Shown one piece after another: positions 1 through 64,000 of a stretch of DNA of 64,000 bases; position 1 is the first letter of the stretch; each line of letters starts with the position of its first letter. The translations under genes were made by a program, and so were the position numbers. This DNA comes from Fidelibacterota bacterium. GTDB lineage: Bacteria > Fidelibacterota > Marinisomatia > Marinisomatales > JAHJCW01. The notes under the pieces were generated by a model. That model made no database searches. It saw only the letters and a program-made list of their open reading frames with translations, and was not told the origin of the DNA. The DNA lies in the NCBI GenBank assembly GCA_042564205.1, contig JBHPLN010000003.1:20290-84289 (forward strand). The letters run 5' to 3'.

Positions 1-564
1 AGGAAGATTTAATTTGCGACCAGTTTTTAAAGCGATTTCACGTGCAATCCCTATGTGCGACAGTGCGTCAGGGCGGTTTGGTGTAATATCTAAATCAAGT
101 GTATCTAATTTTTTTTCAATATAATCTAAGAATCTAATTCCAACCGAAGTATCCATCGGTAGTTCGATTATGCCTTCATGTTCGTCGGATATACCGAGTT
201 CCCTTTCAGAACAGATCATTCCTGAGCTTTTCTCACCTCTAATGTTGGCTTCTTTAATTCTGAAGTTGCCAGGTAGAATTGCTCCAATTTTTGCCAGAAC
301 AACAATCTGATTTTCAGTTACGTTTGGGGCACCACAGATAATATTGTGATCATCTTTGCCGTCATTTACCAAACAAATTTTTAATTTGTCTGCATTTGGG
401 TGATCGTTCACTTTTAAAACACGCGCGGTAATAATCTTTGTTGAGTATTGGGTTGCCTTTTGATCTTCTGCTTCAAGACCAAGCATCGTTAATAGGTCAG
501 CCAACTCCTTTGGGTTTTCAGTGATATCTACATAGCGCTTGAGCCATTCAATAGATATTAGCAT
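1..564 (-). CDS. pheT: Phenylalanine-tRNA ligase beta subunit, N-terminal part (runs off window)
   Basis: Manual translation from ATG at 564 (TAATG overlap with pheS stop): MLISIEWLKRYV...HPNADKLKIC...ICGAPNV...IRGEKSSGMICSERELG...DITPNRPDALSHIGIARE. Confidence 0.97.
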   Translation of the reverse strand, partial: MLISIEWLKRYVDITENPKELADLLTMLGLEAEDQKATQYSTKIITARVLKVNDHPNADKLKICLVNDGKDDHNIICGAPNVTENQIVVLAKIGAILPGNFRIKEANIRGEKSSGMICSERELGISDEHEGIIELPMDTSVGIRFLDYIEKKLDTLDLDITPNRPDALSHIGIAREIALKTGRKLNLP

Positions 565-1556
565 TAGAACTGTCCCAGAAAACGAACATCATTTTGATAA
601 AATATTCGAATATCATTAATCTTGTATTTAAGCATAGCAATACGTTCAATCCCAAGACCGAATGCATAACCCTGCCAGATTTCAGGATCATATCCCACAT
701 TTATGAATACATTCGGATCTACCATGCCACATCCGAGAATCTCAAGCCATTGACCACGATCAGAATCCCATATGTCAACTTCCGCGCTGGGTTCAGTGAA
801 TGGGAAATAACTTGGTCGGAATCTAATTTTTACATTATTACCAAAAATCTGTCTCACAAAATAATGTAAAATACTTTTCATCTCAGAAAATGAAACATCC
901 TTGTCAACGTACAGTCCTTCGATTTGATGAAATAGACAGTAACTCTTATAGCTAATCGATTCATTACGATAAACACGGCCTGGGACAATATAGCGTAAAG
1001 GTGGATCCTGATTTTCCATTAAATGGATTTGCACATTGGATGTATGCGTCCTGAGTACAGTGTCAGGATCAACAAAAAAGGTGTCCTGCATATCACGTGC
1101 AGGATGATGTTTAGGAAAATTGAGCGCTGAAAAATTATGATAATCGTCATCAATCTCTGGTCCATAGGCGATAGAGAATCCTACCGATTTGAAGATGTCC
1201 TTTAATTCTCTGGTAACTAATTCGATTGGATGTACTGACCCAAGTTTGTAACTGACGCCCGGGAGAGAATGATCAATACTTGGTTTCGATTTTCCCGCTT
1301 TCGCTGATTTGATAGCATTGATCCTTTCTTGATATGAAGTGGTAAGTTCTTTTTTTAATTCATTCAGCAGTCTTCCATATTCAGGCCTTTCGGACTCTGG
1401 TGCTTGGCGCATACTTGTAAATAATTGAGCAATCTGACCGTTCCTTCCCAGAAATTGAATCCGTAACGCTTCAATCTCTTTGGGGTCGCTAGGAAAAGAT
1501 TCGATGGCAGCCCGAAATTTTGTCCGAACTGCCTCGATTCTTTTTGTTAATGACAT
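564..1556 (-). CDS. pheS: Phenylalanine-tRNA ligase alpha subunit
   Basis: HPARDMQDTF, LRTHTS, FRPSYFPFTEPS and GLGIERIAML motifs; likely start MSLTK at 1556, which avoids overlapping rplT. Confidence 0.98.
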   Translation of the reverse strand: MSLTKRIEAVRTKFRAAIESFPSDPKEIEALRIQFLGRNGQIAQLFTSMRQAPESERPEYGRLLNELKKELTTSYQERINAIKSAKAGKSKPSIDHSLPGVSYKLGSVHPIELVTRELKDIFKSVGFSIAYGPEIDDDYHNFSALNFPKHHPARDMQDTFFVDPDTVLRTHTSNVQIHLMENQDPPLRYIVPGRVYRNESISYKSYCLFHQIEGLYVDKDVSFSEMKSILHYFVRQIFGNNVKIRFRPSYFPFTEPSAEVDIWDSDRGQWLEILGCGMVDPNVFINVGYDPEIWQGYAFGLGIERIAMLKYKINDIRIFYQNDVRFLGQF

Positions 1557-1563
1557 TTTACTT

Positions 1564-1908
1564 TTATTTAATTGATTTTGCCAGAGATGCAAAAGCTTCA
1601 GGATTGTTAACCGCTAATTCGGATAAACTTTTACGGTTAATTTCAATTCCTTGCTCCTTGATTCCGGCTATGAAAGCAGAATAGTTTAAACCATGTTGCC
1701 TTGCCGCAGCGTTTATCCGTATAATCCAAAGACGCCGAAAATAGCGTTTCCTTTGGCGACGATCACGGTAGGCATATAGTCCAGCCTTCCAGACCGCATC
1801 AATTGCGGATTTATATGTGCGGCTCCGGGCACCATAGTAGCCTTTGGCCTGCTTCAGTACTTTTCTGTGCCGACGATGACGGGGCACAGAACTATTTGAT
1901 CTAGGCAT
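1564..1908 (-). CDS. rplT: 50S ribosomal protein L20
   Basis: [10 protein letters not shown] and [11 protein letters not shown] motifs; thrS-infC-rpmI-rplT-pheST synteny; AAGGAG SD. Confidence 0.99.
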
Positions 1909-1919
1909 TTATTACTCCT

Positions 1920-2114
1920 TTAGACACCTAACATCCGACGAACTTTTTTTACTTCCGCTCTAACAAGGATTGTAGCTTTGCGCATCTTCCTCTTAGCATC
2001 CTTCGAGCGTCGGATTAACATGTGACTATGGTTTGCTTTATTGCGCTTAATTTTTCCAGTACCAGTTAATTTAAATCGTTTTGCGGCACTTCGGCGCGTT
2101 TTCTGCTTAGGCAT
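1920..2114 (-). CDS. rpmI: 50S ribosomal protein L35
   Basis: MPKQKTRRSAAKRFKLTGTGKIKR; synteny. Confidence 0.99.
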   Translation of the reverse strand: MPKQKTRRSAAKRFKLTGTGKIKRNKANHSHMLIRRSKDAKRKMRKATILVRAEVKKVRRMLGV

Positions 2115-2123
2115 TCATTTCTC

Positions 2124-2636
2124 CTATTTCGCAGTAAGTATTAATGAAATTCTGCGTCCTTCCATGGGATTGCGTTTCTCAATTTCGGCAATATCCGAAA
2201 GCATTTCAATAACTCTATTTACTACTATTTCTCCCAAATCTAATCGGGACATTTCCCTGCCCCTAAACATAATTGTGACTTTTAATTTTGCACCATCAAG
2301 TAAAAACTTTCGACCCATACTTACTTTTGTGTCAAGATCGTGGTCGTCAATTCGTGGTCTAAGTCTTATTTCTTTTAATTTTACAACGTGTTGCTTTTTC
2401 TTGCTTTGCTGCGCTTTTTTCTTCTCTTCGTATTTTAATTTTCCATAATCGAGAATTCTACATACAGGTGGTTTTGCGTTTGGTGAAACTTCGATTAAAT
2501 CCAGGTCAACATCCCGTGCTTGCTCCAGTGCTGTTTCTAGACTTACAATACCTAATTGTTCTCCATCAGCGCTAATGAGTCTTACTTCTTCTGCTCGGAT
2601 ATTCTCATTCACCCGTATTTTATTTGTCTTTGCGAT
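2124..2636 (-). CDS. infC: Translation initiation factor IF-3, probable ATC start
   Basis: NENIRAEEVRLI, PPVCRILDYGK, KEIRLRPRIDDHD; in-frame ATC at 2636 lies just downstream of a GAGGAGG SD (2644-2650). Confidence 0.97.
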   Translation of the reverse strand: MAKTNKIRVNENIRAEEVRLISADGEQLGIVSLETALEQARDVDLDLIEVSPNAKPPVCRILDYGKLKYEEKKKAQQSKKKQHVVKLKEIRLRPRIDDHDLDTKVSMGRKFLLDGAKLKVTIMFRGREMSRLDLGEIVVNRVIEMLSDIAEIEKRNPMEGRRISLILTAK

Positions 2637-4575
2637 ACAGATCCCTCCTCTGAGTTATTTCTTCAGAAAGTTTTACTATAAGATCGGTTAAGGTAGTAGT
2701 ACCCATGTCACCTTCAAACCTTCTCCTTACAGCAACTAACTGAGTCTGCTCTTCCCTCTCCCCAACAATGAGCATAATATTAATTTTAGATAATTCTGCT
2801 TGGCGAATCTTGGCTCCTATTTTATCAGGACGATCATCAAGATTTACGCGAAATCCGTGTTTAAATAATTCTTTCTCAATTTTTTTTGCATAATCATTTG
2901 ATTTTTCTGAAATAGGCAATACGGTAATTTGTACCGGAGCTAGCCATAGCGGAAAATCTCCGCCATAATGTTCAATTAAAAATCCAATGAATCTCTCATG
3001 CGTGCTTAATGGTGCACGATGAATACAAATCGGAAATTCATCTTTACCTTTTGCATTTTTGAACGTCAATCCAAATCGCTCTGGAATTGCAAAATCAACT
3101 TGATTGGTTGCTAGAGTGAATTCTTTACCAATAGCACTCCAGACCTGAACATCTATTTTTGGGCCATAAAAGGCTGCTTCACCCGGAATTTCAACATACT
3201 CTATCCCTCCCTCATCGAGAGCTTCTCGCACAGCTTTTTCAGTTTTAATCCAGTTATTTCCATCATCGACAAATTTTTTCCCAAGATAAGCAGGATCATG
3301 CAAGCTTAATCGCATTTGATATTTATCTATACCAAATATATTAAAATAATAAGTATATAAATTGCATACGTTTAAAAATTCTTCTTTGAATTGGTCCCGA
3401 CTGCAATAAATATGTGCATCATTCATTTGCATGCTACGAACTCGCATGAGTCCGAATAATTGTCCTGTCTTTTCATAACGGTAGCAAGTCCCGTATTCTG
3501 ATAATCTGACTGGGAGATCACGATAGCTGTGCGATGAGGAAGCAAAAATTTTATGATGATGTGGACAATTCATCGGTTTAATATAATAGTCGATTCCATC
3601 AACATCCATTGCTGGATACATGCTGTCTTTATAGAGCTCTAAATGTCCAGATTTTTCGTACAAATTTCCCTTAGATAGGTGCGGTGTTCGAACCTGTTTG
3701 TAACCAGCATTTCTTTCAGTTTCTTTTGCAAGTTTCTCTATTTCTTCAATTATTACCGTTCCATTTGGCAGCCATAATGGTAATCCTGGACCTACTTCAT
3801 TATCAAAAACGTAAATTCCTAACTCTTTACCAATTTTACGATGATCTCTTTTCTTAGCTTCTTCGATAAAATCTAAATATTCCTTAAGTGCTTTTTTTGA
3901 AGCAAAAGCTGTTCCATATATTCGTTGAAGCATTTTATTTTTTTCGTCGCCACGCCAGTACGCTCCGGAAGAGTCAAGTAATTTAAAATATTTTATTTTC
4001 CCGGTTGATGGAACATGGGGGCCTCTACAAAGATCAGTGAAATCATCTTGTTGATAAGCAGAGATTTGATCATTATCATCAATTTCATTAATAATCTCAA
4101 CCTTATAAAATTCACCCATTTCATCGAATAATTTAATAGCGTCGCTTTTGCTCAGAGCTAACCTTGAAACAGAAAAATTCGCTTTTGAAAGTTCTTTCAT
4201 TTTCTGTTCGATCTTTAATAGATCATCCTTGGAAAAAGTGCCTTCTATGTCAAAATCATAGTAAAAACGATTTTCAATTGCAGGGCCTATTGTTACCTTT
4301 GCTTTGGGGAATAGCGATTTTACAGCATGAGCCATAAGGTGCGCTGTGCTATGCAGCAAAATTGAGTGCCCCTCTACGCTTTCACCAGAAAGCATTTCAA
4401 TTTTTGCATCTTCATTTATTTGATAATTTAAATCAACTAACCTATCGTCAATTTTGGCCGCAACCATTTCATGCAATCTTGGAATGCCAATACTTTGCCC
4501 AAGTTCTAGAGGTGTTATGCCTGCTTGGAAAATGTGCGTAGAATTGTCGGGCAATTTAAGAGTGATTTCGCTCAT
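2620..4575 (-). CDS. thrS: Threonine-tRNA ligase
   Basis: TGS and editing domains (HSTAHLMAHA, DLCRGPH), KPMNCPHH, AAFYGPKID, anticodon domain. Confidence 0.99.
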   Translation of the reverse strand: MSEITLKLPDNSTHIFQAGITPLELGQSIGIPRLHEMVAAKIDDRLVDLNYQINEDAKIEMLSGESVEGHSILLHSTAHLMAHAVKSLFPKAKVTIGPAIENRFYYDFDIEGTFSKDDLLKIEQKMKELSKANFSVSRLALSKSDAIKLFDEMGEFYKVEIINEIDDNDQISAYQQDDFTDLCRGPHVPSTGKIKYFKLLDSSGAYWRGDEKNKMLQRIYGTAFASKKALKEYLDFIEEAKKRDHRKIGKELGIYVFDNEVGPGLPLWLPNGTVIIEEIEKLAKETERNAGYKQVRTPHLSKGNLYEKSGHLELYKDSMYPAMDVDGIDYYIKPMNCPHHHKIFASSSHSYRDLPVRLSEYGTCYRYEKTGQLFGLMRVRSMQMNDAHIYCSRDQFKEEFLNVCNLYTYYFNIFGIDKYQMRLSLHDPAYLGKKFVDDGNNWIKTEKAVREALDEGGIEYVEIPGEAAFYGPKIDVQVWSAIGKEFTLATNQVDFAIPERFGLTFKNAKGKDEFPICIHRAPLSTHERFIGFLIEHYGGDFPLWLAPVQITVLPISEKSNDYAKKIEKELFKHGFRVNLDDRPDKIGAKIRQAELSKINIMLIVGEREEQTQLVAVRRRFEGDMGTTTLTDLIVKLSEEITQRRDLYRKDK

Positions 4576-4804
4576 ACTTTAGATGATAGAGAAATACAAT
4601 TTAGAATGTAAAACAGGAAAATTGAGGATGTAATTCTTCCTTGTCCTCTATTAAGAGAGCATGGAGAGTTTTTAATCTATATTTCGTAATCATATAAAAT
4701 TGCGTTTCAAATTACCGTCGAAATTGGGCTGAATTAATTAACTATATCAAGGAAAATTGATTTGTACAAATTATGTCAATTACTATTATCAATTTTGCAT
4801 ATTG

Positions 4805-4891
4805 CGGAGAGGGAGGGATTCGAACCCCCGGTACCCGAAGGTACACTGCATTTCGAGTGCAGCGCGATCAACCAGACTCTGCCACCTCTCC
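4805..4891 (-). tRNA. tRNA-Ser(CGA)
   Basis: GGAGAGG acceptor, anticodon arm CTGCA-CTCGAAA-TGCAG, long variable arm, GGTTCGAATCC. Confidence 0.97.
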
Positions 4892-4910
4892 GATTTCTAA
4901 GTAACAAAAA

Positions 4911-5408
4911 TTACGAGTTTCTTTTTGATTTGAAAAAGGTTTGGATTAGTGCGAGCGATTCTTTCTCCATTACACCACCCTTAACGGCCACGGTATTTAT
5001 AAAACTGGGATCGCTGCATAATGCATAACGCGATCCGCAACATCCTTCTGCTTCATCGTAACACCCGAATATCACCATTTTTAATCTGGCGTTAATGATT
5101 GCGCCAGTACACATGGCACAGGGTTCCTTTGTTACATAGATGAAACAATTTGATAAACGCCAGTCCTGCAAAGTATTGGCAGCAGCAGAGATAGCAATAA
5201 TTTCAGCGTGAGCAGTAGGATCATGTAGTCCTTCGCATTGATTATATCCCCTTCCAATGATCTGGTTGTCTTTGACTACAATGGCACCTACTGGAATTTC
5301 ATTAGATGTAAATGCTAAGTCAGCCTGCTTGAGAGCGAAATTCATCCATTTTGTGTGCTGTACTATTGAATTTTGAAAATCACTGGAAGAATTCATATTA
5401 ATTGACAC
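4911..5408 (-). CDS. tadA: tRNA adenosine(34) deaminase
   Basis: EIPVGA, DPTAHAEI and EPCAMC zinc-deaminase motifs. Confidence 0.93.
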   Translation of the reverse strand: MSINMNSSSDFQNSIVQHTKWMNFALKQADLAFTSNEIPVGAIVVKDNQIIGRGYNQCEGLHDPTAHAEIIAISAAANTLQDWRLSNCFIYVTKEPCAMCTGAIINARLKMVIFGCYDEAEGCCGSRYALCSDPSFINTVAVKGGVMEKESLALIQTFFKSKRNS

Positions 5409-5410
5409 TA

Positions 5411-7114
5411 CTATTTTTGGGCTTTTTCAATCTTTGCCCAAGTGTCACGCAGAGATATCGTCCGGTTAAATATTAGTTCATTTTTCTCTTCAGAACTATG
5501 ATCAATAATAAAATAACCTGTGCGCTCAAACTGATATCGGTCGCCTGGTTTTCCATTAGTGACACACGATTCCATTTTACAGTTATTTACAATTCTCAGG
5601 GAATCCGGATTTATATTAGATTTCCAATCTTCACTGCTACTAGATTTCATTGGATCGGCAACTTTATATAGTCTATCATACAAGCGTACTTTGGCATCTA
5701 CGGCATGCCCTGCAGATACCCAGTGAATAGTACCTTTAACTTTTCTGAGCTGCGTACCAGTTCCACTTTTTGTATTAGGATCGTATGTACAGTGTATTTC
5801 TGTAATTTCATTAGTTGTGTTATCCCTGATCACATTTTCACATTTAACGATGTAAGCATACCGCAGTCTAACCTCCCGACCGGGAGCAAGGCGGAAATAT
5901 TTATTAGGGGGGTCTTCCATGAAGTCACTGCGTTCAATAAATATCTCCTTTGAAAATGTTATCTTTCTTGATCCCATTAAAGGATCTTCAGGATTATTAA
6001 TTGCCTCTAATTCTTCAACTTGACCTTCAGGGTAATTTGTAATTACTAATTTAATTGGATCTAAAACGGCAAGTATGCGAGGTACAATTTTATTTAGTTC
6101 TTCACGGATTATATGTTCGAATTTTGCAATATCAATGATACTTTGACGTTTAGCCACACCTGAACTAGCGACAAATTTAATTATAGATTCTGGTGTCACT
6201 CCGCGTCTCCTTAATCCAGTCAGGGTTGGCATTCTGGGATCATCCCAACCCTCGACATATTTCTCTTCCACCAGCTCTCGTAATTTTCTTTTGCTTTGAA
6301 CAGTGTGACTCATTACTAGTGGAGAAAATTCAATTTGCTGTGGATGGTGAATACCGATATTTTCTAAGAACCAATCATATAATGGCCTATGGTCTTCAAA
6401 TTCTAAAGTGCACATAGAATGTGTTATATTTTCGATGGAATCAGATTGACCATGAGTAAAATCGTAAGTTGGGTAAATACACCATTTATCCCCGGTTCTA
6501 TGATGTGTAGAACGCAAAATGCGGTACATAATGGGATCACGCATATTCAAATTACCAGAAGCCATATTAATCTTGGCTCGAAGAACTCGGCTGCCATCTT
6601 CATAATTACCGGTTTTCATAGCTCTAAATAATTTTAGGTTCTCTTCGATTGAACGGTTTCGGTAAGGACTTTCTTTGCCCGGCTCAGTCAGCGTTCCGCG
6701 ATATTCCTTTATCTCAGATGGGCTTAAATCGCAAACAAATGCTTTTCCTTTTTGAATTAATACTTCAGCATATTCATATAAGGTATCAAAGTAATCGGAG
6801 GCATAATACAAGCGGTCTTGCCAATCGAAACCAAGCCAGTGAATATCGTTAATTATAGATTGAACATACTCGTGTTCTTCTTTGACAGGATTTGTGTCAT
6901 CAAAACGTAGATTTGTTTGGCCATTATTTTCTGCTGCTATTGTAAAATCAAGGTAAATGGCTTTTGCATGCCCAATATGCAAGTAGCCATTTGGTTCTGG
7001 TGGGAATCTAGTATGAACGCGACCAGCATACTTTCCGGTTATCTTATCATTGGCGACAATAGTACGAATAAAATCTAACGATTTTTTCGTCTCACCTAAT
7101 TTAGATTCACTCAA
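5411..7114 (-). CDS. glnS: Glutamine-tRNA ligase
   Basis: TRFPPEPNGYLHIGHAK, LRFDDTNP, GWDDPRMPT, FRLAPGREVRLR, QFERTGYF; TTG start. Confidence 0.97.
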   Translation of the reverse strand: MSESKLGETKKSLDFIRTIVANDKITGKYAGRVHTRFPPEPNGYLHIGHAKAIYLDFTIAAENNGQTNLRFDDTNPVKEEHEYVQSIINDIHWLGFDWQDRLYYASDYFDTLYEYAEVLIQKGKAFVCDLSPSEIKEYRGTLTEPGKESPYRNRSIEENLKLFRAMKTGNYEDGSRVLRAKINMASGNLNMRDPIMYRILRSTHHRTGDKWCIYPTYDFTHGQSDSIENITHSMCTLEFEDHRPLYDWFLENIGIHHPQQIEFSPLVMSHTVQSKRKLRELVEEKYVEGWDDPRMPTLTGLRRRGVTPESIIKFVASSGVAKRQSIIDIAKFEHIIREELNKIVPRILAVLDPIKLVITNYPEGQVEELEAINNPEDPLMGSRKITFSKEIFIERSDFMEDPPNKYFRLAPGREVRLRYAYIVKCENVIRDNTTNEITEIHCTYDPNTKSGTGTQLRKVKGTIHWVSAGHAVDAKVRLYDRLYKVADPMKSSSSEDWKSNINPDSLRIVNNCKMESCVTNGKPGDRYQFERTGYFIIDHSSEEKNELIFNRTISLRDTWAKIEKAQK

Positions 7115-7232
7115 TTTGCAATTCCCTGATAATATTTTTCATAAAAAATTTAAAGAAAATTAATATGTTGACCTTAATCTATTTCATTTATTTTATATGG
7201 GAAATTACTTCTCAGGAATTAAGCGAAATTTG

Positions 7233-7304
7233 TAGCCCGTAGGGGAATCGAACCCCTATTACAAGATTGAGAATCTTGCGTCCTAACCGTTAGACGAACG
7301 GGCC
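7233..7304 (-). tRNA. tRNA-Glu(CTC)
   Basis: GGCCCGT acceptor, anticodon arm CAAGA-TTCTCAA-TCTTG, GGTTCGATTCC. Confidence 0.97.
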
Positions 7305-7310
7305 TCATTG

Positions 7311-7384
7311 TACGCCCGGAAGGATTCGAACCCTCAACCTCCTGGTCCGTAGCCAGGCACTCTATCCAGTTGAGCTACGGGCGC
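7311..7384 (-). tRNA. tRNA-Arg(ACG)
   Basis: GCGCCCGTAGCTCAACTGGATAGAG, anticodon arm CCTGG-CTACGGA-CCAGG. Confidence 0.97.
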
Positions 7385-7399
7385 ATAATTTTATTGTTG

Positions 7400-7470
7400 C
7401 TGGGGAGCAGGGATTCGAACCCCGATAGCCAGAACCAGAATCTGGTGTCTTGCCGTTGGACGACTCCCCA
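7400..7470 (-). tRNA. tRNA-Gln(CTG)
   Basis: TGGGGAG acceptor, anticodon arm CCAGA-TTCTGGT-TCTGG. Confidence 0.97.
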
Positions 7471-7500
7471 ATAGCTATGAACATTTTCAAAAAACGCTGC

Positions 7501-7531
7501 CAAAATTAAGATAGGTTTTTATATGGGACAA
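7501..7531 (-). promoter_or_regulatory. Putative promoter of the tRNA-Gln/Arg/Glu cluster (TTG-N20-TAATTTTG)
   Basis: Matches the Bacteroidota-type -33/-7 consensus, 30 nt upstream of tRNA-Gln. Confidence 0.6.
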
Positions 7532-7777
7532 TTCCCTTTTGCTTTAAACATACAAGTATATTCATTATAAAATCTATTTTGAAATCATGCTTCCTTTTTG
7601 CAGTATAAGCACGACGTGGCTTAAAAATCTCTCAAAACTGAACCTTTTTCCAGAAGCTCATAAAAGTGTGAATCGATTTACCATTGCTTAATTGAATTGA
7701 AATATTAAGTACCTTTTTATTATGAATAGAACTATCCTGATTTCTATAACTGGGATAATGTATGAATAATAAAATAT

Positions 7778-9211
7778 TTAATCTGTTCTCGGGAAACGTT
7801 TTAAGGCCGAATTTATTCGTCTAAGACAAGTCTCTTTTCCCAATATCTCCATTATATTAAATAAAGATGGTCCGGCTGCGACACCACTAAGGGCTAGTCT
7901 AGTTGGGTGGATTAAATTACCGGCAGAAACTTGTTTAGCATCGGTAATTTTCCGTAGAGTATATTCAAGTATATCTTTATCCCATTGCTTTAAATCACTT
8001 AATAAAACAATATACTCTGATACAATATCATTAATTGAATTATCCTTCCAACGTTTTCTGACAGCCTTTTCTTCATATTCATTTGGATCATTAAAGAAAT
8101 ATCTAGTTTTCTCATCTAGTTCAACCAATGATTTAATTCGTTCTTGCATCAACTCAACTATTGAAATGAGGTAATTATCGTGCGATGTATCACGCCATGC
8201 AGGATAAAATTCACGCATTTTTTTTAATATTGCACTTGGCTGGAGTTTAAAAATGTGCTGTCCGCTCATCCAGTTAAGTTTTTTATCGTCATATACAGCA
8301 CCCTTTTTTTGCACCTTTGAAATATTAAAAGTTTTGATCAATTCCTGAACGGAAAATATTTCCTCTTCTGTTCCTGGATTCCATCCTAAAAAAGCCAGAT
8401 AATTAACAAGGGTTTGAGGTAGATAACCTTGATCTCGGAAAAATTGAATTCCAGGTGCTGAGTGCCGTTTGCTAAGTCTTTTCTTGTCATGACCCAGAAT
8501 CATTGGAAGATGCGCAAATATTGGAGTATTGTATTCTAATCCATTATAAATCAAAATTTGTTTGGGAGTATTGGAAATGTGATCTTCACCGCGAATTACA
8601 TGTGTTATTTGCATATCATTGTCATCGACAACAACCACCAGATTGTAGGTCGGTGTACCATCAGTCCTAGCAATAATAAAATCATCGATCTGGCTATTCT
8701 CAACTTTTACACTTCCATAAATTTGATCTTGAAATTCTGTATTCCCACCAGGAACTCTCATTCTGACTGAAAAATTAATTTGCTTTTCCAAATACATCTG
8801 AACTATTTTGTCTGATAAATTCCTACAAATACCCGAATAAGTATAAGCTTCACCCCTTTTATCCGCTGATTCTCGCTCATTCCCTAATTGTTCCTTTGAA
8901 CAAAAACAGCGATAGGCGTTGTTTTTGTTAAGGAGTTTTTCAATGGTGGATCTATATAATTCCTGCCGTTGGGATTGATATACGATTGGATTTTCCCATT
9001 CAAGGCCCAGCCATTGCAGTGAGTCTTTTATTTGTTGAACAAACTCAGGTTTAGACCTGACTGCATCAGTATCTTCAATACGCAGTAAAAATGTTCCTTT
9101 ATTTTGCTTTGCAAAAAGCCAGTTAAATAAAGCAGTTCGAGCACCACCCAGATGTAGCTCTCCAGTGGGGCTGGGAGCAAATCGTACACGTGGTTTTAGT
9201 TGATTAGACAT
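7778..9211 (-). CDS. gltX: Glutamate-tRNA ligase
   Basis: RVRFAPSPTGELHLGG, LRIEDTD, THVIRGEDH, RLSKRH, C-terminal anticodon domain. Confidence 0.98.
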   Translation of the reverse strand: MSNQLKPRVRFAPSPTGELHLGGARTALFNWLFAKQNKGTFLLRIEDTDAVRSKPEFVQQIKDSLQWLGLEWENPIVYQSQRQELYRSTIEKLLNKNNAYRCFCSKEQLGNERESADKRGEAYTYSGICRNLSDKIVQMYLEKQINFSVRMRVPGGNTEFQDQIYGSVKVENSQIDDFIIARTDGTPTYNLVVVVDDNDMQITHVIRGEDHISNTPKQILIYNGLEYNTPIFAHLPMILGHDKKRLSKRHSAPGIQFFRDQGYLPQTLVNYLAFLGWNPGTEEEIFSVQELIKTFNISKVQKKGAVYDDKKLNWMSGQHIFKLQPSAILKKMREFYPAWRDTSHDNYLISIVELMQERIKSLVELDEKTRYFFNDPNEYEEKAVRKRWKDNSINDIVSEYIVLLSDLKQWDKDILEYTLRKITDAKQVSAGNLIHPTRLALSGVAAGPSLFNIMEILGKETCLRRINSALKRFPRTD

Positions 9212-9226
9212 ATTGGGAATTTAATG

Positions 9227-9313
9227 CGGAGGCGAGAGGATTCGAACCTCTGAAGGACATAAGCCCTTGCTGGTTTTCAAGACCAGTGCATTCAACCACT
9301 CTGCCACGCCTCC
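9227..9313 (-). tRNA. tRNA-Ser(TGA)
   Basis: Anticodon arm CTGGT-CTTGAAA-ACCAG, long variable arm. Confidence 0.97.
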
Positions 9314-9331
9314 AATTGAGAAAAATCATTG

Positions 9332-9418
9332 CGGAGAGAGAGGGATTCGAACCCTCGAACGGCGTGAACCGTTACACGCTTTCCAAGCGTGCTCCTTCAG
9401 CCACTCGGACATCTCTCC
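9332..9418 (-). tRNA. tRNA-Ser(GGA)
   Basis: Anticodon arm CACGC-TTGGAAA-GCGTG, long variable arm. Confidence 0.97.
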
Positions 9419-9454
9419 AAATACAAAATTTAAAATGCACCTTAATAAAGCCAG

Positions 9455-9485
9455 CAAAGTTAATTAGACTAATATTATCACACAA
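9455..9485 (-). promoter_or_regulatory. Putative promoter of the tRNA-Ser pair/gltX (TTG-N20-TAACTTTG)
   Basis: Same motif and spacing as 7501-7531. Confidence 0.6.
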
Positions 9486-9600
9486 TTATTGGTGTTAGTT
9501 CTTTTTAGTAGATTTGAATTTATTTATAGGATCTCAAAACTCAAGCAGTACCATGAAATCGTAATTACTGTTGTATTTTATAAAATATAAAAAATATAAT

Positions 9601-10095
9601 CTATTTTTCTTTTGATTCTTCAGTTGCTACATCTTTAGGTGATTTCGATGCATCCACTTCTTCTAATTTATCTTCAGCTGGTTTTGCTTCAACTTTTTCT
9701 TCTTCTTGTGGCTTTAAATCTTGCGGTTTCTTTTTCTCTTTTAATTCAGCTGGCTTAACATCATCCGTTTGATCTTTTTCTGGTTGTGATACTGCAACAC
9801 TTTCAGATTTATCTTGCACTTCTTCAGCTACTTTTTCCGGAGTGGAATCAACACTAGCTTGTACCTCTTTCGTCATGTCTTGAATGTCAGCTTGTAAATG
9901 ATCAGCGGCTGATTCTATACGTTGTAAGGCAGCATCCAGGTTCTCTCCTCTCTCTAGCCGAACCATATTCTCCTTAAAACGCCAATGTCCTGTTTTTTCA
10001 GAGAGAACACTTTTAATATATTTGACGTATTTCCAATCTTGTTTGTCTTGCTTTTTTGATGCTTTATCGGCAAATGATAATTGTTTCTTAGCCAT
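9601..10095 (-). CDS. DUF4295/bL38-like protein with long charged C-terminal tail
   Basis: MAKK start and KYIKSVLSEKTGHWRFKENMV resemble the DUF4295 core as recalled; about 100 aa E/K/D-rich low-complexity tail; GGAG SD. Confidence 0.6.
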   Translation of the reverse strand: MAKKQLSFADKASKKQDKQDWKYVKYIKSVLSEKTGHWRFKENMVRLERGENLDAALQRIESAADHLQADIQDMTKEVQASVDSTPEKVAEEVQDKSESVAVSQPEKDQTDDVKPAELKEKKKPQDLKPQEEEKVEAKPAEDKLEEVDASKSPKDVATEESKEK

Positions 10096-10125
10096 TAAAT
10101 TAGAATCTCCTAAAAATTTTGCTGG

Positions 10126-10156
10126 CGAATTTAACGGTAATAGAACCTAACTCCAA
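10126..10156 (-). promoter_or_regulatory. Putative promoter (TTG-N20-TAAATTCG)
   Basis: Variant of the recurrent motif, 30 nt upstream of the ATG at 10095. Confidence 0.5.
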
Positions 10157-10190
10157 TGTCAAACCCAATTAATCTAACTAATTATTGCAA

Positions 10191-11366
10191 TTATATGAGT
10201 TGTAAAATAGATGCACAAATTAAAGCAGCATAAGTTCCAACCACATAACCAGCAATTCCTAGCATTACACCAACTGTTGCTAAAGCCGGATGAAAGGCTG
10301 AAGCAACGATTGGAGCGGAAGCTGCACCACCAATATTTGCTTGGGAACCAACAGCCATAAAGAATAAAGGTGCCTTTATGAGTTTCATAATGGTTAGCAT
10401 AATGATGACATGAATTATTATCCATGTCAACCCCATGGCAAACAGCGCTGGATATTCAACAACAGCTCGTAAATCAGCATTAGCACCAATTACACCAATC
10501 AGTAAATAAAGCATCACTGTCCCTAATTTGGAAGCACCCGCCCCCTCATAATTGCGAACTTTTGTAAATGAGAATATTACACCTACAGTAGTTATCAGAA
10601 TGACCTTCCAGGTTGTATGTGATATGACTGTCCCAATTTCAGGCAATAAATTACCAAGTAAATATGCGGCCCAAGCTCCTCCCATGGCCAGTGCTAGCAT
10701 AATCATGTAATCTGTTGTTGTGGCAACTCGATTAGTTTCTTCCTGAAATTGCACGACCCTATTCTTCAGCTCTTCGATCATTGTATTATCAGCTTTTAGC
10801 CAATTATCAATTCGCTTGTAGCGCCCCGCGAGAAAAAGTAAAACCCCCATCCAGATACTTGCTACGAGAACATCCACAACAACCATGGTTCCAAGCATTT
10901 GATCGGTTGCACCAACTGATTTACCTATGGCAATGAAATTTGCACCACCTCCAATCCAGGAACCTGCTAGAGCAGCCATCCCTTTCCAGATTTCAAGCGG
11001 TAGATAATCTTTAAAAAGGATAAGGGCGATCGGTCCGCCAATAACGATCCCAAAAGTTCCTGTCAGAAACATAATTACTGCCTTGCTTCCTAAGCGAATA
11101 ATACCGCGAATATCAACTGCCAGAGTCAATAAAAGTAGACTGGCTGGCAACACATAGGTTTTTATCTGTGAGTAGAGTGGTGCGCTTGAAGGAATAATCC
11201 CAAGTGTAGTTAGTATCGTAGGAATAAAATATGCAAATACAAGTGGTGGAATTATTTTGAATATTTTTCCATATTTTGGGTGACTATTAATGTAAAATAT
11301 TACTGCTGGTATGATTAATAATACTGCCAAAAGTCCAAACGAATTTTGTATCAGTGTTTGCTCCAT
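10191..11366 (-). CDS. DUF819-family multi-pass membrane protein
   Basis: About 11 hydrophobic segments; GSWIGGGANF and SQANIGGAASAP motifs. Confidence 0.85.
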   Translation of the reverse strand: MEQTLIQNSFGLLAVLLIIPAVIFYINSHPKYGKIFKIIPPLVFAYFIPTILTTLGIIPSSAPLYSQIKTYVLPASLLLLTLAVDIRGIIRLGSKAVIMFLTGTFGIVIGGPIALILFKDYLPLEIWKGMAALAGSWIGGGANFIAIGKSVGATDQMLGTMVVVDVLVASIWMGVLLFLAGRYKRIDNWLKADNTMIEELKNRVVQFQEETNRVATTTDYMIMLALAMGGAWAAYLLGNLLPEIGTVISHTTWKVILITTVGVIFSFTKVRNYEGAGASKLGTVMLYLLIGVIGANADLRAVVEYPALFAMGLTWIIIHVIIMLTIMKLIKAPLFFMAVGSQANIGGAASAPIVASAFHPALATVGVMLGIAGYVVGTYAALICASILQLI

Positions 11367-11423
11367 TCATTCCCCATTTTCAACATGCATGATTAATTAT
11401 TAAGTATTATCTCTGGTTTGACA

Positions 11424-12461
11424 TTAAGTGTTGTCATTTTTCGAGGCTTGCATTCGCTGGTGTTTGTCACGGGCGAATTTGCGCATATCAACAACTGAAT
11501 CATGTTCATCAACAATTTCGACTCCAAGAAGAGTTTCAATTGCATCCTCAAGAGTTATGATGCCTATTGTGCTGCCAAATTCGTCTGCCACCATAAATAT
11601 CTGTTGTCGACGTTTAACAAATTCATCAAGAATAGTAGCAACCGAATCAGTTTCCTGAACAGTATGAATTGGTTCCATTAATTCTTCCATCGATAGTGTG
11701 AAATGGTCTTCTGCTTGTTCCTTGACAATGTCATAACGGTGCACAAATCCAATCATATGATCTAATGACTCTTCATATATTGGTATACGAGAGAAAACCA
11801 AGGGTGAATATTTATCCATCACTTCTTCAACCGTATTTTCCTTATTCAAAGCAAATACAACTGAGCGAGGTGTTAAAACTGCCTCCGCTTTCACTTCCCG
11901 CAATTTCATTAGGTTTTCAATAATGTCACTTTCCTGCTCATGGAGAGTACCTTCTTCTTCTCCCAGTTCTGCCATGGCAATCATATCTTCACGGGTAACC
12001 TTTTGATCACTTGATTGTCGTCTAAGTAGATGACTCATAAATTCTGAAAATATCACAAATGGATAGGTTAAATAAATCAATACTCTAATTGTAAAAGCTG
12101 CCGGATTTGCCAAAGATTTCCAATAAACTGTACCAAGTGTTTTTGGAATAATCTCAGAAAAGATCAATATTGACAGAGTTAGCGCACCAGATGCAATAGC
12201 AACCCATTTATTACCATACATTAAAAGTGTTTCTGCCCCTACGCCAGCTGCTCCCACGGTATTCGCTATTGTATTAAGCGTAAGTATTGCAGCGAGGGGC
12301 CTACTTATATTTTGTTTATGTCGATCTAATATTTCGCCACTTTTTTTACCGTCCTTTTTAAGCTGACCAATATGCGCATGTGAAACAGAAAGAAGAATTG
12401 ATTCTAATATAGAACAAATAAATGAAACACTCAGTGCTAATAAGAAATATACCGCCAGCAT
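11424..12461 (-). CDS. CNNM/DUF21 plus CBS-pair protein (CorB/HlyC-like)
   Basis: AILTLNTIANT, IFSEIIPKT, TPRSVV, FSRIPIY, GIITLEDAIETLLG. Confidence 0.9.
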   Translation of the reverse strand: MLAVYFLLALSVSFICSILESILLSVSHAHIGQLKKDGKKSGEILDRHKQNISRPLAAILTLNTIANTVGAAGVGAETLLMYGNKWVAIASGALTLSILIFSEIIPKTLGTVYWKSLANPAAFTIRVLIYLTYPFVIFSEFMSHLLRRQSSDQKVTREDMIAMAELGEEEGTLHEQESDIIENLMKLREVKAEAVLTPRSVVFALNKENTVEEVMDKYSPLVFSRIPIYEESLDHMIGFVHRYDIVKEQAEDHFTLSMEELMEPIHTVQETDSVATILDEFVKRRQQIFMVADEFGSTIGIITLEDAIETLLGVEIVDEHDSVVDMRKFARDKHQRMQASKNDNT

Positions 12462-12712
12462 TTAAATCTGCTTTATTGTACTATTTTACTCATAATTAAA
12501 AATTTGTCCAGTCATTCTACATAATATAACACCATAATAATTTAAAACGGTTCAATATCTTGCTGTTATACAATTCTGAATGGTTTACACAACTACAGGC
12601 AAAAGATAAACCTATCTTTTTATAAAACCTGTAAAACTTCCCCGGCTAAACGAATTGCCGTCGTTTACAAATTTAGTGAGTCATTCGGTTATTAGCAGTG
12701 AATTACTCAATA

Positions 12713-13180
12713 TTATTCTTGATGAACATCAACTTCCATCTCAATAATATAACCGTCAGATATTTTTAACCAATTACCATTAGTTTGTTTTTCTTCTAGC
12801 CTGGTTGTTAATAATCGTTTATCATCTTGTTTTACCCAATCATGCATTATTCTATATTCTTTGTCAGCTTCAGCTGTAAATCCAATGATATAATCTTTAG
12901 ATCGTATTTTATTATATCGTTTTGTGTTAGTATCCAAGGTTTCATCTTCGTAATAAAAATGTAGTGTATGATTTCCGGGTAGTATCAAATTATTAGCTGA
13001 TTCAAGTGCTTTTTTGTTATCAATATATAAAACAATATTTTCAGGGCAATTGACGCAGGCTATTTCGCTTTTTAATCGCTCATCTCCTGGATACATTACA
13101 TTCAGGTTTGGACCGGATGTGCAACTGAATAAAACTACGATTATTACAATTAGAAGAAAAACAGATTGCTTTGTATACAT
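12713..13180 (-). CDS. Hypothetical lipoprotein
   Basis: Hydrophobic leader ending VLFSC; probable start MYTKQ at 13180 after a G-rich SD. Confidence 0.65.
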   Translation of the reverse strand: MYTKQSVFLLIVIIVVLFSCTSGPNLNVMYPGDERLKSEIACVNCPENIVLYIDNKKALESANNLILPGNHTLHFYYEDETLDTNTKRYNKIRSKDYIIGFTAEADKEYRIMHDWVKQDDKRLLTTRLEEKQTNGNWLKISDGYIIEMEVDVHQE

Positions 13181-13284
13181 AATACCCCCCCTTTCCTTGT
13201 TAATCCTCAAGAAACGGATAAATGATTATACTTTAGGAATGATCAAACATGCAAATTTCTAATACTTTGTTGGGGAATGTTATT

Positions 13285-13992
13285 TTAAATCAGTGGAAGA
13301 TCAACAAATACAATTTCGGAATCAGAAATCGAATCAACTACAATCTGCTCTTCATTAAAAATATAAACACCATCCCTTTCATTTACATCAGTTCCATTGA
13401 TCTTGAGTTTACCAGATGAAGGCACTAAATAAAGATGTCTATCAATGTCTATATTGTACGACACTTTCTCCCCTTTATTAAAAGCACCAGCATACAATGC
13501 TGCGTCTTGATAAATCTGTAATTTATCATTTTGCACATCAGCTTTTCTTCCGGAAGCTAATAAACTGAATGTCGTAGTGGCATTAGCAGGGAATGGTTTT
13601 GTATCCCAGCGTGGTTTAATATTCGGAACAGCTGTTTCTATCCAGATCTGGAATAATGTAGTGTCAACTTTCTCAAGATTATATTCACTGTGAATTATTC
13701 CACTTCCAGCAGACATAACCTGAATATTGCCAGCTAATGTCCGACCCTTGTTACCAAGATTGTCTCTATGCGTAATGGCTCCGGTCCTGATATAGGTTAT
13801 GATCTCCATATTTTGATGTGGGTGAAAAGGGAAACCGGTACCAGCCTTTATTGTATCATCATTCCATACAATAAGCGGTGGATATCCTAATCTTTCTGGA
13901 TCATAATAACTAGAAAAACTGAAATGGTGTCGGGCATTTAGCCAACCGTGATTTTGGTTACCTAAAGATTCAAATGGAATGATCTTAATCAT
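13285..13992 (-). CDS. Pirin-family protein (YhhW-like)
   Basis: GFPFHPHQNMEIITY, QVMSAGSGIIHSEYN, FQIWI. Confidence 0.93.
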   Translation of the reverse strand: MIKIIPFESLGNQNHGWLNARHHFSFSSYYDPERLGYPPLIVWNDDTIKAGTGFPFHPHQNMEIITYIRTGAITHRDNLGNKGRTLAGNIQVMSAGSGIIHSEYNLEKVDTTLFQIWIETAVPNIKPRWDTKPFPANATTTFSLLASGRKADVQNDKLQIYQDAALYAGAFNKGEKVSYNIDIDRHLYLVPSSGKLKINGTDVNERDGVYIFNEEQIVVDSISDSEIVFVDLPLI

Positions 13993-14142
13993 TTTTCCAT
14001 ACTACAACCTGTACGAAAGAATTATTGTTACGATAAATTCGATCAGGTTGTCTTAAATAACTAGGTCTATATCCTAAGGCTGCCATTGTTATTGTTTCAT
14101 ATCTTTAAATAATTAAACAATACAAATAAATAATTCTTACGG

Positions 14143-15369
14143 TTAACATACTTTTTCTAAGATATTAATTAATGAGCTTACTTCATCAAATGTATTATAA
14201 TGAACAAGACTTACGCGAATGACACCATTCTTTTTTTCTAAATTAAGATCATGAATAATCTTTTTTGCATAAAAATCTCCATATCTAATTCCAATTCTAT
14301 GATTATCAACCAGTTCTACTAATTCTGAACTACTACGATCGTTGTGTATGAAGGAAATAGTAGGTACCCTTCTCGCTCTGTCACATTGCTCTTCACCGAC
14401 AATTTTAAGTTTAGGATTATTGTTTATATATGTTAATAGTGGATCTGTAAGAGAATCTTCATATTCGGCAATCATACTAAAAATTTTTGAATATTTTTGT
14501 TTGTTATCGATTGTTGTATGCTCACGAAAATGATGATCATGCAAATCTTCAAAATACTCAATCACAGCAGATAGACTGTAAGCTAATTCATAATTATAAC
14601 TACCTGGTTGAAATTTTTCTGGTATATAATTTTTATCGAAAAAATAATGATTAATTCCATCTAATTGTGCTAATAGATCATATTTACCGTATAAAATGCT
14701 TATATGCGGACCATAAACTTTGTAGGCACTGAAAACATAAAAATCGGCGCCAAATGCCTGTACATCGATAAATCTATGGGGAGCATAGGCTACACCATCA
14801 ATACATAATAATGCGCCAGCACTGTGTACAATATCTGAAATCTCTTTTATGGGATTAATTGTCCCCAAAATATTTGATACGTGTGCCATTGCAACTAGTT
14901 TTGTTTTCTTTGTGATTAATTTCAACAAATCAGAAATATCCAATCGATACGTATCGGGATCAATTTTCCAGATCTTAATAATTATACCTTTTTTTTGAAG
15001 ATCCGTCCAACAAGAGATGTTAGCTTCATGATCAGAATTTGTTATTACAACTTCATCCCCTGGCTTCCACTTTCTACTTAGACAAATACTTAAAATTCTT
15101 AATAACATTGACGAAGAAGATCCGATCACAATTTCTTCTGTTCGACTTGAATTTATGTATTTTGATAATCTTTTTGTGGTGCTTCGAAGTCTTTCACTAG
15201 CCAGTTTTGATATTTCATAAGAAGCACCTAATTGTACATTAGTATTAATCAAATAATCATCAATTCTTGCTATCGCTGATCCTAATATTTGGGAACCACC
15301 AGCGTTGTCCATGAAAATGAAATTCTGATTTAGCCCAGGAAATTGTTTTCTCACAAATTTGATATCCAT
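14143..15369 (-). CDS. Class V PLP aminotransferase / cysteine desulfurase-like protein lacking the catalytic Cys
   Basis: DNAGGSQ, DHEAN, DGVAYAPH, FSAYKVYG; RYGDFYA where SufS has RxGHHCA. Confidence 0.85.
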   Translation of the reverse strand: MDIKFVRKQFPGLNQNFIFMDNAGGSQILGSAIARIDDYLINTNVQLGASYEISKLASERLRSTTKRLSKYINSSRTEEIVIGSSSSMLLRILSICLSRKWKPGDEVVITNSDHEANISCWTDLQKKGIIIKIWKIDPDTYRLDISDLLKLITKKTKLVAMAHVSNILGTINPIKEISDIVHSAGALLCIDGVAYAPHRFIDVQAFGADFYVFSAYKVYGPHISILYGKYDLLAQLDGINHYFFDKNYIPEKFQPGSYNYELAYSLSAVIEYFEDLHDHHFREHTTIDNKQKYSKIFSMIAEYEDSLTDPLLTYINNNPKLKIVGEEQCDRARRVPTISFIHNDRSSSELVELVDNHRIGIRYGDFYAKKIIHDLNLEKKNGVIRVSLVHYNTFDEVSSLINILEKVC

Positions 15370-15405
15370 AACTGGTAACTTTTTTATAACTGGGTTATTA
15401 TGTGA

Positions 15406-16971
15406 TCAGTTTTCAGCTAATGCTGGGAATAATTTTGGTAGATTTCGATGACTTGTAGCCTGCTCATATGCGTAACATATTTGAATCAGAGTGGCTTCAT
15501 CAAAAACTCTTCCTAAAAATTGAAGCCCTGCAGGGAGATCACCAGTTGTGAACCCCATTGGCACGGTGAAAGCGGGTTGTCCAGTATGAGGCGCTATTAT
15601 CTGACTGTTATCACCTTTATAGCCCTCATCATATTCTTTAGTTTTTGCCGGTGGATAATTCCATGATGGGTATATTAGTGCATCAACCCTCAAATCATTC
15701 ATTACATTTTCAATAGCTTCTCGAAATGCAATTCGTTTAGGATCAGTAAATGGTCCCTCACAAGGAATTTCCTTTTCTACTTCTCTCCCACTGTTCTCTA
15801 CAAACCACTTCAAGTCATCTGCGGCAAAATTAGAATATTTCCCCGTGGCAATAATATCCTCAAGAGTTGCTAACGAATCCGATTTAACATGTGTCGCCAG
15901 ATATACTTCAAGGTCTTTTTTAAATTCAGAGCACCATTGATCTTGGCTTAATTCATCGAAATTAGGGACTACAAATGGATCAATAATTTCTGCTCCCAAA
16001 TCTTTCAAAACTATAATTGATTTTTCGAATAATGTCGATATTTCCGGATGGTTATCGGAATCACTTAATTCTCTCAATATACCAATTTTCTTTCCATTCA
16101 AATTCTTTCCATTTAAAAATTTTATATAAGATTCTGGTTTTCGCCCTTCGCAATGTTTTGTTATTGGGTCATTAGGATCATATCCAGCTATTACATCAAG
16201 AATTCGCGTCGCATCTGCAACAGTACGACACATTGGTCCACCTACATCGTTACGTAAGTACAATGGAATAATTCCATCCCGACTTGTTAATCCAAGCGTT
16301 GATCGAAAACCAACCAGTGCATTGTGGGAAGAAGGACCTCTGATCGAATTACCAGTGTCGGTTCCTAATCCAATTGTACCGAAATTAGCTGCCACTGCAG
16401 CTCCTGTTCCTCCACTTGATCCAGCTGGGACATGGTCAAGATTATACGGATTCAAAGTTTCACCAGCTATTGAACTAATAGTATGTTTTGGACTGAAAGC
16501 CCATTCTGCCATATTGGATTTAGCAAGTATAATAGCTCCTGCTTCTTTTAATTTTTTTACTTGATAGGAATCTTTATCAGGTAAAAATCCCTTTAAAGCA
16601 GCAGAACCTCCAGTAGTCTGTAATCCTTTTGTATTATAATTATCCTTAACTATCATTGGAATTCCGTGTAGTGGACGTAATATTCCGGTTTCTTGAAATT
16701 CCGTATCTAATGCTATTGCAGTATTGATTGCTTTGGGATTAATTAAAACGATGCTGTTTAATTTAGTAGGTTGGTCATAAGCTGTAATTCGTTCAAGATA
16801 CATTGATGTCAATAATTCAGCATTTAATGATCCATTTTTATATAAATCATGAATATCAGCAATAGATAATTCCAATATATCGTTGTGATTAAATGAATCT
16901 TTTTGTTTGCAACTGATAGTCATAATCAGGAAAAGGATTGACAAAATTTGGAAAGTGCGAAATAATTTCAA
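15406..16971 (-). CDS. Amidase-signature family lipoprotein
   Basis: VKDN, GSSGG and GTDTGNSIRGP triad motifs; leader ending TISC. Confidence 0.9.
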   Translation of the reverse strand: MKLFRTFQILSILFLIMTISCKQKDSFNHNDILELSIADIHDLYKNGSLNAELLTSMYLERITAYDQPTKLNSIVLINPKAINTAIALDTEFQETGILRPLHGIPMIVKDNYNTKGLQTTGGSAALKGFLPDKDSYQVKKLKEAGAIILAKSNMAEWAFSPKHTISSIAGETLNPYNLDHVPAGSSGGTGAAVAANFGTIGLGTDTGNSIRGPSSHNALVGFRSTLGLTSRDGIIPLYLRNDVGGPMCRTVADATRILDVIAGYDPNDPITKHCEGRKPESYIKFLNGKNLNGKKIGILRELSDSDNHPEISTLFEKSIIVLKDLGAEIIDPFVVPNFDELSQDQWCSEFKKDLEVYLATHVKSDSLATLEDIIATGKYSNFAADDLKWFVENSGREVEKEIPCEGPFTDPKRIAFREAIENVMNDLRVDALIYPSWNYPPAKTKEYDEGYKGDNSQIIAPHTGQPAFTVPMGFTTGDLPAGLQFLGRVFDEATLIQICYAYEQATSHRNLPKLFPALAEN

Positions 16972-17006
16972 ATCAGTATTTCTAAATTTAGCAGTTAGAA
17001 ACTTGA

Positions 17007-17312
17007 TTAGCAGTGTCTCGAACCGGCTTTTTTCTTAGCTCCGCTACTACTACCGAAAAACATCATCGCCCCGAATATAAATCCAAAATTATACCAACCT
17101 CCATTATTGTGCACTTCATAAATGCTAACTTTATCCGTAAATAAAGAGATTATGAATGTGAAAAAGGCAATAAATCCATGCCACAATCCTAACCAAAACC
17201 CAGCAACTTCCCCTTCTAAAGCACTTGTGTTTGTTAATTCATTTGGACCTGCTGCGCAGCCAGTATATAAAAATATCACAATTATTATTAATAAAATGTG
17301 AGTTGCTTTCAT
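17007..17312 (-). CDS. Small hypothetical lipoprotein/membrane protein
   Basis: Lipobox-like YTGC; AGFWLGLWHG...IYEVHNNGGWYNFGF; GGAG SD. Confidence 0.75.
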   Translation of the reverse strand: MKATHILLIIIVIFLYTGCAAGPNELTNTSALEGEVAGFWLGLWHGFIAFFTFIISLFTDKVSIYEVHNNGGWYNFGFIFGAMMFFGSSSGAKKKAGSRHC

Positions 17313-17398
17313 CTTAACAATTCTCCTTCACAATAAATGGTTATTATAAATTACTAATAATAAACTAATTGTTCGACGGTAAATGAGTATCGAACATA

Positions 17399-18922
17399 TC
17401 ATTTTAAATATATTAGTTTTCCAGAATATATATTTCTGTCATCTTCGTAACTGTATAGATATAAACCTGCACTGACCGGAATTCCATTTGAATTTTTAGC
17501 ATCCCAAATTGCATGATGGCTACCAGTCGATTGCACCTCATCTACAACTGTATATATATCTCTTCCAAAAACATCAAAAATATTAATTCTCACAAATGAT
17601 ATATCGCTGAGATAATATCGAAATCGAATTGTTGAATTGAATGGATTTGGAGTCAGAATTAGTTCTGGATCGGCTAATTCTTTTTCTGAAATATTTAAGG
17701 TATACGCTGTCACAAAATCCGATTTGTTACTTTCATTTCCGGAACTGTCAACCGCAGTTACACCATAAAAATATTCAGTATGACTTGCTAATAATGTATC
17801 ATAAAAAACTGAATTCGGTTTTAAAACTGTACCGATCTTATAAGCCGGTTCAGTCGGAGTAAAATAATCTGAGCTTCTATATATGTTGTAGTGTTTTAGG
17901 TCAGATTCGATATTTTGTTCCCACTGCAATACTACTTTACCTAATTCTACACTTATACTAACAATTGTGGGAGTAACTGGTGTTTTTTTATCTTTTGGAA
18001 CTGCTAATTTAATAGCACTAGAATTACTAATATTTCCGGATAAATCCATTGCGGCAATCTTATAGTAAAAAGAATCACCATTTACTACCGCATAATCTGT
18101 ATAAACTGTATTTGACCATATCACATTTCTAAAGTATTTCGGCTCAACATTTTCTTTTTCGTTCTTAAAGAGCACATAACTCCCCATATCTGCTTCACTA
18201 TTTTGACTCCAGGTTAACCTGATAGATCGATCAAAACCAAGTGCAGAGAAATTAGTTGGTATTTCCGGCGCCTGAGTGTCTTCTATTGTTTTAATGGCTT
18301 GGAAAACTGCGTTAGCAATTACCTGGTATCCTATTTGATTGGGATGAATCTCATCAAGGTATAATTCTTCATGATCTCTAAAATGTTCATATAGTTTTAT
18401 TACTTTTGATCCTGTTTGAGATGCGATTGATGCAATCTTAGGAATTACTTCAGTTCTGAGAATAGTATCCCAAGCAAGATCATTTCTAATAGAGGGCGGA
18501 AAACACAAAATAAATTTGGAATAAGGATTTTTTAATAAAAATGATTCTATTAGTGCGATATAGTCGGATTCAAATTGATCACTAAAAATCCAGTTTTCGG
18601 GTCTGCTATCATTAGTACCAAACATAATTATTACAACATCGGGGAAAAATCCTAGAGCAAATTGATATGAAGGCTTATTCCAATATGGCGAATCGCTATT
18701 CTTTAATACTGTGGACGCAGAATAACCGAAATTTTTTACATTGTAATCGGAACCTAATAGGTTAGCAAGAACGCCAGGATAACTATCTTCTGCTGGATTT
18801 GTCAACCATGCACCAGCAGTAATACTGTTTCCTACACAGGCTACACGAATTTGTTGGGCTTGAATAATCGTAATGCCTGCTAATATTAAAATTTGAAACA
18901 AATTTTTATATTTAATTCTCAT
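17399..18922 (-). CDS. Secreted SGNH/GDSL esterase with two FN3 domains and FlgD/T9SS-like C-terminal domain
   Basis: GNSIT, GTNDS, DEIHPN; FN3-like YYKIAAMDLSGNIS and YGVTAVDSSGNES; PNPFN...WDAKNSNG...GLYLY...KLIYLK. Confidence 0.88.
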   Translation of the reverse strand: MRIKYKNLFQILILAGITIIQAQQIRVACVGNSITAGAWLTNPAEDSYPGVLANLLGSDYNVKNFGYSASTVLKNSDSPYWNKPSYQFALGFFPDVVIIMFGTNDSRPENWIFSDQFESDYIALIESFLLKNPYSKFILCFPPSIRNDLAWDTILRTEVIPKIASIASQTGSKVIKLYEHFRDHEELYLDEIHPNQIGYQVIANAVFQAIKTIEDTQAPEIPTNFSALGFDRSIRLTWSQNSEADMGSYVLFKNEKENVEPKYFRNVIWSNTVYTDYAVVNGDSFYYKIAAMDLSGNISNSSAIKLAVPKDKKTPVTPTIVSISVELGKVVLQWEQNIESDLKHYNIYRSSDYFTPTEPAYKIGTVLKPNSVFYDTLLASHTEYFYGVTAVDSSGNESNKSDFVTAYTLNISEKELADPELILTPNPFNSTIRFRYYLSDISFVRINIFDVFGRDIYTVVDEVQSTGSHHAIWDAKNSNGIPVSAGLYLYSYEDDRNIYSGKLIYLK

Positions 18923-19057
18923 AAGTTGTATTGATCATTCTATTCAGAATTTGACATACTATAACTAAATATAAAGAAGAATACTCATTCTTTTAAATAA
19001 ATCAATGGCGCATCTATTGCCTATTCTTCCTTCAAAATCGCAACTGCAGCAGTATAT

Positions 19058-19113
19058 TGGTTGTGTTTTGTCGTATTCTATCCACTAAATGAACAGACAC
19101 ACCTTTAGGGAGC
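19058..19113 (-). repeat. Eroded fifth copy of the tRNA-Leu-derived att-like repeat
   Basis: gaacagacacacctttagggagc resembles gaactgacacgccttttagggggc (24816-24839); tggttgtgttttgtcgt resembles tggttatgtattttgtcgt (56534-56552); central core missing. Confidence 0.45.
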
Positions 19114-19147
19114 CGCTATTATTAACGCGTTTTCAATTTTAATGGGG

Positions 19148-22100
19148 TTATTTCTTTGCTGGCTCTAAATCAGAACGTTCTAAGAGTTCTCGTCCCATGA
19201 ATTTATTTGCAAACCTATTTTTCAGTACTCGTAGGTCACTCAAGCAATAAATTGCAGATGGAAGCATAAGCAATGTAATGATTGTTCCGAAAACTAATCC
19301 TGCTGCTACTGATAGAGCCATCGGTACTAACCATTGCCCCTGCTGACTTTTTTGTAAAATCAAAGGAGCTAAGCCAACTGTAGTAGTTAATGTCGTTAAG
19401 ACGATTGGTCTGAATCTTGTCATTCCAGCTTGATAAATTGAATCGCTGACTTTCCCACCTGCCTTAATCAATTTATTAAAGCGATCAATTAATATGATAG
19501 AATCATTAATAATAATACCAGCTAAAGCGACTATACCAAGGAAAGATAATATCGATACAGGTATTCCCATTATATAATGTCCAATCACTGCACCAATTAC
19601 GCCTAGTGGAATAAGTGATAATAATAATCCTGATTGTATGTATGATTTTAGTAGAAATACTAAAATAGTAAAAATTGCAATTGCAGCAAAAGTCATAGAA
19701 TATGTTATAGAATTTACCATCTTTACAGTGTATTCAGATTGTCCACCAGCGGTTTCGGTGACACCATCAACCTGGGATAAAACTCTTGGAATAATGGTAG
19801 AATTGAGTTCTCCTAATACTACTTGTAAATTGTTTTTCGAAAAATCCATATTTGCATTAACTCTAATCGAACGGAGTCTATTTTCGCGTCTGATGGTTCG
19901 TATTCCTCTTTCAATCTTGAATGTGGCAATTTCTTTGAATGCAATATATTCCCCCATTGGCGTTCTTATGCGCAAATTTTCAATTTGGCTAATCGATACC
20001 CTATTTTCTTTAGTGAAGCGTACCCAAATTCGAAGTTCGTCTCTTCCACGCTGCATGCGCATTATTTCTTGTCCAAAAAAACCTTGGCGTAATTGTGTTG
20101 TAACATCTCGCAGTGTAAAACCGAGTGCTTCTGCACGTGGTTTTAATGTGACTATAAATTCATTATTACCTAATGGTGTATCATCTCGAATATCTATTAA
20201 ACCATCAATTTGTTGAAGTTCTTCCTTTAATAAATTTTTAGCTTTTAAAAGTTGTGAATAATCTGTGCTCAATAATCTGACTGACACTGGACTGCCTCCA
20301 AATGACGCAGTTCGAATATTTACATTTTCAGCTTTAGGAATTGTACCAATATAGTCACTTAAATCGCTTAAAAAATCATTAACAGACCAATCACGTTGTG
20401 TGGCAGGAATTAAATCAAGAAAGATATTTATATCTCCTCTACCACCCCAAGACATATAATTCTCGATTGGATTAATACCGTTTTCTTCCTCCATTTTTTT
20501 TCCATAGGATAAAGCTTTTTCTACTACTTCCTTTCTTACCTCATCGGCGGCATTTGCAGAGGCGCCCGCGGGCATTTCTATTGCAATGCGAGCAAAGGGA
20601 AATTCCATTTCAGGAAAGAATTGCGCTCTAACATGTGCACCTTGAAATAATCCCATAATGAGTAAAGTAAGTGCGAGTGTTGAAGCAGAAACGCTCCATC
20701 GATTTCTTAAACAAAATTTTAAAAACCTACTGTATGTATCATCTGAAATGTTTTTCAAAAAGACGTCAAATTTATTTCTGAAATTAGCTAATGACGACTT
20801 CTTTTTAGCTTTAGCATCCAGGTCAAATTCAAGAGCTTTTGAGTGTTTCAAATGACCAGGTAAAATTATAGTAGCCTCGAGCAACGAGAAAGACACACTA
20901 GTTATGACTATGGCTCCAATCTGCCAGACATAGTCACCCAATCGACCATAAAAATAAAAATATGGTATAAAAGCAACTATTGTTGTTAGAATTGCAATTG
21001 AAACTGGTTTTATAACGTCTAAAGTACCGTCAACAGTGGCTTTGAATTTCTTTTTCCCTTTTTCTGCTTGAGAGAATATACTCTCACCAATTATTATTCC
21101 ATCATCTACTAATATTCCAACTACTAAAATCATTCCAAAAAGAGAAAATTCATTAATACTAATTCCTAACATCCATATTACGAAAAACATTCCAAGGAAT
21201 GATATTGGGATACTGAGTGCCACCCAGAAAGCCATCCGTAAATTCAAAAAGATGCCTAATAATAACATAATTAATGCAAATCCGATTAAACCGTTTTGAC
21301 CTAATAGACGCAATCGCTCTTGTAAATCATCGGTTTCTTTGATGAATGTTTCAAAAGTTATCAATCCAGCATATTTTTCGTTATACTGTTTAGCTATTCG
21401 CTCTGTTATTTCAACAATTTCAACAACATCTTCATAATTATTGTACATTACGTTGAACGTTACCGCCCGTCGATTATTAAACTCAGTGTAAAATTGGTTT
21501 TCAGGCCACTGTTCATTAATTGAGCAAATATCGACCAATTTTATTTTTGTACCATCGATTCCAGAAACAATTTCAATATCTTCGAATTCCTGTGATTGGT
21601 ATTTTTTACCGTAGGATCGAATAAGGATTTCCTCTTGTTCGGTTAACACAGAACCTGATGATATATTTAGGTTTGAATTGCGTACAGCACTCGCAATGTC
21701 ATTTATGGTAAGTTTGAATTTCTCTAAGACATCCGGTGCAATTTCGATTGATATTTCACGGTCAGGAAGACCCCAGGTCATTGTATTGGAAATCTTTCCG
21801 GTGCGTGTCAAATCATCACGGAATTCATCGATAATCTTTTTTGTAGTAAACAGATCATCAGGTCCGTAAACACTAAGGGAAATTGCTCTATTCCAAACCG
21901 TTTCTTGATAGATTATTGGCTTTTCAGCACCAACTGGATAAGAACTGATTGAATTTACCGAATTCTTAACCACTTGAATTGCCTTGTTCATATCATATTT
22001 ATCGTCAACTTCAACAGTTACTTCTCCGTAACTCTCATGAGATTGCGACCATATGTCTTTTAGACCTTCTAGACCTTTTAAAGCTTCTTCGATCTTGACC

Positions 22101-22294
22101 ATGATTCCCTCTTCAAGTTCTACCGGAGATGCTCCAGGCCAGGGAACTGCCACTGTTACATATGGTTGTTCAAATTTCGGATTAATTCGTTTTTGTAAAT
22201 TGAATAATGCAAACACTCCTGCGATACATATAACAAACATGATCCAATTACTAATGACTCTATGTTTTATGAAATATTCAATAAAATTTTTCAT
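19148..22294 (-). CDS. RND transporter permease subunit (AcrB family)
   Basis: 1048 aa, two TM blocks, GILVDDGIIIGE, GIIINDSII, RFRPIVLTTLTT. Confidence 0.95.
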   Translation of the reverse strand: MKNFIEYFIKHRVISNWIMFVICIAGVFALFNLQKRINPKFEQPYVTVAVPWPGASPVELEEGIMVKIEEALKGLEGLKDIWSQSHESYGEVTVEVDDKYDMNKAIQVVKNSVNSISSYPVGAEKPIIYQETVWNRAISLSVYGPDDLFTTKKIIDEFRDDLTRTGKISNTMTWGLPDREISIEIAPDVLEKFKLTINDIASAVRNSNLNISSGSVLTEQEEILIRSYGKKYQSQEFEDIEIVSGIDGTKIKLVDICSINEQWPENQFYTEFNNRRAVTFNVMYNNYEDVVEIVEITERIAKQYNEKYAGLITFETFIKETDDLQERLRLLGQNGLIGFALIMLLLGIFLNLRMAFWVALSIPISFLGMFFVIWMLGISINEFSLFGMILVVGILVDDGIIIGESIFSQAEKGKKKFKATVDGTLDVIKPVSIAILTTIVAFIPYFYFYGRLGDYVWQIGAIVITSVSFSLLEATIILPGHLKHSKALEFDLDAKAKKKSSLANFRNKFDVFLKNISDDTYSRFLKFCLRNRWSVSASTLALTLLIMGLFQGAHVRAQFFPEMEFPFARIAIEMPAGASANAADEVRKEVVEKALSYGKKMEEENGINPIENYMSWGGRGDINIFLDLIPATQRDWSVNDFLSDLSDYIGTIPKAENVNIRTASFGGSPVSVRLLSTDYSQLLKAKNLLKEELQQIDGLIDIRDDTPLGNNEFIVTLKPRAEALGFTLRDVTTQLRQGFFGQEIMRMQRGRDELRIWVRFTKENRVSISQIENLRIRTPMGEYIAFKEIATFKIERGIRTIRRENRLRSIRVNANMDFSKNNLQVVLGELNSTIIPRVLSQVDGVTETAGGQSEYTVKMVNSITYSMTFAAIAIFTILVFLLKSYIQSGLLLSLIPLGVIGAVIGHYIMGIPVSILSFLGIVALAGIIINDSIILIDRFNKLIKAGGKVSDSIYQAGMTRFRPIVLTTLTTTVGLAPLILQKSQQGQWLVPMALSVAAGLVFGTIITLLMLPSAIYCLSDLRVLKNRFANKFMGRELLERSDLEPAKK

Positions 22295-22304
22295 GTATTA
22301 TATC

Positions 22305-23489
22305 CTAATTAGCAATCAGTGAATCAATTTCAACTTTAACCTCATCGACATCTTCAATCAACATTCCGATAAGTGGTTTTTGTAGAATGGAAGTAACTAT
22401 TTTTGTACTATCACGGAGTGTTCTTTCGATTAATAAATTGTCTCCTTGAACGGAGACGATATTTACTCTAGCTCTTCCCAATCGGCTGCTATCATCGATA
22501 AAATACAAGTTGTTATCATTATCAATTATGTATCGTGGAATTTCTGCTACATTGGGTATTGTAGCACCTTCAATTAATACTCTAACATAATTCCCAGGGA
22601 ATAAATATTCGTTCATTGAATTATTAGTTAATGATACAAATACATTTATCGATTGTGAATTAGGATTTAATTGATTTTCTTTACGGTAAATGCTACCAGA
22701 AACCCAACTATCTTGATCATTTTTCCAATAAACTTTTACGTGTGGGCTATTATTAAAATCAATCCATTGAGCATCTTCGAGTAGAAGCGGTACAGATATT
22801 TCAATATCAGTAACATTCTGCAGACTTGCTATTTTTTGTCCAAAATTTATGTAGCTATCTTTTACAATCCCATTTGATGTTATATATCCGCTAAATGGAG
22901 CAACCATTATGTGTTTGGATAGAGTAATTTCGGAATTCTTTACTGCTAAATATTGAGTGAATATTTTGTGATTAATCGCCTGATTTTTTTCACGTACATT
23001 AGTTATTTCTGGTAACTCCATTATTGGGTTATTTATATCTAATCCATTTGAATATTTTAACCATTTTTGATGAAGTTCATCACTTTCACTATGTGCAAAA
23101 GCTAAAAATAAAGTAAGTAAACGTGTAAATTCAGTATATTGGGATTGGAATGTGTTCTCCGCTAATCGCTTATCAATTTTACAAATTACCTCGCCCTTAT
23201 TTACAAAAGTCCCGCTCTTTAAATCATTTTTAGCAAAGGTAACAATCCCCTGTACTTCAGAAATAATATCGATTGTCTTTTGAGCTACAATTGTCCCATT
23301 TCCCTCAATAATCACTGGGATATTACCATGTGTAAGTATTTGAGTTTCAACTTTTCGAACTTCTTGTATGACATCTCGTTTTTTTGTTTGTTTAGTTGAT
23401 GAACCTAAAAATCTCATTCCGACAAATCCAAAAGTCAGAATAATGAAAAACGATAATATTTTTATTATGTTACTTTTATTGAAACTCAT
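22305..23489 (-). CDS. RND periplasmic adaptor (membrane fusion protein)
   Basis: N-terminal anchor, lipoyl-like FVNKGEVI and APFSGYI; next to the RND gene; start MSFNK after AAGGAG. Confidence 0.88.
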   Translation of the reverse strand: MSFNKSNIIKILSFFIILTFGFVGMRFLGSSTKQTKKRDVIQEVRKVETQILTHGNIPVIIEGNGTIVAQKTIDIISEVQGIVTFAKNDLKSGTFVNKGEVICKIDKRLAENTFQSQYTEFTRLLTLFLAFAHSESDELHQKWLKYSNGLDINNPIMELPEITNVREKNQAINHKIFTQYLAVKNSEITLSKHIMVAPFSGYITSNGIVKDSYINFGQKIASLQNVTDIEISVPLLLEDAQWIDFNNSPHVKVYWKNDQDSWVSGSIYRKENQLNPNSQSINVFVSLTNNSMNEYLFPGNYVRVLIEGATIPNVAEIPRYIIDNDNNLYFIDDSSRLGRARVNIVSVQGDNLLIERTLRDSTKIVTSILQKPLIGMLIEDVDEVKVEIDSLIAN

Positions 23490-23866
23490 ATAACTCCTTA
23501 TATGGTTTAATTCAAAATTATTAGACGCCAATATTATTAAATAGATGTCAATTAAAATAATAATATAAAAGAGGAAAACGATATCTTAATAACAGGTTAA
23601 ATTGACTCGTTATTGGAGTTAGCGTATTATACTTATCACAATACGAGCAATAGAATTTCATTTTAAGATTTAGTAGGTTCTAGCTGTTTATTATGTAATT
23701 ATAGATCCAACCAATGAAGGCTGATCATAAAAGACCTACTATATTGGAATATTTATACATAAATGAAATTAGTTAGGATTTTATTATTCGATTTACAGCA
23801 AAATAATTATTACAATTTTATTTTTCAACTAATTAAGACTAGTCAGGATATACGAGGGAAATAATA

Positions 23867-24667
23867 GTGAAGCCTAAACCAATGTATTTTAAAAAAGTAA
23901 AATCAAAAATCCGCGCAACTTTGTATTACTCACGTCGCAGTTTAGTTTCCAAATCGTTTATACTTACTAAATGCGGTACAAAAAATCAATCAAACCGAGA
24001 TAATTGGGTACGCCACAGCCTCTCTCAATTAAAAAACGGATTAAAAATATTAGATGCTGGTGCTGGTCAAATGAGATACAAGGAATCGTGTACTCATTTA
24101 AAATATATTTCTCAGGATTTGGCCGAATATGACGGTGTTGGAGATTCAATAGGATTACAAAAACAAGCAATTCATGACTGGAACGTTGATATAATTTCCG
24201 ACATATCTGAGATACCTGAAGAAGATAACTCATACGACGCAATTCTCTGTACTGAAGTCTTTGAGCACATTCCTGATCCATTGAGAGTCTTACAGGAATT
24301 TTCAAGATTATTAAAGCCCGGAGGAGAATTAATTCTTACTGTTCCTGTATGTTCATTAACGCACCAATCGCCATATTACTACTATAACGGTTTTAGTAGG
24401 AATTTCTTCGAATATCATTTGCCCCAATGTGGATTTAATATAAAAGTATTAGATTATAATGGGAATTTCTTCGAATACGTTGCTCAAGAATTTAGGCGAA
24501 TTAAAACTACCGCACGTAAGTATTCAAAATTAGGAATTATTAGATGGATTATACTTACAGTGATTTCAGCACCTATATTGATTACCCTTAGTCGACTATC
24601 AAAAAAAGATGAGGGTTCACAGGAAATGTTATCACATGGTATACATGTTTTAGCAAATAAAATCTGA
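23867..24667 (+). CDS. Class I SAM-dependent methyltransferase
   Basis: ILDAGAG, YDAILCTEVFEHIPDP, RLLKPGG. Confidence 0.9.
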   Translation: MKPKPMYFKKVKSKIRATLYYSRRSLVSKSFILTKCGTKNQSNRDNWVRHSLSQLKNGLKILDAGAGQMRYKESCTHLKYISQDLAEYDGVGDSIGLQKQAIHDWNVDIISDISEIPEEDNSYDAILCTEVFEHIPDPLRVLQEFSRLLKPGGELILTVPVCSLTHQSPYYYYNGFSRNFFEYHLPQCGFNIKVLDYNGNFFEYVAQEFRRIKTTARKYSKLGIIRWIILTVISAPILITLSRLSKKDEGSQEMLSHGIHVLANKI

Positions 24668-24792
24668 TTAATTATAATCTAAAATGAACAACCAACGTAC
24701 ATTTGTCATAAATAGTCATATTTATAGCATTTTTATGTAAGAAAAAAGGGCAGTAAAAACTACTCTTTTTTATGTAGTTGTCATCAATCGGC

Positions 24793-24855
24793 GAGGAGTA
24801 CCCGAGGTCGGACTCGAACTGACACGCCTTTTAGGGGGCGAGGGATTATAAGTTC
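24793..24855 (-). repeat. Degenerate 3' half of tRNA-Leu(TAA), att-like copy 1
   Basis: Minus strand ACTTATAATCCCTC-variable arm-GTCAG TTCGAGT CCGAC CTCGGGT A CTCCTC; no D-arm or 5' acceptor strand. Confidence 0.85.
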
Positions 24856-25039
24856 TCTTCACATATCATCTGTTAATAATGTAGAGGTTTTAAACAAGTA
24901 CTTAAAGCGATATTACTTATATACCACAAAATCAGAGCTTTACTGTGGGAAAGCAGCCTTCGATGAGGAGTTACTTTCAGTATTAATTCAAAACACTATC
25001 TTATATTAGGCTTTCCATTAATATTTAAATGAAAGAAAA

Positions 25040-26032
25040 TTATTCAAATACATTATCTAGTCTAGGTTTACTTTTTACTATATCCTCAATTTTACTTATT
25101 AATTCATCAGTAAAGTCAATTGATTTATCAATAATACTCAGGTTATCTTTCAACTGGTCCAACCTTGAAGCCCCGAGTATAATCGTGCTAACATTTCTAT
25201 TTTTTGCACACCAAAATAACGCTAAATGATGTACTGATATATCAAGTTCTTGAGCAATTATTTTTAATTTTTCAGTTTTATCTATCTTAGCACGACCTTC
25301 AGGATTATCGAATTGATTCTTCAACCATTCGTAATTTTTAAGATTTAGTCTACTTTCCTTTGGAATACCATCTTTATATTTACCTGTTAATATCCCACTT
25401 GCTAATGGTGACCAGATAGTAGTTCCTAGTCCAAAATTATCATACAAAGGCAGATAGTCCTTTTCGACTTTTTCCCTCTGAAAAAAATTATATTCAGGTT
25501 GTTCCATTGTTGGAGGTGTTAAACCATATTCTTTAGCAATACAATGGGCTTCAGTTATTTGTTGTGCATTCCATTCGGATGTACCCCAATATAATATTTT
25601 CCCTTGAAGTATAAGATTATGCATTGCACGGACTGTTTCTTCTATTGGTGTATTCGGGTCAGGTCTATGACAGAAATATAAATCTAAATACTCTACTTGC
25701 AGTCTTCTTAAGGCAGCATTGCAAGCGTCTACTATATGTTTATTGCTTAATCCACGCTGAGTAGGTTTATCCCCTCCCCAAAATACTTTACTTGAAACAC
25801 AGTATGAATCGCGAGACCAGGCTAATTCCTTCAGTACTTTACCCATTACAACTTCAGAATCTCCCATCATATAAGCTTCAGCATTGTCAAAGAAATTGAT
25901 TCCATTGTCATATGCATATGTCATTAATTCTTTTGCCAACTTCACTTCAACCTGATTAGCGAATGTTACCCATGAACCATATGAATACAAGCTTAGTTTT
26001 AATCCTGAATTTCCTAGTCTTCTATATTCCAT
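25040..26032 (-). CDS. Aldo/keto reductase (Kv-beta-like)
   Basis: MEYRRLGNSGLK, FFDNAEAY, SSKVFWG, DLYFCHRPD, YWGTSEW, WSPLASG. Confidence 0.93.
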   Translation of the reverse strand: MEYRRLGNSGLKLSLYSYGSWVTFANQVEVKLAKELMTYAYDNGINFFDNAEAYMMGDSEVVMGKVLKELAWSRDSYCVSSKVFWGGDKPTQRGLSNKHIVDACNAALRRLQVEYLDLYFCHRPDPNTPIEETVRAMHNLILQGKILYWGTSEWNAQQITEAHCIAKEYGLTPPTMEQPEYNFFQREKVEKDYLPLYDNFGLGTTIWSPLASGILTGKYKDGIPKESRLNLKNYEWLKNQFDNPEGRAKIDKTEKLKIIAQELDISVHHLALFWCAKNRNVSTIILGASRLDQLKDNLSIIDKSIDFTDELISKIEDIVKSKPRLDNVFE

Positions 26033-26179
26033 TTTTGCTCCAAGTGATTTATTTTAATATCATGTTTCCTATTAATTTAACAAATTTAATTTGGCCTATA
26101 GTTATTTATAATTGAAGCATCTATCCAGTGTGGAAACCGATAACATCTTAAATAGACTTTTATGTTGTAGTCAATCTTT

Positions 26180-26236
26180 GAGGAGTACCCGGGGTCGGAC
26201 TCGAATCGACACGCCTTTAGGAACGTGGGATTTTAG
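26180..26236 (-). repeat. Degenerate 3' half of tRNA-Leu(TAA), att-like copy 2
   Basis: gaggagtacccggggtcggactcgaatcgacacgcctttaggaacgtgggattttag. Confidence 0.85.
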
Positions 26237-26387
26237 GCAAATTGTATTGAGTAATTATCTTTTTGTATAGCTACACTTACAGCATTTTGTGTTTTTCTTT
26301 TACCTGTTGTTGCAGCAGCAATATTATAATTAAAGTGCCATGTCAACAATCTGAATGAAGCTTTTAATTCTCATTTTTATTTTATAA

Positions 26388-27470
26388 TTATCTCTGCACC
26401 CTCGCAGATCCACCCTTAGCAAATTCTTCAACTTCAGGTAATTTTGCCATTGTTACATCACCAGGAAATGTAGTGGATAATGCACCATGAGCCCATCCTA
26501 ATCGTAGTGCTTCTTCTGGACTTCTTTCTGTTAACATTCCATAAATCAAACCAGATGCAAAACCATCACCACCGCCAATTCTGTCAAGGACTTTCAATTC
26601 ACAGGTAGGGCTAATATAATTTTTATTGTTATACCACAGAACAGATCCCCACTGATGGTGATTAGCAGTTTGCACTTTTCTGAGAGTAGTAGCTACCATC
26701 TTAATATTCGGAAATTCGTTTATAACATCGCCAATCATTTGGAAAAATATGTCAGTATCTAATTTTGACTTTTTCTCTACCTCGGGTCCTTTGATTCCTA
26801 ATCCAAGTTGCAAATCTTCTTCATTCCCAATAAGCACGTCTACATTTTTTACTATTTGTCTCAAACTTTTTTGAGCTTGCTTTAATCCTCCGATAGATTC
26901 CCAAAGTTTTGCTCGGTAGTTCAAGTCAAACGATGTAATTGATCCATGATCTTTTGCAACTTGCATAGCTTCTATGATTAATTTAGAAGTGGACTTAGAT
27001 AATGCTGCATATATACCACCCGAATGAAACCATCGAATTCCATGGTTAAAAATATCTTCCCAATCAAAATCACCAGGTTTTAACATTGCCCCTGCCTCAT
27101 TCGCACGATTATAAAAAACAACTGGTGGACGAATGCCGTACCCAAGATCACTATACACAGTAGCTATATTCGGTCCACGAGCACCATCGTGCTCAAACCA
27201 TTTATAAAAAGGTTTTACACCCATTTCTTTTACACGCGTTTGAACAAGTTCTCCAATACCATAATCGACCATTGCTGTTGCAATACCTGTTTTAAATCCA
27301 AAACAGTCAGCTAGATTGGCAGCAACATTGTATTCACCCCCTGAAACATGGATATTGACTGATCGTGCTTTTCTGAAGGGAATTCTACCTGGATCTAATC
27401 GATGAACTAATGATCCAAGTGAAAGAAAATCCAATAAATAGTTATCATTTTTAATTTTTAGTTTAGCCAT
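26388..27470 (-). CDS. PfkB-family sugar kinase (KdgK-like)
   Basis: SGGEYNVA, FDLNYRAKLW, GNEED, DRIGGGDGFASG. Confidence 0.88.
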   Translation of the reverse strand: MAKLKIKNDNYLLDFLSLGSLVHRLDPGRIPFRKARSVNIHVSGGEYNVAANLADCFGFKTGIATAMVDYGIGELVQTRVKEMGVKPFYKWFEHDGARGPNIATVYSDLGYGIRPPVVFYNRANEAGAMLKPGDFDWEDIFNHGIRWFHSGGIYAALSKSTSKLIIEAMQVAKDHGSITSFDLNYRAKLWESIGGLKQAQKSLRQIVKNVDVLIGNEEDLQLGLGIKGPEVEKKSKLDTDIFFQMIGDVINEFPNIKMVATTLRKVQTANHHQWGSVLWYNNKNYISPTCELKVLDRIGGGDGFASGLIYGMLTERSPEEALRLGWAHGALSTTFPGDVTMAKLPEVEEFAKGGSARVQR

Positions 27471-27553
27471 TATTTAATCCTTTTGTTTAAAACAATGATG
27501 TATTGTTCCTATTTTCGGGACATAGCGGATCGAATGATGATTTATACTCTTGA

Positions 27554-29005
27554 TTAAACTGAATACGTTGTCGAAGACGTATCTCCTCCGCGACCTGTCC
27601 AATTTGTATGAAAATATTCACCACGCGGTTTATCAACTCTTTCGTATGTATGTGCACCAAAATAGTCACGTTGTGCTTGTAATAAGTTGGCAGGTAATCG
27701 CTCAGAACGATATCCATCATAATATGCCAATGCTGAACAAATAGCTGGCATAGGAACACCAATCTTTACTGCATTCATTACAACTCGGCGCCACGCACCT
27801 TGAGCACCGATTACAGCGTCCCTAAAAAATGGATCCAATAACAAATTTTCAAGTCTTGGATTGATATCAAATGCTTCTTTTATTTTCCCCAAAAATATTG
27901 AACGAATTATACAACCACCACGCCACATTAGGGCAATGCCACCATTATTAAGATTCCAGCTATAACTTTTTGCAGCAGCTTGCATAAGTTGATATCCTTG
28001 TGCATACGATACAATTTTTGATGCATATAAGGCTTCTTCCAAATCGTCAATAATTTCATTTTTAAGACCTTCAAAATTAATTTTAGGTCCACTTAGTAAT
28101 TTGGAAGCCTTTACTCGTTCATTTTTAAGGGCAGAAAGACAGCGTGCAAAGACTGCTTCACCGATTAATGTTAGCGGCATACCTTCGTCTAAAGCTGCAA
28201 TTGCGGTCCATTTCCCGGTTCCTTTCTGTCCAGCTGTATCAAGAATTTGATCAATTGTAAAATTACCATCTTCGTCCTGGTAACCTAAAATATCTCGCGT
28301 GATTTCGATTAAGTAACTATTAAGTTTACCATTATTCCACCGATTGAATACTTCTGCCATTTCTGTATTTGACATACTCAGTCCATATTTCATCATTTGA
28401 TATGTTTCACAGATCATTTGCATGTCACCGTATTCAATACCATTATGCACCATTTTTACAAAATGCCCTGCACCATTTTCTCCTACCCATTCACAGCAAG
28501 GATCACCATCATCTGTATGAGCAGCTATTTTTTGGAATATATGTTTAACAAATGGCCACGCTTTTTTTGAACCACCGGGCATTATAGAAGGCCCCCTCAG
28601 TGCGCCTTCTTCTCCGCCGGAGACACCAGTCCCAATATATAATAATCCTTTACTCTCAACATATTTTGTACGTCTAATAGTATCCGGGAAATAACTATTC
28701 CCCCCATCAATAATAATATCACCATTCTCTAGATGCGAAATTAACATCTCAATGAAATCATCCACTGCTTTTCCCGCTTTTACAAGTAATATCACTTTTC
28801 TAGGTGTTTCTAGACTATCCACTAATTCTTTAATACTATAATATCCACTAATATTTTTACCTTTTGCTCTACCTTTAATAAAATTGTCAACTTTCGAGGT
28901 AGTGCGATTATAGACTGCAACAGAAAATCCCTTACTTTCTAGATTTAAAACTAAGTTTTCACCCATTACAGCCAATCCAATTAATCCAATCTGCGAATTA
29001 TTCAT
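27554..29005 (-). CDS. gnd: NADP-dependent 6-phosphogluconate dehydrogenase
   Basis: GLAVMG, YNRT, DGGNS, GVSGGEEGA, KMVHNGIEYGDMQ, QRDYFGAHT. Confidence 0.98.
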   Translation of the reverse strand: MNNSQIGLIGLAVMGENLVLNLESKGFSVAVYNRTTSKVDNFIKGRAKGKNISGYYSIKELVDSLETPRKVILLVKAGKAVDDFIEMLISHLENGDIIIDGGNSYFPDTIRRTKYVESKGLLYIGTGVSGGEEGALRGPSIMPGGSKKAWPFVKHIFQKIAAHTDDGDPCCEWVGENGAGHFVKMVHNGIEYGDMQMICETYQMMKYGLSMSNTEMAEVFNRWNNGKLNSYLIEITRDILGYQDEDGNFTIDQILDTAGQKGTGKWTAIAALDEGMPLTLIGEAVFARCLSALKNERVKASKLLSGPKINFEGLKNEIIDDLEEALYASKIVSYAQGYQLMQAAAKSYSWNLNNGGIALMWRGGCIIRSIFLGKIKEAFDINPRLENLLLDPFFRDAVIGAQGAWRRVVMNAVKIGVPMPAICSALAYYDGYRSERLPANLLQAQRDYFGAHTYERVDKPRGEYFHTNWTGRGGDTSSTTYSV

Positions 29006-29037
29006 ATAAATACCTCTTTTAAATATTCAGGAATTGC

Positions 29038-29802
29038 CTATACACAGGCAAGCATGCCACCATCAACATATACAAGATGACCGTTCACATAATCAGATGC
29101 ATGAGATGACAAGTAGATTAATGTGCCAACTAGTTCTTCCGGATCACCCCATCTATTTGCTGGTGTTCTATTACGCAACCATTTGTCAAATTCTTTATCC
29201 TCATATAAGCTTTGAGTCATTGCAGTCTTGAAATAACCTGGAGCTATCCCGTTAATTTGAATATTATATTTTCCCCAATCCGTTGCCATTCCTCTTGTTA
29301 GATTTCTCAAGCCCCCTTTTGTTGTAGTATATGGTGCGATTGACGGTCGAGCAAGCTCACTCTGCATAGAACAGATATTGATTATCTTTCCGGTTTTTCT
29401 TTCAATCATATTTTTAACAACAGATTTGGAAACGAGAAAAGCACCGGTTAGATTGATATCAATTAAACTCTGCCAATCAGTAAGTTTAAAATCTTCAAGC
29501 TGACCTCTAATTTGAATACCAGCATTATTTACCAGGATATCGATAGTACCTACGGCTTTTTCAATATTGTCTATGCTAGTTTTAATTTGATCTTCATCAC
29601 GTACATCGAATACAACGCCGTGAGCATTAAATCCTTCCTTTTTCAACTTGTCGACTGTCTTATTAAGTCTATTTTCAATAATATCATTTAAAATGACTGT
29701 ACACCCAGCGTCGGCTAAGCCTTTTGCAAGTATATACCCGATCCCTTGTCCAGAACCAGTTACTAAAGCAATCTTGCCTGATATATCAAATAAGTTATTC
29801 AT
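29038..29802 (-). CDS. SDR, gluconate 5-dehydrogenase (IdnO)-like
   Basis: TGSGQGIG, NNAGIQIR, NICSMQSELARPSIAPYTTTK, NGIAPGYFKT, RTPANRWG. Confidence 0.85.
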   Translation of the reverse strand: MNNLFDISGKIALVTGSGQGIGYILAKGLADAGCTVILNDIIENRLNKTVDKLKKEGFNAHGVVFDVRDEDQIKTSIDNIEKAVGTIDILVNNAGIQIRGQLEDFKLTDWQSLIDINLTGAFLVSKSVVKNMIERKTGKIINICSMQSELARPSIAPYTTTKGGLRNLTRGMATDWGKYNIQINGIAPGYFKTAMTQSLYEDKEFDKWLRNRTPANRWGDPEELVGTLIYLSSHASDYVNGHLVYVDGGMLACV

Positions 29803-29805
29803 TAC

Positions 29806-31821
29806 TTACTCCGATAAATTTATTTCATCAAAGTTTTCTTTGATTCTCTTATAAATTTTTGCAGATGTAAATCCGAAATGGTCTGCCATCACTGATTCGG
29901 GTGCTGATTCCCCAAAAGTTTCCTGAGAAATTATTAGTCCGTCTTTACCAACAAATTTTTGCCAACCTAATCCTACACCTGCTTCAATACTTACTTTGAG
30001 CTTAGCTTTCCCGTTAAGAATTGAATTTCTATAATTTTCATCCTGAGCAGCAAATAATTCCCAGCTTGGTACTGAAAATAGACGCACAAATAATCCATCA
30101 TTCGCTAGCATTTTTGCAGCTAAGAATGAAGTATTTATTTCAGATCCCGAGGCATATATTTCAACATCAACTTGTTTTTTTAAATCACCGTAAAGTAAAT
30201 ACGCCCCTTTCTTCAAACCTTCGCGTGCAAATTTTTTGGTGCGATCACGGGCTGTTGATTTAACAGGCTGTCGCGTAAAACAGATCGCTACAGGTCCATT
30301 CTGAATTTCCAATGCTTTTGACCAAGCAACCTTTGCTTCATTTTCATCTCCTGGACGAAGCACTGTGAGGTTCGGTATTAATCTTAAAGACATTAAATGT
30401 TCGATCGGCTGATGTGTTGGTCCATCCTGCCCTATTAGAATTGAATCATGCGTGAAAATGTAAATGACTCTTTGTTTCATCATTGCAGACATGCGAATAG
30501 CATTACGTATATAATCAGAGAATACGAGGAATGTGCCGATAACCGGGCGGATCATTCCGTGAAGACTCATTCCATAGGCTGCTGCAGCCATACAAAATTC
30601 CCGAACGCCAAACTTAATTTGCTGATGATTCCAGTTGTTAGGTTGCACAATTTTATTTCCAGGTAACCAGGTGAAATCAACACTTGCAACATCGGCTGAA
30701 CCTGAAATTAAGTAGGGGAGCATTTCAGCGGCTTTTGCGATGATAGCTTCGTTATATTTTCTTGTAGGCTGATCCGAATTGATATCTAAATTCCATATTT
30801 CTTCTTCAAAATCAGTCGGTAATATTTTCTCCGAAAATATATTCCATAGTTTAGCTTTAGAAGAATCATTTGATTTCATTTTTTCATATTGCACGTTCCA
30901 ATTTTTTTCATACTGCTCAAATTTCGACTGCAATCTTTCCATATAGTTCGTCACTTCCTCAGGGATATAAAACGGAGTATTTGACCATCCTATAGCTTTT
31001 TTAAAACCTTCCATTTCAGGACCCAAGAAATTACCGTGACTTTTATTGGAGCCAGCCCTTGTTGGAGAATGTTTTCCTATGATTGTCTTGACAATTATCA
31101 ATGTTGGGCTACGTTTTTCATCCTTTGCGATTTTAAATGCAGTTTCCATTTCTTCAAAATTGTACCCATCAATCTGCATCACATTAAAACCAAATGCTTT
31201 GTATCGTTTAGCAACATCTTCTTTAAAACATTCATCAGTTGGTCCATCTAGGCAAATATCATTGGAATCATATAAAATCACTAAGTTATTCAATCCAAGT
31301 GTACCAGCAAGACTTCCTGCCTCATAACTGATGCCTTCCATCATACAACCATCGCCAGCTAAGATATAAATTTTGGATCCAAACAATTCTTCACCAAATC
31401 TTGCCGCTAACAATTTTTTAGAAATAGCCATGCCAGTTCCAGCAGCTAAGCCTTGACCGAGTGGGCCCGTTGTAACCTCGACACCTGGTGTAATTCCATA
31501 TTCAGGGTGCCCAGGAGTTTTAGAATGAAGCAGACGAAAATCTTTTATATTATCAATTGAAATATTGTATCCGCAAAGATGCAATAGTGCATATTGTAAC
31601 ATAGACCCATGCCCTGCAGACAAAACAAATCTATCACGTCCCATCCAATTCGGATTTTTTGGATTGTGCTTCATTACTTTAGTATAAAGAAATGTTCCTA
31701 CTTCTGCAGCACCTAAAGGTAAGCCGGGATGCCCAGATTTTTGTTGTTCAATAGCGTCAGCCGATAGTGCTCTAACAGTATGGGCAATTTTTTGTAATAT
31801 TTTTTTTTCTATATTATTCAT
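29806..31821 (-). CDS. tkt: Transketolase
   Basis: SGHPG, DRFVLSAGHGS, TPGHPE, GDGCMMEG, FGVREF, THDSI-GQDGPTHQP. Confidence 0.96.
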   Translation of the reverse strand: MNNIEKKILQKIAHTVRALSADAIEQQKSGHPGLPLGAAEVGTFLYTKVMKHNPKNPNWMGRDRFVLSAGHGSMLQYALLHLCGYNISIDNIKDFRLLHSKTPGHPEYGITPGVEVTTGPLGQGLAAGTGMAISKKLLAARFGEELFGSKIYILAGDGCMMEGISYEAGSLAGTLGLNNLVILYDSNDICLDGPTDECFKEDVAKRYKAFGFNVMQIDGYNFEEMETAFKIAKDEKRSPTLIIVKTIIGKHSPTRAGSNKSHGNFLGPEMEGFKKAIGWSNTPFYIPEEVTNYMERLQSKFEQYEKNWNVQYEKMKSNDSSKAKLWNIFSEKILPTDFEEEIWNLDINSDQPTRKYNEAIIAKAAEMLPYLISGSADVASVDFTWLPGNKIVQPNNWNHQQIKFGVREFCMAAAAYGMSLHGMIRPVIGTFLVFSDYIRNAIRMSAMMKQRVIYIFTHDSILIGQDGPTHQPIEHLMSLRLIPNLTVLRPGDENEAKVAWSKALEIQNGPVAICFTRQPVKSTARDRTKKFAREGLKKGAYLLYGDLKKQVDVEIYASGSEINTSFLAAKMLANDGLFVRLFSVPSWELFAAQDENYRNSILNGKAKLKVSIEAGVGLGWQKFVGKDGLIISQETFGESAPESVMADHFGFTSAKIYKRIKENFDEINLSE

Positions 31822-31834
31822 TTATTCTGTTTCT

Positions 31835-33157
31835 TTAAAATATGTTCTTGACAATTTCAACAATTGACTGCACTGATTTTATTGTTCCCCAAATTGCAAG
31901 CACAAATAAAAAAGCCATAAGAACATTTTCCCACCATTTATTTTTATATTTCGGTCCAATCAAACGGGAGCTTGCGGTAATCCACCATAGCCCACCAGCC
32001 AATGCTGGAATAAGCAGCACCATACTTGTATTGGCCAATAAAGTCAATGTGACAAAATCTGCTTTGTTAATAGCTATCCAACCAAGTGGAGAAATAAAAA
32101 TCCAAATTGCAATATATTTATATATAGGTTGTTCTTTATAATCTATAGCTGTTTTAGCACCATTTCGATTTTTCCATCGATGAAATGCATGACTTCCAAG
32201 ATAACCAAGCCCAAGTCCGTTACCAAGTAGTGATGTGTAAACTGCAGCAAACATACCCAACAGAAAAAGAATTCTACCGCTATCTCCTAAAACAATGCTG
32301 AGAAGATAAGTGAGATCATCTAGCGTTTCAATTGGTTTCCCACCGGCATGGACAAGTTCTGCACCTAATGTCCAAACAGCCAAATTAAAAATGATCATTG
32401 CAAAAATGGCTAAAGTAAAATCATATGTTTGCAAGCGTCGATATTTTGGCCCTATCCAGCCTTTTTGTTCTAAAAAATAAGGATATACAAGATTCATCAA
32501 AGATCCACCTACAGCGCCTATCATAGCCATTGCAACTGCCATGGCACCGAATGGTCCTTGTTGAGCAGGAAGTTGAAATGTGAATGTACCTTTCAATATC
32601 CCAGTAATATTGGGACCAACCCATATTGCAGTACCTACTAATGAAACTGTTAATAAAATTAAGAATAACTTAAATACTAACTCAGCACGACTATAAATAG
32701 GCCGGAAAACGATGATCAAACCAATCACAACCCAAAATATTGCCCATTGCAATGTGCTACCAACTCCAGTAATCCGTATCATCGTTTCACCAACACCAGC
32801 AAGTAAATAAGTACCATTAATGTGTCCGACAACAAACACTACAATTAAAAGAAAGGGAGCGAATAATGGATGTAACCTAACTAAACCATCCAAAACTCCT
32901 TCATTATGTTGGTTACAGAGTTGATATTTTGCAATGGTTGTTACAAAAAAGAAGCGCAACAAAAGTGCAAAAACCATTGCCCACATCAAGGCATAACCAT
33001 AATTTCCTCCAGAAACACCTGCAGAAATAATATCACCCGAACCAAGCCAGGTTAGAATAATTACAAAACCAGGGCCAAATGATTTTAGGTATCCAAAAAA
33101 TGTTGTGGGGATAGCCGCCGTTTTAATTTGAGCTCCGTTTTCATTCGAATCGTTCAT
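31835..33157 (-). CDS. NRAMP-superfamily-like transporter without the DPGN motif
   Basis: GPGF...WLGSGD...GGNYGYALMW, about 11 TM segments. Confidence 0.75.
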   Translation of the reverse strand: MNDSNENGAQIKTAAIPTTFFGYLKSFGPGFVIILTWLGSGDIISAGVSGGNYGYALMWAMVFALLLRFFFVTTIAKYQLCNQHNEGVLDGLVRLHPLFAPFLLIVVFVVGHINGTYLLAGVGETMIRITGVGSTLQWAIFWVVIGLIIVFRPIYSRAELVFKLFLILLTVSLVGTAIWVGPNITGILKGTFTFQLPAQQGPFGAMAVAMAMIGAVGGSLMNLVYPYFLEQKGWIGPKYRRLQTYDFTLAIFAMIIFNLAVWTLGAELVHAGGKPIETLDDLTYLLSIVLGDSGRILFLLGMFAAVYTSLLGNGLGLGYLGSHAFHRWKNRNGAKTAIDYKEQPIYKYIAIWIFISPLGWIAINKADFVTLTLLANTSMVLLIPALAGGLWWITASSRLIGPKYKNKWWENVLMAFLFVLAIWGTIKSVQSIVEIVKNIF

Positions 33158-33277
33158 AAAACACCTTTGTTAATAATTCCAGAAACGTATAATAATGCAA
33201 TTGCGAAATAAAAATCTGAAAATCCCACTTTATTGATTTCAATCTCCCTTTATTAATTGTTTAGGTCATTTTATTAT

Positions 33278-34972
33278 TTAATTACTATTTAATAAATAAT
33301 TTGATATTACTTTAATTGTATCATTCATCTTGATATCTATTTCTAAATCACCCCAAATAGATATCAAATTCTTATCTATATTTGAAATAACACCCCAATT
33401 ATTATCAATATTTACTATTCTTCCTTTTGAAACTAGATGGCTAATTGGCTGTTCAACCTCTACAACGGTTTGAAAACTATTTTCATTAAAAAACGAGTCG
33501 ATAACGTTTAATTCAACACTATCGTCAACAAATTGAACTTCCTCAGTTGAGTTATTGAGAATCATTTCTGTCTTATCAATCTTGTTATCTACAAATTCAA
33601 CTTCACTACCTTTTCCGGATTGTAATTCAATCTTACCATCATTTTTTTGAATAATATTATTTTCAATTACAGAAGGAATAAAATAATCAAAATTGTTTCT
33701 ATAATGGATGCTGCTCTTGCCTATATTGTGCATAATAATATTCTGCCTTAACTCCATAAAAGAATCGACACTTTGAACAGCGCCACCCGAAAGATTTTCC
33801 ACAATAAAGTTACCGGTAATTTTAGCACGACCTTCCTTACTTAATCTTATTCCACCAACCCCATTTCCAAGTGTTCTATTACCAGCTATGAAATTATTAG
33901 ATATGGTAGCATATCCTAATTTCATCACATATATCCCACCACCATCGTCATCTGATGTATTTCCTAGTATCCAATTATTTTTAATATAGGGATATGAAAA
34001 ATATTCACTATAAATACCACCGGCATCACTCCGTCCTTTAGCTTGATTATTTACAACAATATTACTTTCAATTATTGGTCTTGCTTCGAAAGCACAGGAG
34101 ATCGCACCTCCATTGCTACTACGTGTTCTATTTGTATCCGTAATACCCGATATATTTCCAATAAATACATTATTTTTTACTAATGGTTGCAAACCACCAG
34201 TGATAGTATTATCCAACACCTCGGTAGGAGGAGCACCTTCTTTACGATACCAACCATAAAACGCTATACCTGCACCATTCCCAATTGAAGTTTTATTTTT
34301 ATAAAAAACATTATTCCTAATAATCGGGACAGAGTTGAACATGCTTGCAATACCCGCTCCGTGATATCCATCTTGATGAATCCTATTATAATTAAATTCT
34401 AATGGTTCAGAAACACAATTATTAACTATAAAACAATTACTGATCGTGGGGGATGCATCATCGCATAATATTCCTCCTCCGTGTGATTTGGCAAACCCGT
34501 TTGTAATAACAAATCCATCTACACGGGCATTATCAGCACCGATAATAACTCTATTCTTCTTATTCCCATCTAATATGGTAGAATACTTATGTATATCTCT
34601 CTCCCAAGTATTTGGATTGAATCCACCATATAAATCAACATAAGGTTTTAAGCCGAAAGTACCTTCAAGATATTTCCCTTTTGCAACATATAATGCCGAA
34701 TAATTGACATGCATTTTATTATTGATCGCATAATTAATGGTCTTCCAAGGATTACTCTTAGACCCATCACCCTCATTATCTGATCCTGTTGATTGGGAAA
34801 CATAGAATATTTTTGAATAGCTATCCTCTTTAATAATTTCAGTTGATGGTCCAATATCATCTATATTGTTCTTAATTGATTGACCAACTGTAGGACTGAT
34901 AAAAAAAATAAAAGATAGAGAAATGGTTAATAGTATTTTAGTACGAATATTATTTTTATGAAATTCTAACAT
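33278..34972 (-). CDS. Secreted right-handed beta-helix protein (DUF1565/pectin-lyase-like)
   Basis: FYVS..GSD..GDGSKSNPWKTI; repeated N..GGGI/GGAI motifs. Confidence 0.8.
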   Translation of the reverse strand: MLEFHKNNIRTKILLTISLSFIFFISPTVGQSIKNNIDDIGPSTEIIKEDSYSKIFYVSQSTGSDNEGDGSKSNPWKTINYAINNKMHVNYSALYVAKGKYLEGTFGLKPYVDLYGGFNPNTWERDIHKYSTILDGNKKNRVIIGADNARVDGFVITNGFAKSHGGGILCDDASPTISNCFIVNNCVSEPLEFNYNRIHQDGYHGAGIASMFNSVPIIRNNVFYKNKTSIGNGAGIAFYGWYRKEGAPPTEVLDNTITGGLQPLVKNNVFIGNISGITDTNRTRSSNGGAISCAFEARPIIESNIVVNNQAKGRSDAGGIYSEYFSYPYIKNNWILGNTSDDDGGGIYVMKLGYATISNNFIAGNRTLGNGVGGIRLSKEGRAKITGNFIVENLSGGAVQSVDSFMELRQNIIMHNIGKSSIHYRNNFDYFIPSVIENNIIQKNDGKIELQSGKGSEVEFVDNKIDKTEMILNNSTEEVQFVDDSVELNVIDSFFNENSFQTVVEVEQPISHLVSKGRIVNIDNNWGVISNIDKNLISIWGDLEIDIKMNDTIKVISNYLLNSN

Positions 34973-34975
34973 ATT

Positions 34976-37816
34976 TTAATTCTCTTCTTTTAAAATAATT
35001 TCCACCTTATCCACAACTGGCGCTTTTGAACCATTTTTTATATCAAAAGTAATTTGGTATTGCATCCATTCACCATACTGATGCCGAATTTTTTGATTAT
35101 TTTTAGAATAGTACGAATCTCTACCATTCGGACCATACCATTTTGCTTTTTCTAATCCATCTACTGAATCAGCAAAACGTAATTGAAATTTGATATTCTT
35201 GTTAGCTGCATCCCCATCATTCCAAACTAAAATATCGGGATGTTTATCACCAAAATTGTAAGCTGATGATATATATTTAAATAGTGGTTTTCTATCATTT
35301 ATATTTCCTATATCAACGCCCATATCATAATGTGCTCCAATACTTGGCAATTTTTGGGAGTTGTCAGGAGAAAATCCTTTTTTGCTACCCCAGTACAAAA
35401 CTGAGTTTACATGATGATCTCCAAACTTCTTGATCTCATCATAACTTCCATCCGCACGATGACAATAAAAAAAGACATCTTGATAGCCATCCTGATTGAA
35501 ATCGCACACCAGGGATCCTGTAGCACCATCGGTTGGAAGTTCAATTCTGTCTGATGTATCAAACCCATTTTTACTTCCCAAAAAAATTGTTGAGAACCAG
35601 CTTCGCCTGCCCTCACCTCTATAAAAAGGACAAACCAAATCGAGCCAATCATCGCCATTCACGTCAGCAATTGTCATCGTCTTTGCCTGCACGGGTAATT
35701 TAATAGGTTCATCAAATTTATATTTTTTATTCTGAAAATAGATTAGAGCATTTGTGTTATGGGCAAATGCAATGTCTAGCAAACCATCTTTATTCAAATC
35801 GGCAACACCAGGACTTCCCGTTCCCATACTTTTAGGAAGTTGCAACGATTTATAAATATTATATTCACGTGAACCATCACCATAAAAGATGGTAGCTAAA
35901 CCACCCTTCATTTGATTTCCAAATACTAAATCTAAATTTCCGTCATTATTGATGTCACAAACGGTAGCAGAGCGTGTTAATTCGATTGGTAGTACTGTTC
36001 TGTCCATAACCGGCCATTCATTTTTATAGCCCCAATAAATAAACGATCCTTCACTAGATTTATTCGGTATATTTCGAGGATTTCCGTTAGAGACAATGAT
36101 ATCAAGATACCCATCCTTATCAAGGTCTGCAACTTGTACTCCAAGACCATTATAACTTGGTAAACCAGTTATACTCCAATTATTAAATTTTCCATCTTCA
36201 TTCCAATAAATCCAAACCTCATTTGCTAATCGATTCACTTCTCCCCTATTTACTATTAATATATCAACATCACCGTCATTATCAAGATCTGCAAATGCTT
36301 GCTCATATGCCTCGCGCCCAACTAACTCTGTTCGTTCATCTACACTAAATCCACCATCATTTTGACCAAAGTATAAATAAGACGGATCATATCCACCTCT
36401 GGAATTCCCCATCATGGATGTAATAAGAATATCCAAGTAACCATCACCATTAAAATCGGTAATGCAATTCCCCTGAGCACCATGTTCATATAAATTTGTT
36501 CGCATGGTCTGTTTAAATCCTTCAGGTCCATTCCAATAGATAAATGATGGTACTTCGTACGAATAATGCTCTTGAAAATTGCATATCAACAAATCTATCC
36601 AGCCATCATCGTTCAAATCGGCGGCATTAGCACCCCAGGCACCGATAGTCTGAATGGAATGTCGATTTTCCTTACTAAATCCTTCTGACGAACCATAATA
36701 AATGAAAGAATCAATTAATCGATTGGCTAGGTTTGGATTTCCTGTTATTGAAAATTGATGATTCGAGAAGAAAACATCCGTAAATCCATCCTGGTTAAAA
36801 TCTTCAATCACTGCATCTTTTGCAGTAAAGGTTTCAAAATCAATTCTTTGTGCATCATCAAACGCGCCATCAATATTAAGATAGGCAGATGATATGTCAC
36901 CTTTCTCAAACGCAAAGACTATATCTATAGCACCGTCATTATTTATATCGCCAAGCTCAACTGCATTGGCGCTAATTGTGGGTAATTTGGTCAATCTACT
37001 ATTATCAAATCCTTCTACAGCTCCATAATAGATAAAAGAATATCCTCCAGTGCTATTGGCAAAAACAAGGTCCAGCCAGCCATCTGAGTTCAGATCGGCG
37101 CTAGCTACATCCGTTGCACTGGCAGTGCTTATATTGGTAAAATTATTTGACGAAAAATCATTTTCATTCCCCCAATAAATTCGTGAGATGGATGTACTTT
37201 CTTTTGATTTATCCCTATACTCCCAAAAACCTCCAGAAAATGCCAATACAATATCTTTGTAGCCATCATTGTTATAATCTCCGGTAATGGCTTTCTGTGC
37301 ATTGGAACTAGGTAAACCTAATCTCTTCTTGAAAGGATAATGTGCCCATTCCTTGGTGTTAATTCGATCACTTTTCTCGAGGCCGCCATAATAAACAAAA
37401 GATTCCATTTCTGTCCATGTTCCGTTTGAGTAGTTGGCGACTACAATATCCATTTCACCATCATTATTCAAATCATCAGCTGTGACCCACATCGGACCAT
37501 TGGCAGGTATATAGCTATGATTTTTGATGCTGAAATCTTTCCCATTTCCCCAGTAGATGGACATATCTAGCATTTCTACCAAACTATGTGAATTGACACA
37601 CAGTATGTCGATATATCCATCAGTATTTACATCCCACCTATTTATTGGTTGTATCAGTCCATTATGTGAGATATACATATTCGCACCGGAATCATCAAAT
37701 GTTCCGTCAATAAAATCCTCAAAGGAATTTTCAACCCATATATCGGATTGCGCAATAAGTTCTGTTGAAATAATGAGAATTGCATAAATGAATAAGAACA
37801 TGTGTCGAACAGTCAT
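34976..37816 (-). CDS. Secreted FG-GAP/VCBS-repeat protein B
   Basis: Signal peptide; more than 12 DxNxDGxxD repeats, each followed by IYWG/YYG-type motifs. Confidence 0.85.
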   Translation of the reverse strand: MTVRHMFLFIYAILIISTELIAQSDIWVENSFEDFIDGTFDDSGANMYISHNGLIQPINRWDVNTDGYIDILCVNSHSLVEMLDMSIYWGNGKDFSIKNHSYIPANGPMWVTADDLNNDGEMDIVVANYSNGTWTEMESFVYYGGLEKSDRINTKEWAHYPFKKRLGLPSSNAQKAITGDYNNDGYKDIVLAFSGGFWEYRDKSKESTSISRIYWGNENDFSSNNFTNISTASATDVASADLNSDGWLDLVFANSTGGYSFIYYGAVEGFDNSRLTKLPTISANAVELGDINNDGAIDIVFAFEKGDISSAYLNIDGAFDDAQRIDFETFTAKDAVIEDFNQDGFTDVFFSNHQFSITGNPNLANRLIDSFIYYGSSEGFSKENRHSIQTIGAWGANAADLNDDGWIDLLICNFQEHYSYEVPSFIYWNGPEGFKQTMRTNLYEHGAQGNCITDFNGDGYLDILITSMMGNSRGGYDPSYLYFGQNDGGFSVDERTELVGREAYEQAFADLDNDGDVDILIVNRGEVNRLANEVWIYWNEDGKFNNWSITGLPSYNGLGVQVADLDKDGYLDIIVSNGNPRNIPNKSSEGSFIYWGYKNEWPVMDRTVLPIELTRSATVCDINNDGNLDLVFGNQMKGGLATIFYGDGSREYNIYKSLQLPKSMGTGSPGVADLNKDGLLDIAFAHNTNALIYFQNKKYKFDEPIKLPVQAKTMTIADVNGDDWLDLVCPFYRGEGRRSWFSTIFLGSKNGFDTSDRIELPTDGATGSLVCDFNQDGYQDVFFYCHRADGSYDEIKKFGDHHVNSVLYWGSKKGFSPDNSQKLPSIGAHYDMGVDIGNINDRKPLFKYISSAYNFGDKHPDILVWNDGDAANKNIKFQLRFADSVDGLEKAKWYGPNGRDSYYSKNNQKIRHQYGEWMQYQITFDIKNGSKAPVVDKVEIILKEEN

Positions 37817-37837
37817 AGCAGGTTCCTGAGCAATATA

Positions 37838-40648
37838 TTATTCAAATTTAATCGAGACCGATGTCAAATACGGTGTGAAGCCACCATTGGGTGTTATCAG
37901 TCTAGCTCTGTATTGTATCCAACGCTTATTAATGCCTATTATCTTCGAATCTTTCCTTGTAAACCATGTCTCTTCTCCTCCTGGTCCTTCCCATTCGGTA
38001 GAAGCCAGATTGCTCTCCGAACCGGCAGACCTCACTTGGAACTTAACCGATGTCCCCAGGGGCGTTTCCGCTTCCCAAGTGATTGAGACAGGTTTTTCGT
38101 TATTCCTCATTTTATAAGCTGAGGAGACATAGTCTTCATACAAACCGCGGTCGTAACTGTTACCGACATCTCGTAAATTAAGACCACTAGGTCCAATCCC
38201 TTCTACTTCCCATCGCCAGTCATCCGAAAAACCATCAGGACCACCCCAATAGAGCATTGAAGAAGTCGTATGCTTGTGAGGACGGGGTTTTATAATCGAT
38301 CCTGCTTTACGATGATTGGCAACGAACAAGTCAATCCATCCGTCACCGTCATAATCCACTGATTCTGATCCTGAGGCACCGTAAGTGTGCAATTCTGTAC
38401 TAGGTCCCTCAAGAAATCCATTCTTACTACCCCAATGAATCACAGAAGGCCGATTCCCTGAAAGATCCGTACCATAACTTGCCATGAAGATATCCAACCA
38501 CCCGTTTTTGTCAAAATCGGCAATACTGTTCTGGTAGGGCATATTGGCTTCAATTTGAATTCGGTTTTCATTTGAAAAACCTTTTGCGGAACCATAATAA
38601 ATAAAAGAGGTATTTACTTTCCCGTGCGGCCTTCGTTTGGGAAGAAGTAGGTCCAACCACCCGTCCTTATTAAAATCGGCTCCTTTGAGATACATCAGAT
38701 GATCGGATCGTCCCAAATCGATCTCCTGAAAACGGTCATCGGAGAAACCAATAGATTCCCCCCACCAAATATTAATCTTGCCGTCTTCTGCCTGTCCCGC
38801 GATATCCAGCCATCCATCCCGGTTCAAGTCCATTACTAGGGGACCTCGTAAGCCCTTTTCTTTGTCATGATGAATCAGAGATCTGTTAGAATTACTGAAA
38901 CCGTTAGGTGATCCCCAGAAAATAGGAATGCCGAATTTTTCAGGATCCTTTAGATCGATACAGGCACCACCGGCAAGCACATCTAGGTATCCGTCCTTGT
39001 TGATATCTGCGACACGTACACCACCGTATGCCGTGATCATAGTCAAGTGGGATGACCTGGTATATCCGTCAGATCCACCCCATTGTAAACTTAGTCCACT
39101 CTGTTCATGGGATATACGGTGAACAAAGCGCTCATGAGAAAAAATAAGATCAACATACCCATCATCATCCAGATCAGCATGTCCCTGTCCAAAGATGTGG
39201 TTGGTCGAAAATTTAGTACTTCGTTCTTTTGAAAAATTTCGCGTACCGTCACCCCAAAGCACATATGTGGTTGTAGGACCGTCCCTAAAACCACCTTCTT
39301 CATTGAAAAAGAGCACATCAGGAAGATTATCATTGTTTATATCGCCTATGGTTGTTCCCAGTGGACCTCGCGTTGGTAATTGCGTGTGATTTCCAAAATA
39401 AAGGTGTCCTCCGTCATTCCAGTACACGTATGAGCTAATACTGAGATGGTTCGTGACTCTTTGGTTACTGAAAACAACTTCAGGGAATCCATCACCATTC
39501 AGGTCGGCCGCGTCAACACCTGTTGCACCCATAGTCGGCAATTTCATGATTCTCGGATTGGACAAATCCTCGCTGTTAAAAAAGAAAACATAGGAATCGA
39601 TCCAGGTCGCACCTTCGAATGTAGCATGATTGGCAACAATAACATCGTCGTACCCGTTCTGGTCCACATCCGAAAGTGTGACATCCCAAGGGTAAGAAAC
39701 TTTTAACCTAACAGCATTTTCTAGCCCATAACCATTCTTGTTTCCAAGCAGTAATACAACTTCTTTATCAGAGCAGACAACAATATCTTTAAACATATCA
39801 CCATTGATATCCCCTGTTGACAACGCCCTGCCCTTTAAAGGAATAATCTCTCTATTATCGGGATTTGTAATACCATCCCTGCTTGAATAAAGTATAACAA
39901 GATTTCCACCTGCAAGGGCCGCCAAATCCTGAACACCATCATTATTTAGATCCGCTGTAGCAAAAACATTTGCACCTTGTCCTTCGAATATTAGAGGCAA
40001 GCGATTATCGTGCCTAAATCCATTAGGTGAATTCCAGTAAATAAAACTCATTATCGGACCTTCGGGCTCAACAACAGTTCCAGCTTGCCATTGACAAGCA
40101 ATAGCTAAATCAATCCAGTCATCATCATTAAAATCTCCCAGTACGACCGAATTCCCCTTGTAGGCAGGCAATGTCATCCGATTCTCCGGTGAGAATCCCT
40201 CTGCCGAGCCGTACCAGATCCATGAATTTACACGGCTGAAATGGCTATCAGCCGCATTAGCAATCACCAGATCGTTGTATCCATCTTTATTTAAATCTGC
40301 AACCTGACCGTCTCTAGATCCACCTCCCGTCAGTTCTATGCGTGATCGTCCATCAATATCTACGCCATTATTCAGATAAATGAAAAGGTTCTCTTTCTCC
40401 GTGTGGCCATGACCTGCAGGCAGCAGGATATCCAAGAATCCATCATTGTTAAAATCCCATCTATTTATCATTTGGATCCTTCCAGCTTTTGATACATAAC
40501 AATTGCTTCCAGCATCAGTAAATTTTCCATCTATAAAATCCTCAAAAGAATCCTCGCGCCATTCTGACTGTGCTTGAACTAAGAATCCACTGAAAAAAAA
40601 CATTATTAGTACAAAAATAAATTGGGATTTCTTTATCGCTGAATTCAT
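37838..40648 (-). CDS. Secreted FG-GAP/VCBS-repeat protein A (paralogue of B)
   Basis: Same repeats; shared N-terminus SFEDFIDG.F.D.G.N.Y.S..G.IQ.INRWD and C-terminal W.GP.G...W.QY. Confidence 0.85.
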   Translation of the reverse strand: MNSAIKKSQFIFVLIMFFFSGFLVQAQSEWREDSFEDFIDGKFTDAGSNCYVSKAGRIQMINRWDFNNDGFLDILLPAGHGHTEKENLFIYLNNGVDIDGRSRIELTGGGSRDGQVADLNKDGYNDLVIANAADSHFSRVNSWIWYGSAEGFSPENRMTLPAYKGNSVVLGDFNDDDWIDLAIACQWQAGTVVEPEGPIMSFIYWNSPNGFRHDNRLPLIFEGQGANVFATADLNNDGVQDLAALAGGNLVILYSSRDGITNPDNREIIPLKGRALSTGDINGDMFKDIVVCSDKEVVLLLGNKNGYGLENAVRLKVSYPWDVTLSDVDQNGYDDVIVANHATFEGATWIDSYVFFFNSEDLSNPRIMKLPTMGATGVDAADLNGDGFPEVVFSNQRVTNHLSISSYVYWNDGGHLYFGNHTQLPTRGPLGTTIGDINNDNLPDVLFFNEEGGFRDGPTTTYVLWGDGTRNFSKERSTKFSTNHIFGQGHADLDDDGYVDLIFSHERFVHRISHEQSGLSLQWGGSDGYTRSSHLTMITAYGGVRVADINKDGYLDVLAGGACIDLKDPEKFGIPIFWGSPNGFSNSNRSLIHHDKEKGLRGPLVMDLNRDGWLDIAGQAEDGKINIWWGESIGFSDDRFQEIDLGRSDHLMYLKGADFNKDGWLDLLLPKRRPHGKVNTSFIYYGSAKGFSNENRIQIEANMPYQNSIADFDKNGWLDIFMASYGTDLSGNRPSVIHWGSKNGFLEGPSTELHTYGASGSESVDYDGDGWIDLFVANHRKAGSIIKPRPHKHTTSSMLYWGGPDGFSDDWRWEVEGIGPSGLNLRDVGNSYDRGLYEDYVSSAYKMRNNEKPVSITWEAETPLGTSVKFQVRSAGSESNLASTEWEGPGGEETWFTRKDSKIIGINKRWIQYRARLITPNGGFTPYLTSVSIKFE

Positions 40649-40663
40649 CTAAAAATTCCACAT

Positions 40664-42373
40664 TTACTGAAGATTACTTCTATTTATAGTAAACGAATTG
40701 ATTATTTCGTTATCAATGCTGATTATTTCAAATCTTAGTGTAGGATCTGCCTTCTTGGTATTAATGGTTAATAATCCAAAAGATTGTTTCTCATTATATC
40801 CAAATAGAGATGTTGGTATTAGCTCATGAAAATTTTGATTTGTAAGTCGTGAGCTAGTGAATTCATATAATGAATAACTGCTTTCCCTTTTTATTTCCCA
40901 TGCATCTGAGCGGTGCCGGTCAGCTGAAAGTAGAATCACCCCATCTACCCTATTATCAGAAATAAAATCAAAAATCTCTTTTCGCTCACTGTGAAATCCA
41001 TTCCATGTATCTTTAGCATCTTTTTTAGCTGCAAACGACCAAGGCACAGGTGACGCTATAATTTTAAATACTGCAGTTGAATTTTTTAATGATTCTAATA
41101 GCCATGATTTTTGTGCTGAACCTAACATTGTTGGATTTTCTAAAAACGGATTAGTCCTGTAAAACCGACCGTCTAGCATAAAGAATTCGACATCACCGAT
41201 ACTAAAATTAAAATAAGTAGCAGGCCATTCTTCGCTACCATAAAATGGATTAATCCAGTTTTCCTTAAAATTTTCAAGAAGCGGTAATTTCCAAGCAGGT
41301 TTATCTTTATATGGACCTAGCCAAACATCATCTGTGGCTGCATCATGATCATCCCAAATAGCGTAGTTTGATAGAGAAGAGACTAGCTTCTTAAAGTCAG
41401 GTCGAGATTGACGACGATAGTAGGTGTAATAGTGAACTCCATTTGGGTTTTCAGGCATATTAATATATACGTTATCACCCATCCATAAAAATGCTAAAGC
41501 TTGTTTTTTACGTATTGTATTCCAGATTCTTTCGTTTTCTGGAACAAATCCTGCCCCACCCCCGAACGCTACAGATATTTGAGTACTATCACTTCTAGAC
41601 GGAAAAGTAGAAAATGAATGTATATCATTTTCAGCTAGTTCCCCATCGATGAGAACCTCATAAAAGTATACCTCATCAGAGTCTAATTCATTAAGAGTAA
41701 CAATAGCTGTATAATCTGCATTTGCACTGCTTTTTTGTATATTGGAATATTGCCAATTACTCATAGAACTACTATGACTTGCTCTAATTTGAACCGTACT
41801 TTCATTTAGTGTCCTAACCCAGAAACTGGCACTATGATCTGTTACTTTTCCCACCATAGGACCATGTAGTAAAGGAAAATTAAAATTGGAAGCATATTTT
41901 TTAAATTCAACTGTTTCAGTGAGTGGCTTTAATACATCACGAGGTCCTACTAAATAACGAGTAAAAGGTAATCCTTTTTCAACAGATTCCTTCATTATTC
42001 GAACTGCTTCTTCAATTTTATCTTGATGAGCGAGTGCAACTGCAAGATTAAACAACGATTCGAGATCATAAGGATCCTTCACCAGCAATTCTCTACAATA
42101 AGTGATAGCATCCTCGATCCTTCCTTCAACAATATCTAGCATTTGTCTCTGTCCGCGGCGTTTGTAGTAGTTGTTTATGTGTTCAGTGAAAAAGCGACGA
42201 TTCCACTCGTTTTCACTACCATAGAAAGGATGTTTTTCACCTTCCAGATACGCTTCTTGAGGAGCAAATTCACCCATTCTCTCAGATCCAAGTTTTACAG
42301 GTTTTTTATCTTGACAACCTATATAAATCAATAGGAAAAGCATGCATAACAAAATTTTGATAAGCTTATTCAT
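40664..42373 (-). CDS. PhoD-family metallophosphoesterase lipoprotein with N-terminal TPR-like region
   Basis: YIGC leader; HGPMVGKVTDHSASFWVRT, MGDNVY, IWDDHD, LDGRFYR, SADRH. Confidence 0.85.
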   Translation of the reverse strand: MNKLIKILLCMLFLLIYIGCQDKKPVKLGSERMGEFAPQEAYLEGEKHPFYGSENEWNRRFFTEHINNYYKRRGQRQMLDIVEGRIEDAITYCRELLVKDPYDLESLFNLAVALAHQDKIEEAVRIMKESVEKGLPFTRYLVGPRDVLKPLTETVEFKKYASNFNFPLLHGPMVGKVTDHSASFWVRTLNESTVQIRASHSSSMSNWQYSNIQKSSANADYTAIVTLNELDSDEVYFYEVLIDGELAENDIHSFSTFPSRSDSTQISVAFGGGAGFVPENERIWNTIRKKQALAFLWMGDNVYINMPENPNGVHYYTYYRRQSRPDFKKLVSSLSNYAIWDDHDAATDDVWLGPYKDKPAWKLPLLENFKENWINPFYGSEEWPATYFNFSIGDVEFFMLDGRFYRTNPFLENPTMLGSAQKSWLLESLKNSTAVFKIIASPVPWSFAAKKDAKDTWNGFHSERKEIFDFISDNRVDGVILLSADRHRSDAWEIKRESSYSLYEFTSSRLTNQNFHELIPTSLFGYNEKQSFGLLTINTKKADPTLRFEIISIDNEIINSFTINRSNLQ

Positions 42374-44111
42374 ATTCTCGACCCCATTTTGGATACACGA
42401 CGGTTGTATTGACTTGTTTATGTTTCTTTAATTCGTCTTTTGATTTTCGTGTAGAGTAAGAAAGGTCATCAATATATACGTCAACATATTTTCCACCTTT
42501 CCGCGGATTTAATAAACCAAATCGATTAAAAGTAGATCCTGCACTTCGCTGTTCAGATGTTAAATCAACTGTAAATGATTCCTCACCAAGTGCAAAAGTA
42601 ATTCGCCCAGCTGCAATGTTCGGATTATATTCGAAAGTAAATGGACGTCTAATCCGATCAGGAATGTAAATCGAACCGCGGTATTCCGTAGATATATCCT
42701 GACGCGGAGAACATACAGCGGTAAAATTATACCCAAATCTTGTTTGATCCATTACTTCTAAACCTAAAAATTGATCCGGTGGATTCCCCTTATATTCTCC
42801 TGTAATATCAGATAATTTTCCCTTTTTATTGAAGTAACCTAATAACATACGACCATCAACCGCTCCTTCAACAAAATTGATCATACCTGAAAATTTAATT
42901 GGATCTTCAAGTGTAAGCTTGCCAATATCCACCGCGTAATAACCATGGAGCGGATCCTTGACTTCAGTTCCCCAAAACCTACCTCCTATTTCACCGGGAT
43001 TATCTCCAGACCAGTTTGTATTCGTGAAACCAAAATTTTGACGTGCATGAAAATCATCTTCTTTAAAAGTCACACGATTATTAAATCCCTGCCAGTACGG
43101 ATCTTGTGATAAATCAATTTTTTTATTGTTCACTATTAAATCTGATACATAAAATTTGAGACTTCCGGTATATATCTGCATATTCCAAAATCCAAAACGA
43201 TTGATAATTGTTGGTAATTCTTGGTGCCCAGGTATAAGAAAATAACTGACCGATTCACCGTCAAATGTAAAGGTAACCTTTCCTTTGATTTTCTCTGGTT
43301 CGAGTTCTTTATCCCATAAGTGAAATTTTCCCTTTCTATACCAATCATCCACAAGTCCTTTATCTCTAGCCTCAAAAAGCATCTCAAGCAATTTTTCTTT
43401 AGTCATTGAAGGTTCGAGTTCTTTAAATGACTTTAAGAGGGTATCGGTATGAATATTGGTTTTTCCTTCAGGAAATAAATCTGGTATCCGTGGATCAGGC
43501 CAATCGTAATCGGCAACAGTGATATGGGGTTCATACTTAAGCTCCCATTCGTGTACAGAACCATCACCTGGGATTGCTAGGTCAGGATTTAAAATTGCGC
43601 CACTAGCTTTACCAGTTTTATAGTCAAGATGAAAACGACCTATCCCTTCTGTATATGGCTCAATTCCTTTTTTTATTTTACCAATTCTAACACCACAGGA
43701 AGACCAGACCCTCCAACCTTGTCTTTCAGCATTAAAAAATCCAAAGTAGAATCCAAATCCTTCATCTTTAGGAGCAATTATAGATATTTTACCAGATGCA
43801 CTAAATTTGTCCTTAAACGTTAAAGGATCCCCGAGAGGCATGGCATAAAATGATGGTGTAGTAGATCTCCATATTGTTCCACCAATTTCCCCAATCCCAG
43901 AACCGTTATTGTTTGTGGGTGCCCAACCGAAATTTTGTGTTATTTCAGGACAATCATCGCAGATAACCCTATTATTAACGTTTTCCCAACCTGGATCTTC
44001 ATCGAAACTTTCGCTCACAACGATGATCTCATCATGGTGCTGTCCTACTAAACTAAAATATGGTAAAAAAAATATAAAAAGCGCAAAATAATATTTTGAA
44101 ATTCTATTCAT
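42366..44111 (-). CDS. Secreted hypothetical protein with internal domain duplication
   Basis: Two copies of DPxW..NNRV...QNFG..T.....GEIGG..W and NRFG..N...Y..DL. Confidence 0.75.
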   Translation of the reverse strand: MNRISKYYFALFIFFLPYFSLVGQHHDEIIVVSESFDEDPGWENVNNRVICDDCPEITQNFGWAPTNNNGSGIGEIGGTIWRSTTPSFYAMPLGDPLTFKDKFSASGKISIIAPKDEGFGFYFGFFNAERQGWRVWSSCGVRIGKIKKGIEPYTEGIGRFHLDYKTGKASGAILNPDLAIPGDGSVHEWELKYEPHITVADYDWPDPRIPDLFPEGKTNIHTDTLLKSFKELEPSMTKEKLLEMLFEARDKGLVDDWYRKGKFHLWDKELEPEKIKGKVTFTFDGESVSYFLIPGHQELPTIINRFGFWNMQIYTGSLKFYVSDLIVNNKKIDLSQDPYWQGFNNRVTFKEDDFHARQNFGFTNTNWSGDNPGEIGGRFWGTEVKDPLHGYYAVDIGKLTLEDPIKFSGMINFVEGAVDGRMLLGYFNKKGKLSDITGEYKGNPPDQFLGLEVMDQTRFGYNFTAVCSPRQDISTEYRGSIYIPDRIRRPFTFEYNPNIAAGRITFALGEESFTVDLTSEQRSAGSTFNRFGLLNPRKGGKYVDVYIDDLSYSTRKSKDELKKHKQVNTTVVYPKWGREYE

Positions 44112-44142
44112 AATATTTCTAAATCCTTAATAGTAATTAAAG

Positions 44143-45579
44143 TCAAAGTAAATCAAAACTAAATAACTGCGTTTTTTTCATCTTAAATTCAAGACGAACA
44201 GGTTTCCCTTTAATTTTATCTAAATTGTTATCCCATTTTACGGTATGGGTGATAGAGTCTCCCCTTAGCTCTATCCAATCATATCCTTCAATAGGTTTGC
44301 GTTCTGCATCAAGTAATCGTACTCTGCAATCACCAAACACATTTGCATTAACTGTAATAGAATTGCCATTTAAAACAAGTGGTTTAGTAATAAGAAAACC
44401 TTCAAATAGGTCGGCATCACGGCTTACATACCTGTCTCGAAGCATACTCGCAAAACCAGTATGACGCTCATTGAATCGATTTATTTTATGACCACGCTCA
44501 TATCCGGCATAATATATATAAGTTTCGTTGCCAACTACTATTTGTTCATCACCCCAAGCCATAGCATGATCAAAGGTACCCGGAACGGGATTTCTATCAA
44601 GGAACGGTTCATGATCACGTTGCCATGTTACGCCGTCTCTACTCCAAGCTAATACAGTATATCCTATACCTGCAGCTTTCCTTTTCAAATCACCCATTTC
44701 TTTTGTTGTTTTACCATATGTGGCATTTAAATCATCACGCAATATTTTTACTAATCCAATTAATAAATCACCCCGTACTGTAATACCTGACATTGCATAA
44801 AATTGGGTTTCACCTTGTTCTATAGGTACGCCTACTTTTGGTTCAAAAATAGGTTGGATATCCCCCCAGTTAATCAAATCCTTACTGAAATTCTGATGTG
44901 GAATACGGCGTCTATCATCGTTCTGTTGGAAATGCGATTTATCTTCATATCCCGTACGTCTATTAGAAGCAATTGCAATATAGTGTTGTCTAATAGGGTC
45001 CCAATGAAAACTAGATATATCATGATTGTGCAAAAAAACCGGTTTATCAGATATTAAAGTCCAGTCAAATCCATCAGGTGAAGTAGATATTCTAAAGCCC
45101 GGTCTTAAATATGTACCAAGAATATATCTTTCATTAGGTTTTACATAATACTTTCCACGATCAACGACAGAAACACCAAACTGGATTTTATGGGGATCTT
45201 CTAATACGCGGTGAGGACGAATCCAGTTTATACCATCCTTAGATTCCATATAACCAATATGGCAACGTGACGTTTCGATAGTATCGATAGGTGTATTATA
45301 CCACATCCGGAAAATGTCCCTTTCTTCATCGAAAATCACACTGAGATATGGTTGCCACTGCTGGTCTTTATTCCAACCACTCCATACGATTGGATCAGGC
45401 AGTTTAGTGGGATTATTTATTGTTCTGTTAAGAAGATATTGATCCTCAATAAGAAAATCATCAATAAATAAGTGAGGGCCAGTGTTCAATGTAATTGAAT
45501 CAATATTTTGTTGCTGACACCCTAAATACAATAGTGCGAATGTAGCAAGCAATATGATTGTGGGAGTTTTAGATATCAT
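44143..45579 (-). CDS. Putative beta-propeller glycoside hydrolase-like lipoprotein
   Basis: YLGC leader; PHLFIDD, FRMWY, SKDGINW, SPDGFDW, SKDLINW, SRDGVTW; C-terminal sandwich-like region. Confidence 0.7.
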   Translation of the reverse strand: MISKTPTIILLATFALLYLGCQQQNIDSITLNTGPHLFIDDFLIEDQYLLNRTINNPTKLPDPIVWSGWNKDQQWQPYLSVIFDEERDIFRMWYNTPIDTIETSRCHIGYMESKDGINWIRPHRVLEDPHKIQFGVSVVDRGKYYVKPNERYILGTYLRPGFRISTSPDGFDWTLISDKPVFLHNHDISSFHWDPIRQHYIAIASNRRTGYEDKSHFQQNDDRRRIPHQNFSKDLINWGDIQPIFEPKVGVPIEQGETQFYAMSGITVRGDLLIGLVKILRDDLNATYGKTTKEMGDLKRKAAGIGYTVLAWSRDGVTWQRDHEPFLDRNPVPGTFDHAMAWGDEQIVVGNETYIYYAGYERGHKINRFNERHTGFASMLRDRYVSRDADLFEGFLITKPLVLNGNSITVNANVFGDCRVRLLDAERKPIEGYDWIELRGDSITHTVKWDNNLDKIKGKPVRLEFKMKKTQLFSFDLL

Positions 45580-45590
45580 TGTTTACTCTT

Positions 45591-46487
45591 TTATAGATTT
45601 AATTTTTTAAAGTTTTGAATTAGTATATCTGCTTCCTTTTCACTAATTGCTTCAAGTGGCGGTAGTACATAAGGTTTACAGATACCAAGATGATTCATTA
45701 GTACTTTTAATTCGGGAATAGTTCGTGTCATAGTTTTATTATTTTGAACTAACTCTGAAAGTATCTCAGCTTCTGCTTGGAACTTCAAAGCTTCATCTAT
45801 TTTCCCATTAAAAGCCGCTTCATACAATGAATGAAACAACTTAGGTATAACATTGGCAGTATTAGGTATTATTCCATCAAACCCTATCAAAATCGATTCA
45901 CTTGCCTTATTTGTCCACCCTATAAATAATACAAAATCTTCTCTATCCCTAAATAGGTCTGTCAATTTCTGATGACGCTCCCAGTCCCTCTCCGAATCTT
46001 TTAATCCGACAATGTTCGTGTGGTAACTCAATTTTTCAATAACTTCAACTGGAATGGACATGTGTGTGATTGATACAATATTATATATCATTATCGGTCT
46101 AGGAGAATTATCTGCAAGATTCTCAAAGTATTTGAGCATCAGATCGTTGTTTAATGGAAAAAAATAGGGTAAATGTGCTACCAATACATCAACTCCAAAT
46201 TCCGCAAATTTTTTAGCCGCATTAATAGTATTATCTACGCAGTTATCAGTAATACCGGCAAAAAGAGTTTTCCTTCCATTAACTTTTCTTGCTGCAATCT
46301 TTACTAATTTTTCTCTGTTTGCGTGAGAGTTCGAGGCTATTTCGCCCGTTGTTCCAAGTATAAATGGATAATTTTTTGCGTCGATAACAAAATCGATTAA
46401 TCGTTCAACAGAAACTTCATCAATTTGTCCAGTTTCCGTTACTGGCGTTACTAATGGTGCGATAACTCCAGAGTACTTTTTTTTCAT
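45591..46487 (-). CDS. DHDPS/NAL-family aldolase or dehydratase
   Basis: APLVTP, LGTTGE, IYNI, VGLKDS (Schiff-base Lys). Confidence 0.88.
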   Translation of the reverse strand: MKKKYSGVIAPLVTPVTETGQIDEVSVERLIDFVIDAKNYPFILGTTGEIASNSHANREKLVKIAARKVNGRKTLFAGITDNCVDNTINAAKKFAEFGVDVLVAHLPYFFPLNNDLMLKYFENLADNSPRPIMIYNIVSITHMSIPVEVIEKLSYHTNIVGLKDSERDWERHQKLTDLFRDREDFVLFIGWTNKASESILIGFDGIIPNTANVIPKLFHSLYEAAFNGKIDEALKFQAEAEILSELVQNNKTMTRTIPELKVLMNHLGICKPYVLPPLEAISEKEADILIQNFKKLNL

Positions 46488-46521
46488 GTCATCTCACATT
46501 ATATCATTTGATTTAACGCAA

Positions 46522-46565
46522 TTCCATCATGAGGACAGTGAAATATTCACTGTCCTCCGATGGAA
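46522..46565. terminator. Strong intergenic hairpin after the TonB receptor gene (terminator or mRNA stabiliser)
   Basis: ttccatc..gaggacagtgaa-ata-ttcactgtcctc.gatggaa; weak U tract. Confidence 0.65.
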
Positions 46566-46586
46566 AACCGTATTAATAGGATATTT

Positions 46587-49364
46587 CTATAGGCTATACT
46601 TTAAGCCGATACGCGTTGACCATGAATAGTATGATATCGAAATTGGACGATCATAAATACCCATGTAATCATATTTAGGTTGATTTGTTATGTTAACCAT
46701 GTCAACGTATAGACTTAGGTTTTTAGTAGCCTTATATGTTCCGGTGAAATCTAGTTGTTCATGATCATTAGAGTACTCATCATGATCTTTATCTTTCCCA
46801 ACTTCTTCAATATACTTACCCTGATAGGCATAACTGAGTCGTGCATTAAATGGACCATGCTCATACGATAGGGCCAAATTACCTGCGTCTCCAGCTTGTC
46901 CCGGCAAGTACCCGCTACGATCAGTTAATTCAGCTTCTGCCCATGTATGCGTATAATTGGCATAAAGTCCAAATCCTGATAATAGGCCCGGAAGGAAGGT
47001 AAGCTCCTGCTGCCAATTCAACTCAAATCCATACAAAGTTGCTTTGCCGCCATTTACTGCATGTTCAATCTCAAACCCTGCCCAAGCTCCTTCATCTAGT
47101 TCATCTTTTCTTTCGAATATAATATCTTTTAGATCCTTATAGAACATTGAAGCAGATACAGTACCAATACCACTTAAATAGTGTTCCGCCATCAAATCAA
47201 TATTAGTAGCCGTGGTTGGTTTAAGATCAGGATTACCGGCACGAATTCTTTCTCTACGATAATCAATTTCATTTTTTGGTGCCAGATCGTAATAATTCGG
47301 TCGAGACATCGCAGTTGTTAAAGCCAATCGCAGTTTCGTATTTGCGGTTAAATCATAGATAAAGTGAATCATTGGAAAAATCTTATTATATTTCTTATCC
47401 AAATTCACGGATTTGAAACTCGAAAAATCACCATCATCATCATAGATTAGCTCAGTGCCCTCGAGATCATTTTGAGTTAATTCATGACGAAATCCACCAA
47501 CAAGTGTTGACTTTCGAATATTAAGACTTACCATGGCATAATATGCCATTACACTCTCATCAATCTTATAAGTTGCTCCTTCAGAATCTGAATAGTCCAA
47601 TTCTATATCAAAATCACCTTTATTATTTTCTATCCAATCCTGAATTTCCTCGTAGTCAAGACCAGGCGGCATTTCATAGTGATCATTCATAAAATCATCT
47701 CTTACACGATCTGATTCGAATTGATCCAACGTGGCATCATCGTCACCATCCCACTGGTAATCATATCTATCGTTGTTACGGTCTTTTGTAGCTTTTGTAT
47801 ATTTCACACCAACTTTTATTTTTGATGGTAAACCAAACAGATTACGTGGCATTTCAAAATTAAATCCGCCAACCATATTGTTTTCATTCGCTCTCTCATT
47901 ACGATAATCGACTGCGTCAGTCTCCCACAAAGATCCATCGTTAACCAGCTCAGGATCAATATTAGTATACTCCCATGTGGGATAAGCGGGATCAGTAAGA
48001 TCTAGCGCTAAATTAACTTTTTCATCGAATTCCCAATCGGTTTGAATACTTGGTAAGTGTTCTTCACCGGCTTCACTATAGCCAAATGTATAATCTAGCG
48101 TATTGTTTCCAAAACGACTCTCACCTCCAAAGGTATAATGACTTTGTAATAGATCTTCGATTCGCCATGAGCTTTCCCGTACCATACGTGATTTTTCTGT
48201 CAATGTACCTTCAGGATTTAAATAGTCTCCTTTATCAACACGTATACGAATTCTGTGACGATGCATGTCATCACTTAATTTGTTCCACATTGCATTCACA
48301 AAAAATCTGTGATCATCGTTGGGACGATATTCAAATGCTCCACCATAGCCAATTATATCCTTAGTATGCTCTACATCATGCATAAAAATATTAGTAAGTG
48401 CATATGGAATAACATTATCATTAACATCCTCTACTTCATCATATTCATATTCCATATTATCATGACTGGTGTTTTTCCTATCAAAATTGGCAATGAGTGA
48501 GATACCCATATTTTGGTTTTTACCAAAACGATTACTGTAATTTAATTGTCCTTGGTAGATAGGTTGACCATCATGATTAGTGTACCCACTACCTAAAGTC
48601 AATTTCAGTTTGTGTCCCGGGTAATCAAAAGCACTTCTGGTAATCAAATTAACCGCACCACCAATGGAGTTTGCACTCATATCTGGTGTTATAGCTTTCA
48701 CTACTTCAATAAACGACATTTGATTAGAACCAACAACATCAAGCTGTGAATATCGTTGCTCGTTTCGTGATGAAGACAATGCCTCTCCGTTAACTGTAAT
48801 CGTACTAAGGCGTGGTTCAGTTCCGCGTATCATAACATACCGGCCTTGTCCTTGAGCTCGGTCAATGTACACTCCTGGTAAACGCTGCAGAACCTCTGCG
48901 GTATTAGCATCCGGAAATTGTTCCATTAATTCACGTGATACAACATTTTTTATTTTATTAGATTCTCTTTGCATTGAAAGGGCTTTCATTTGTCCTTGTC
49001 GAATTCCCTCAACAACAACGTCCTCCATTTCAACATAGCTTGGGCTCATTTTAATGTCAGTAGTAGTAGAGATGGAACCTGATGTAATTGATATATCACT
49101 TCTATTATCTTCATAGCCGATATATCGAACCAATAGAGTGTAATCTCCACTTGGAATATTGCTAACCCAGAAGATACCTTCACGATCTGTTGTACCTCCA
49201 TAACTAGTTCCTTCAAGCATGACATTAGCACCAGGCAAATATTCACCTGATTGAATATCTACAATTCGACCGTTAATATTTCCTGCCTGTGCATGCAATG
49301 GAGACATCATACTCAATATCATAATAACAAGGAACAGGGTTGATACCTGTTGCATTCTACTCAT
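46587..49364 (-). CDS. TonB-dependent receptor with N-terminal carboxypeptidase-like domain (non-SusC type)
   Basis: LPGANVMLEGT, FPDANTAEVLQRLPGV, YVMIRG, IEVVKAITPD, IGGAVNL, GNPDLKP; start MSRMQ after AAGGAGGA. Confidence 0.93.
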   Translation of the reverse strand: MSRMQQVSTLFLVIMILSMMSPLHAQAGNINGRIVDIQSGEYLPGANVMLEGTSYGGTTDREGIFWVSNIPSGDYTLLVRYIGYEDNRSDISITSGSISTTTDIKMSPSYVEMEDVVVEGIRQGQMKALSMQRESNKIKNVVSRELMEQFPDANTAEVLQRLPGVYIDRAQGQGRYVMIRGTEPRLSTITVNGEALSSSRNEQRYSQLDVVGSNQMSFIEVVKAITPDMSANSIGGAVNLITRSAFDYPGHKLKLTLGSGYTNHDGQPIYQGQLNYSNRFGKNQNMGISLIANFDRKNTSHDNMEYEYDEVEDVNDNVIPYALTNIFMHDVEHTKDIIGYGGAFEYRPNDDHRFFVNAMWNKLSDDMHRHRIRIRVDKGDYLNPEGTLTEKSRMVRESSWRIEDLLQSHYTFGGESRFGNNTLDYTFGYSEAGEEHLPSIQTDWEFDEKVNLALDLTDPAYPTWEYTNIDPELVNDGSLWETDAVDYRNERANENNMVGGFNFEMPRNLFGLPSKIKVGVKYTKATKDRNNDRYDYQWDGDDDATLDQFESDRVRDDFMNDHYEMPPGLDYEEIQDWIENNKGDFDIELDYSDSEGATYKIDESVMAYYAMVSLNIRKSTLVGGFRHELTQNDLEGTELIYDDDGDFSSFKSVNLDKKYNKIFPMIHFIYDLTANTKLRLALTTAMSRPNYYDLAPKNEIDYRRERIRAGNPDLKPTTATNIDLMAEHYLSGIGTVSASMFYKDLKDIIFERKDELDEGAWAGFEIEHAVNGGKATLYGFELNWQQELTFLPGLLSGFGLYANYTHTWAEAELTDRSGYLPGQAGDAGNLALSYEHGPFNARLSYAYQGKYIEEVGKDKDHDEYSNDHEQLDFTGTYKATKNLSLYVDMVNITNQPKYDYMGIYDRPISISYYSWSTRIGLKYSL

Positions 49365-49451
49365 TTCAGTTCCTCCTTTTTTATTGTCACTATTCACTAT
49401 ATTTATCAGTATTCAGTGACATCATTTCTTAATTAAGAAAAATAGTCATTT

Positions 49452-51257
49452 TTATTTGAGATACATCATTTTTGAAACCAGAGCGCCAGATTGCGTTTGT
49501 ACTTTAAAAAAGTAGGTTCCACTCGCAAGTCCTTCTGCTTCAAACCCGATCCTGTGACGCCCTGCTAACTGGTATGAATCCAGAAGTGTTTGAATTTTAT
49601 TTCCAAGAATATCATAGATAGTTATCATTACTTGATTATCATTAATCAGTTGATACGAAATAGTTGTCGTACTGTTAAATGGATTAGGATAATTCGGGTA
49701 GATGAAAAACTCTGTTGGCAGTGTTATTTCTCCTTGATCAGATATATTGAGAAAAGTTCCTTGACCGGATATATTCAGGAAGTATACACTGTTATCTTTA
49801 CTATAACTACCTGTAGAACCAGTGATAACGATATGTCCATCACTGTTTAATATCATTTCACTAGCCCCTTCACTAAATCTTCCGCCAAATTGCTTACGCC
49901 ATAGTTCCTCACCGTCAATATCTGTTTTTATTACAAAGATATCGGAATACTCGAAAGGTGGTGCGATTATTACCTCGATATTCCCGGCTATTATAATACC
50001 ATCATCTACAATGAGGACGTTTGAAGCTCCGTCTCGATATGTTTCACCAAATGCAGAATTCCATAATTCATTGCCTAATTCATCTGTTCCAATCAAAAAC
50101 ATGTCCGTTGCACCCGGTCCGAATCCGATAGCATAACCTGTAATTGCATAACCGCCATCAGGAAATTCTGCTACATCAGATCCACCGTCTCTATCTGAGC
50201 CACCATAGGTTTTATCCCAATCTAAATTTCCATTAGCATTAAGTTTTAACAGCCAAATATCCTGGCCACCAGCTCCCTTGCTATCTGTTTTACCAACAAT
50301 TGCATATCCACCATCTGATGTATTTATGACTTCACTTGCCGATTCACCTCCATTTCCACCATAGGTCTCTGTCCAGACTTCATTGCCCTCCTCATCCACT
50401 TTTACAACGTAAATATCTTTATTTGAACCATCATTAAAACTATCCGAATAACCAACTAGTAGATAACCATCATCAGAAGTTTTAACTAACGAGGTGGAAT
50501 TATCGTCCTTTTCTCCCCCATAAGTTTTAGACCATTCTATATTACCTGATAAATCCAGCTTTAATAGGAGTAAATCAGGATCACCGAAATTATCTCTTCT
50601 TGTTTCACCTAACATCATATAATGTTCATCATCTGTTAAAACTATAGCGTTGGCTCCTTCTGAGCGATCTTCATCGACTAGGATATTTGTCCATTCTATT
50701 TCACCGAAAGCATCAGTTTTAACAATATAAATATCATTTACTTCTTCATCCGGATTGGGCGTACTGCCAACGAGGATATAACCACCATCAGGTGTTTCTT
50801 GAATCGATCCTAAACCGCCCCCATCTACACGACCAAATATTCTCTCAAAATAAGGTGGGGAATTAGATACACCTTCACCAAAGATTGGAATAATAGCGGC
50901 CCCATTAGTGGTATTACTTTCTACAGAAATTTCAGCCTCGAATATTTCAATAGCATTTGGAGAAAATACAATATCGAGGATGATACTGCCAGCAATGCCA
51001 AGTGTTATGGATCCAGGATTATCTAAGATACTGAAATTATTATTATCGTCATTAACTATTTGTAAGCTACTTATCGATAGATCATTAACATCTGTATTAT
51101 ATATTATGAGCTGACGCATAGCAGTGCTTGATACGGGTATTTTACCCATGAATAAAGTATCTGGAGAAAACACTGCTAATTGAGCGTGGAGAGTAGTAAA
51201 AGAGAATGATAAAATAAATAATATGATATTTGCAATTTGAATATTTCTATATCTCAT
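49452..51257 (-). CDS. Secreted protein: Ig-like domain, beta-propeller repeats, T9SS-like C-terminal domain
   Basis: Repeats of T.DGGY..VG...DI...K.D..G...W..TYGG; NYPNPFN...SGTYFFKV...KMMYLK. Confidence 0.8.
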   Translation of the reverse strand: MRYRNIQIANIILFILSFSFTTLHAQLAVFSPDTLFMGKIPVSSTAMRQLIIYNTDVNDLSISSLQIVNDDNNNFSILDNPGSITLGIAGSIILDIVFSPNAIEIFEAEISVESNTTNGAAIIPIFGEGVSNSPPYFERIFGRVDGGGLGSIQETPDGGYILVGSTPNPDEEVNDIYIVKTDAFGEIEWTNILVDEDRSEGANAIVLTDDEHYMMLGETRRDNFGDPDLLLLKLDLSGNIEWSKTYGGEKDDNSTSLVKTSDDGYLLVGYSDSFNDGSNKDIYVVKVDEEGNEVWTETYGGNGGESASEVINTSDGGYAIVGKTDSKGAGGQDIWLLKLNANGNLDWDKTYGGSDRDGGSDVAEFPDGGYAITGYAIGFGPGATDMFLIGTDELGNELWNSAFGETYRDGASNVLIVDDGIIIAGNIEVIIAPPFEYSDIFVIKTDIDGEELWRKQFGGRFSEGASEMILNSDGHIVITGSTGSYSKDNSVYFLNISGQGTFLNISDQGEITLPTEFFIYPNYPNPFNSTTTISYQLINDNQVMITIYDILGNKIQTLLDSYQLAGRHRIGFEAEGLASGTYFFKVQTQSGALVSKMMYLK

Positions 51258-51283
51258 AATATCCCTTTATATAATATTATCCT

Positions 51284-52075
51284 TTATGTATTTATTTTAG
51301 AGAATCCAAGATTTTTTGAAATTTTATTAGCATGGTACCTTACATCTCGACCAATTGAATCAAATTCCTTTTCATGTATACGCATTGACGGTCCAGTAAT
51401 CCAGATCGCGGCGATAGGGTAACTTTTTCGATTAAATATAGGAGCACCGATACAGTGCATACCCTCTATTTCTTCGGCATGATCAGTGGCAAATCCTTTT
51501 ATTTTCACTTTCTGTAATTCACGAACAAAATCTTGTTCTTTAATAATTGTTTTATCGGTAAATCTTGTGTATTCAATATTTTCAAGCAATGATTTCTGTT
51601 CATCTTTCGGTAAATAAGCTAAAATGGCTTTTGCAGGTGCAGATGTGTGTAGATTAAATGACTTCCCTGGTTCTAGGATAAATCGAAAAGGATGTGTACC
51701 TGTAATTTCTTCTAGAATCACACCTTTGTCACCTTTAATGATACCTAGCGGAACAGTTTCTTTATACTTGTTTTGCAAACTGTGCATCACGGGCAGCGCG
51801 ACCTCTACTAGGGCTGGATCACTTAGAGCTTTCATTCCGATCGAAAGCAATTTGAATGATAAAGTGTATTTCCTTAATTCATCGTTGCGGTTAAGATAGT
51901 CATGATTAAAAAGAGTTGAGGTAATTCGGAACACACTATTACGAGGAACGTTCAGCAGGTTTGACATCTCACTGATTGTTAGGCCTTGTAGATTCTCAGA
52001 CAATAATTCAAATAATTCCAGAGCCCTTTCAAGGTTAGGAACATGATATTTTGAGTTGGTCTTTATGTTGACCAT
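51284..52075 (-). CDS. IclR/KdgR-family transcriptional regulator
   Basis: VPNLERALELFELL, HTH with PRNSVFRI, LHTSAPAKAILA, GFATDHAEEIEGMHCIGAPIF. Confidence 0.93.
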   Translation of the reverse strand: MVNIKTNSKYHVPNLERALELFELLSENLQGLTISEMSNLLNVPRNSVFRITSTLFNHDYLNRNDELRKYTLSFKLLSIGMKALSDPALVEVALPVMHSLQNKYKETVPLGIIKGDKGVILEEITGTHPFRFILEPGKSFNLHTSAPAKAILAYLPKDEQKSLLENIEYTRFTDKTIIKEQDFVRELQKVKIKGFATDHAEEIEGMHCIGAPIFNRKSYPIAAIWITGPSMRIHEKEFDSIGRDVRYHANKISKNLGFSKINT

Positions 52076-52093
52076 TTTGTTTAATATTTAGTC

Positions 52094-52135
52094 ATCCCAA
52101 CCAGATATAATACGATTATGGGATACAACTATCAA
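52094..52135 (-). promoter_or_regulatory. Putative promoter TTGATA-N17-TATTAT overlapped by ATCCCA/TGGGAT inverted repeat
   Basis: -35 at 52130-52135, -10 at 52107-52112; inverted arms at 52094-52099 and 52119-52124. Confidence 0.4.
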
Positions 52136-52223
52136 GATAATATTAATTATTTTTAAAAAATATTTTCCTTATAGCAAGCACTATTTGCAGACCAATTTGT
52201 TAGAAATTATATGAAGTTTTATG

Positions 52224-53456
52224 TTATCTTTTTTCTACAGTGAAGTATGTTCCCCATAACTCTTCGAAATTATTTTCTCCTACTTCATAGTAAACCTGGA
52301 TTTGATCAGGTGCTGTTTCTTCAACAAAATTAGTTGCGCCTCCGGCACCAAACTGAAATGCGCCTTTCCACGATTTGCCATTATCATCGGAAAAGATCAG
52401 CCAATTCCCGGGACGACTATATGTACAAACAAGGATTCCATTGCTCAGTGTAATAACACTTGGACAAACACCCCTATCAGCGATCTGTTCGGGAGGCGAC
52501 CAGGTTTTACCGTCGTCACTGGAGCGGGAACAGTAAAGTGGTGTTGGAAAAAGATTAACTCCCATTTTTGGATTACGTCCGCCTGAACGCATCACACAGA
52601 CCAGATCACCATTTGATGCAATAGTGAGATCCGACTCACGGAATCCTTCCATCGTGATAGCCGGAACCAGCATAGGTCTGCCGGCACGACTTTCGGGAAT
52701 ACTCTTCCCAACCATGTCATGATCGAGAGGAATCCCGCGTCCCAGCATTTTATCATAAGCTACATGTACGTGATCTCCCCATGTCTTTCCTTTATCCTTA
52801 GAAAATACGACCACTGTGCGGTATTTTCTCTGATTCAGTTCACTTGGATATCCAGCGCACAAAAGTACATCGCCTTCATAGTTACCATACATACTACCAA
52901 CAAGATCGCCGTTGGGAAGTTGTACAAGACCATGATGGAACAGAAAACCATCAACACGACCGCCGCTTCCCGTAACAGTATAAGATGCATTGGGTATATC
53001 CAGTTCAGCCTGTTCGGTTTCTATCGTTTTCCAATTATCTGTTGATCGCTTCAAACGTAATGACAATTTACCGTCCGGGCGCCTCTTCGAATTGCGTCCG
53101 ATACTGAGTATCTCACCATTTCCAAGATCAAGAGCTGTCTTATCAATCTGTACTTCCGGCCCCGCTTGCCAAGTTAATCCATTATCATATGACCACATCG
53201 AATTTTCCCCATTTCCAGTGACGATACGGCCGTCTTTGAATTGAAAAGCCTGTGCAGTTTTAATTGGCAGTGGCGTGTTAATTATGACAGATTTTTCAAG
53301 TTTAACATCAATCCCAACAATATCTGGAATTACAATATTATAATCTTGAGCAACTATCGTTTGGAAATTAATTTGAAGTATAATAAAACTAATGACAGTA
53401 ATATTGCGATTTCGATTTGATATTTTGTGAATAAAGTATTTTAATGTTTTTACCAT
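52224..53456 (-). CDS. BNR/Asp-box (sialidase-fold) protein
   Basis: SYDNGLTW, SKDKGKTW, SSDDGKTW, SDDNGKSW. Confidence 0.82.
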   Translation of the reverse strand: MVKTLKYFIHKISNRNRNITVISFIILQINFQTIVAQDYNIVIPDIVGIDVKLEKSVIINTPLPIKTAQAFQFKDGRIVTGNGENSMWSYDNGLTWQAGPEVQIDKTALDLGNGEILSIGRNSKRRPDGKLSLRLKRSTDNWKTIETEQAELDIPNASYTVTGSGGRVDGFLFHHGLVQLPNGDLVGSMYGNYEGDVLLCAGYPSELNQRKYRTVVVFSKDKGKTWGDHVHVAYDKMLGRGIPLDHDMVGKSIPESRAGRPMLVPAITMEGFRESDLTIASNGDLVCVMRSGGRNPKMGVNLFPTPLYCSRSSDDGKTWSPPEQIADRGVCPSVITLSNGILVCTYSRPGNWLIFSDDNGKSWKGAFQFGAGGATNFVEETAPDQIQVYYEVGENNFEELWGTYFTVEKR

Positions 53457-53561
53457 TTATTCCTCCATATATATGTAATAATAAAATTTTACTGTCATCA
53501 AATTATGGCAAAATGATTATTCTATCATAATTGAATTATTCACATTTGTTTTATTTCAACT

Positions 53562-56252
53562 TCAATATTTAAGATTTCTTTTAAAAGTGTGAAAACCAGA
53601 GCCTACATTGTCAAAAACAATAAAGTCACCATCTCGATCTAGTATCCCATTAACAATATGTCCATCAACTTCGACTTCTGTACCACTATTGTGCATTTTC
53701 TTAATAAAGACTTTTGCTGTTGTATTGGCAGGAATATTTATTCCCACATCATAGGTTTTGGCATTTAAAGTAACATTGACATGGACTGTTCCCCTGATCG
53801 TTGGAAAATCAATATTTGCAAATTTGAGATTCCCTATTTGTGGTTTAATCGATATTTTCTTAAATCCCGGTTCAAGAGGATTTATTCCCATAAGTCCTCT
53901 CTGTATCATATTGCCAGCAGAACTTCCCCACGTATGGCTCTTAGACATATCAAGTTTACCGGAAGGATCCCAGGCTTCAGTAGTATTTGCAGCATTCAAT
54001 TCATGCATTACATGATACCATGAATTTTTGTCTTTAGAGACAATTAATTCCAATGCTTTTGCACCCTGATTTAATTTATACAGAGACCCTAAATAAAATT
54101 GTGATCCGAAAACACCACAGTCCATATTTCTAGTAACAAGATAACTCGCAATATCGTCTTTTATTTCTTCCTCAACTAGATCAAAAAATATGGGAAAAAA
54201 CGAAGAGTGAAAGGCTGCATGGGAAGCATTGATACCATCAATGTATCTCTTAATCTTCTTGCTGTAAAATGTTTTATTGTAACTATTTTTAATAGAGTTA
54301 GCCAGTTTACCAATTTTAACGCTCTCGGCAGAATAATTTTGATTAGGATAATAATGATCCAGATATCCAGCCATCTTAGAAAGATGATTATAAGCATAGT
54401 AATTCCATCCATTTAATACATTATCAATGAAGGTGTTATTGGGATCATCATCCTCATAATTATAACCGTCAAGGTATGGTGGTGGCCAATCAAGTGCGGA
54501 GGCAGCAATATTTTCAATTAAGAAATTCGTACTACAGTCAACATCATATTTTTTTTCTTTTAATAAATCCCAATGCTGCTTTATCGATTCAATATTTCCC
54601 GTATAAAGAAAATCTTCCCACGCCATTAATATTGACTGCATTTTATATTCATGTGGCCAAGTAGGTTCAAAGTATTGATACTCTGATGCAAATCTGGCGA
54701 GGGCATATTCCCTATCCATCGTGTACGAAGTCATCTGCTGAATTATTGCACCGCCTTCATAAGCTAGTCTTTCATTCTGTGGAGTATCCCAGTAAAAATC
54801 AACATTAAGATGCTTGATGCTTTTTTTGCAGAATTCATATATTTCATCAAGTAGAGGATTTGAACTAGAAAAACTTCCGGCCTTATCATTAAAAGGATTC
54901 CTTATTGCCACAAATTTTATATTTGAATCGTCAAGAATGTCTAAGCCTTCATATCCCCTGATCTGCAATGAATCGGTCCAGACGTAGCCCACTTCATCAA
55001 GGATCTGGGAACTCTCGTTGATAATCCATTTGCTCCAGTCAATTGCAGTCCATGGATAAATATCTCTTTCACCCCTGATTGTAATAGTATCGCCTGGAGA
55101 AGCATTATCGAGTTTTAGCCTAAGCCAACCGAAGTTGCCTCCGCCTAAAGAAATATCATAATCACCATTCCCAAGATATTCAATTGTTTTTGGAGTGATT
55201 TCCTCAATTTCAAACGGAAGTTTAGATACAGCCATAAGTCTATCATAATATTGATGTCTCTCCCTAGCATTCTCCCAATCGCTATCATCAAATGCTGTTG
55301 TCATCCAGCCAACAGGCATTTTTCTCGAGTCGATACTCTCATAAGGATCAACATAGTGATAGGCATTAGTGGTTTTTGTACCGTGAGGATTGTAAATGTA
55401 TTGCGCATTGTATGATTTCCATGTTTGATCAGTAATAATAGTTGTGTCGCTATTCTCATATTGAATATGTAACTGCATCAAAAAACTTTTTTCTTTTAAC
55501 GATGATTCACATATCGCAGAGAATACATTAACAGAATTATTAATTAGATATTCAGTAACATCATAGCCAAGATAAGTTACCTTATCGTGATAACCCTGGA
55601 AAGGCCCAATGCCAACTAATTGGCTATTTATATAGAATTTATAAGCGGGAGATTTCTGAATCCGGGCATCCATTGAGGTAACAAAAGCAATCGCGTATTT
55701 TATTTTTTCCTTTGGTAGAGTTAACTTTTTCCTGAAATATGCAAAATCGCCAACATCTTCATTTGGCTTATTTGAACCATCCCAAATTGGTTTGGCAATC
55801 CAGTCAGAAAAACCTAATGATTTAATAAACCTGCCAGTTGAAGAATATGGACTCATATTTCCATCTTTATCCCAGTTTCTCACTTTCCAAAAATATAATT
55901 TACCATTCTGTAATTGTACACTCTCTTTGCCGTAAGATACATTTATTGATTCATCACTTTTTACTATACCAGAGTCCCACATGTCTCCTTCATTGTTCAT
56001 CAATTTTTCTATACTAGATGCGACCAATATTTGATATGCAGTCTGATATTCATTTTTATCTGTGTCATTCATTATCCAGCCGAACTCCGGATGGGTATCA
56101 GCTACCAGAATTACATCTGTTCCATTATTGGCAATTTCAATAGTTAATCCGGTGGGAGTATCTGGGTCAGCCGCAAATAATTGAATATTAAAAAGGAAAA
56201 TTCCAATGATAATATTGAATACTCTGATTTTCAAATTGTAAATATTAATCAT
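53562..56252 (-). CDS. GH78-like alpha-L-rhamnosidase
   Basis: QTAYQILVASS...MWDSG, YFWKVRNWD, DTPQNER, TTEAW, SHTW, GINPLEPGFKKISIKPQ, PTIRG. Confidence 0.85.
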   Translation of the reverse strand: MINIYNLKIRVFNIIIGIFLFNIQLFAADPDTPTGLTIEIANNGTDVILVADTHPEFGWIMNDTDKNEYQTAYQILVASSIEKLMNNEGDMWDSGIVKSDESINVSYGKESVQLQNGKLYFWKVRNWDKDGNMSPYSSTGRFIKSLGFSDWIAKPIWDGSNKPNEDVGDFAYFRKKLTLPKEKIKYAIAFVTSMDARIQKSPAYKFYINSQLVGIGPFQGYHDKVTYLGYDVTEYLINNSVNVFSAICESSLKEKSFLMQLHIQYENSDTTIITDQTWKSYNAQYIYNPHGTKTTNAYHYVDPYESIDSRKMPVGWMTTAFDDSDWENARERHQYYDRLMAVSKLPFEIEEITPKTIEYLGNGDYDISLGGGNFGWLRLKLDNASPGDTITIRGERDIYPWTAIDWSKWIINESSQILDEVGYVWTDSLQIRGYEGLDILDDSNIKFVAIRNPFNDKAGSFSSSNPLLDEIYEFCKKSIKHLNVDFYWDTPQNERLAYEGGAIIQQMTSYTMDREYALARFASEYQYFEPTWPHEYKMQSILMAWEDFLYTGNIESIKQHWDLLKEKKYDVDCSTNFLIENIAASALDWPPPYLDGYNYEDDDPNNTFIDNVLNGWNYYAYNHLSKMAGYLDHYYPNQNYSAESVKIGKLANSIKNSYNKTFYSKKIKRYIDGINASHAAFHSSFFPIFFDLVEEEIKDDIASYLVTRNMDCGVFGSQFYLGSLYKLNQGAKALELIVSKDKNSWYHVMHELNAANTTEAWDPSGKLDMSKSHTWGSSAGNMIQRGLMGINPLEPGFKKISIKPQIGNLKFANIDFPTIRGTVHVNVTLNAKTYDVGINIPANTTAKVFIKKMHNSGTEVEVDGHIVNGILDRDGDFIVFDNVGSGFHTFKRNLKY

Positions 56253-56560
56253 CTGATTTTCTCCGAATTATTGCAAACCTTTTATAAACAAAATACGTTT
56301 AGTATATCGTTTTTCCATTAAAGAAAGTTATAGGAAATTATATAATTATTTATTCTCAATAGAACAATAATAAATTGGGAAAAAACAAGTAATATATCTG
56401 TTTAATAATGGTTTAATGTATGATTGTACGCTTAGCAATTCAACAGTACATGAAATTCAATTACATTTCAGTTTTTAGCACTTTAATAACTGTTGATATA
56501 TTGTGCACTATAGTGGATAAAAAATTAACCTAGTGGTTATGTATTTTGTCGTCGATCTTT

Positions 56561-56620
56561 GAGGAGTACCCGGGGTCGGACTCGAACCGATACGAGTTCT
56601 TAACTTGAGAGATTTTAAGT
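56561..56620 (-). repeat. Degenerate 3' half of tRNA-Leu(TAA), att-like copy 3
   Basis: Minus strand ACTTAAAATCTCTC...ATCGG TTCGAGT CCGAC CCCGGGT A CTCCTC; intact TAA anticodon loop, no 5' half. Confidence 0.88.
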
Positions 56621-57152
56621 TTCAAGACATAGTGTGATATATTCTATTATTACCGATCTTACGGGAATGTAACAAAAAGGGTATTACTCTAGATTCCAGT
56701 CAAATGCAATTTTTGGTATTTATCCTCATACCTTAATACTATGATTTTTTTGTTTGTGCTTATAATCCGAGTCGTGAATTACCTATTGATTATTAAAAAC
56801 TAGATAGGACTTATTATTCATTTCGATGTACTGATAAGGAAATTCGAATAATGATTTCAGGGATTCCCTGATTGCAATTAAATATGATTAGTGTTATTAT
56901 TCAATATCAGGTGAGTTTAATTAATCTATCTTGTTAATATTTTAGTATGTTAGCCGATGGGGGAATTGTTACCATGAAATATGTAAAAAGTTTCATTGTG
57001 TCTATTTTAAAAGGTAATTCTACGCAATGGAATGATTCGGATTTCGTAATTGAAAATAGCAAGGTTTTCATCAATATGATTAATTCACTCATGTCCCCTT
57101 TTACTCATACGTACAAAAATCACTTTCAAGAATATTAGATCGGAGGATAAAC

Positions 57153-58538
57153 ATGACAAAGATACTTATTCGGATTCTTCTATTAACATGCACAGTATTT
57201 TTTGTTTCACAGATTAGCGCTCAAAATGTTGAAGCAAAACTGGGCGGTAATACAGCTGCTGAGGCTTTTGTAGTACAAAACTCAGACGGAACAATTCTTT
57301 TTAAAATCCAAGGTGATGGTAGAGTTGGGATAGGAGAACCAAATCCAGGATTTAAATTGCACGTTTTACAAGATCTTCCTGGAGAACCAGGATCATTTGT
57401 TATGCATATTGGAGATGGACCTGCTGGACAATTCATCATAACTGATCCCAATAATGGTCATCCGGGAATAATTAGTGAACATCATGGTGTTGGTCCAGGG
57501 ATTCATTCTGCAAAGCTTGGCGAAGGTGGGTATGCTGGAGAATTTGTAACTGGTAATCCAAACAACCAGGACCCCGTATTAAGAGCAGAGCATCATGGTC
57601 AAGGACCTGCTGGACAATTTATTGTTACACCTCCTGACAACCAATCACCCACACTAATTAGTGAAAATCACGGTGTTGGAACATCTGGATTATTTATTGC
57701 GACAAATCCTGACAACCCATCAGCCGCACTAACTAGTGAAAATCATGGTGGTGGTCCAAGTGGACAATTTGTTTTAACACATCCTGACAACCCATCACCC
57801 ACACTAATTAGTGAAAATCACGGCAGTGGGCCAGGAATTTTTGCAGTGAAACATAGTATTAATGGATTCGCGGGAGAATTTCTTACGTTCAATAATGATA
57901 ATAATGATCCAGTTATAAGAGGTGAGCATCACGGTGGCGGTCCTGTTGGACAATTTACCACAGTAAATTCTGACAACAGTGCACCTACAATTATCAGTGA
58001 AAATAACGGCGTTGGTCCGGGCATTCATGCCATTAAACATGGTGTGGGTGGACCCGCTGGAGAATTTTTAATAGTTAACCCCATCAATGATGCACCAACC
58101 ATAAGAGCTGAACACCATGGCGAAGGGGCTGTATTAGAAGCCCAAAACTTTGGGAATGGCAATGCTGGAAGATTCGGGATTGAAAATGGAGCAAGCACAA
58201 GAACCACAATTTATACTTATAATAGAGGTAATGGACCAACTATTGTTGGAAATAATATGGGCGGAGGCTCTTCTGCTATATTTCGAAATAGAAATGTTCC
58301 TGGTAATCCTGATCCGGTTCTAATTGTAGAAACAGAAGGATCAGGTCCAGCCATTCAAGCAGATAGTAATGTTGAAATTGAGTTTGGCGATCTAACAGGA
58401 GATCCAGATGTTGAACTCGGCCAAGGGACTTCTGACCCTAATGTATCTTACCTGGCCTTAAGAAGTCCAGATGGTACAAAATATTACATCACAGTCGACA
58501 ATGGTGGTCTTTTATCAGCTTCCACTACTAAACCATAG
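57153..58538 (+). CDS. Secreted repeat protein, probable trimeric beta-fibre/adhesin
   Basis: Signal peptide; GRVGIG motif; eight 25-aa repeats ending E(H/N)(H/N)GxG; C-terminal LRSPDGTKYYITVDNGGLL. Confidence 0.7.
   Translation: MTKILIRILLLTCTVFFVSQISAQNVEAKLGGNTAAEAFVVQNSDGTILFKIQGDGRVGIGEPNPGFKLHVLQDLPGEPGSFVMHIGDGPAGQFIITDPNNGHPGIISEHHGVGPGIHSAKLGEGGYAGEFVTGNPNNQDPVLRAEHHGQGPAGQFIVTPPDNQSPTLISENHGVGTSGLFIATNPDNPSAALTSENHGGGPSGQFVLTHPDNPSPTLISENHGSGPGIFAVKHSINGFAGEFLTFNNDNNDPVIRGEHHGGGPVGQFTTVNSDNSAPTIISENNGVGPGIHAIKHGVGGPAGEFLIVNPINDAPTIRAEHHGEGAVLEAQNFGNGNAGRFGIENGASTRTTIYTYNRGNGPTIVGNNMGGGSSAIFRNRNVPGNPDPVLIVETEGSGPAIQADSNVEIEFGDLTGDPDVELGQGTSDPNVSYLALRSPDGTKYYITVDNGGLLSASTTKP
57632..57823 (+). 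repeat. Near-identical 42 bp direct repeats 150 bp apart inside the fibre-like gene
   Basis: tcctgacaacc(a/c)atcacccacactaattagtgaaaatcacgg at 57632 and 57782. Confidence 0.9.
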
Positions 58539-58547
58539 GAACCTGTA

Positions 58548-59522
58548 ATGAGCAGATTAGTAAAAATCTGTCTTGCTATGATCCTCCTCAGTGGATTCGT
58601 TACATCTCAGGAGAACTTGTTTATTATTAATGGTTCGGATAATGCAGCCACCTCGTCGCACGTTTCAGTCACAGCCAACGGTGACAACAAGGCACAACTG
58701 TGCGCTGATGAAATCTTAATTTCAGGACAAGCAACAATTTCAACCTGGGGACCTGAAGCTACCTGTGGGATATTAATAGGGACACTGGTATATGTAGAAA
58801 TTGACATCATGCCAGGCGATGAATCTAATTTAATCAATTGTACAAAAGAGACTGGTGTACTCCCTGTAGCCATACTTTCTACTTCCAGTTTTAATGCAAC
58901 AACGATTGATCATACAACAGTTCGTATTGGAAAAGGTGGTACTTGGGCTGCTGAAAAACATATTAATAAAAAAACCGGTATTCCAAAGCGTCACGTAGAG
59001 GATGTGGATGAAGATGGGGACATGGATCTAGTATTCCATTTTAAATACGGTGAAACTGGAATTACATGCGAGGATACTGATGCCTGTTTAAGAGGTGAAA
59101 CCTACAGCGGTACTGTAATCACCGGCTGTAGTCCAATTTCTATTGAAATTAAAACTTCCACAAAACTAATAGTAGATACTGAAGAAACAAAAGATGTAGA
59201 TATGACAGAAACCGCTGAATCGATGGATATATTGAAGCTACCAGAAAAGTACTCATTGGGATCAAATTATCCAAATCCCTTCAATCCTATAACAACGATC
59301 AAATACCAGTTACCAGAAAATAGTTATGTAACTCTCACCATTTATGATATTATGGGAAGAGAAATACGACAATTGATTAATCAGAGTCAACAAGCTGGAT
59401 TTAAATCAATAATATGGGATTCGAAAGATCAATATGGTAAATCTGTGAGCGGAGGAGTTTATATTTATCACCTCCAGGCTGGATCATTTAGTAAGTCAAT
59501 GAAGATGATTCTTTTAAAATAA
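58548..59522 (+). CDS. Secreted protein with IDIxPG-type domain and FlgD/T9SS-like C-terminal domain
   Basis: VEIDIMPG...GVLPVAIL...EDVDEDGDMDLVFHF; NYPNPFNP...WDSKDQYG...GVYIY...KMILLK. Confidence 0.8.
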   Translation: MSRLVKICLAMILLSGFVTSQENLFIINGSDNAATSSHVSVTANGDNKAQLCADEILISGQATISTWGPEATCGILIGTLVYVEIDIMPGDESNLINCTKETGVLPVAILSTSSFNATTIDHTTVRIGKGGTWAAEKHINKKTGIPKRHVEDVDEDGDMDLVFHFKYGETGITCEDTDACLRGETYSGTVITGCSPISIEIKTSTKLIVDTEETKDVDMTETAESMDILKLPEKYSLGSNYPNPFNPITTIKYQLPENSYVTLTIYDIMGREIRQLINQSQQAGFKSIIWDSKDQYGKSVSGGVYIYHLQAGSFSKSMKMILLK

Positions 59523-59550
59523 TGTAATCTTCCTATCTAATTAATAAAAC

Positions 59551-59587
59551 AATAGCCTCGGAAATTTTATCCGGGGCTATTACTTTC
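59551..59587 (+). terminator. Rho-independent terminator
   Basis: aatagcctcgga-aatttta-tccggggctatt followed by acttt. Confidence 0.7.
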
Positions 59588-59647
59588 AACCGAACGCTTC
59601 CTAATACTCTAGTATTCTTACCTTTATTTACTTACGTTATACAATAG

Positions 59648-59762
59648 TGTCATAAACTATCATATTTATAGCATTTTAAGGGAAGAAAAAAGGACAGTAA
59701 ATATTACCCTATTTTGTTGTTTTCTCATTAATCATTGGGGAGTACCCAGGGTCGGAATCAAA
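59648..59762 (-). repeat. Truncated tRNA-Leu 3' fragment (copy 4, 59737-59762) with about 90 bp flank homologous to the copy 1 flank
   Basis: ggggagtacccagggtcggaatcaaa; flank tgtcataaactatcatatttatagcatttt..gaaaaaaggacagtaa matches tgtcataaatagtcatatttatagcatttt..gaaaaaagggcagtaa at 24704. Confidence 0.82.
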
Positions 59763-59817
59763 GCGTACAATATTATATATCAAAACCCCCCACCTCCTTA
59801 TTAGTGGGTGGTGTGTA

Positions 59818-60234
59818 TTAATCTCCCCTCATCATATATTGATTGTTCGGGTATAGATGTTTATCTAATGCATTATACAGCTGATCATAACTATAAGGTT
59901 TTACCATAAGATCAGTGAACCCTTTTTCAATTATGTCATTTTCTATTTCTCTACTACAATATGCAGTTACTGAGATAATTGGCAAATTTCTGTATTTTAT
60001 TTGATCTCTTATTTCATACATTAGTTCAAATCCATCCATTCCCTCTCCAAGATTAATATCAACCAATGCGCAATCAATATCTAACGTATTTAATTGATTT
60101 AACGCTTTTTCAGCATTTTTGGCAACAACAACATTAAATCCGCGTCTCTTTAATAAATAGGTTAGATACTCGGCCTGATCATCCAAATCTTCAACGACCA
60201 GGATGGTTAGAAACTGATTATTCCTATCCCCCAT
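59818..60234 (-). CDS. Single-domain response regulator (CheY-like receiver)
   Basis: ILVVED, LVDINLGEGMDG, ISVTAY, MVKPY. Confidence 0.92.
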   Translation of the reverse strand: MGDRNNQFLTILVVEDLDDQAEYLTYLLKRRGFNVVVAKNAEKALNQLNTLDIDCALVDINLGEGMDGFELMYEIRDQIKYRNLPIISVTAYCSREIENDIIEKGFTDLMVKPYSYDQLYNALDKHLYPNNQYMMRGD

Positions 60235-60607
60235 AATTCCCCCAAACTATAATAAATAAATCCCTCACCTTCAAAATTGTAACGGTAATTGTAATACTTA
60301 TTATCAATATAAATCAATTGCGAAAAACCTGAAAATTGCCATCGATTTTCCTGATATAATTGAAATATCGACTTATTCCTAACATTAAGTATTGTTTTCT
60401 AAGCTTCTATTATTTTAGTGGTCTTGTCAAATTTTTTATTGAATACCACTTTCAAATAATCCTTTGGAAATTTTGTATATATTTCTGTTACCGACGAATG
60501 ACCAAGTAATTCCTGAACCAAATGCTTCTCCCCCAGTTCAACCAATTTCATTAATGCAAATGTATGTCTGTCAGAGAGGGCAACGCAAGTTACACAAAAT
60601 TGAATTA

Positions 60608-60640
60608 TTTGCGTTTACCAACTGAACTCACGTACCTTTG
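60608..60640 (+). promoter_or_regulatory. Putative promoter TTTG-N21-TACCTTTG
   Basis: Exact Bacteroidota-type consensus ending 5 nt before the ATG at 60646. Confidence 0.6.
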
Positions 60641-60645
60641 CAAAT

Positions 60646-62895
60646 ATGAAGCTTGCATATATCGGAACATATCCTCCTCGGGAATGTGGAATTGGTACAT
60701 TTACTATGAATCTACGTTCTTCTATGGTTTATACTAATGATAGAAAAAAAGATGCCATCGAAGGATTAGTTATAGCTATGAATGACCATGAACAAACCTA
60801 TAATTATCCAGAAGAAGTCAAACTGACCATCAGGCAAGAGCATCAACGAGATTATTTAGAGGCAGCTAATTTTATTAATCTAAGTGGGGCTAACCTTTGC
60901 ATATTGGAACATGAATTTGGAATATTTGGCGGAAAAAATGGTGTATATATTCTTCCATTACTTCACCGACTTAAAATTCCCCTAGTTGTAACGCTTCACA
61001 CAATTATCAAAACTCCCTCTTACAATGAAAAAGCTGTGTTGGTGGAAATATGTAAAATGGCCAATAAGATAGTCGTAATGAGCCATAAAGCCATTGAGTA
61101 TCTTACAAATATCTATAAAGTAGATTTAAGGAAAATTGTGTATATCGAGCATGGTGTACCTGACATTCAGTTCAATCAGGCTCAGTCTAAGAAGGACTTT
61201 AATTTAGAAAATAAACAGGTCTTACTAACATTTGGTTTTATTAGCAGAAATAAAGGGATTGAAACGGTAATAAATGCATTACCAAAAGTCATCGAAAAGT
61301 ATCCAAATGTTCTATATATAGTTTTAGGTAAAACTCATCCAAATGTTCTTAGACATTCTGGAGAAGAATACCGTGTTTTTCTTCAATATTTAGTGAAAAC
61401 TCTTAACCTGAGCAAACATGTTTATTTCCTGAATGAGTTTATTAATCAAAAAAAATTGTTTAAATATTTATTTGCTTCTGATATATATATTACACCCTAT
61501 TTGAATGAAGCCCAGATTACCAGTGGTACACTTTCCTACGCAATAGGTGTGGGTTCAGCTGTTATTTCAACACCTTATTGGCATGCAATAGAGTTATTGG
61601 CGGATGGCAGGGGAAAGCTTTTTAACTTTGATGATGCAGATGAACTTTCAACTATTTTAATCGAATTATTGGATAAACCGGATGTATTGAAAGTATTGCG
61701 GGAAAAGGCATATAATTATGGCAGAGGAATAACATGGCCCAAAACCGGAGAAAAATATATTGCAGTAGCTAAAAATATTATTGCCAATAAACCTGTTGTA
61801 ATAGCGAAAGAAGATACCATTCTTAATCCACTGATTCTACCTCCATTCTCGCTTGTCCACATAGCCCATTTAACAGATGATACAGGGATCATTCAACATG
61901 CGAATTTTGGTATTCCTAATTTAAAAGATGGATACTGCCTAGATGATAATGCGCGAGCCTTACTTATGGTACTAATGGCATACAAACAAAAAAAGGATAC
62001 TCTGGCTTTTAAATTAGCTCCTATATATTTGAGCTATATCCACTATATGCAAAACGAAGATGGGACATTCAAAAACTTTCTCAGTTTTAGCCGAAATTTT
62101 CTTGACGAAATAGGTTCAGAAGTTTCATTCGGAAGAACTATCTGGGCACTTGGCTATCTGATTGGTAATGCTCCAAATGATTCATATTTGCAAATCGGAA
62201 GATTAATATATTTAAATGCATCCGAGAATTTTGAGAAACTTCAGTCTATCAGAGGTATTGCTAATACTGTACTAGGTATCAGCTATTATCTTCGGAGTAA
62301 TCCATCAGATGATTTTATGACTGAAATATTAAGAAGCCTTACCTATAAACTAATCAAGCAATATGAAGAAAATAGTTCTCCTAAATGGCAATGGTTCGAA
62401 CCTCTACTGTCTCATGATAATGGGATGCTGCCACTTGCATTATTACATTCAGCCAAAATATTTAAAGATGAAAAAGTAACAAAGACTGCTTTGGAAACCC
62501 TGAAGTTTTTAACAAAAATTACATTTAAAGATGGTTACTTATCGATTATAGGTAATGAAAAATGGTATAAGAAAGATGGTGAACGTTCCATGTTTACTCA
62601 ACAGCCGGTGGATGCCCTTGCTATGGTATTAATGTATCATGAGGCTTTTAATCTAACAAAAGATAAAGAATATCTTAGAAAATTATTTGCCTGTTTCATG
62701 TGGTTCCTGGGAGAAAATGATCTTAGGATGAGTTTGTACGATTTTGAAACCACAGGTTGCTGCGACGGTTTAGCCAGTTATGGTGTAAATCGAGACCAGG
62801 GTGCTGAAAGTTCACTGGCCTATTTGATTTCTCACCTAACAGTCCTACGGGCATTTGATGAATTTGGGAAAAAAAGAATTGAAAATGTCAAATAG
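60646..62895 (+). CDS. GT4 glycosyltransferase fused to a C-terminal six-hairpin-like domain
   Basis: GTYPPRECGIGTF, HEFGIFGG, KGIE, PYLNEAQITSGTL; C-terminal GYCLDDNARAL, QQPVDA, CCDGL...QGAES. Confidence 0.88.
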   Translation: MKLAYIGTYPPRECGIGTFTMNLRSSMVYTNDRKKDAIEGLVIAMNDHEQTYNYPEEVKLTIRQEHQRDYLEAANFINLSGANLCILEHEFGIFGGKNGVYILPLLHRLKIPLVVTLHTIIKTPSYNEKAVLVEICKMANKIVVMSHKAIEYLTNIYKVDLRKIVYIEHGVPDIQFNQAQSKKDFNLENKQVLLTFGFISRNKGIETVINALPKVIEKYPNVLYIVLGKTHPNVLRHSGEEYRVFLQYLVKTLNLSKHVYFLNEFINQKKLFKYLFASDIYITPYLNEAQITSGTLSYAIGVGSAVISTPYWHAIELLADGRGKLFNFDDADELSTILIELLDKPDVLKVLREKAYNYGRGITWPKTGEKYIAVAKNIIANKPVVIAKEDTILNPLILPPFSLVHIAHLTDDTGIIQHANFGIPNLKDGYCLDDNARALLMVLMAYKQKKDTLAFKLAPIYLSYIHYMQNEDGTFKNFLSFSRNFLDEIGSEVSFGRTIWALGYLIGNAPNDSYLQIGRLIYLNASENFEKLQSIRGIANTVLGISYYLRSNPSDDFMTEILRSLTYKLIKQYEENSSPKWQWFEPLLSHDNGMLPLALLHSAKIFKDEKVTKTALETLKFLTKITFKDGYLSIIGNEKWYKKDGERSMFTQQPVDALAMVLMYHEAFNLTKDKEYLRKLFACFMWFLGENDLRMSLYDFETTGCCDGLASYGVNRDQGAESSLAYLISHLTVLRAFDEFGKKRIENVK

Positions 62896-63475
62896 ATATC
62901 GATTTTGGTAGTATCCGTCCAGTACGTGCCATATACCGTTTATATTCCTCCCCAAATTTCTCGATCATCATTTCTTCTTCGCTACTGAACCTGATCAAAT
63001 ATTGGAATGTTGAAGTAAGGAGAAACGGATAAGCAGCAAACCAGTTGTGGAGGATCATAATTTGCGCAATTGCCCATAAAATGTGAGCAGCATACATGGG
63101 ATGACGAATATACTTGAATATCCCTTCGGTGACTAGCGTGTGTTCATCCCGGAGGCCGATGGTTACCGTCCAGTTCCTACCCAGGTCCGCATGAGAACGC
63201 CAGAGCAGCAGGATCGCAACCACAAATAATACGAAACCTGTCCATCCTAGCCAGTCGGGAAGTTCATAATTCGCGAAGTTAAGTACGGTTGAGAATACAT
63301 AGACCAGAGGCAACAGCATGGCAACACCGTTTAATCCTAAAAAGACAAGATCGAGTTTTGTTTTCTTATCTAGTACCATATCCAGAGTGCGATACTTCGC
63401 CGTGTATATTTTGCGCACAACGGCTATGATCAAGTACAAAACGAAATATACGATTTTGAATTCTGAATTAAACAT
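62888..63475 (-). CDS. Isoprenylcysteine carboxyl methyltransferase (ICMT) family membrane protein
   Basis: LGRNWT, HTLVTEGIFKYIRHPMY, EEEMMIEKFGEEY. Confidence 0.9.
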   Translation of the reverse strand: MFNSEFKIVYFVLYLIIAVVRKIYTAKYRTLDMVLDKKTKLDLVFLGLNGVAMLLPLVYVFSTVLNFANYELPDWLGWTGFVLFVVAILLLWRSHADLGRNWTVTIGLRDEHTLVTEGIFKYIRHPMYAAHILWAIAQIMILHNWFAAYPFLLTSTFQYLIRFSSEEEMMIEKFGEEYKRYMARTGRILPKSISI

Positions 63476-63628
63476 TTTAACTCCTAAATAATCCGTTTGT
63501 TATTCGTACTCTGACCGAAACTCCTCACGAATAGCAGCCACCTGGGATAAATTGCATACCTTGAAAGTAGTATTCATGGGGTTAACTACAAATTTCATAT
63601 CTTCTTTGTTTTTGTTTAAGTCTCTATA

Positions 63629-64000
63629 TTATTTTTCGACAGCGAAACCAAGATTCCCTTTCGTTGCAACCACCACAGCAACTCCCGCTAGAGCCACGAC
63701 TACACTAGCTACAATGAATAGGGTAACATCAAAGGGTTGTATTGATTCACTTGGGATAGCATTGGTTAGCAAGACGAGGGTCCATGTGTTGAATGCCGTA
63801 TGGAACAGGTAACCAGCGATCAACGAACTCTTGCCGGAATTGTTATAGGTCCAGGTCATTAATATAGACCAGCCAATCTCCGTCAGGATAAACCACGGGA
63901 AGAAACGCAAGCCCCCCATAGAAAACTGGAAAGAATCCGGCTGAAAGAACTCTGGTAACAACCATGCACCAAAGAAGGTTCCAAGGATGAGGGTTCCTAA
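63629..64000 (-). CDS. CPBP/Abi (type II CAAX protease-like) membrane protein, C-terminal part (runs off window)
   Basis: Frame open to 64000: LILGTFFGAWLLP...SILMTWTYNNSGKSSLIAGYLFHTAFN (HxxxN motif). Confidence 0.75.
   Translation of the reverse strand, partial: LGTLILGTFFGAWLLPEFFQPDSFQFSMGGLRFFPWFILTEIGWSILMTWTYNNSGKSSLIAGYLFHTAFNTWTLVLLTNAIPSESIQPFDVTLFIVASVVVALAGVAVVVATKGNLGFAVEK

What the first reader, a model, noticed from the sequence alone, without database searches (positions are those of the whole stretch)
24704..59762. tRNA-Leu-anchored array of integrase-less gene cassettes (integron-like accretion platform)
Seen: four same-orientation degenerate copies of the 3' part of a tRNA-Leu(TAA) gene at about 24793, 26180, 56561 and 59737. 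Each lies exactly between functionally unrelated gene blocks: one aldo/keto reductase, a 30 kb catabolic locus, a two-gene fibre unit, then a further block. Similarity extends beyond the tRNA end: CTCCTC-like in all copies, AAAGAT.GAC in copies 2 and 3, about 90 bp in copies 1 and 4. No integrase, transposase or phage gene is in the window. Established: tyrosine integrases insert into tRNA 3' ends and displace a 3' fragment, and tandem islands can build up this way. Inference: these are minimal att-flanked cassettes of roughly 1.3-30 kb, mobilised in trans by one integrase beside an intact tRNA-Leu upstream (beyond 64 kb), in effect a tRNA-att-based integron analogue.
Basis: partly seen in the sequence, partly recalled or inferred. 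Interest (0 to 1): 0.85.

Follow-up and report, generated by a model that had tools for sequence, protein, structure and literature searches.

The report
Decayed tRNA-Leu integration island array
This is a stack of old mobile-element insertions behind a leucine tRNA gene in an uncultured marine bacterium, each marked by a leftover tRNA half; it is a known kind of gene-exchange hotspot seen here in a new bacterial group, not a new integron-like machine.

Summary
Four same-strand copies of the 3' part of a minus-strand tRNA-Leu(TAA) lie at window 24793, 26180, 56561 and 59737. A fifth lies on another contig. They bound an aldo/keto reductase gene, a 30 kb sugar-catabolic locus and a two-gene unit. 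"No integrase in the window" is wrong: residues 301-352 of a 354-aa tyrosine integrase survive at 60426-60575, just beyond copy 4. The intact tRNA is not in this 57%-complete assembly. In all 9 other genomes of the family the same tRNA, where assembled, has conserved genes on its 5' side and a hypervariable array of tRNA halves and cargo on its 3' side. No intact integrase sits beside the tRNA in any of them; one has a remnant. Metagenome contigs carry the complete element: excisionase-like, replication-like, excisionase-like genes and an integrase whose stop codon abuts a tRNA-Leu half. Cargo proteins are 83-90% identical between genera, against a genome background of about 56%. Best reading: serial integration of tycheposon-like elements, followed by loss of their mobility modules. 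Trans- or cis-mobilisation of the leftover cassettes is not excluded. Integron membership fails.

The parts
24701..24792 (-). Flank F of copy 1. About 90 nt downstream of the tRNA 3' end, with a terminator-like hairpin, a T run and TGNCATAT-type direct repeats.
   Evidence: Aligns to the flank of the intact tRNA-Leu of G001 (query positions 88-183). Homologous flanks lie at copy 4, at C56 and in G006/G008.
24793..24853 (-). Copy 1: tRNA-Leu(TAA) 3' half, from the anticodon loop to the 3' end. The anticodon reads TAT and the T stem has one mismatch.
25040..26032 (-). Cargo block 1: aldo/keto reductase, 330 aa.
   Evidence: Pfam PF00248, E 4e-66. 83% aa identity to the gene next to the outermost fragment in G008.
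26158..26235 (-). Copy 2: tRNA-Leu 3' half plus about 25 nt of native-type flank.
   Evidence: 32-nt exact run shared with copy 3 and with the G001 tRNA.
26388..56252 (-). Cargo block 2, a 30 kb catabolic locus. It encodes PfkB kinase, 6-phosphogluconate dehydrogenase, SDR, transketolase, an Nramp-like transporter, a NosD-like protein, two FG-GAP proteins, a PhoD-like protein, a DHDPS-family lyase, a TonB-dependent receptor, a T9SS-tailed protein, an IclR regulator, a BNR protein and alpha-L-rhamnosidase.
   Evidence: Pfam. The left end is shared with G008 (88% and 86% aa). The right 18 kb is colinear with G006:C11 (65-90% aa).
56542..56620 (-). Copy 3: tRNA-Leu 3' half (anticodon TAA intact) plus 28 nt of flank identical to the G001 tRNA flank.
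   Evidence: 49-nt exact run with G001.
57153..59522 (+). Cargo block 3: a 461-aa protein with no family match, and a 324-aa protein with a FlgD-Ig-like domain and a T9SS sorting tail.
   Evidence: Pfam. Paralogues on C56 at 44-59%.
59650..59736 (-). Flank F' of copy 4, homologous to flank F of copy 1.
   Evidence: 78% identity over 125 nt with the copy 1 unit.
59737..59783 (-). Copy 4: degenerate and truncated, keeping the T loop to the 3' end.
   Evidence: nhmmer E 9e-7. blastn-short hit at 59739-59756. Sequence read.
59818..60234 (-). Response-regulator receiver gene (138 aa) between copy 4 and the integrase remnant. Presumed cargo of the element that displaced copy 4.
   Evidence: Pfam PF00072. 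The cargo role is inferred from position.
60405..60614 (-). Tyrosine-integrase pseudogene. The homologous part, 60426-60575, covers residues 301-352 of 354 (RHTFA...LLGH...Y). The N-terminal 300 residues are missing.
   Evidence: tblastn: 83% to P0004, E 9e-20; 77% to P0001; 75% to the G004 remnant.
60646..64000 (.). Further block: a GT4-family glycosyltransferase, an ICMT-like methyltransferase and others. It runs to the contig end 6 kb past the window, with no further fragment, tRNA or integrase.

Best explanation
The locus is the 3'-side island of a tRNA-Leu(TAA) gene in a Marinimicrobia-type bacterium. It was built by serial site-specific insertion of small integrative elements of the tycheposon-like kind. 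Each element carries a tRNA-like attP: the anticodon loop to the 3' end, plus a terminator flank. On insertion it supplies a new 3' half to the tRNA and pushes the previous half, with all older insertions, outward. The complete element has an excisionase-like / replication-like / excisionase-like / integrase module, and the integrase stop codon abuts the att core. This module lies in one contiguous piece, so a single deletion removes it and leaves cargo flanked by tRNA halves. In the window three blocks have lost the module entirely. A fourth keeps the last 52 codons of the integrase. What is shown: the repeats, their tRNA identity, the integrase remnant, the family-wide arrays, the intact elements elsewhere, and the excess similarity of cargo between genera. 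What is inferred: the order of events, deletion as the route to integrase-less blocks, and the arm motifs acting as protein-binding sites.
For: The repeats are tRNA-Leu(TAA) 3' halves, all on the tRNA strand. By eye, each of copies 1-3 has its own variable arm with intact pairing, so they come from different sources rather than from duplication. An integrase remnant lies at 60426-60575. Intact 354-aa homologues exist in public data at 90-94% identity to the G004 remnant. In metagenome contigs L097 and L098 they follow HTH_17 excisionase-like genes and a gene matching phage replication-initiator families, and they end 3-12 nt before a tRNA-Leu half. G004 has a tRNA, a truncated flank, an integrase remnant (residues 265-354) and a short fragment. 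All 10 of 10 family genomes gave hits to the tRNA+flank query. Same-strand fragment arrays are seen in G002, G004, G005, G006 and G008. The tRNA 5' side is syntenic in genus g3 while the 3' side differs in every genome. Cargo is 83-90% identical between genera, whereas 0 of 41 and 0 of 55 background protein pairs reach 86% (median 56%). The preprint 10.1101/2020.12.28.424599 (passages read) describes the same pattern in Prochlorococcus: tandem elements separated by partial tRNAs, with fragmented integrases and partial tRNAs scattered through islands.
Against: Only 2 of about 16 blocks examined (window, G002, G004, G005, G006, G008) keep a clear integrase remnant, plus one 18-residue hint at E 0.09. 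Random decay should leave more. The copy nearest the presumed tRNA (copy 4) is the most degenerate, whereas simple accretion predicts it to be the youngest. G008 has AKR and PfkB in one gap-free gene run with no inner fragment where the window has copy 2. Three copies of the long flank in one genome (copies 1 and 4, and C56) are not predicted by a single linear array. The intact tRNA and its 5' neighbours are not in this assembly, so the array's anchor is inferred from relatives and from one contig loose end.
Confidence: 0.78

Rival explanations
1. The integrase-less blocks are still functional, att-flanked cassettes. They would be excised, shuffled and transferred by the integrase of an incoming 'engine' element, in cis after accretion or in trans. 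The array would then work as a cassette platform.
For: Most blocks lack any integrase trace. In genus g3, blocks of 2-5 genes are flanked on both sides by well-kept units: a conserved island-side motif (ATTAGCAGATAGC...), a tRNA half 88-100% identical piecewise to the G001 tRNA, and an 85-110 nt flank. The MoCo-Fer2 pair occurs in three different contexts, once exactly between two fragments. L097 shows an engine element directly beside an integrase-less three-gene cassette with its own att ends. L114 shows the same integrase end beside different cargo with homologous att ends. One contig loose end in another sample joins a different tRNA half to copy 3's island side.
Against: No excision product or empty site was seen; one search gave no joints, and contigs only. 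The window's copies are degenerate: one T-stem mismatch each in copies 1-3, truncation of copy 4, and flanks cut to about 28 nt at copies 2 and 3. No intact integrase is present in this assembly or on any relative's array contig. Conserved att ends are equally expected from recent common descent of the elements.
Confidence: 0.17
2. The repeats arose without site-specific integration, by segmental duplication or homologous recombination that spread a tRNA-3'-end-plus-terminator segment. The gene blocks would be native.
For: The long flank recurs three times in one genome. Nucleotide homology of cargo with relatives is confined to coding sequence.
Against: Each copy has a different variable arm, and similarity ends at the anticodon loop as expected of an att crossover. 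An integrase remnant is present, and intact integrases abut the same tRNA half elsewhere. Cargo identity between genera is far above background.
Confidence: 0.05

Closest known systems
Tycheposons and the tRNA-anchored genomic islands of Prochlorococcus (preprint 10.1101/2020.12.28.424599; passages read)
   Same: Insertion is at a specific tRNA. Elements sit in tandem, separated by partial copies of that tRNA. Fragmented integrases and further partial tRNAs lie deeper in the island. The elements have small integration and replication modules plus metabolic cargo, and the host is a streamlined marine bacterium.
   Different: The phylum differs: record titles of related loci read Candidatus Neomarinimicrobiota, and the preprint text does not mention Marinimicrobia or SAR406 (0 occurrences). 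The target is tRNA-Leu(TAA). Whether the integrase belongs to the tycheposon clade was not tested. The replication gene is only a weak PHROG match. One cargo block is 30 kb.
Tandem genomic islands at tRNA/tmRNA genes with displaced 3' fragments. One example is the ssrA islands of Dehalococcoides (PMC3146451, seen in a search listing only). The general tRNA-integration literature is recalled, not read.
   Same: Direct repeats of the gene's 3' end bound successive islands on the 3' side of an intact gene.
   Different: Here most islands have lost the integrase completely, and the blocks can be as small as one gene.
CIMEs (cis-mobilizable elements) of streptococcal ICEs. The term was seen in search listings; the mechanism is recalled.
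   Same: They are att-flanked and integrase-less, thought to derive from integrative elements by deletion, and can be moved when an integrase-bearing element inserts beside them.
   Different: No conjugation context exists here and mobilisation was not shown. The att site here is a tRNA half.
Integrons
   Same: An ordered array of exchangeable gene units separated by a repeated recombination site.
   Different: There is no IntI beside an attI and no attC hairpin sites. The units are multi-gene and carry their own regulators and mixed orientations. The repeat is a tRNA half.

Membership tests
tRNA-integrated tandem genomic islands (tyrosine recombinase) | Same-strand direct repeats of the 3' part of one tRNA gene bounding the blocks | tested here: met
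   four copies in the window, all on the tRNA strand.
tRNA-integrated tandem genomic islands (tyrosine recombinase) | Intact copy of that tRNA at the 5'-most end of the array | tested here: inconclusive
   Not in this assembly: 24 tRNAs and no Leu(TAA). Met in relatives G002, G004, G006 and G008. One contig loose end in run X1 reads from the copy 2 core into an intact anticodon/D arm.
tRNA-integrated tandem genomic islands (tyrosine recombinase) | Tyrosine integrase gene, or its remains, inside the island | tested here: met
   Remnant at 60426-60575, E 9e-20. Present in 1 of 4 blocks only.
tRNA-integrated tandem genomic islands (tyrosine recombinase) | Block content varies between relatives, with breakpoints at the repeats | tested here: met
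   homology with G008 and G006 ends within 10-41 nt of the coding sequences next to copies 1, 2 and 3.
Tycheposons | tRNA-specific tyrosine recombinase plus a small replication module plus cargo in one element | tested here: inconclusive
   Seen in related metagenome contigs L097 and L098: integrase, HTH_17 excisionase-like genes, and a replication-initiator PHROG match at E 5e-10. The window keeps only the integrase remnant.
Tycheposons | Integrase falls in the tycheposon clade of tyrosine recombinases | not tested
   No tycheposon integrase sequences were at hand. A phylogeny is needed.
Integrons | IntI-type integrase next to attI, with a cassette promoter at the array start | tested here: not met
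   PF00589 gave 0 hits in the own genome. The remnant lies inside the array and belongs to a tRNA-targeting clade.
Integrons | attC recombination sites (imperfect inverted repeats) after each mostly promoterless single-gene cassette | tested here: not met
   The repeats are tRNA 3' halves. The blocks hold 1 to about 20 genes, including an IclR regulator, in both orientations.
CIME-like integrase-less att-flanked elements | Flanked by att sites and lacking an integrase | tested here: met
   Blocks 1-3.
CIME-like integrase-less att-flanked elements | Mobilised by a neighbouring integrase-bearing element | not testable with these tools
   The only hints are loose ends in contigs.

The most novel reading that the evidence does not exclude
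In this Marinimicrobia family the tRNA-Leu(TAA) 3' side is a working cassette platform. A minimal 'engine' element (excisionase-like, replication-like, excisionase-like, integrase; the integrase stop codon sits in the att core) docks at the tRNA. Using the conserved arm motifs kept on both sides of each integrase-less block, it excises and carries off any run of neighbouring cassettes. Metabolic modules from 1 to 30 kb would then be shuffled between genera in an integron-like way, without each carrying its own recombinase.
Probability: 0.17. Interest if true: 0.7.

Novelty: new member of a known kind. Interest (0 to 1): 0.4.

Why it matters
Marinimicrobia (SAR406) are abundant and uncultured, and how they exchange genes is little known. 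This locus and its relatives show that one tRNA gene serves as the family's main docking site for foreign metabolic modules. Here those are a rhamnoside/sugar-acid utilisation locus, reductases and surface proteins, and whole modules have moved between genera. That extends the tycheposon-type island model from cyanobacteria to another streamlined marine phylum. There is also a practical point: assemblies of these genomes break at the repeated tRNA half, so such islands tend to be split or lost in MAGs.

Tried and rejected
Rfam at gathering threshold found only the six annotated tRNAs in the window and nothing at the repeats.

A PF00589 profile search of the own genome gave 0 hits, so it missed the 52-residue remnant. 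Only tblastn with close homologues found it.

tblastn with seven P0001-type integrases and with five further integrase-derived queries (one only an 18-residue fragment) found no more remnants in the window or in the relatives' arrays, at E up to 0.5-1.

A search of 233 genomes of the order with P0001 found no intact close homologue. The best hits were 41-44% identical, plus the G004 remnant.

Of the 18 loci, 16 were scanned for tRNAs and 6 had one: Ala, Lys(TTT), Lys(CTT) and Arg(CCG) twice. Two Lys genes lie within about 320 nt of the integrase end. None sits by tRNA-Leu.

I looked for the tRNA's conserved 5' neighbours in the own assembly. Only one, a 647-aa homologue on C30, and two small ones on C34 were found, and none of these contigs carries the tRNA.

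A profile search for a decayed outermost fragment near window 12.5 kb, where synteny with G002's backbone ends, found nothing.

Read laying on 23000-28000 (four runs, contigs only) gave no joints and no piece spanning the whole stretch. A part without cover there proves nothing. The loose ends are hints only. The 30 kb block could not be tested for excision, because both ends do not fit in one laid stretch and the cap is one call.

GC content differs little between blocks (0.33-0.38) and was not used as evidence.

Supplements of the tycheposon preprint, which list elements in other marine bacteria, could not be seen. They might already include Marinimicrobia.
Full report
**The observation.** None was expected in 100 shuffles. 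ARAGORN finds six tRNAs in the window and none at these places. Rfam agrees.

Read on the minus strand, the copies are the 3' part of a class II tRNA with anticodon loop CTTAAAA, that is tRNA-Leu(TAA). I aligned them to the intact tRNA-Leu(TAA) of relative G001:
- Copy 1 covers tRNA position 32 through 97 nt beyond the 3' end.
- Copy 2 covers positions 35-113.
- Copy 3 covers positions 32-110.

Copy 4 at 59737 keeps only the T loop to the 3' end plus a long flank. A profile of 26 fragments finds it at E 9e-7.

By eye, each of copies 1-3 has a different variable arm with intact stem pairing and one mismatch in the T stem. Copies 2 and 3 share a 32-nt exact run. Copy 3 shares 49 exact nt with the G001 tRNA and its flank. 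Copies 1 and 4 are 78% identical over 125 nt. A fifth copy with the long flank lies on contig C56.

**Genome context.** The window is G000:C23:20290-84289 of a 1.37 Mb, 57%-complete, 58-contig assembly. The contig ends 6,058 nt past the window. The assembly has 24 tRNAs, with no tRNA-Leu(TAA), tRNA-Cys or tRNA-Gly. T9SS sorting tails and TonB-dependent receptors occur among the genes. Eleven of 18 related loci returned carry record titles reading Candidatus Neomarinimicrobiota.

Block contents are as follows:
- An aldo/keto reductase.
- A 30 kb locus encoding PfkB kinase, 6-phosphogluconate dehydrogenase, SDR, transketolase, a transporter, FG-GAP proteins, a PhoD-like protein, a DHDPS-family lyase, a TonB-dependent receptor, IclR, a BNR protein and alpha-L-rhamnosidase.
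- A two-gene unit: a protein with no family match plus a T9SS-tailed protein.
- A response regulator, a glycosyltransferase and further genes.

**An integrase remnant is present.** A family-wide PF00589 search found a 101-aa open frame with the C-terminal part of a tyrosine recombinase in G004. It lies between the intact tRNA-Leu(TAA) and a short fragment. Used as a tblastn query, it hit window 60575-60426 at 75% identity. Full-length 354-aa homologues exist in public data. The window remnant matches residues 301-352 of P0004 at 83% identity, E 9e-20, and includes the RHTFA, LLGH and Y motifs. It lies on the tRNA strand, 640 nt beyond copy 4, with the response-regulator gene in between. No other remnant was found in the window with the 14 integrase queries used. 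A second, unrelated remnant lies on C20.

**The pattern is family-wide.** In relatives the intact tRNA-Leu(TAA) follows tRNA-Cys, and in G001 also tRNA-Gly. A blastn of tRNA plus flank against all 10 family genomes gave hits in all 10. It showed same-strand fragment arrays on the tRNA's 3' side in five genomes:
- G008: one fragment 38.8 kb from the tRNA.
- G002: one fragment at 26.5 kb.
- G004: three fragments within 11 kb.
- G006: three fragments within 11 kb, plus two on another contig.
- G005: four fragments on a 12.8 kb contig.

In G005 and G003 a contig ends exactly at tRNA position 46. This shows that assemblies break at the repeated half, and it explains the missing tRNA here.

ORF maps and all-against-all BLAST show conserved synteny on the tRNA's 5' side within genus g3. 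The content on the 3' side is different in every genome. None of these array contigs has an intact integrase.

**Synteny breakpoints.** In G008 the outermost fragment is followed by the AKR gene (83% aa). Four genes absent from the window come next (MoCo-binding, 2Fe-2S, unknown, HAD), then PfkB (88%), a LarA-like gene and 6PGD (86%). In G004 the MoCo/2Fe-2S pair lies exactly between two fragments. In G006 it lies directly beside a fragment.

The window's 37838-56252 stretch is colinear with G006:C11 at 65-90% aa identity and ends at the rhamnosidase gene. Beyond that point the window has copy 3 and G006 has other genes. Nucleotide homology is 80-88% and stops within 10-41 nt of the coding sequences. 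The genes left of the array in G002 are homologues of window 7778-12461 (59-81%). The variable region here may therefore begin near 12.5 kb, but no decayed fragment was found there.

**Cargo was exchanged between genera.** I compared ORFs from 200 kb each of G008 and G006 with the own genome. The 41 and 55 pairs with at least 80% coverage have a median identity of 56% and a maximum of 84.6%. None reaches 86%. Several cargo proteins in the array reach 86-90%. The caveat is that best hits in a 57%-complete genome include some paralogues, which lowers the median. The upper tail is the informative part.

**The complete element.** Metagenome contigs L097 and L098 hold integrases 92% and 89% identical to P0001. 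Upstream, on the same strand, lie:
- A roughly 200-aa ORF.
- An HTH_17/AlpA-like protein.
- A 107-154 aa ORF.
- A 173-180 aa protein matching phage replication-initiator PHROGs (E 5e-10 in L097; weak in L098).
- A second HTH_17 protein.

The integrase stop codon is followed within 3-12 nt by a degenerate tRNA-Leu half and a hairpin, in L097, L098 and G004.

In L097 three cargo genes follow (GT2, hexapeptide transferase, BKACE). After them come a conserved island-side motif, a well-kept tRNA half and the long flank. L114 has the same integrase end, different cargo and homologous att ends (78% over 197 nt). L103, with a 51%-identical integrase, has the ATTAGCAGATAGC motif and a tRNA half within 125 nt of the stop. 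More distant integrases of the clade sit beside tRNA-Lys and tRNA-Arg, with a tRNA-Ala a few kb away in one locus.

**Mechanism.** In the tRNA sense the order is: tRNA, flank, mobility module ending in the integrase, then the displaced half. The module is contiguous. One deletion from the flank into the integrase therefore gives a block with att-like ends and no recombinase.

Three independent truncations fit this, each keeping only the integrase C-terminus: from residue 265 in G004, from residue 301 here, and an 18-residue hint in G005 at E 0.09. At copies 2 and 3 the flanks are cut to about 28 nt, which also fits. This is inference; no deletion was observed.

The pattern matches what the tycheposon preprint describes for Prochlorococcus islands (passages read). 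Two searches for such islands in Marinimicrobia came up empty. A four-term full-text search returned two papers, neither about this by title. The preprint text has no occurrence of Marinimicrobia or SAR406. Its supplements could not be read.

**What does not fit.** Several points remain open:
- Clear integrase remnants are rare, in 2 of about 16 blocks.
- Copy 4, presumably nearest the tRNA, is the most decayed.
- G008 has AKR to PfkB as a tight gene run with no inner fragment.
- The long flank occurs three times in this genome.
- Contig loose ends in other samples show an intact tRNA joined to the copy 2 core (X1), and a different tRNA half joined to copy 3's island side (X3). This suggests strain-level differences at the repeats, but it could not be followed up.

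These points keep open the reading that leftover cassettes are moved by incoming elements, as CIMEs are. I give that 0.17.

**Verdict.** The locus is a tRNA-anchored, mostly decayed tandem island of a known kind, in a phylum where, in the two searches named above, I found none described. It is not an integron analogue by any defining feature that was tested.

Noticed in passing
window 23634-23683: A 29-46 nt intergenic repeat (...AATAGAATTTCATTTTAAGATTTAGTAGGT) has seven more copies in the own genome: C7, C34, C56, and C12 three times. In metagenome contigs it shows raised depth and several different flanks, one of them ending in a tRNA-like T arm.
   Followed up: partly
G000:C20:13188-13319 (outside the window): A second tyrosine-integrase C-terminal remnant, 83% identical to residues 307-342 of the G004:C15 integrase. 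This is a different clade member from the one in the window.
   Followed up: no
G000:C56:13621-13758 (outside the window): A fifth tRNA-Leu fragment with the long flank, on the + strand of a 46 kb contig. Its neighbours include an 840-aa protein with a Peptidase_S74 (endosialidase chaperone) domain, a URO-D-like protein and a LVIVD-repeat T9SS protein. Whether C56 belongs to the same array is unknown.
   Followed up: partly
L014 6856-10231 (G008:C7, left of its outermost fragment): GatD-like (asparaginase plus GatD_N) and GatE/GatB_N-like genes lie side by side. This is an archaeal-type amidotransferase pair in a bacterial genome.
   Followed up: no
window 24704-24760 and 59650-59700; L056 5740-5775; flanks in L008, L006, L007, L114: The long flank carries two or three direct repeats of TGNCATAT / TGTGACA type. 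The island-side arms in L097 and L114 carry GTAATAC direct repeats. Both look like arm-type binding sites, but nothing was tested.
   Followed up: no
window 4804-9418: A cluster of six minus-strand tRNA genes: Ser-CGA, Glu-CTC, Arg-ACG, Gln-CTG, Ser-TGA and Ser-GGA. It lies in the conserved left backbone, and no fragments of these tRNAs were seen.
   Followed up: no
L061 (G006:C119, 2.5 kb contig): An intact 352-aa integrase of the wider clade is flanked by two DNA methyltransferase-like ORFs (one with a DPPY motif, judged by eye). There is no tRNA on the contig.
   Followed up: no
window 26219-26220 (read laying loose ends): In run X3 one contig continues from the copy 2 core into a copy 1-like variable arm joined to copy 3's island-side sequence. 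In run X1 one contig continues into an intact tRNA-Leu anticodon/D arm.
   Followed up: no
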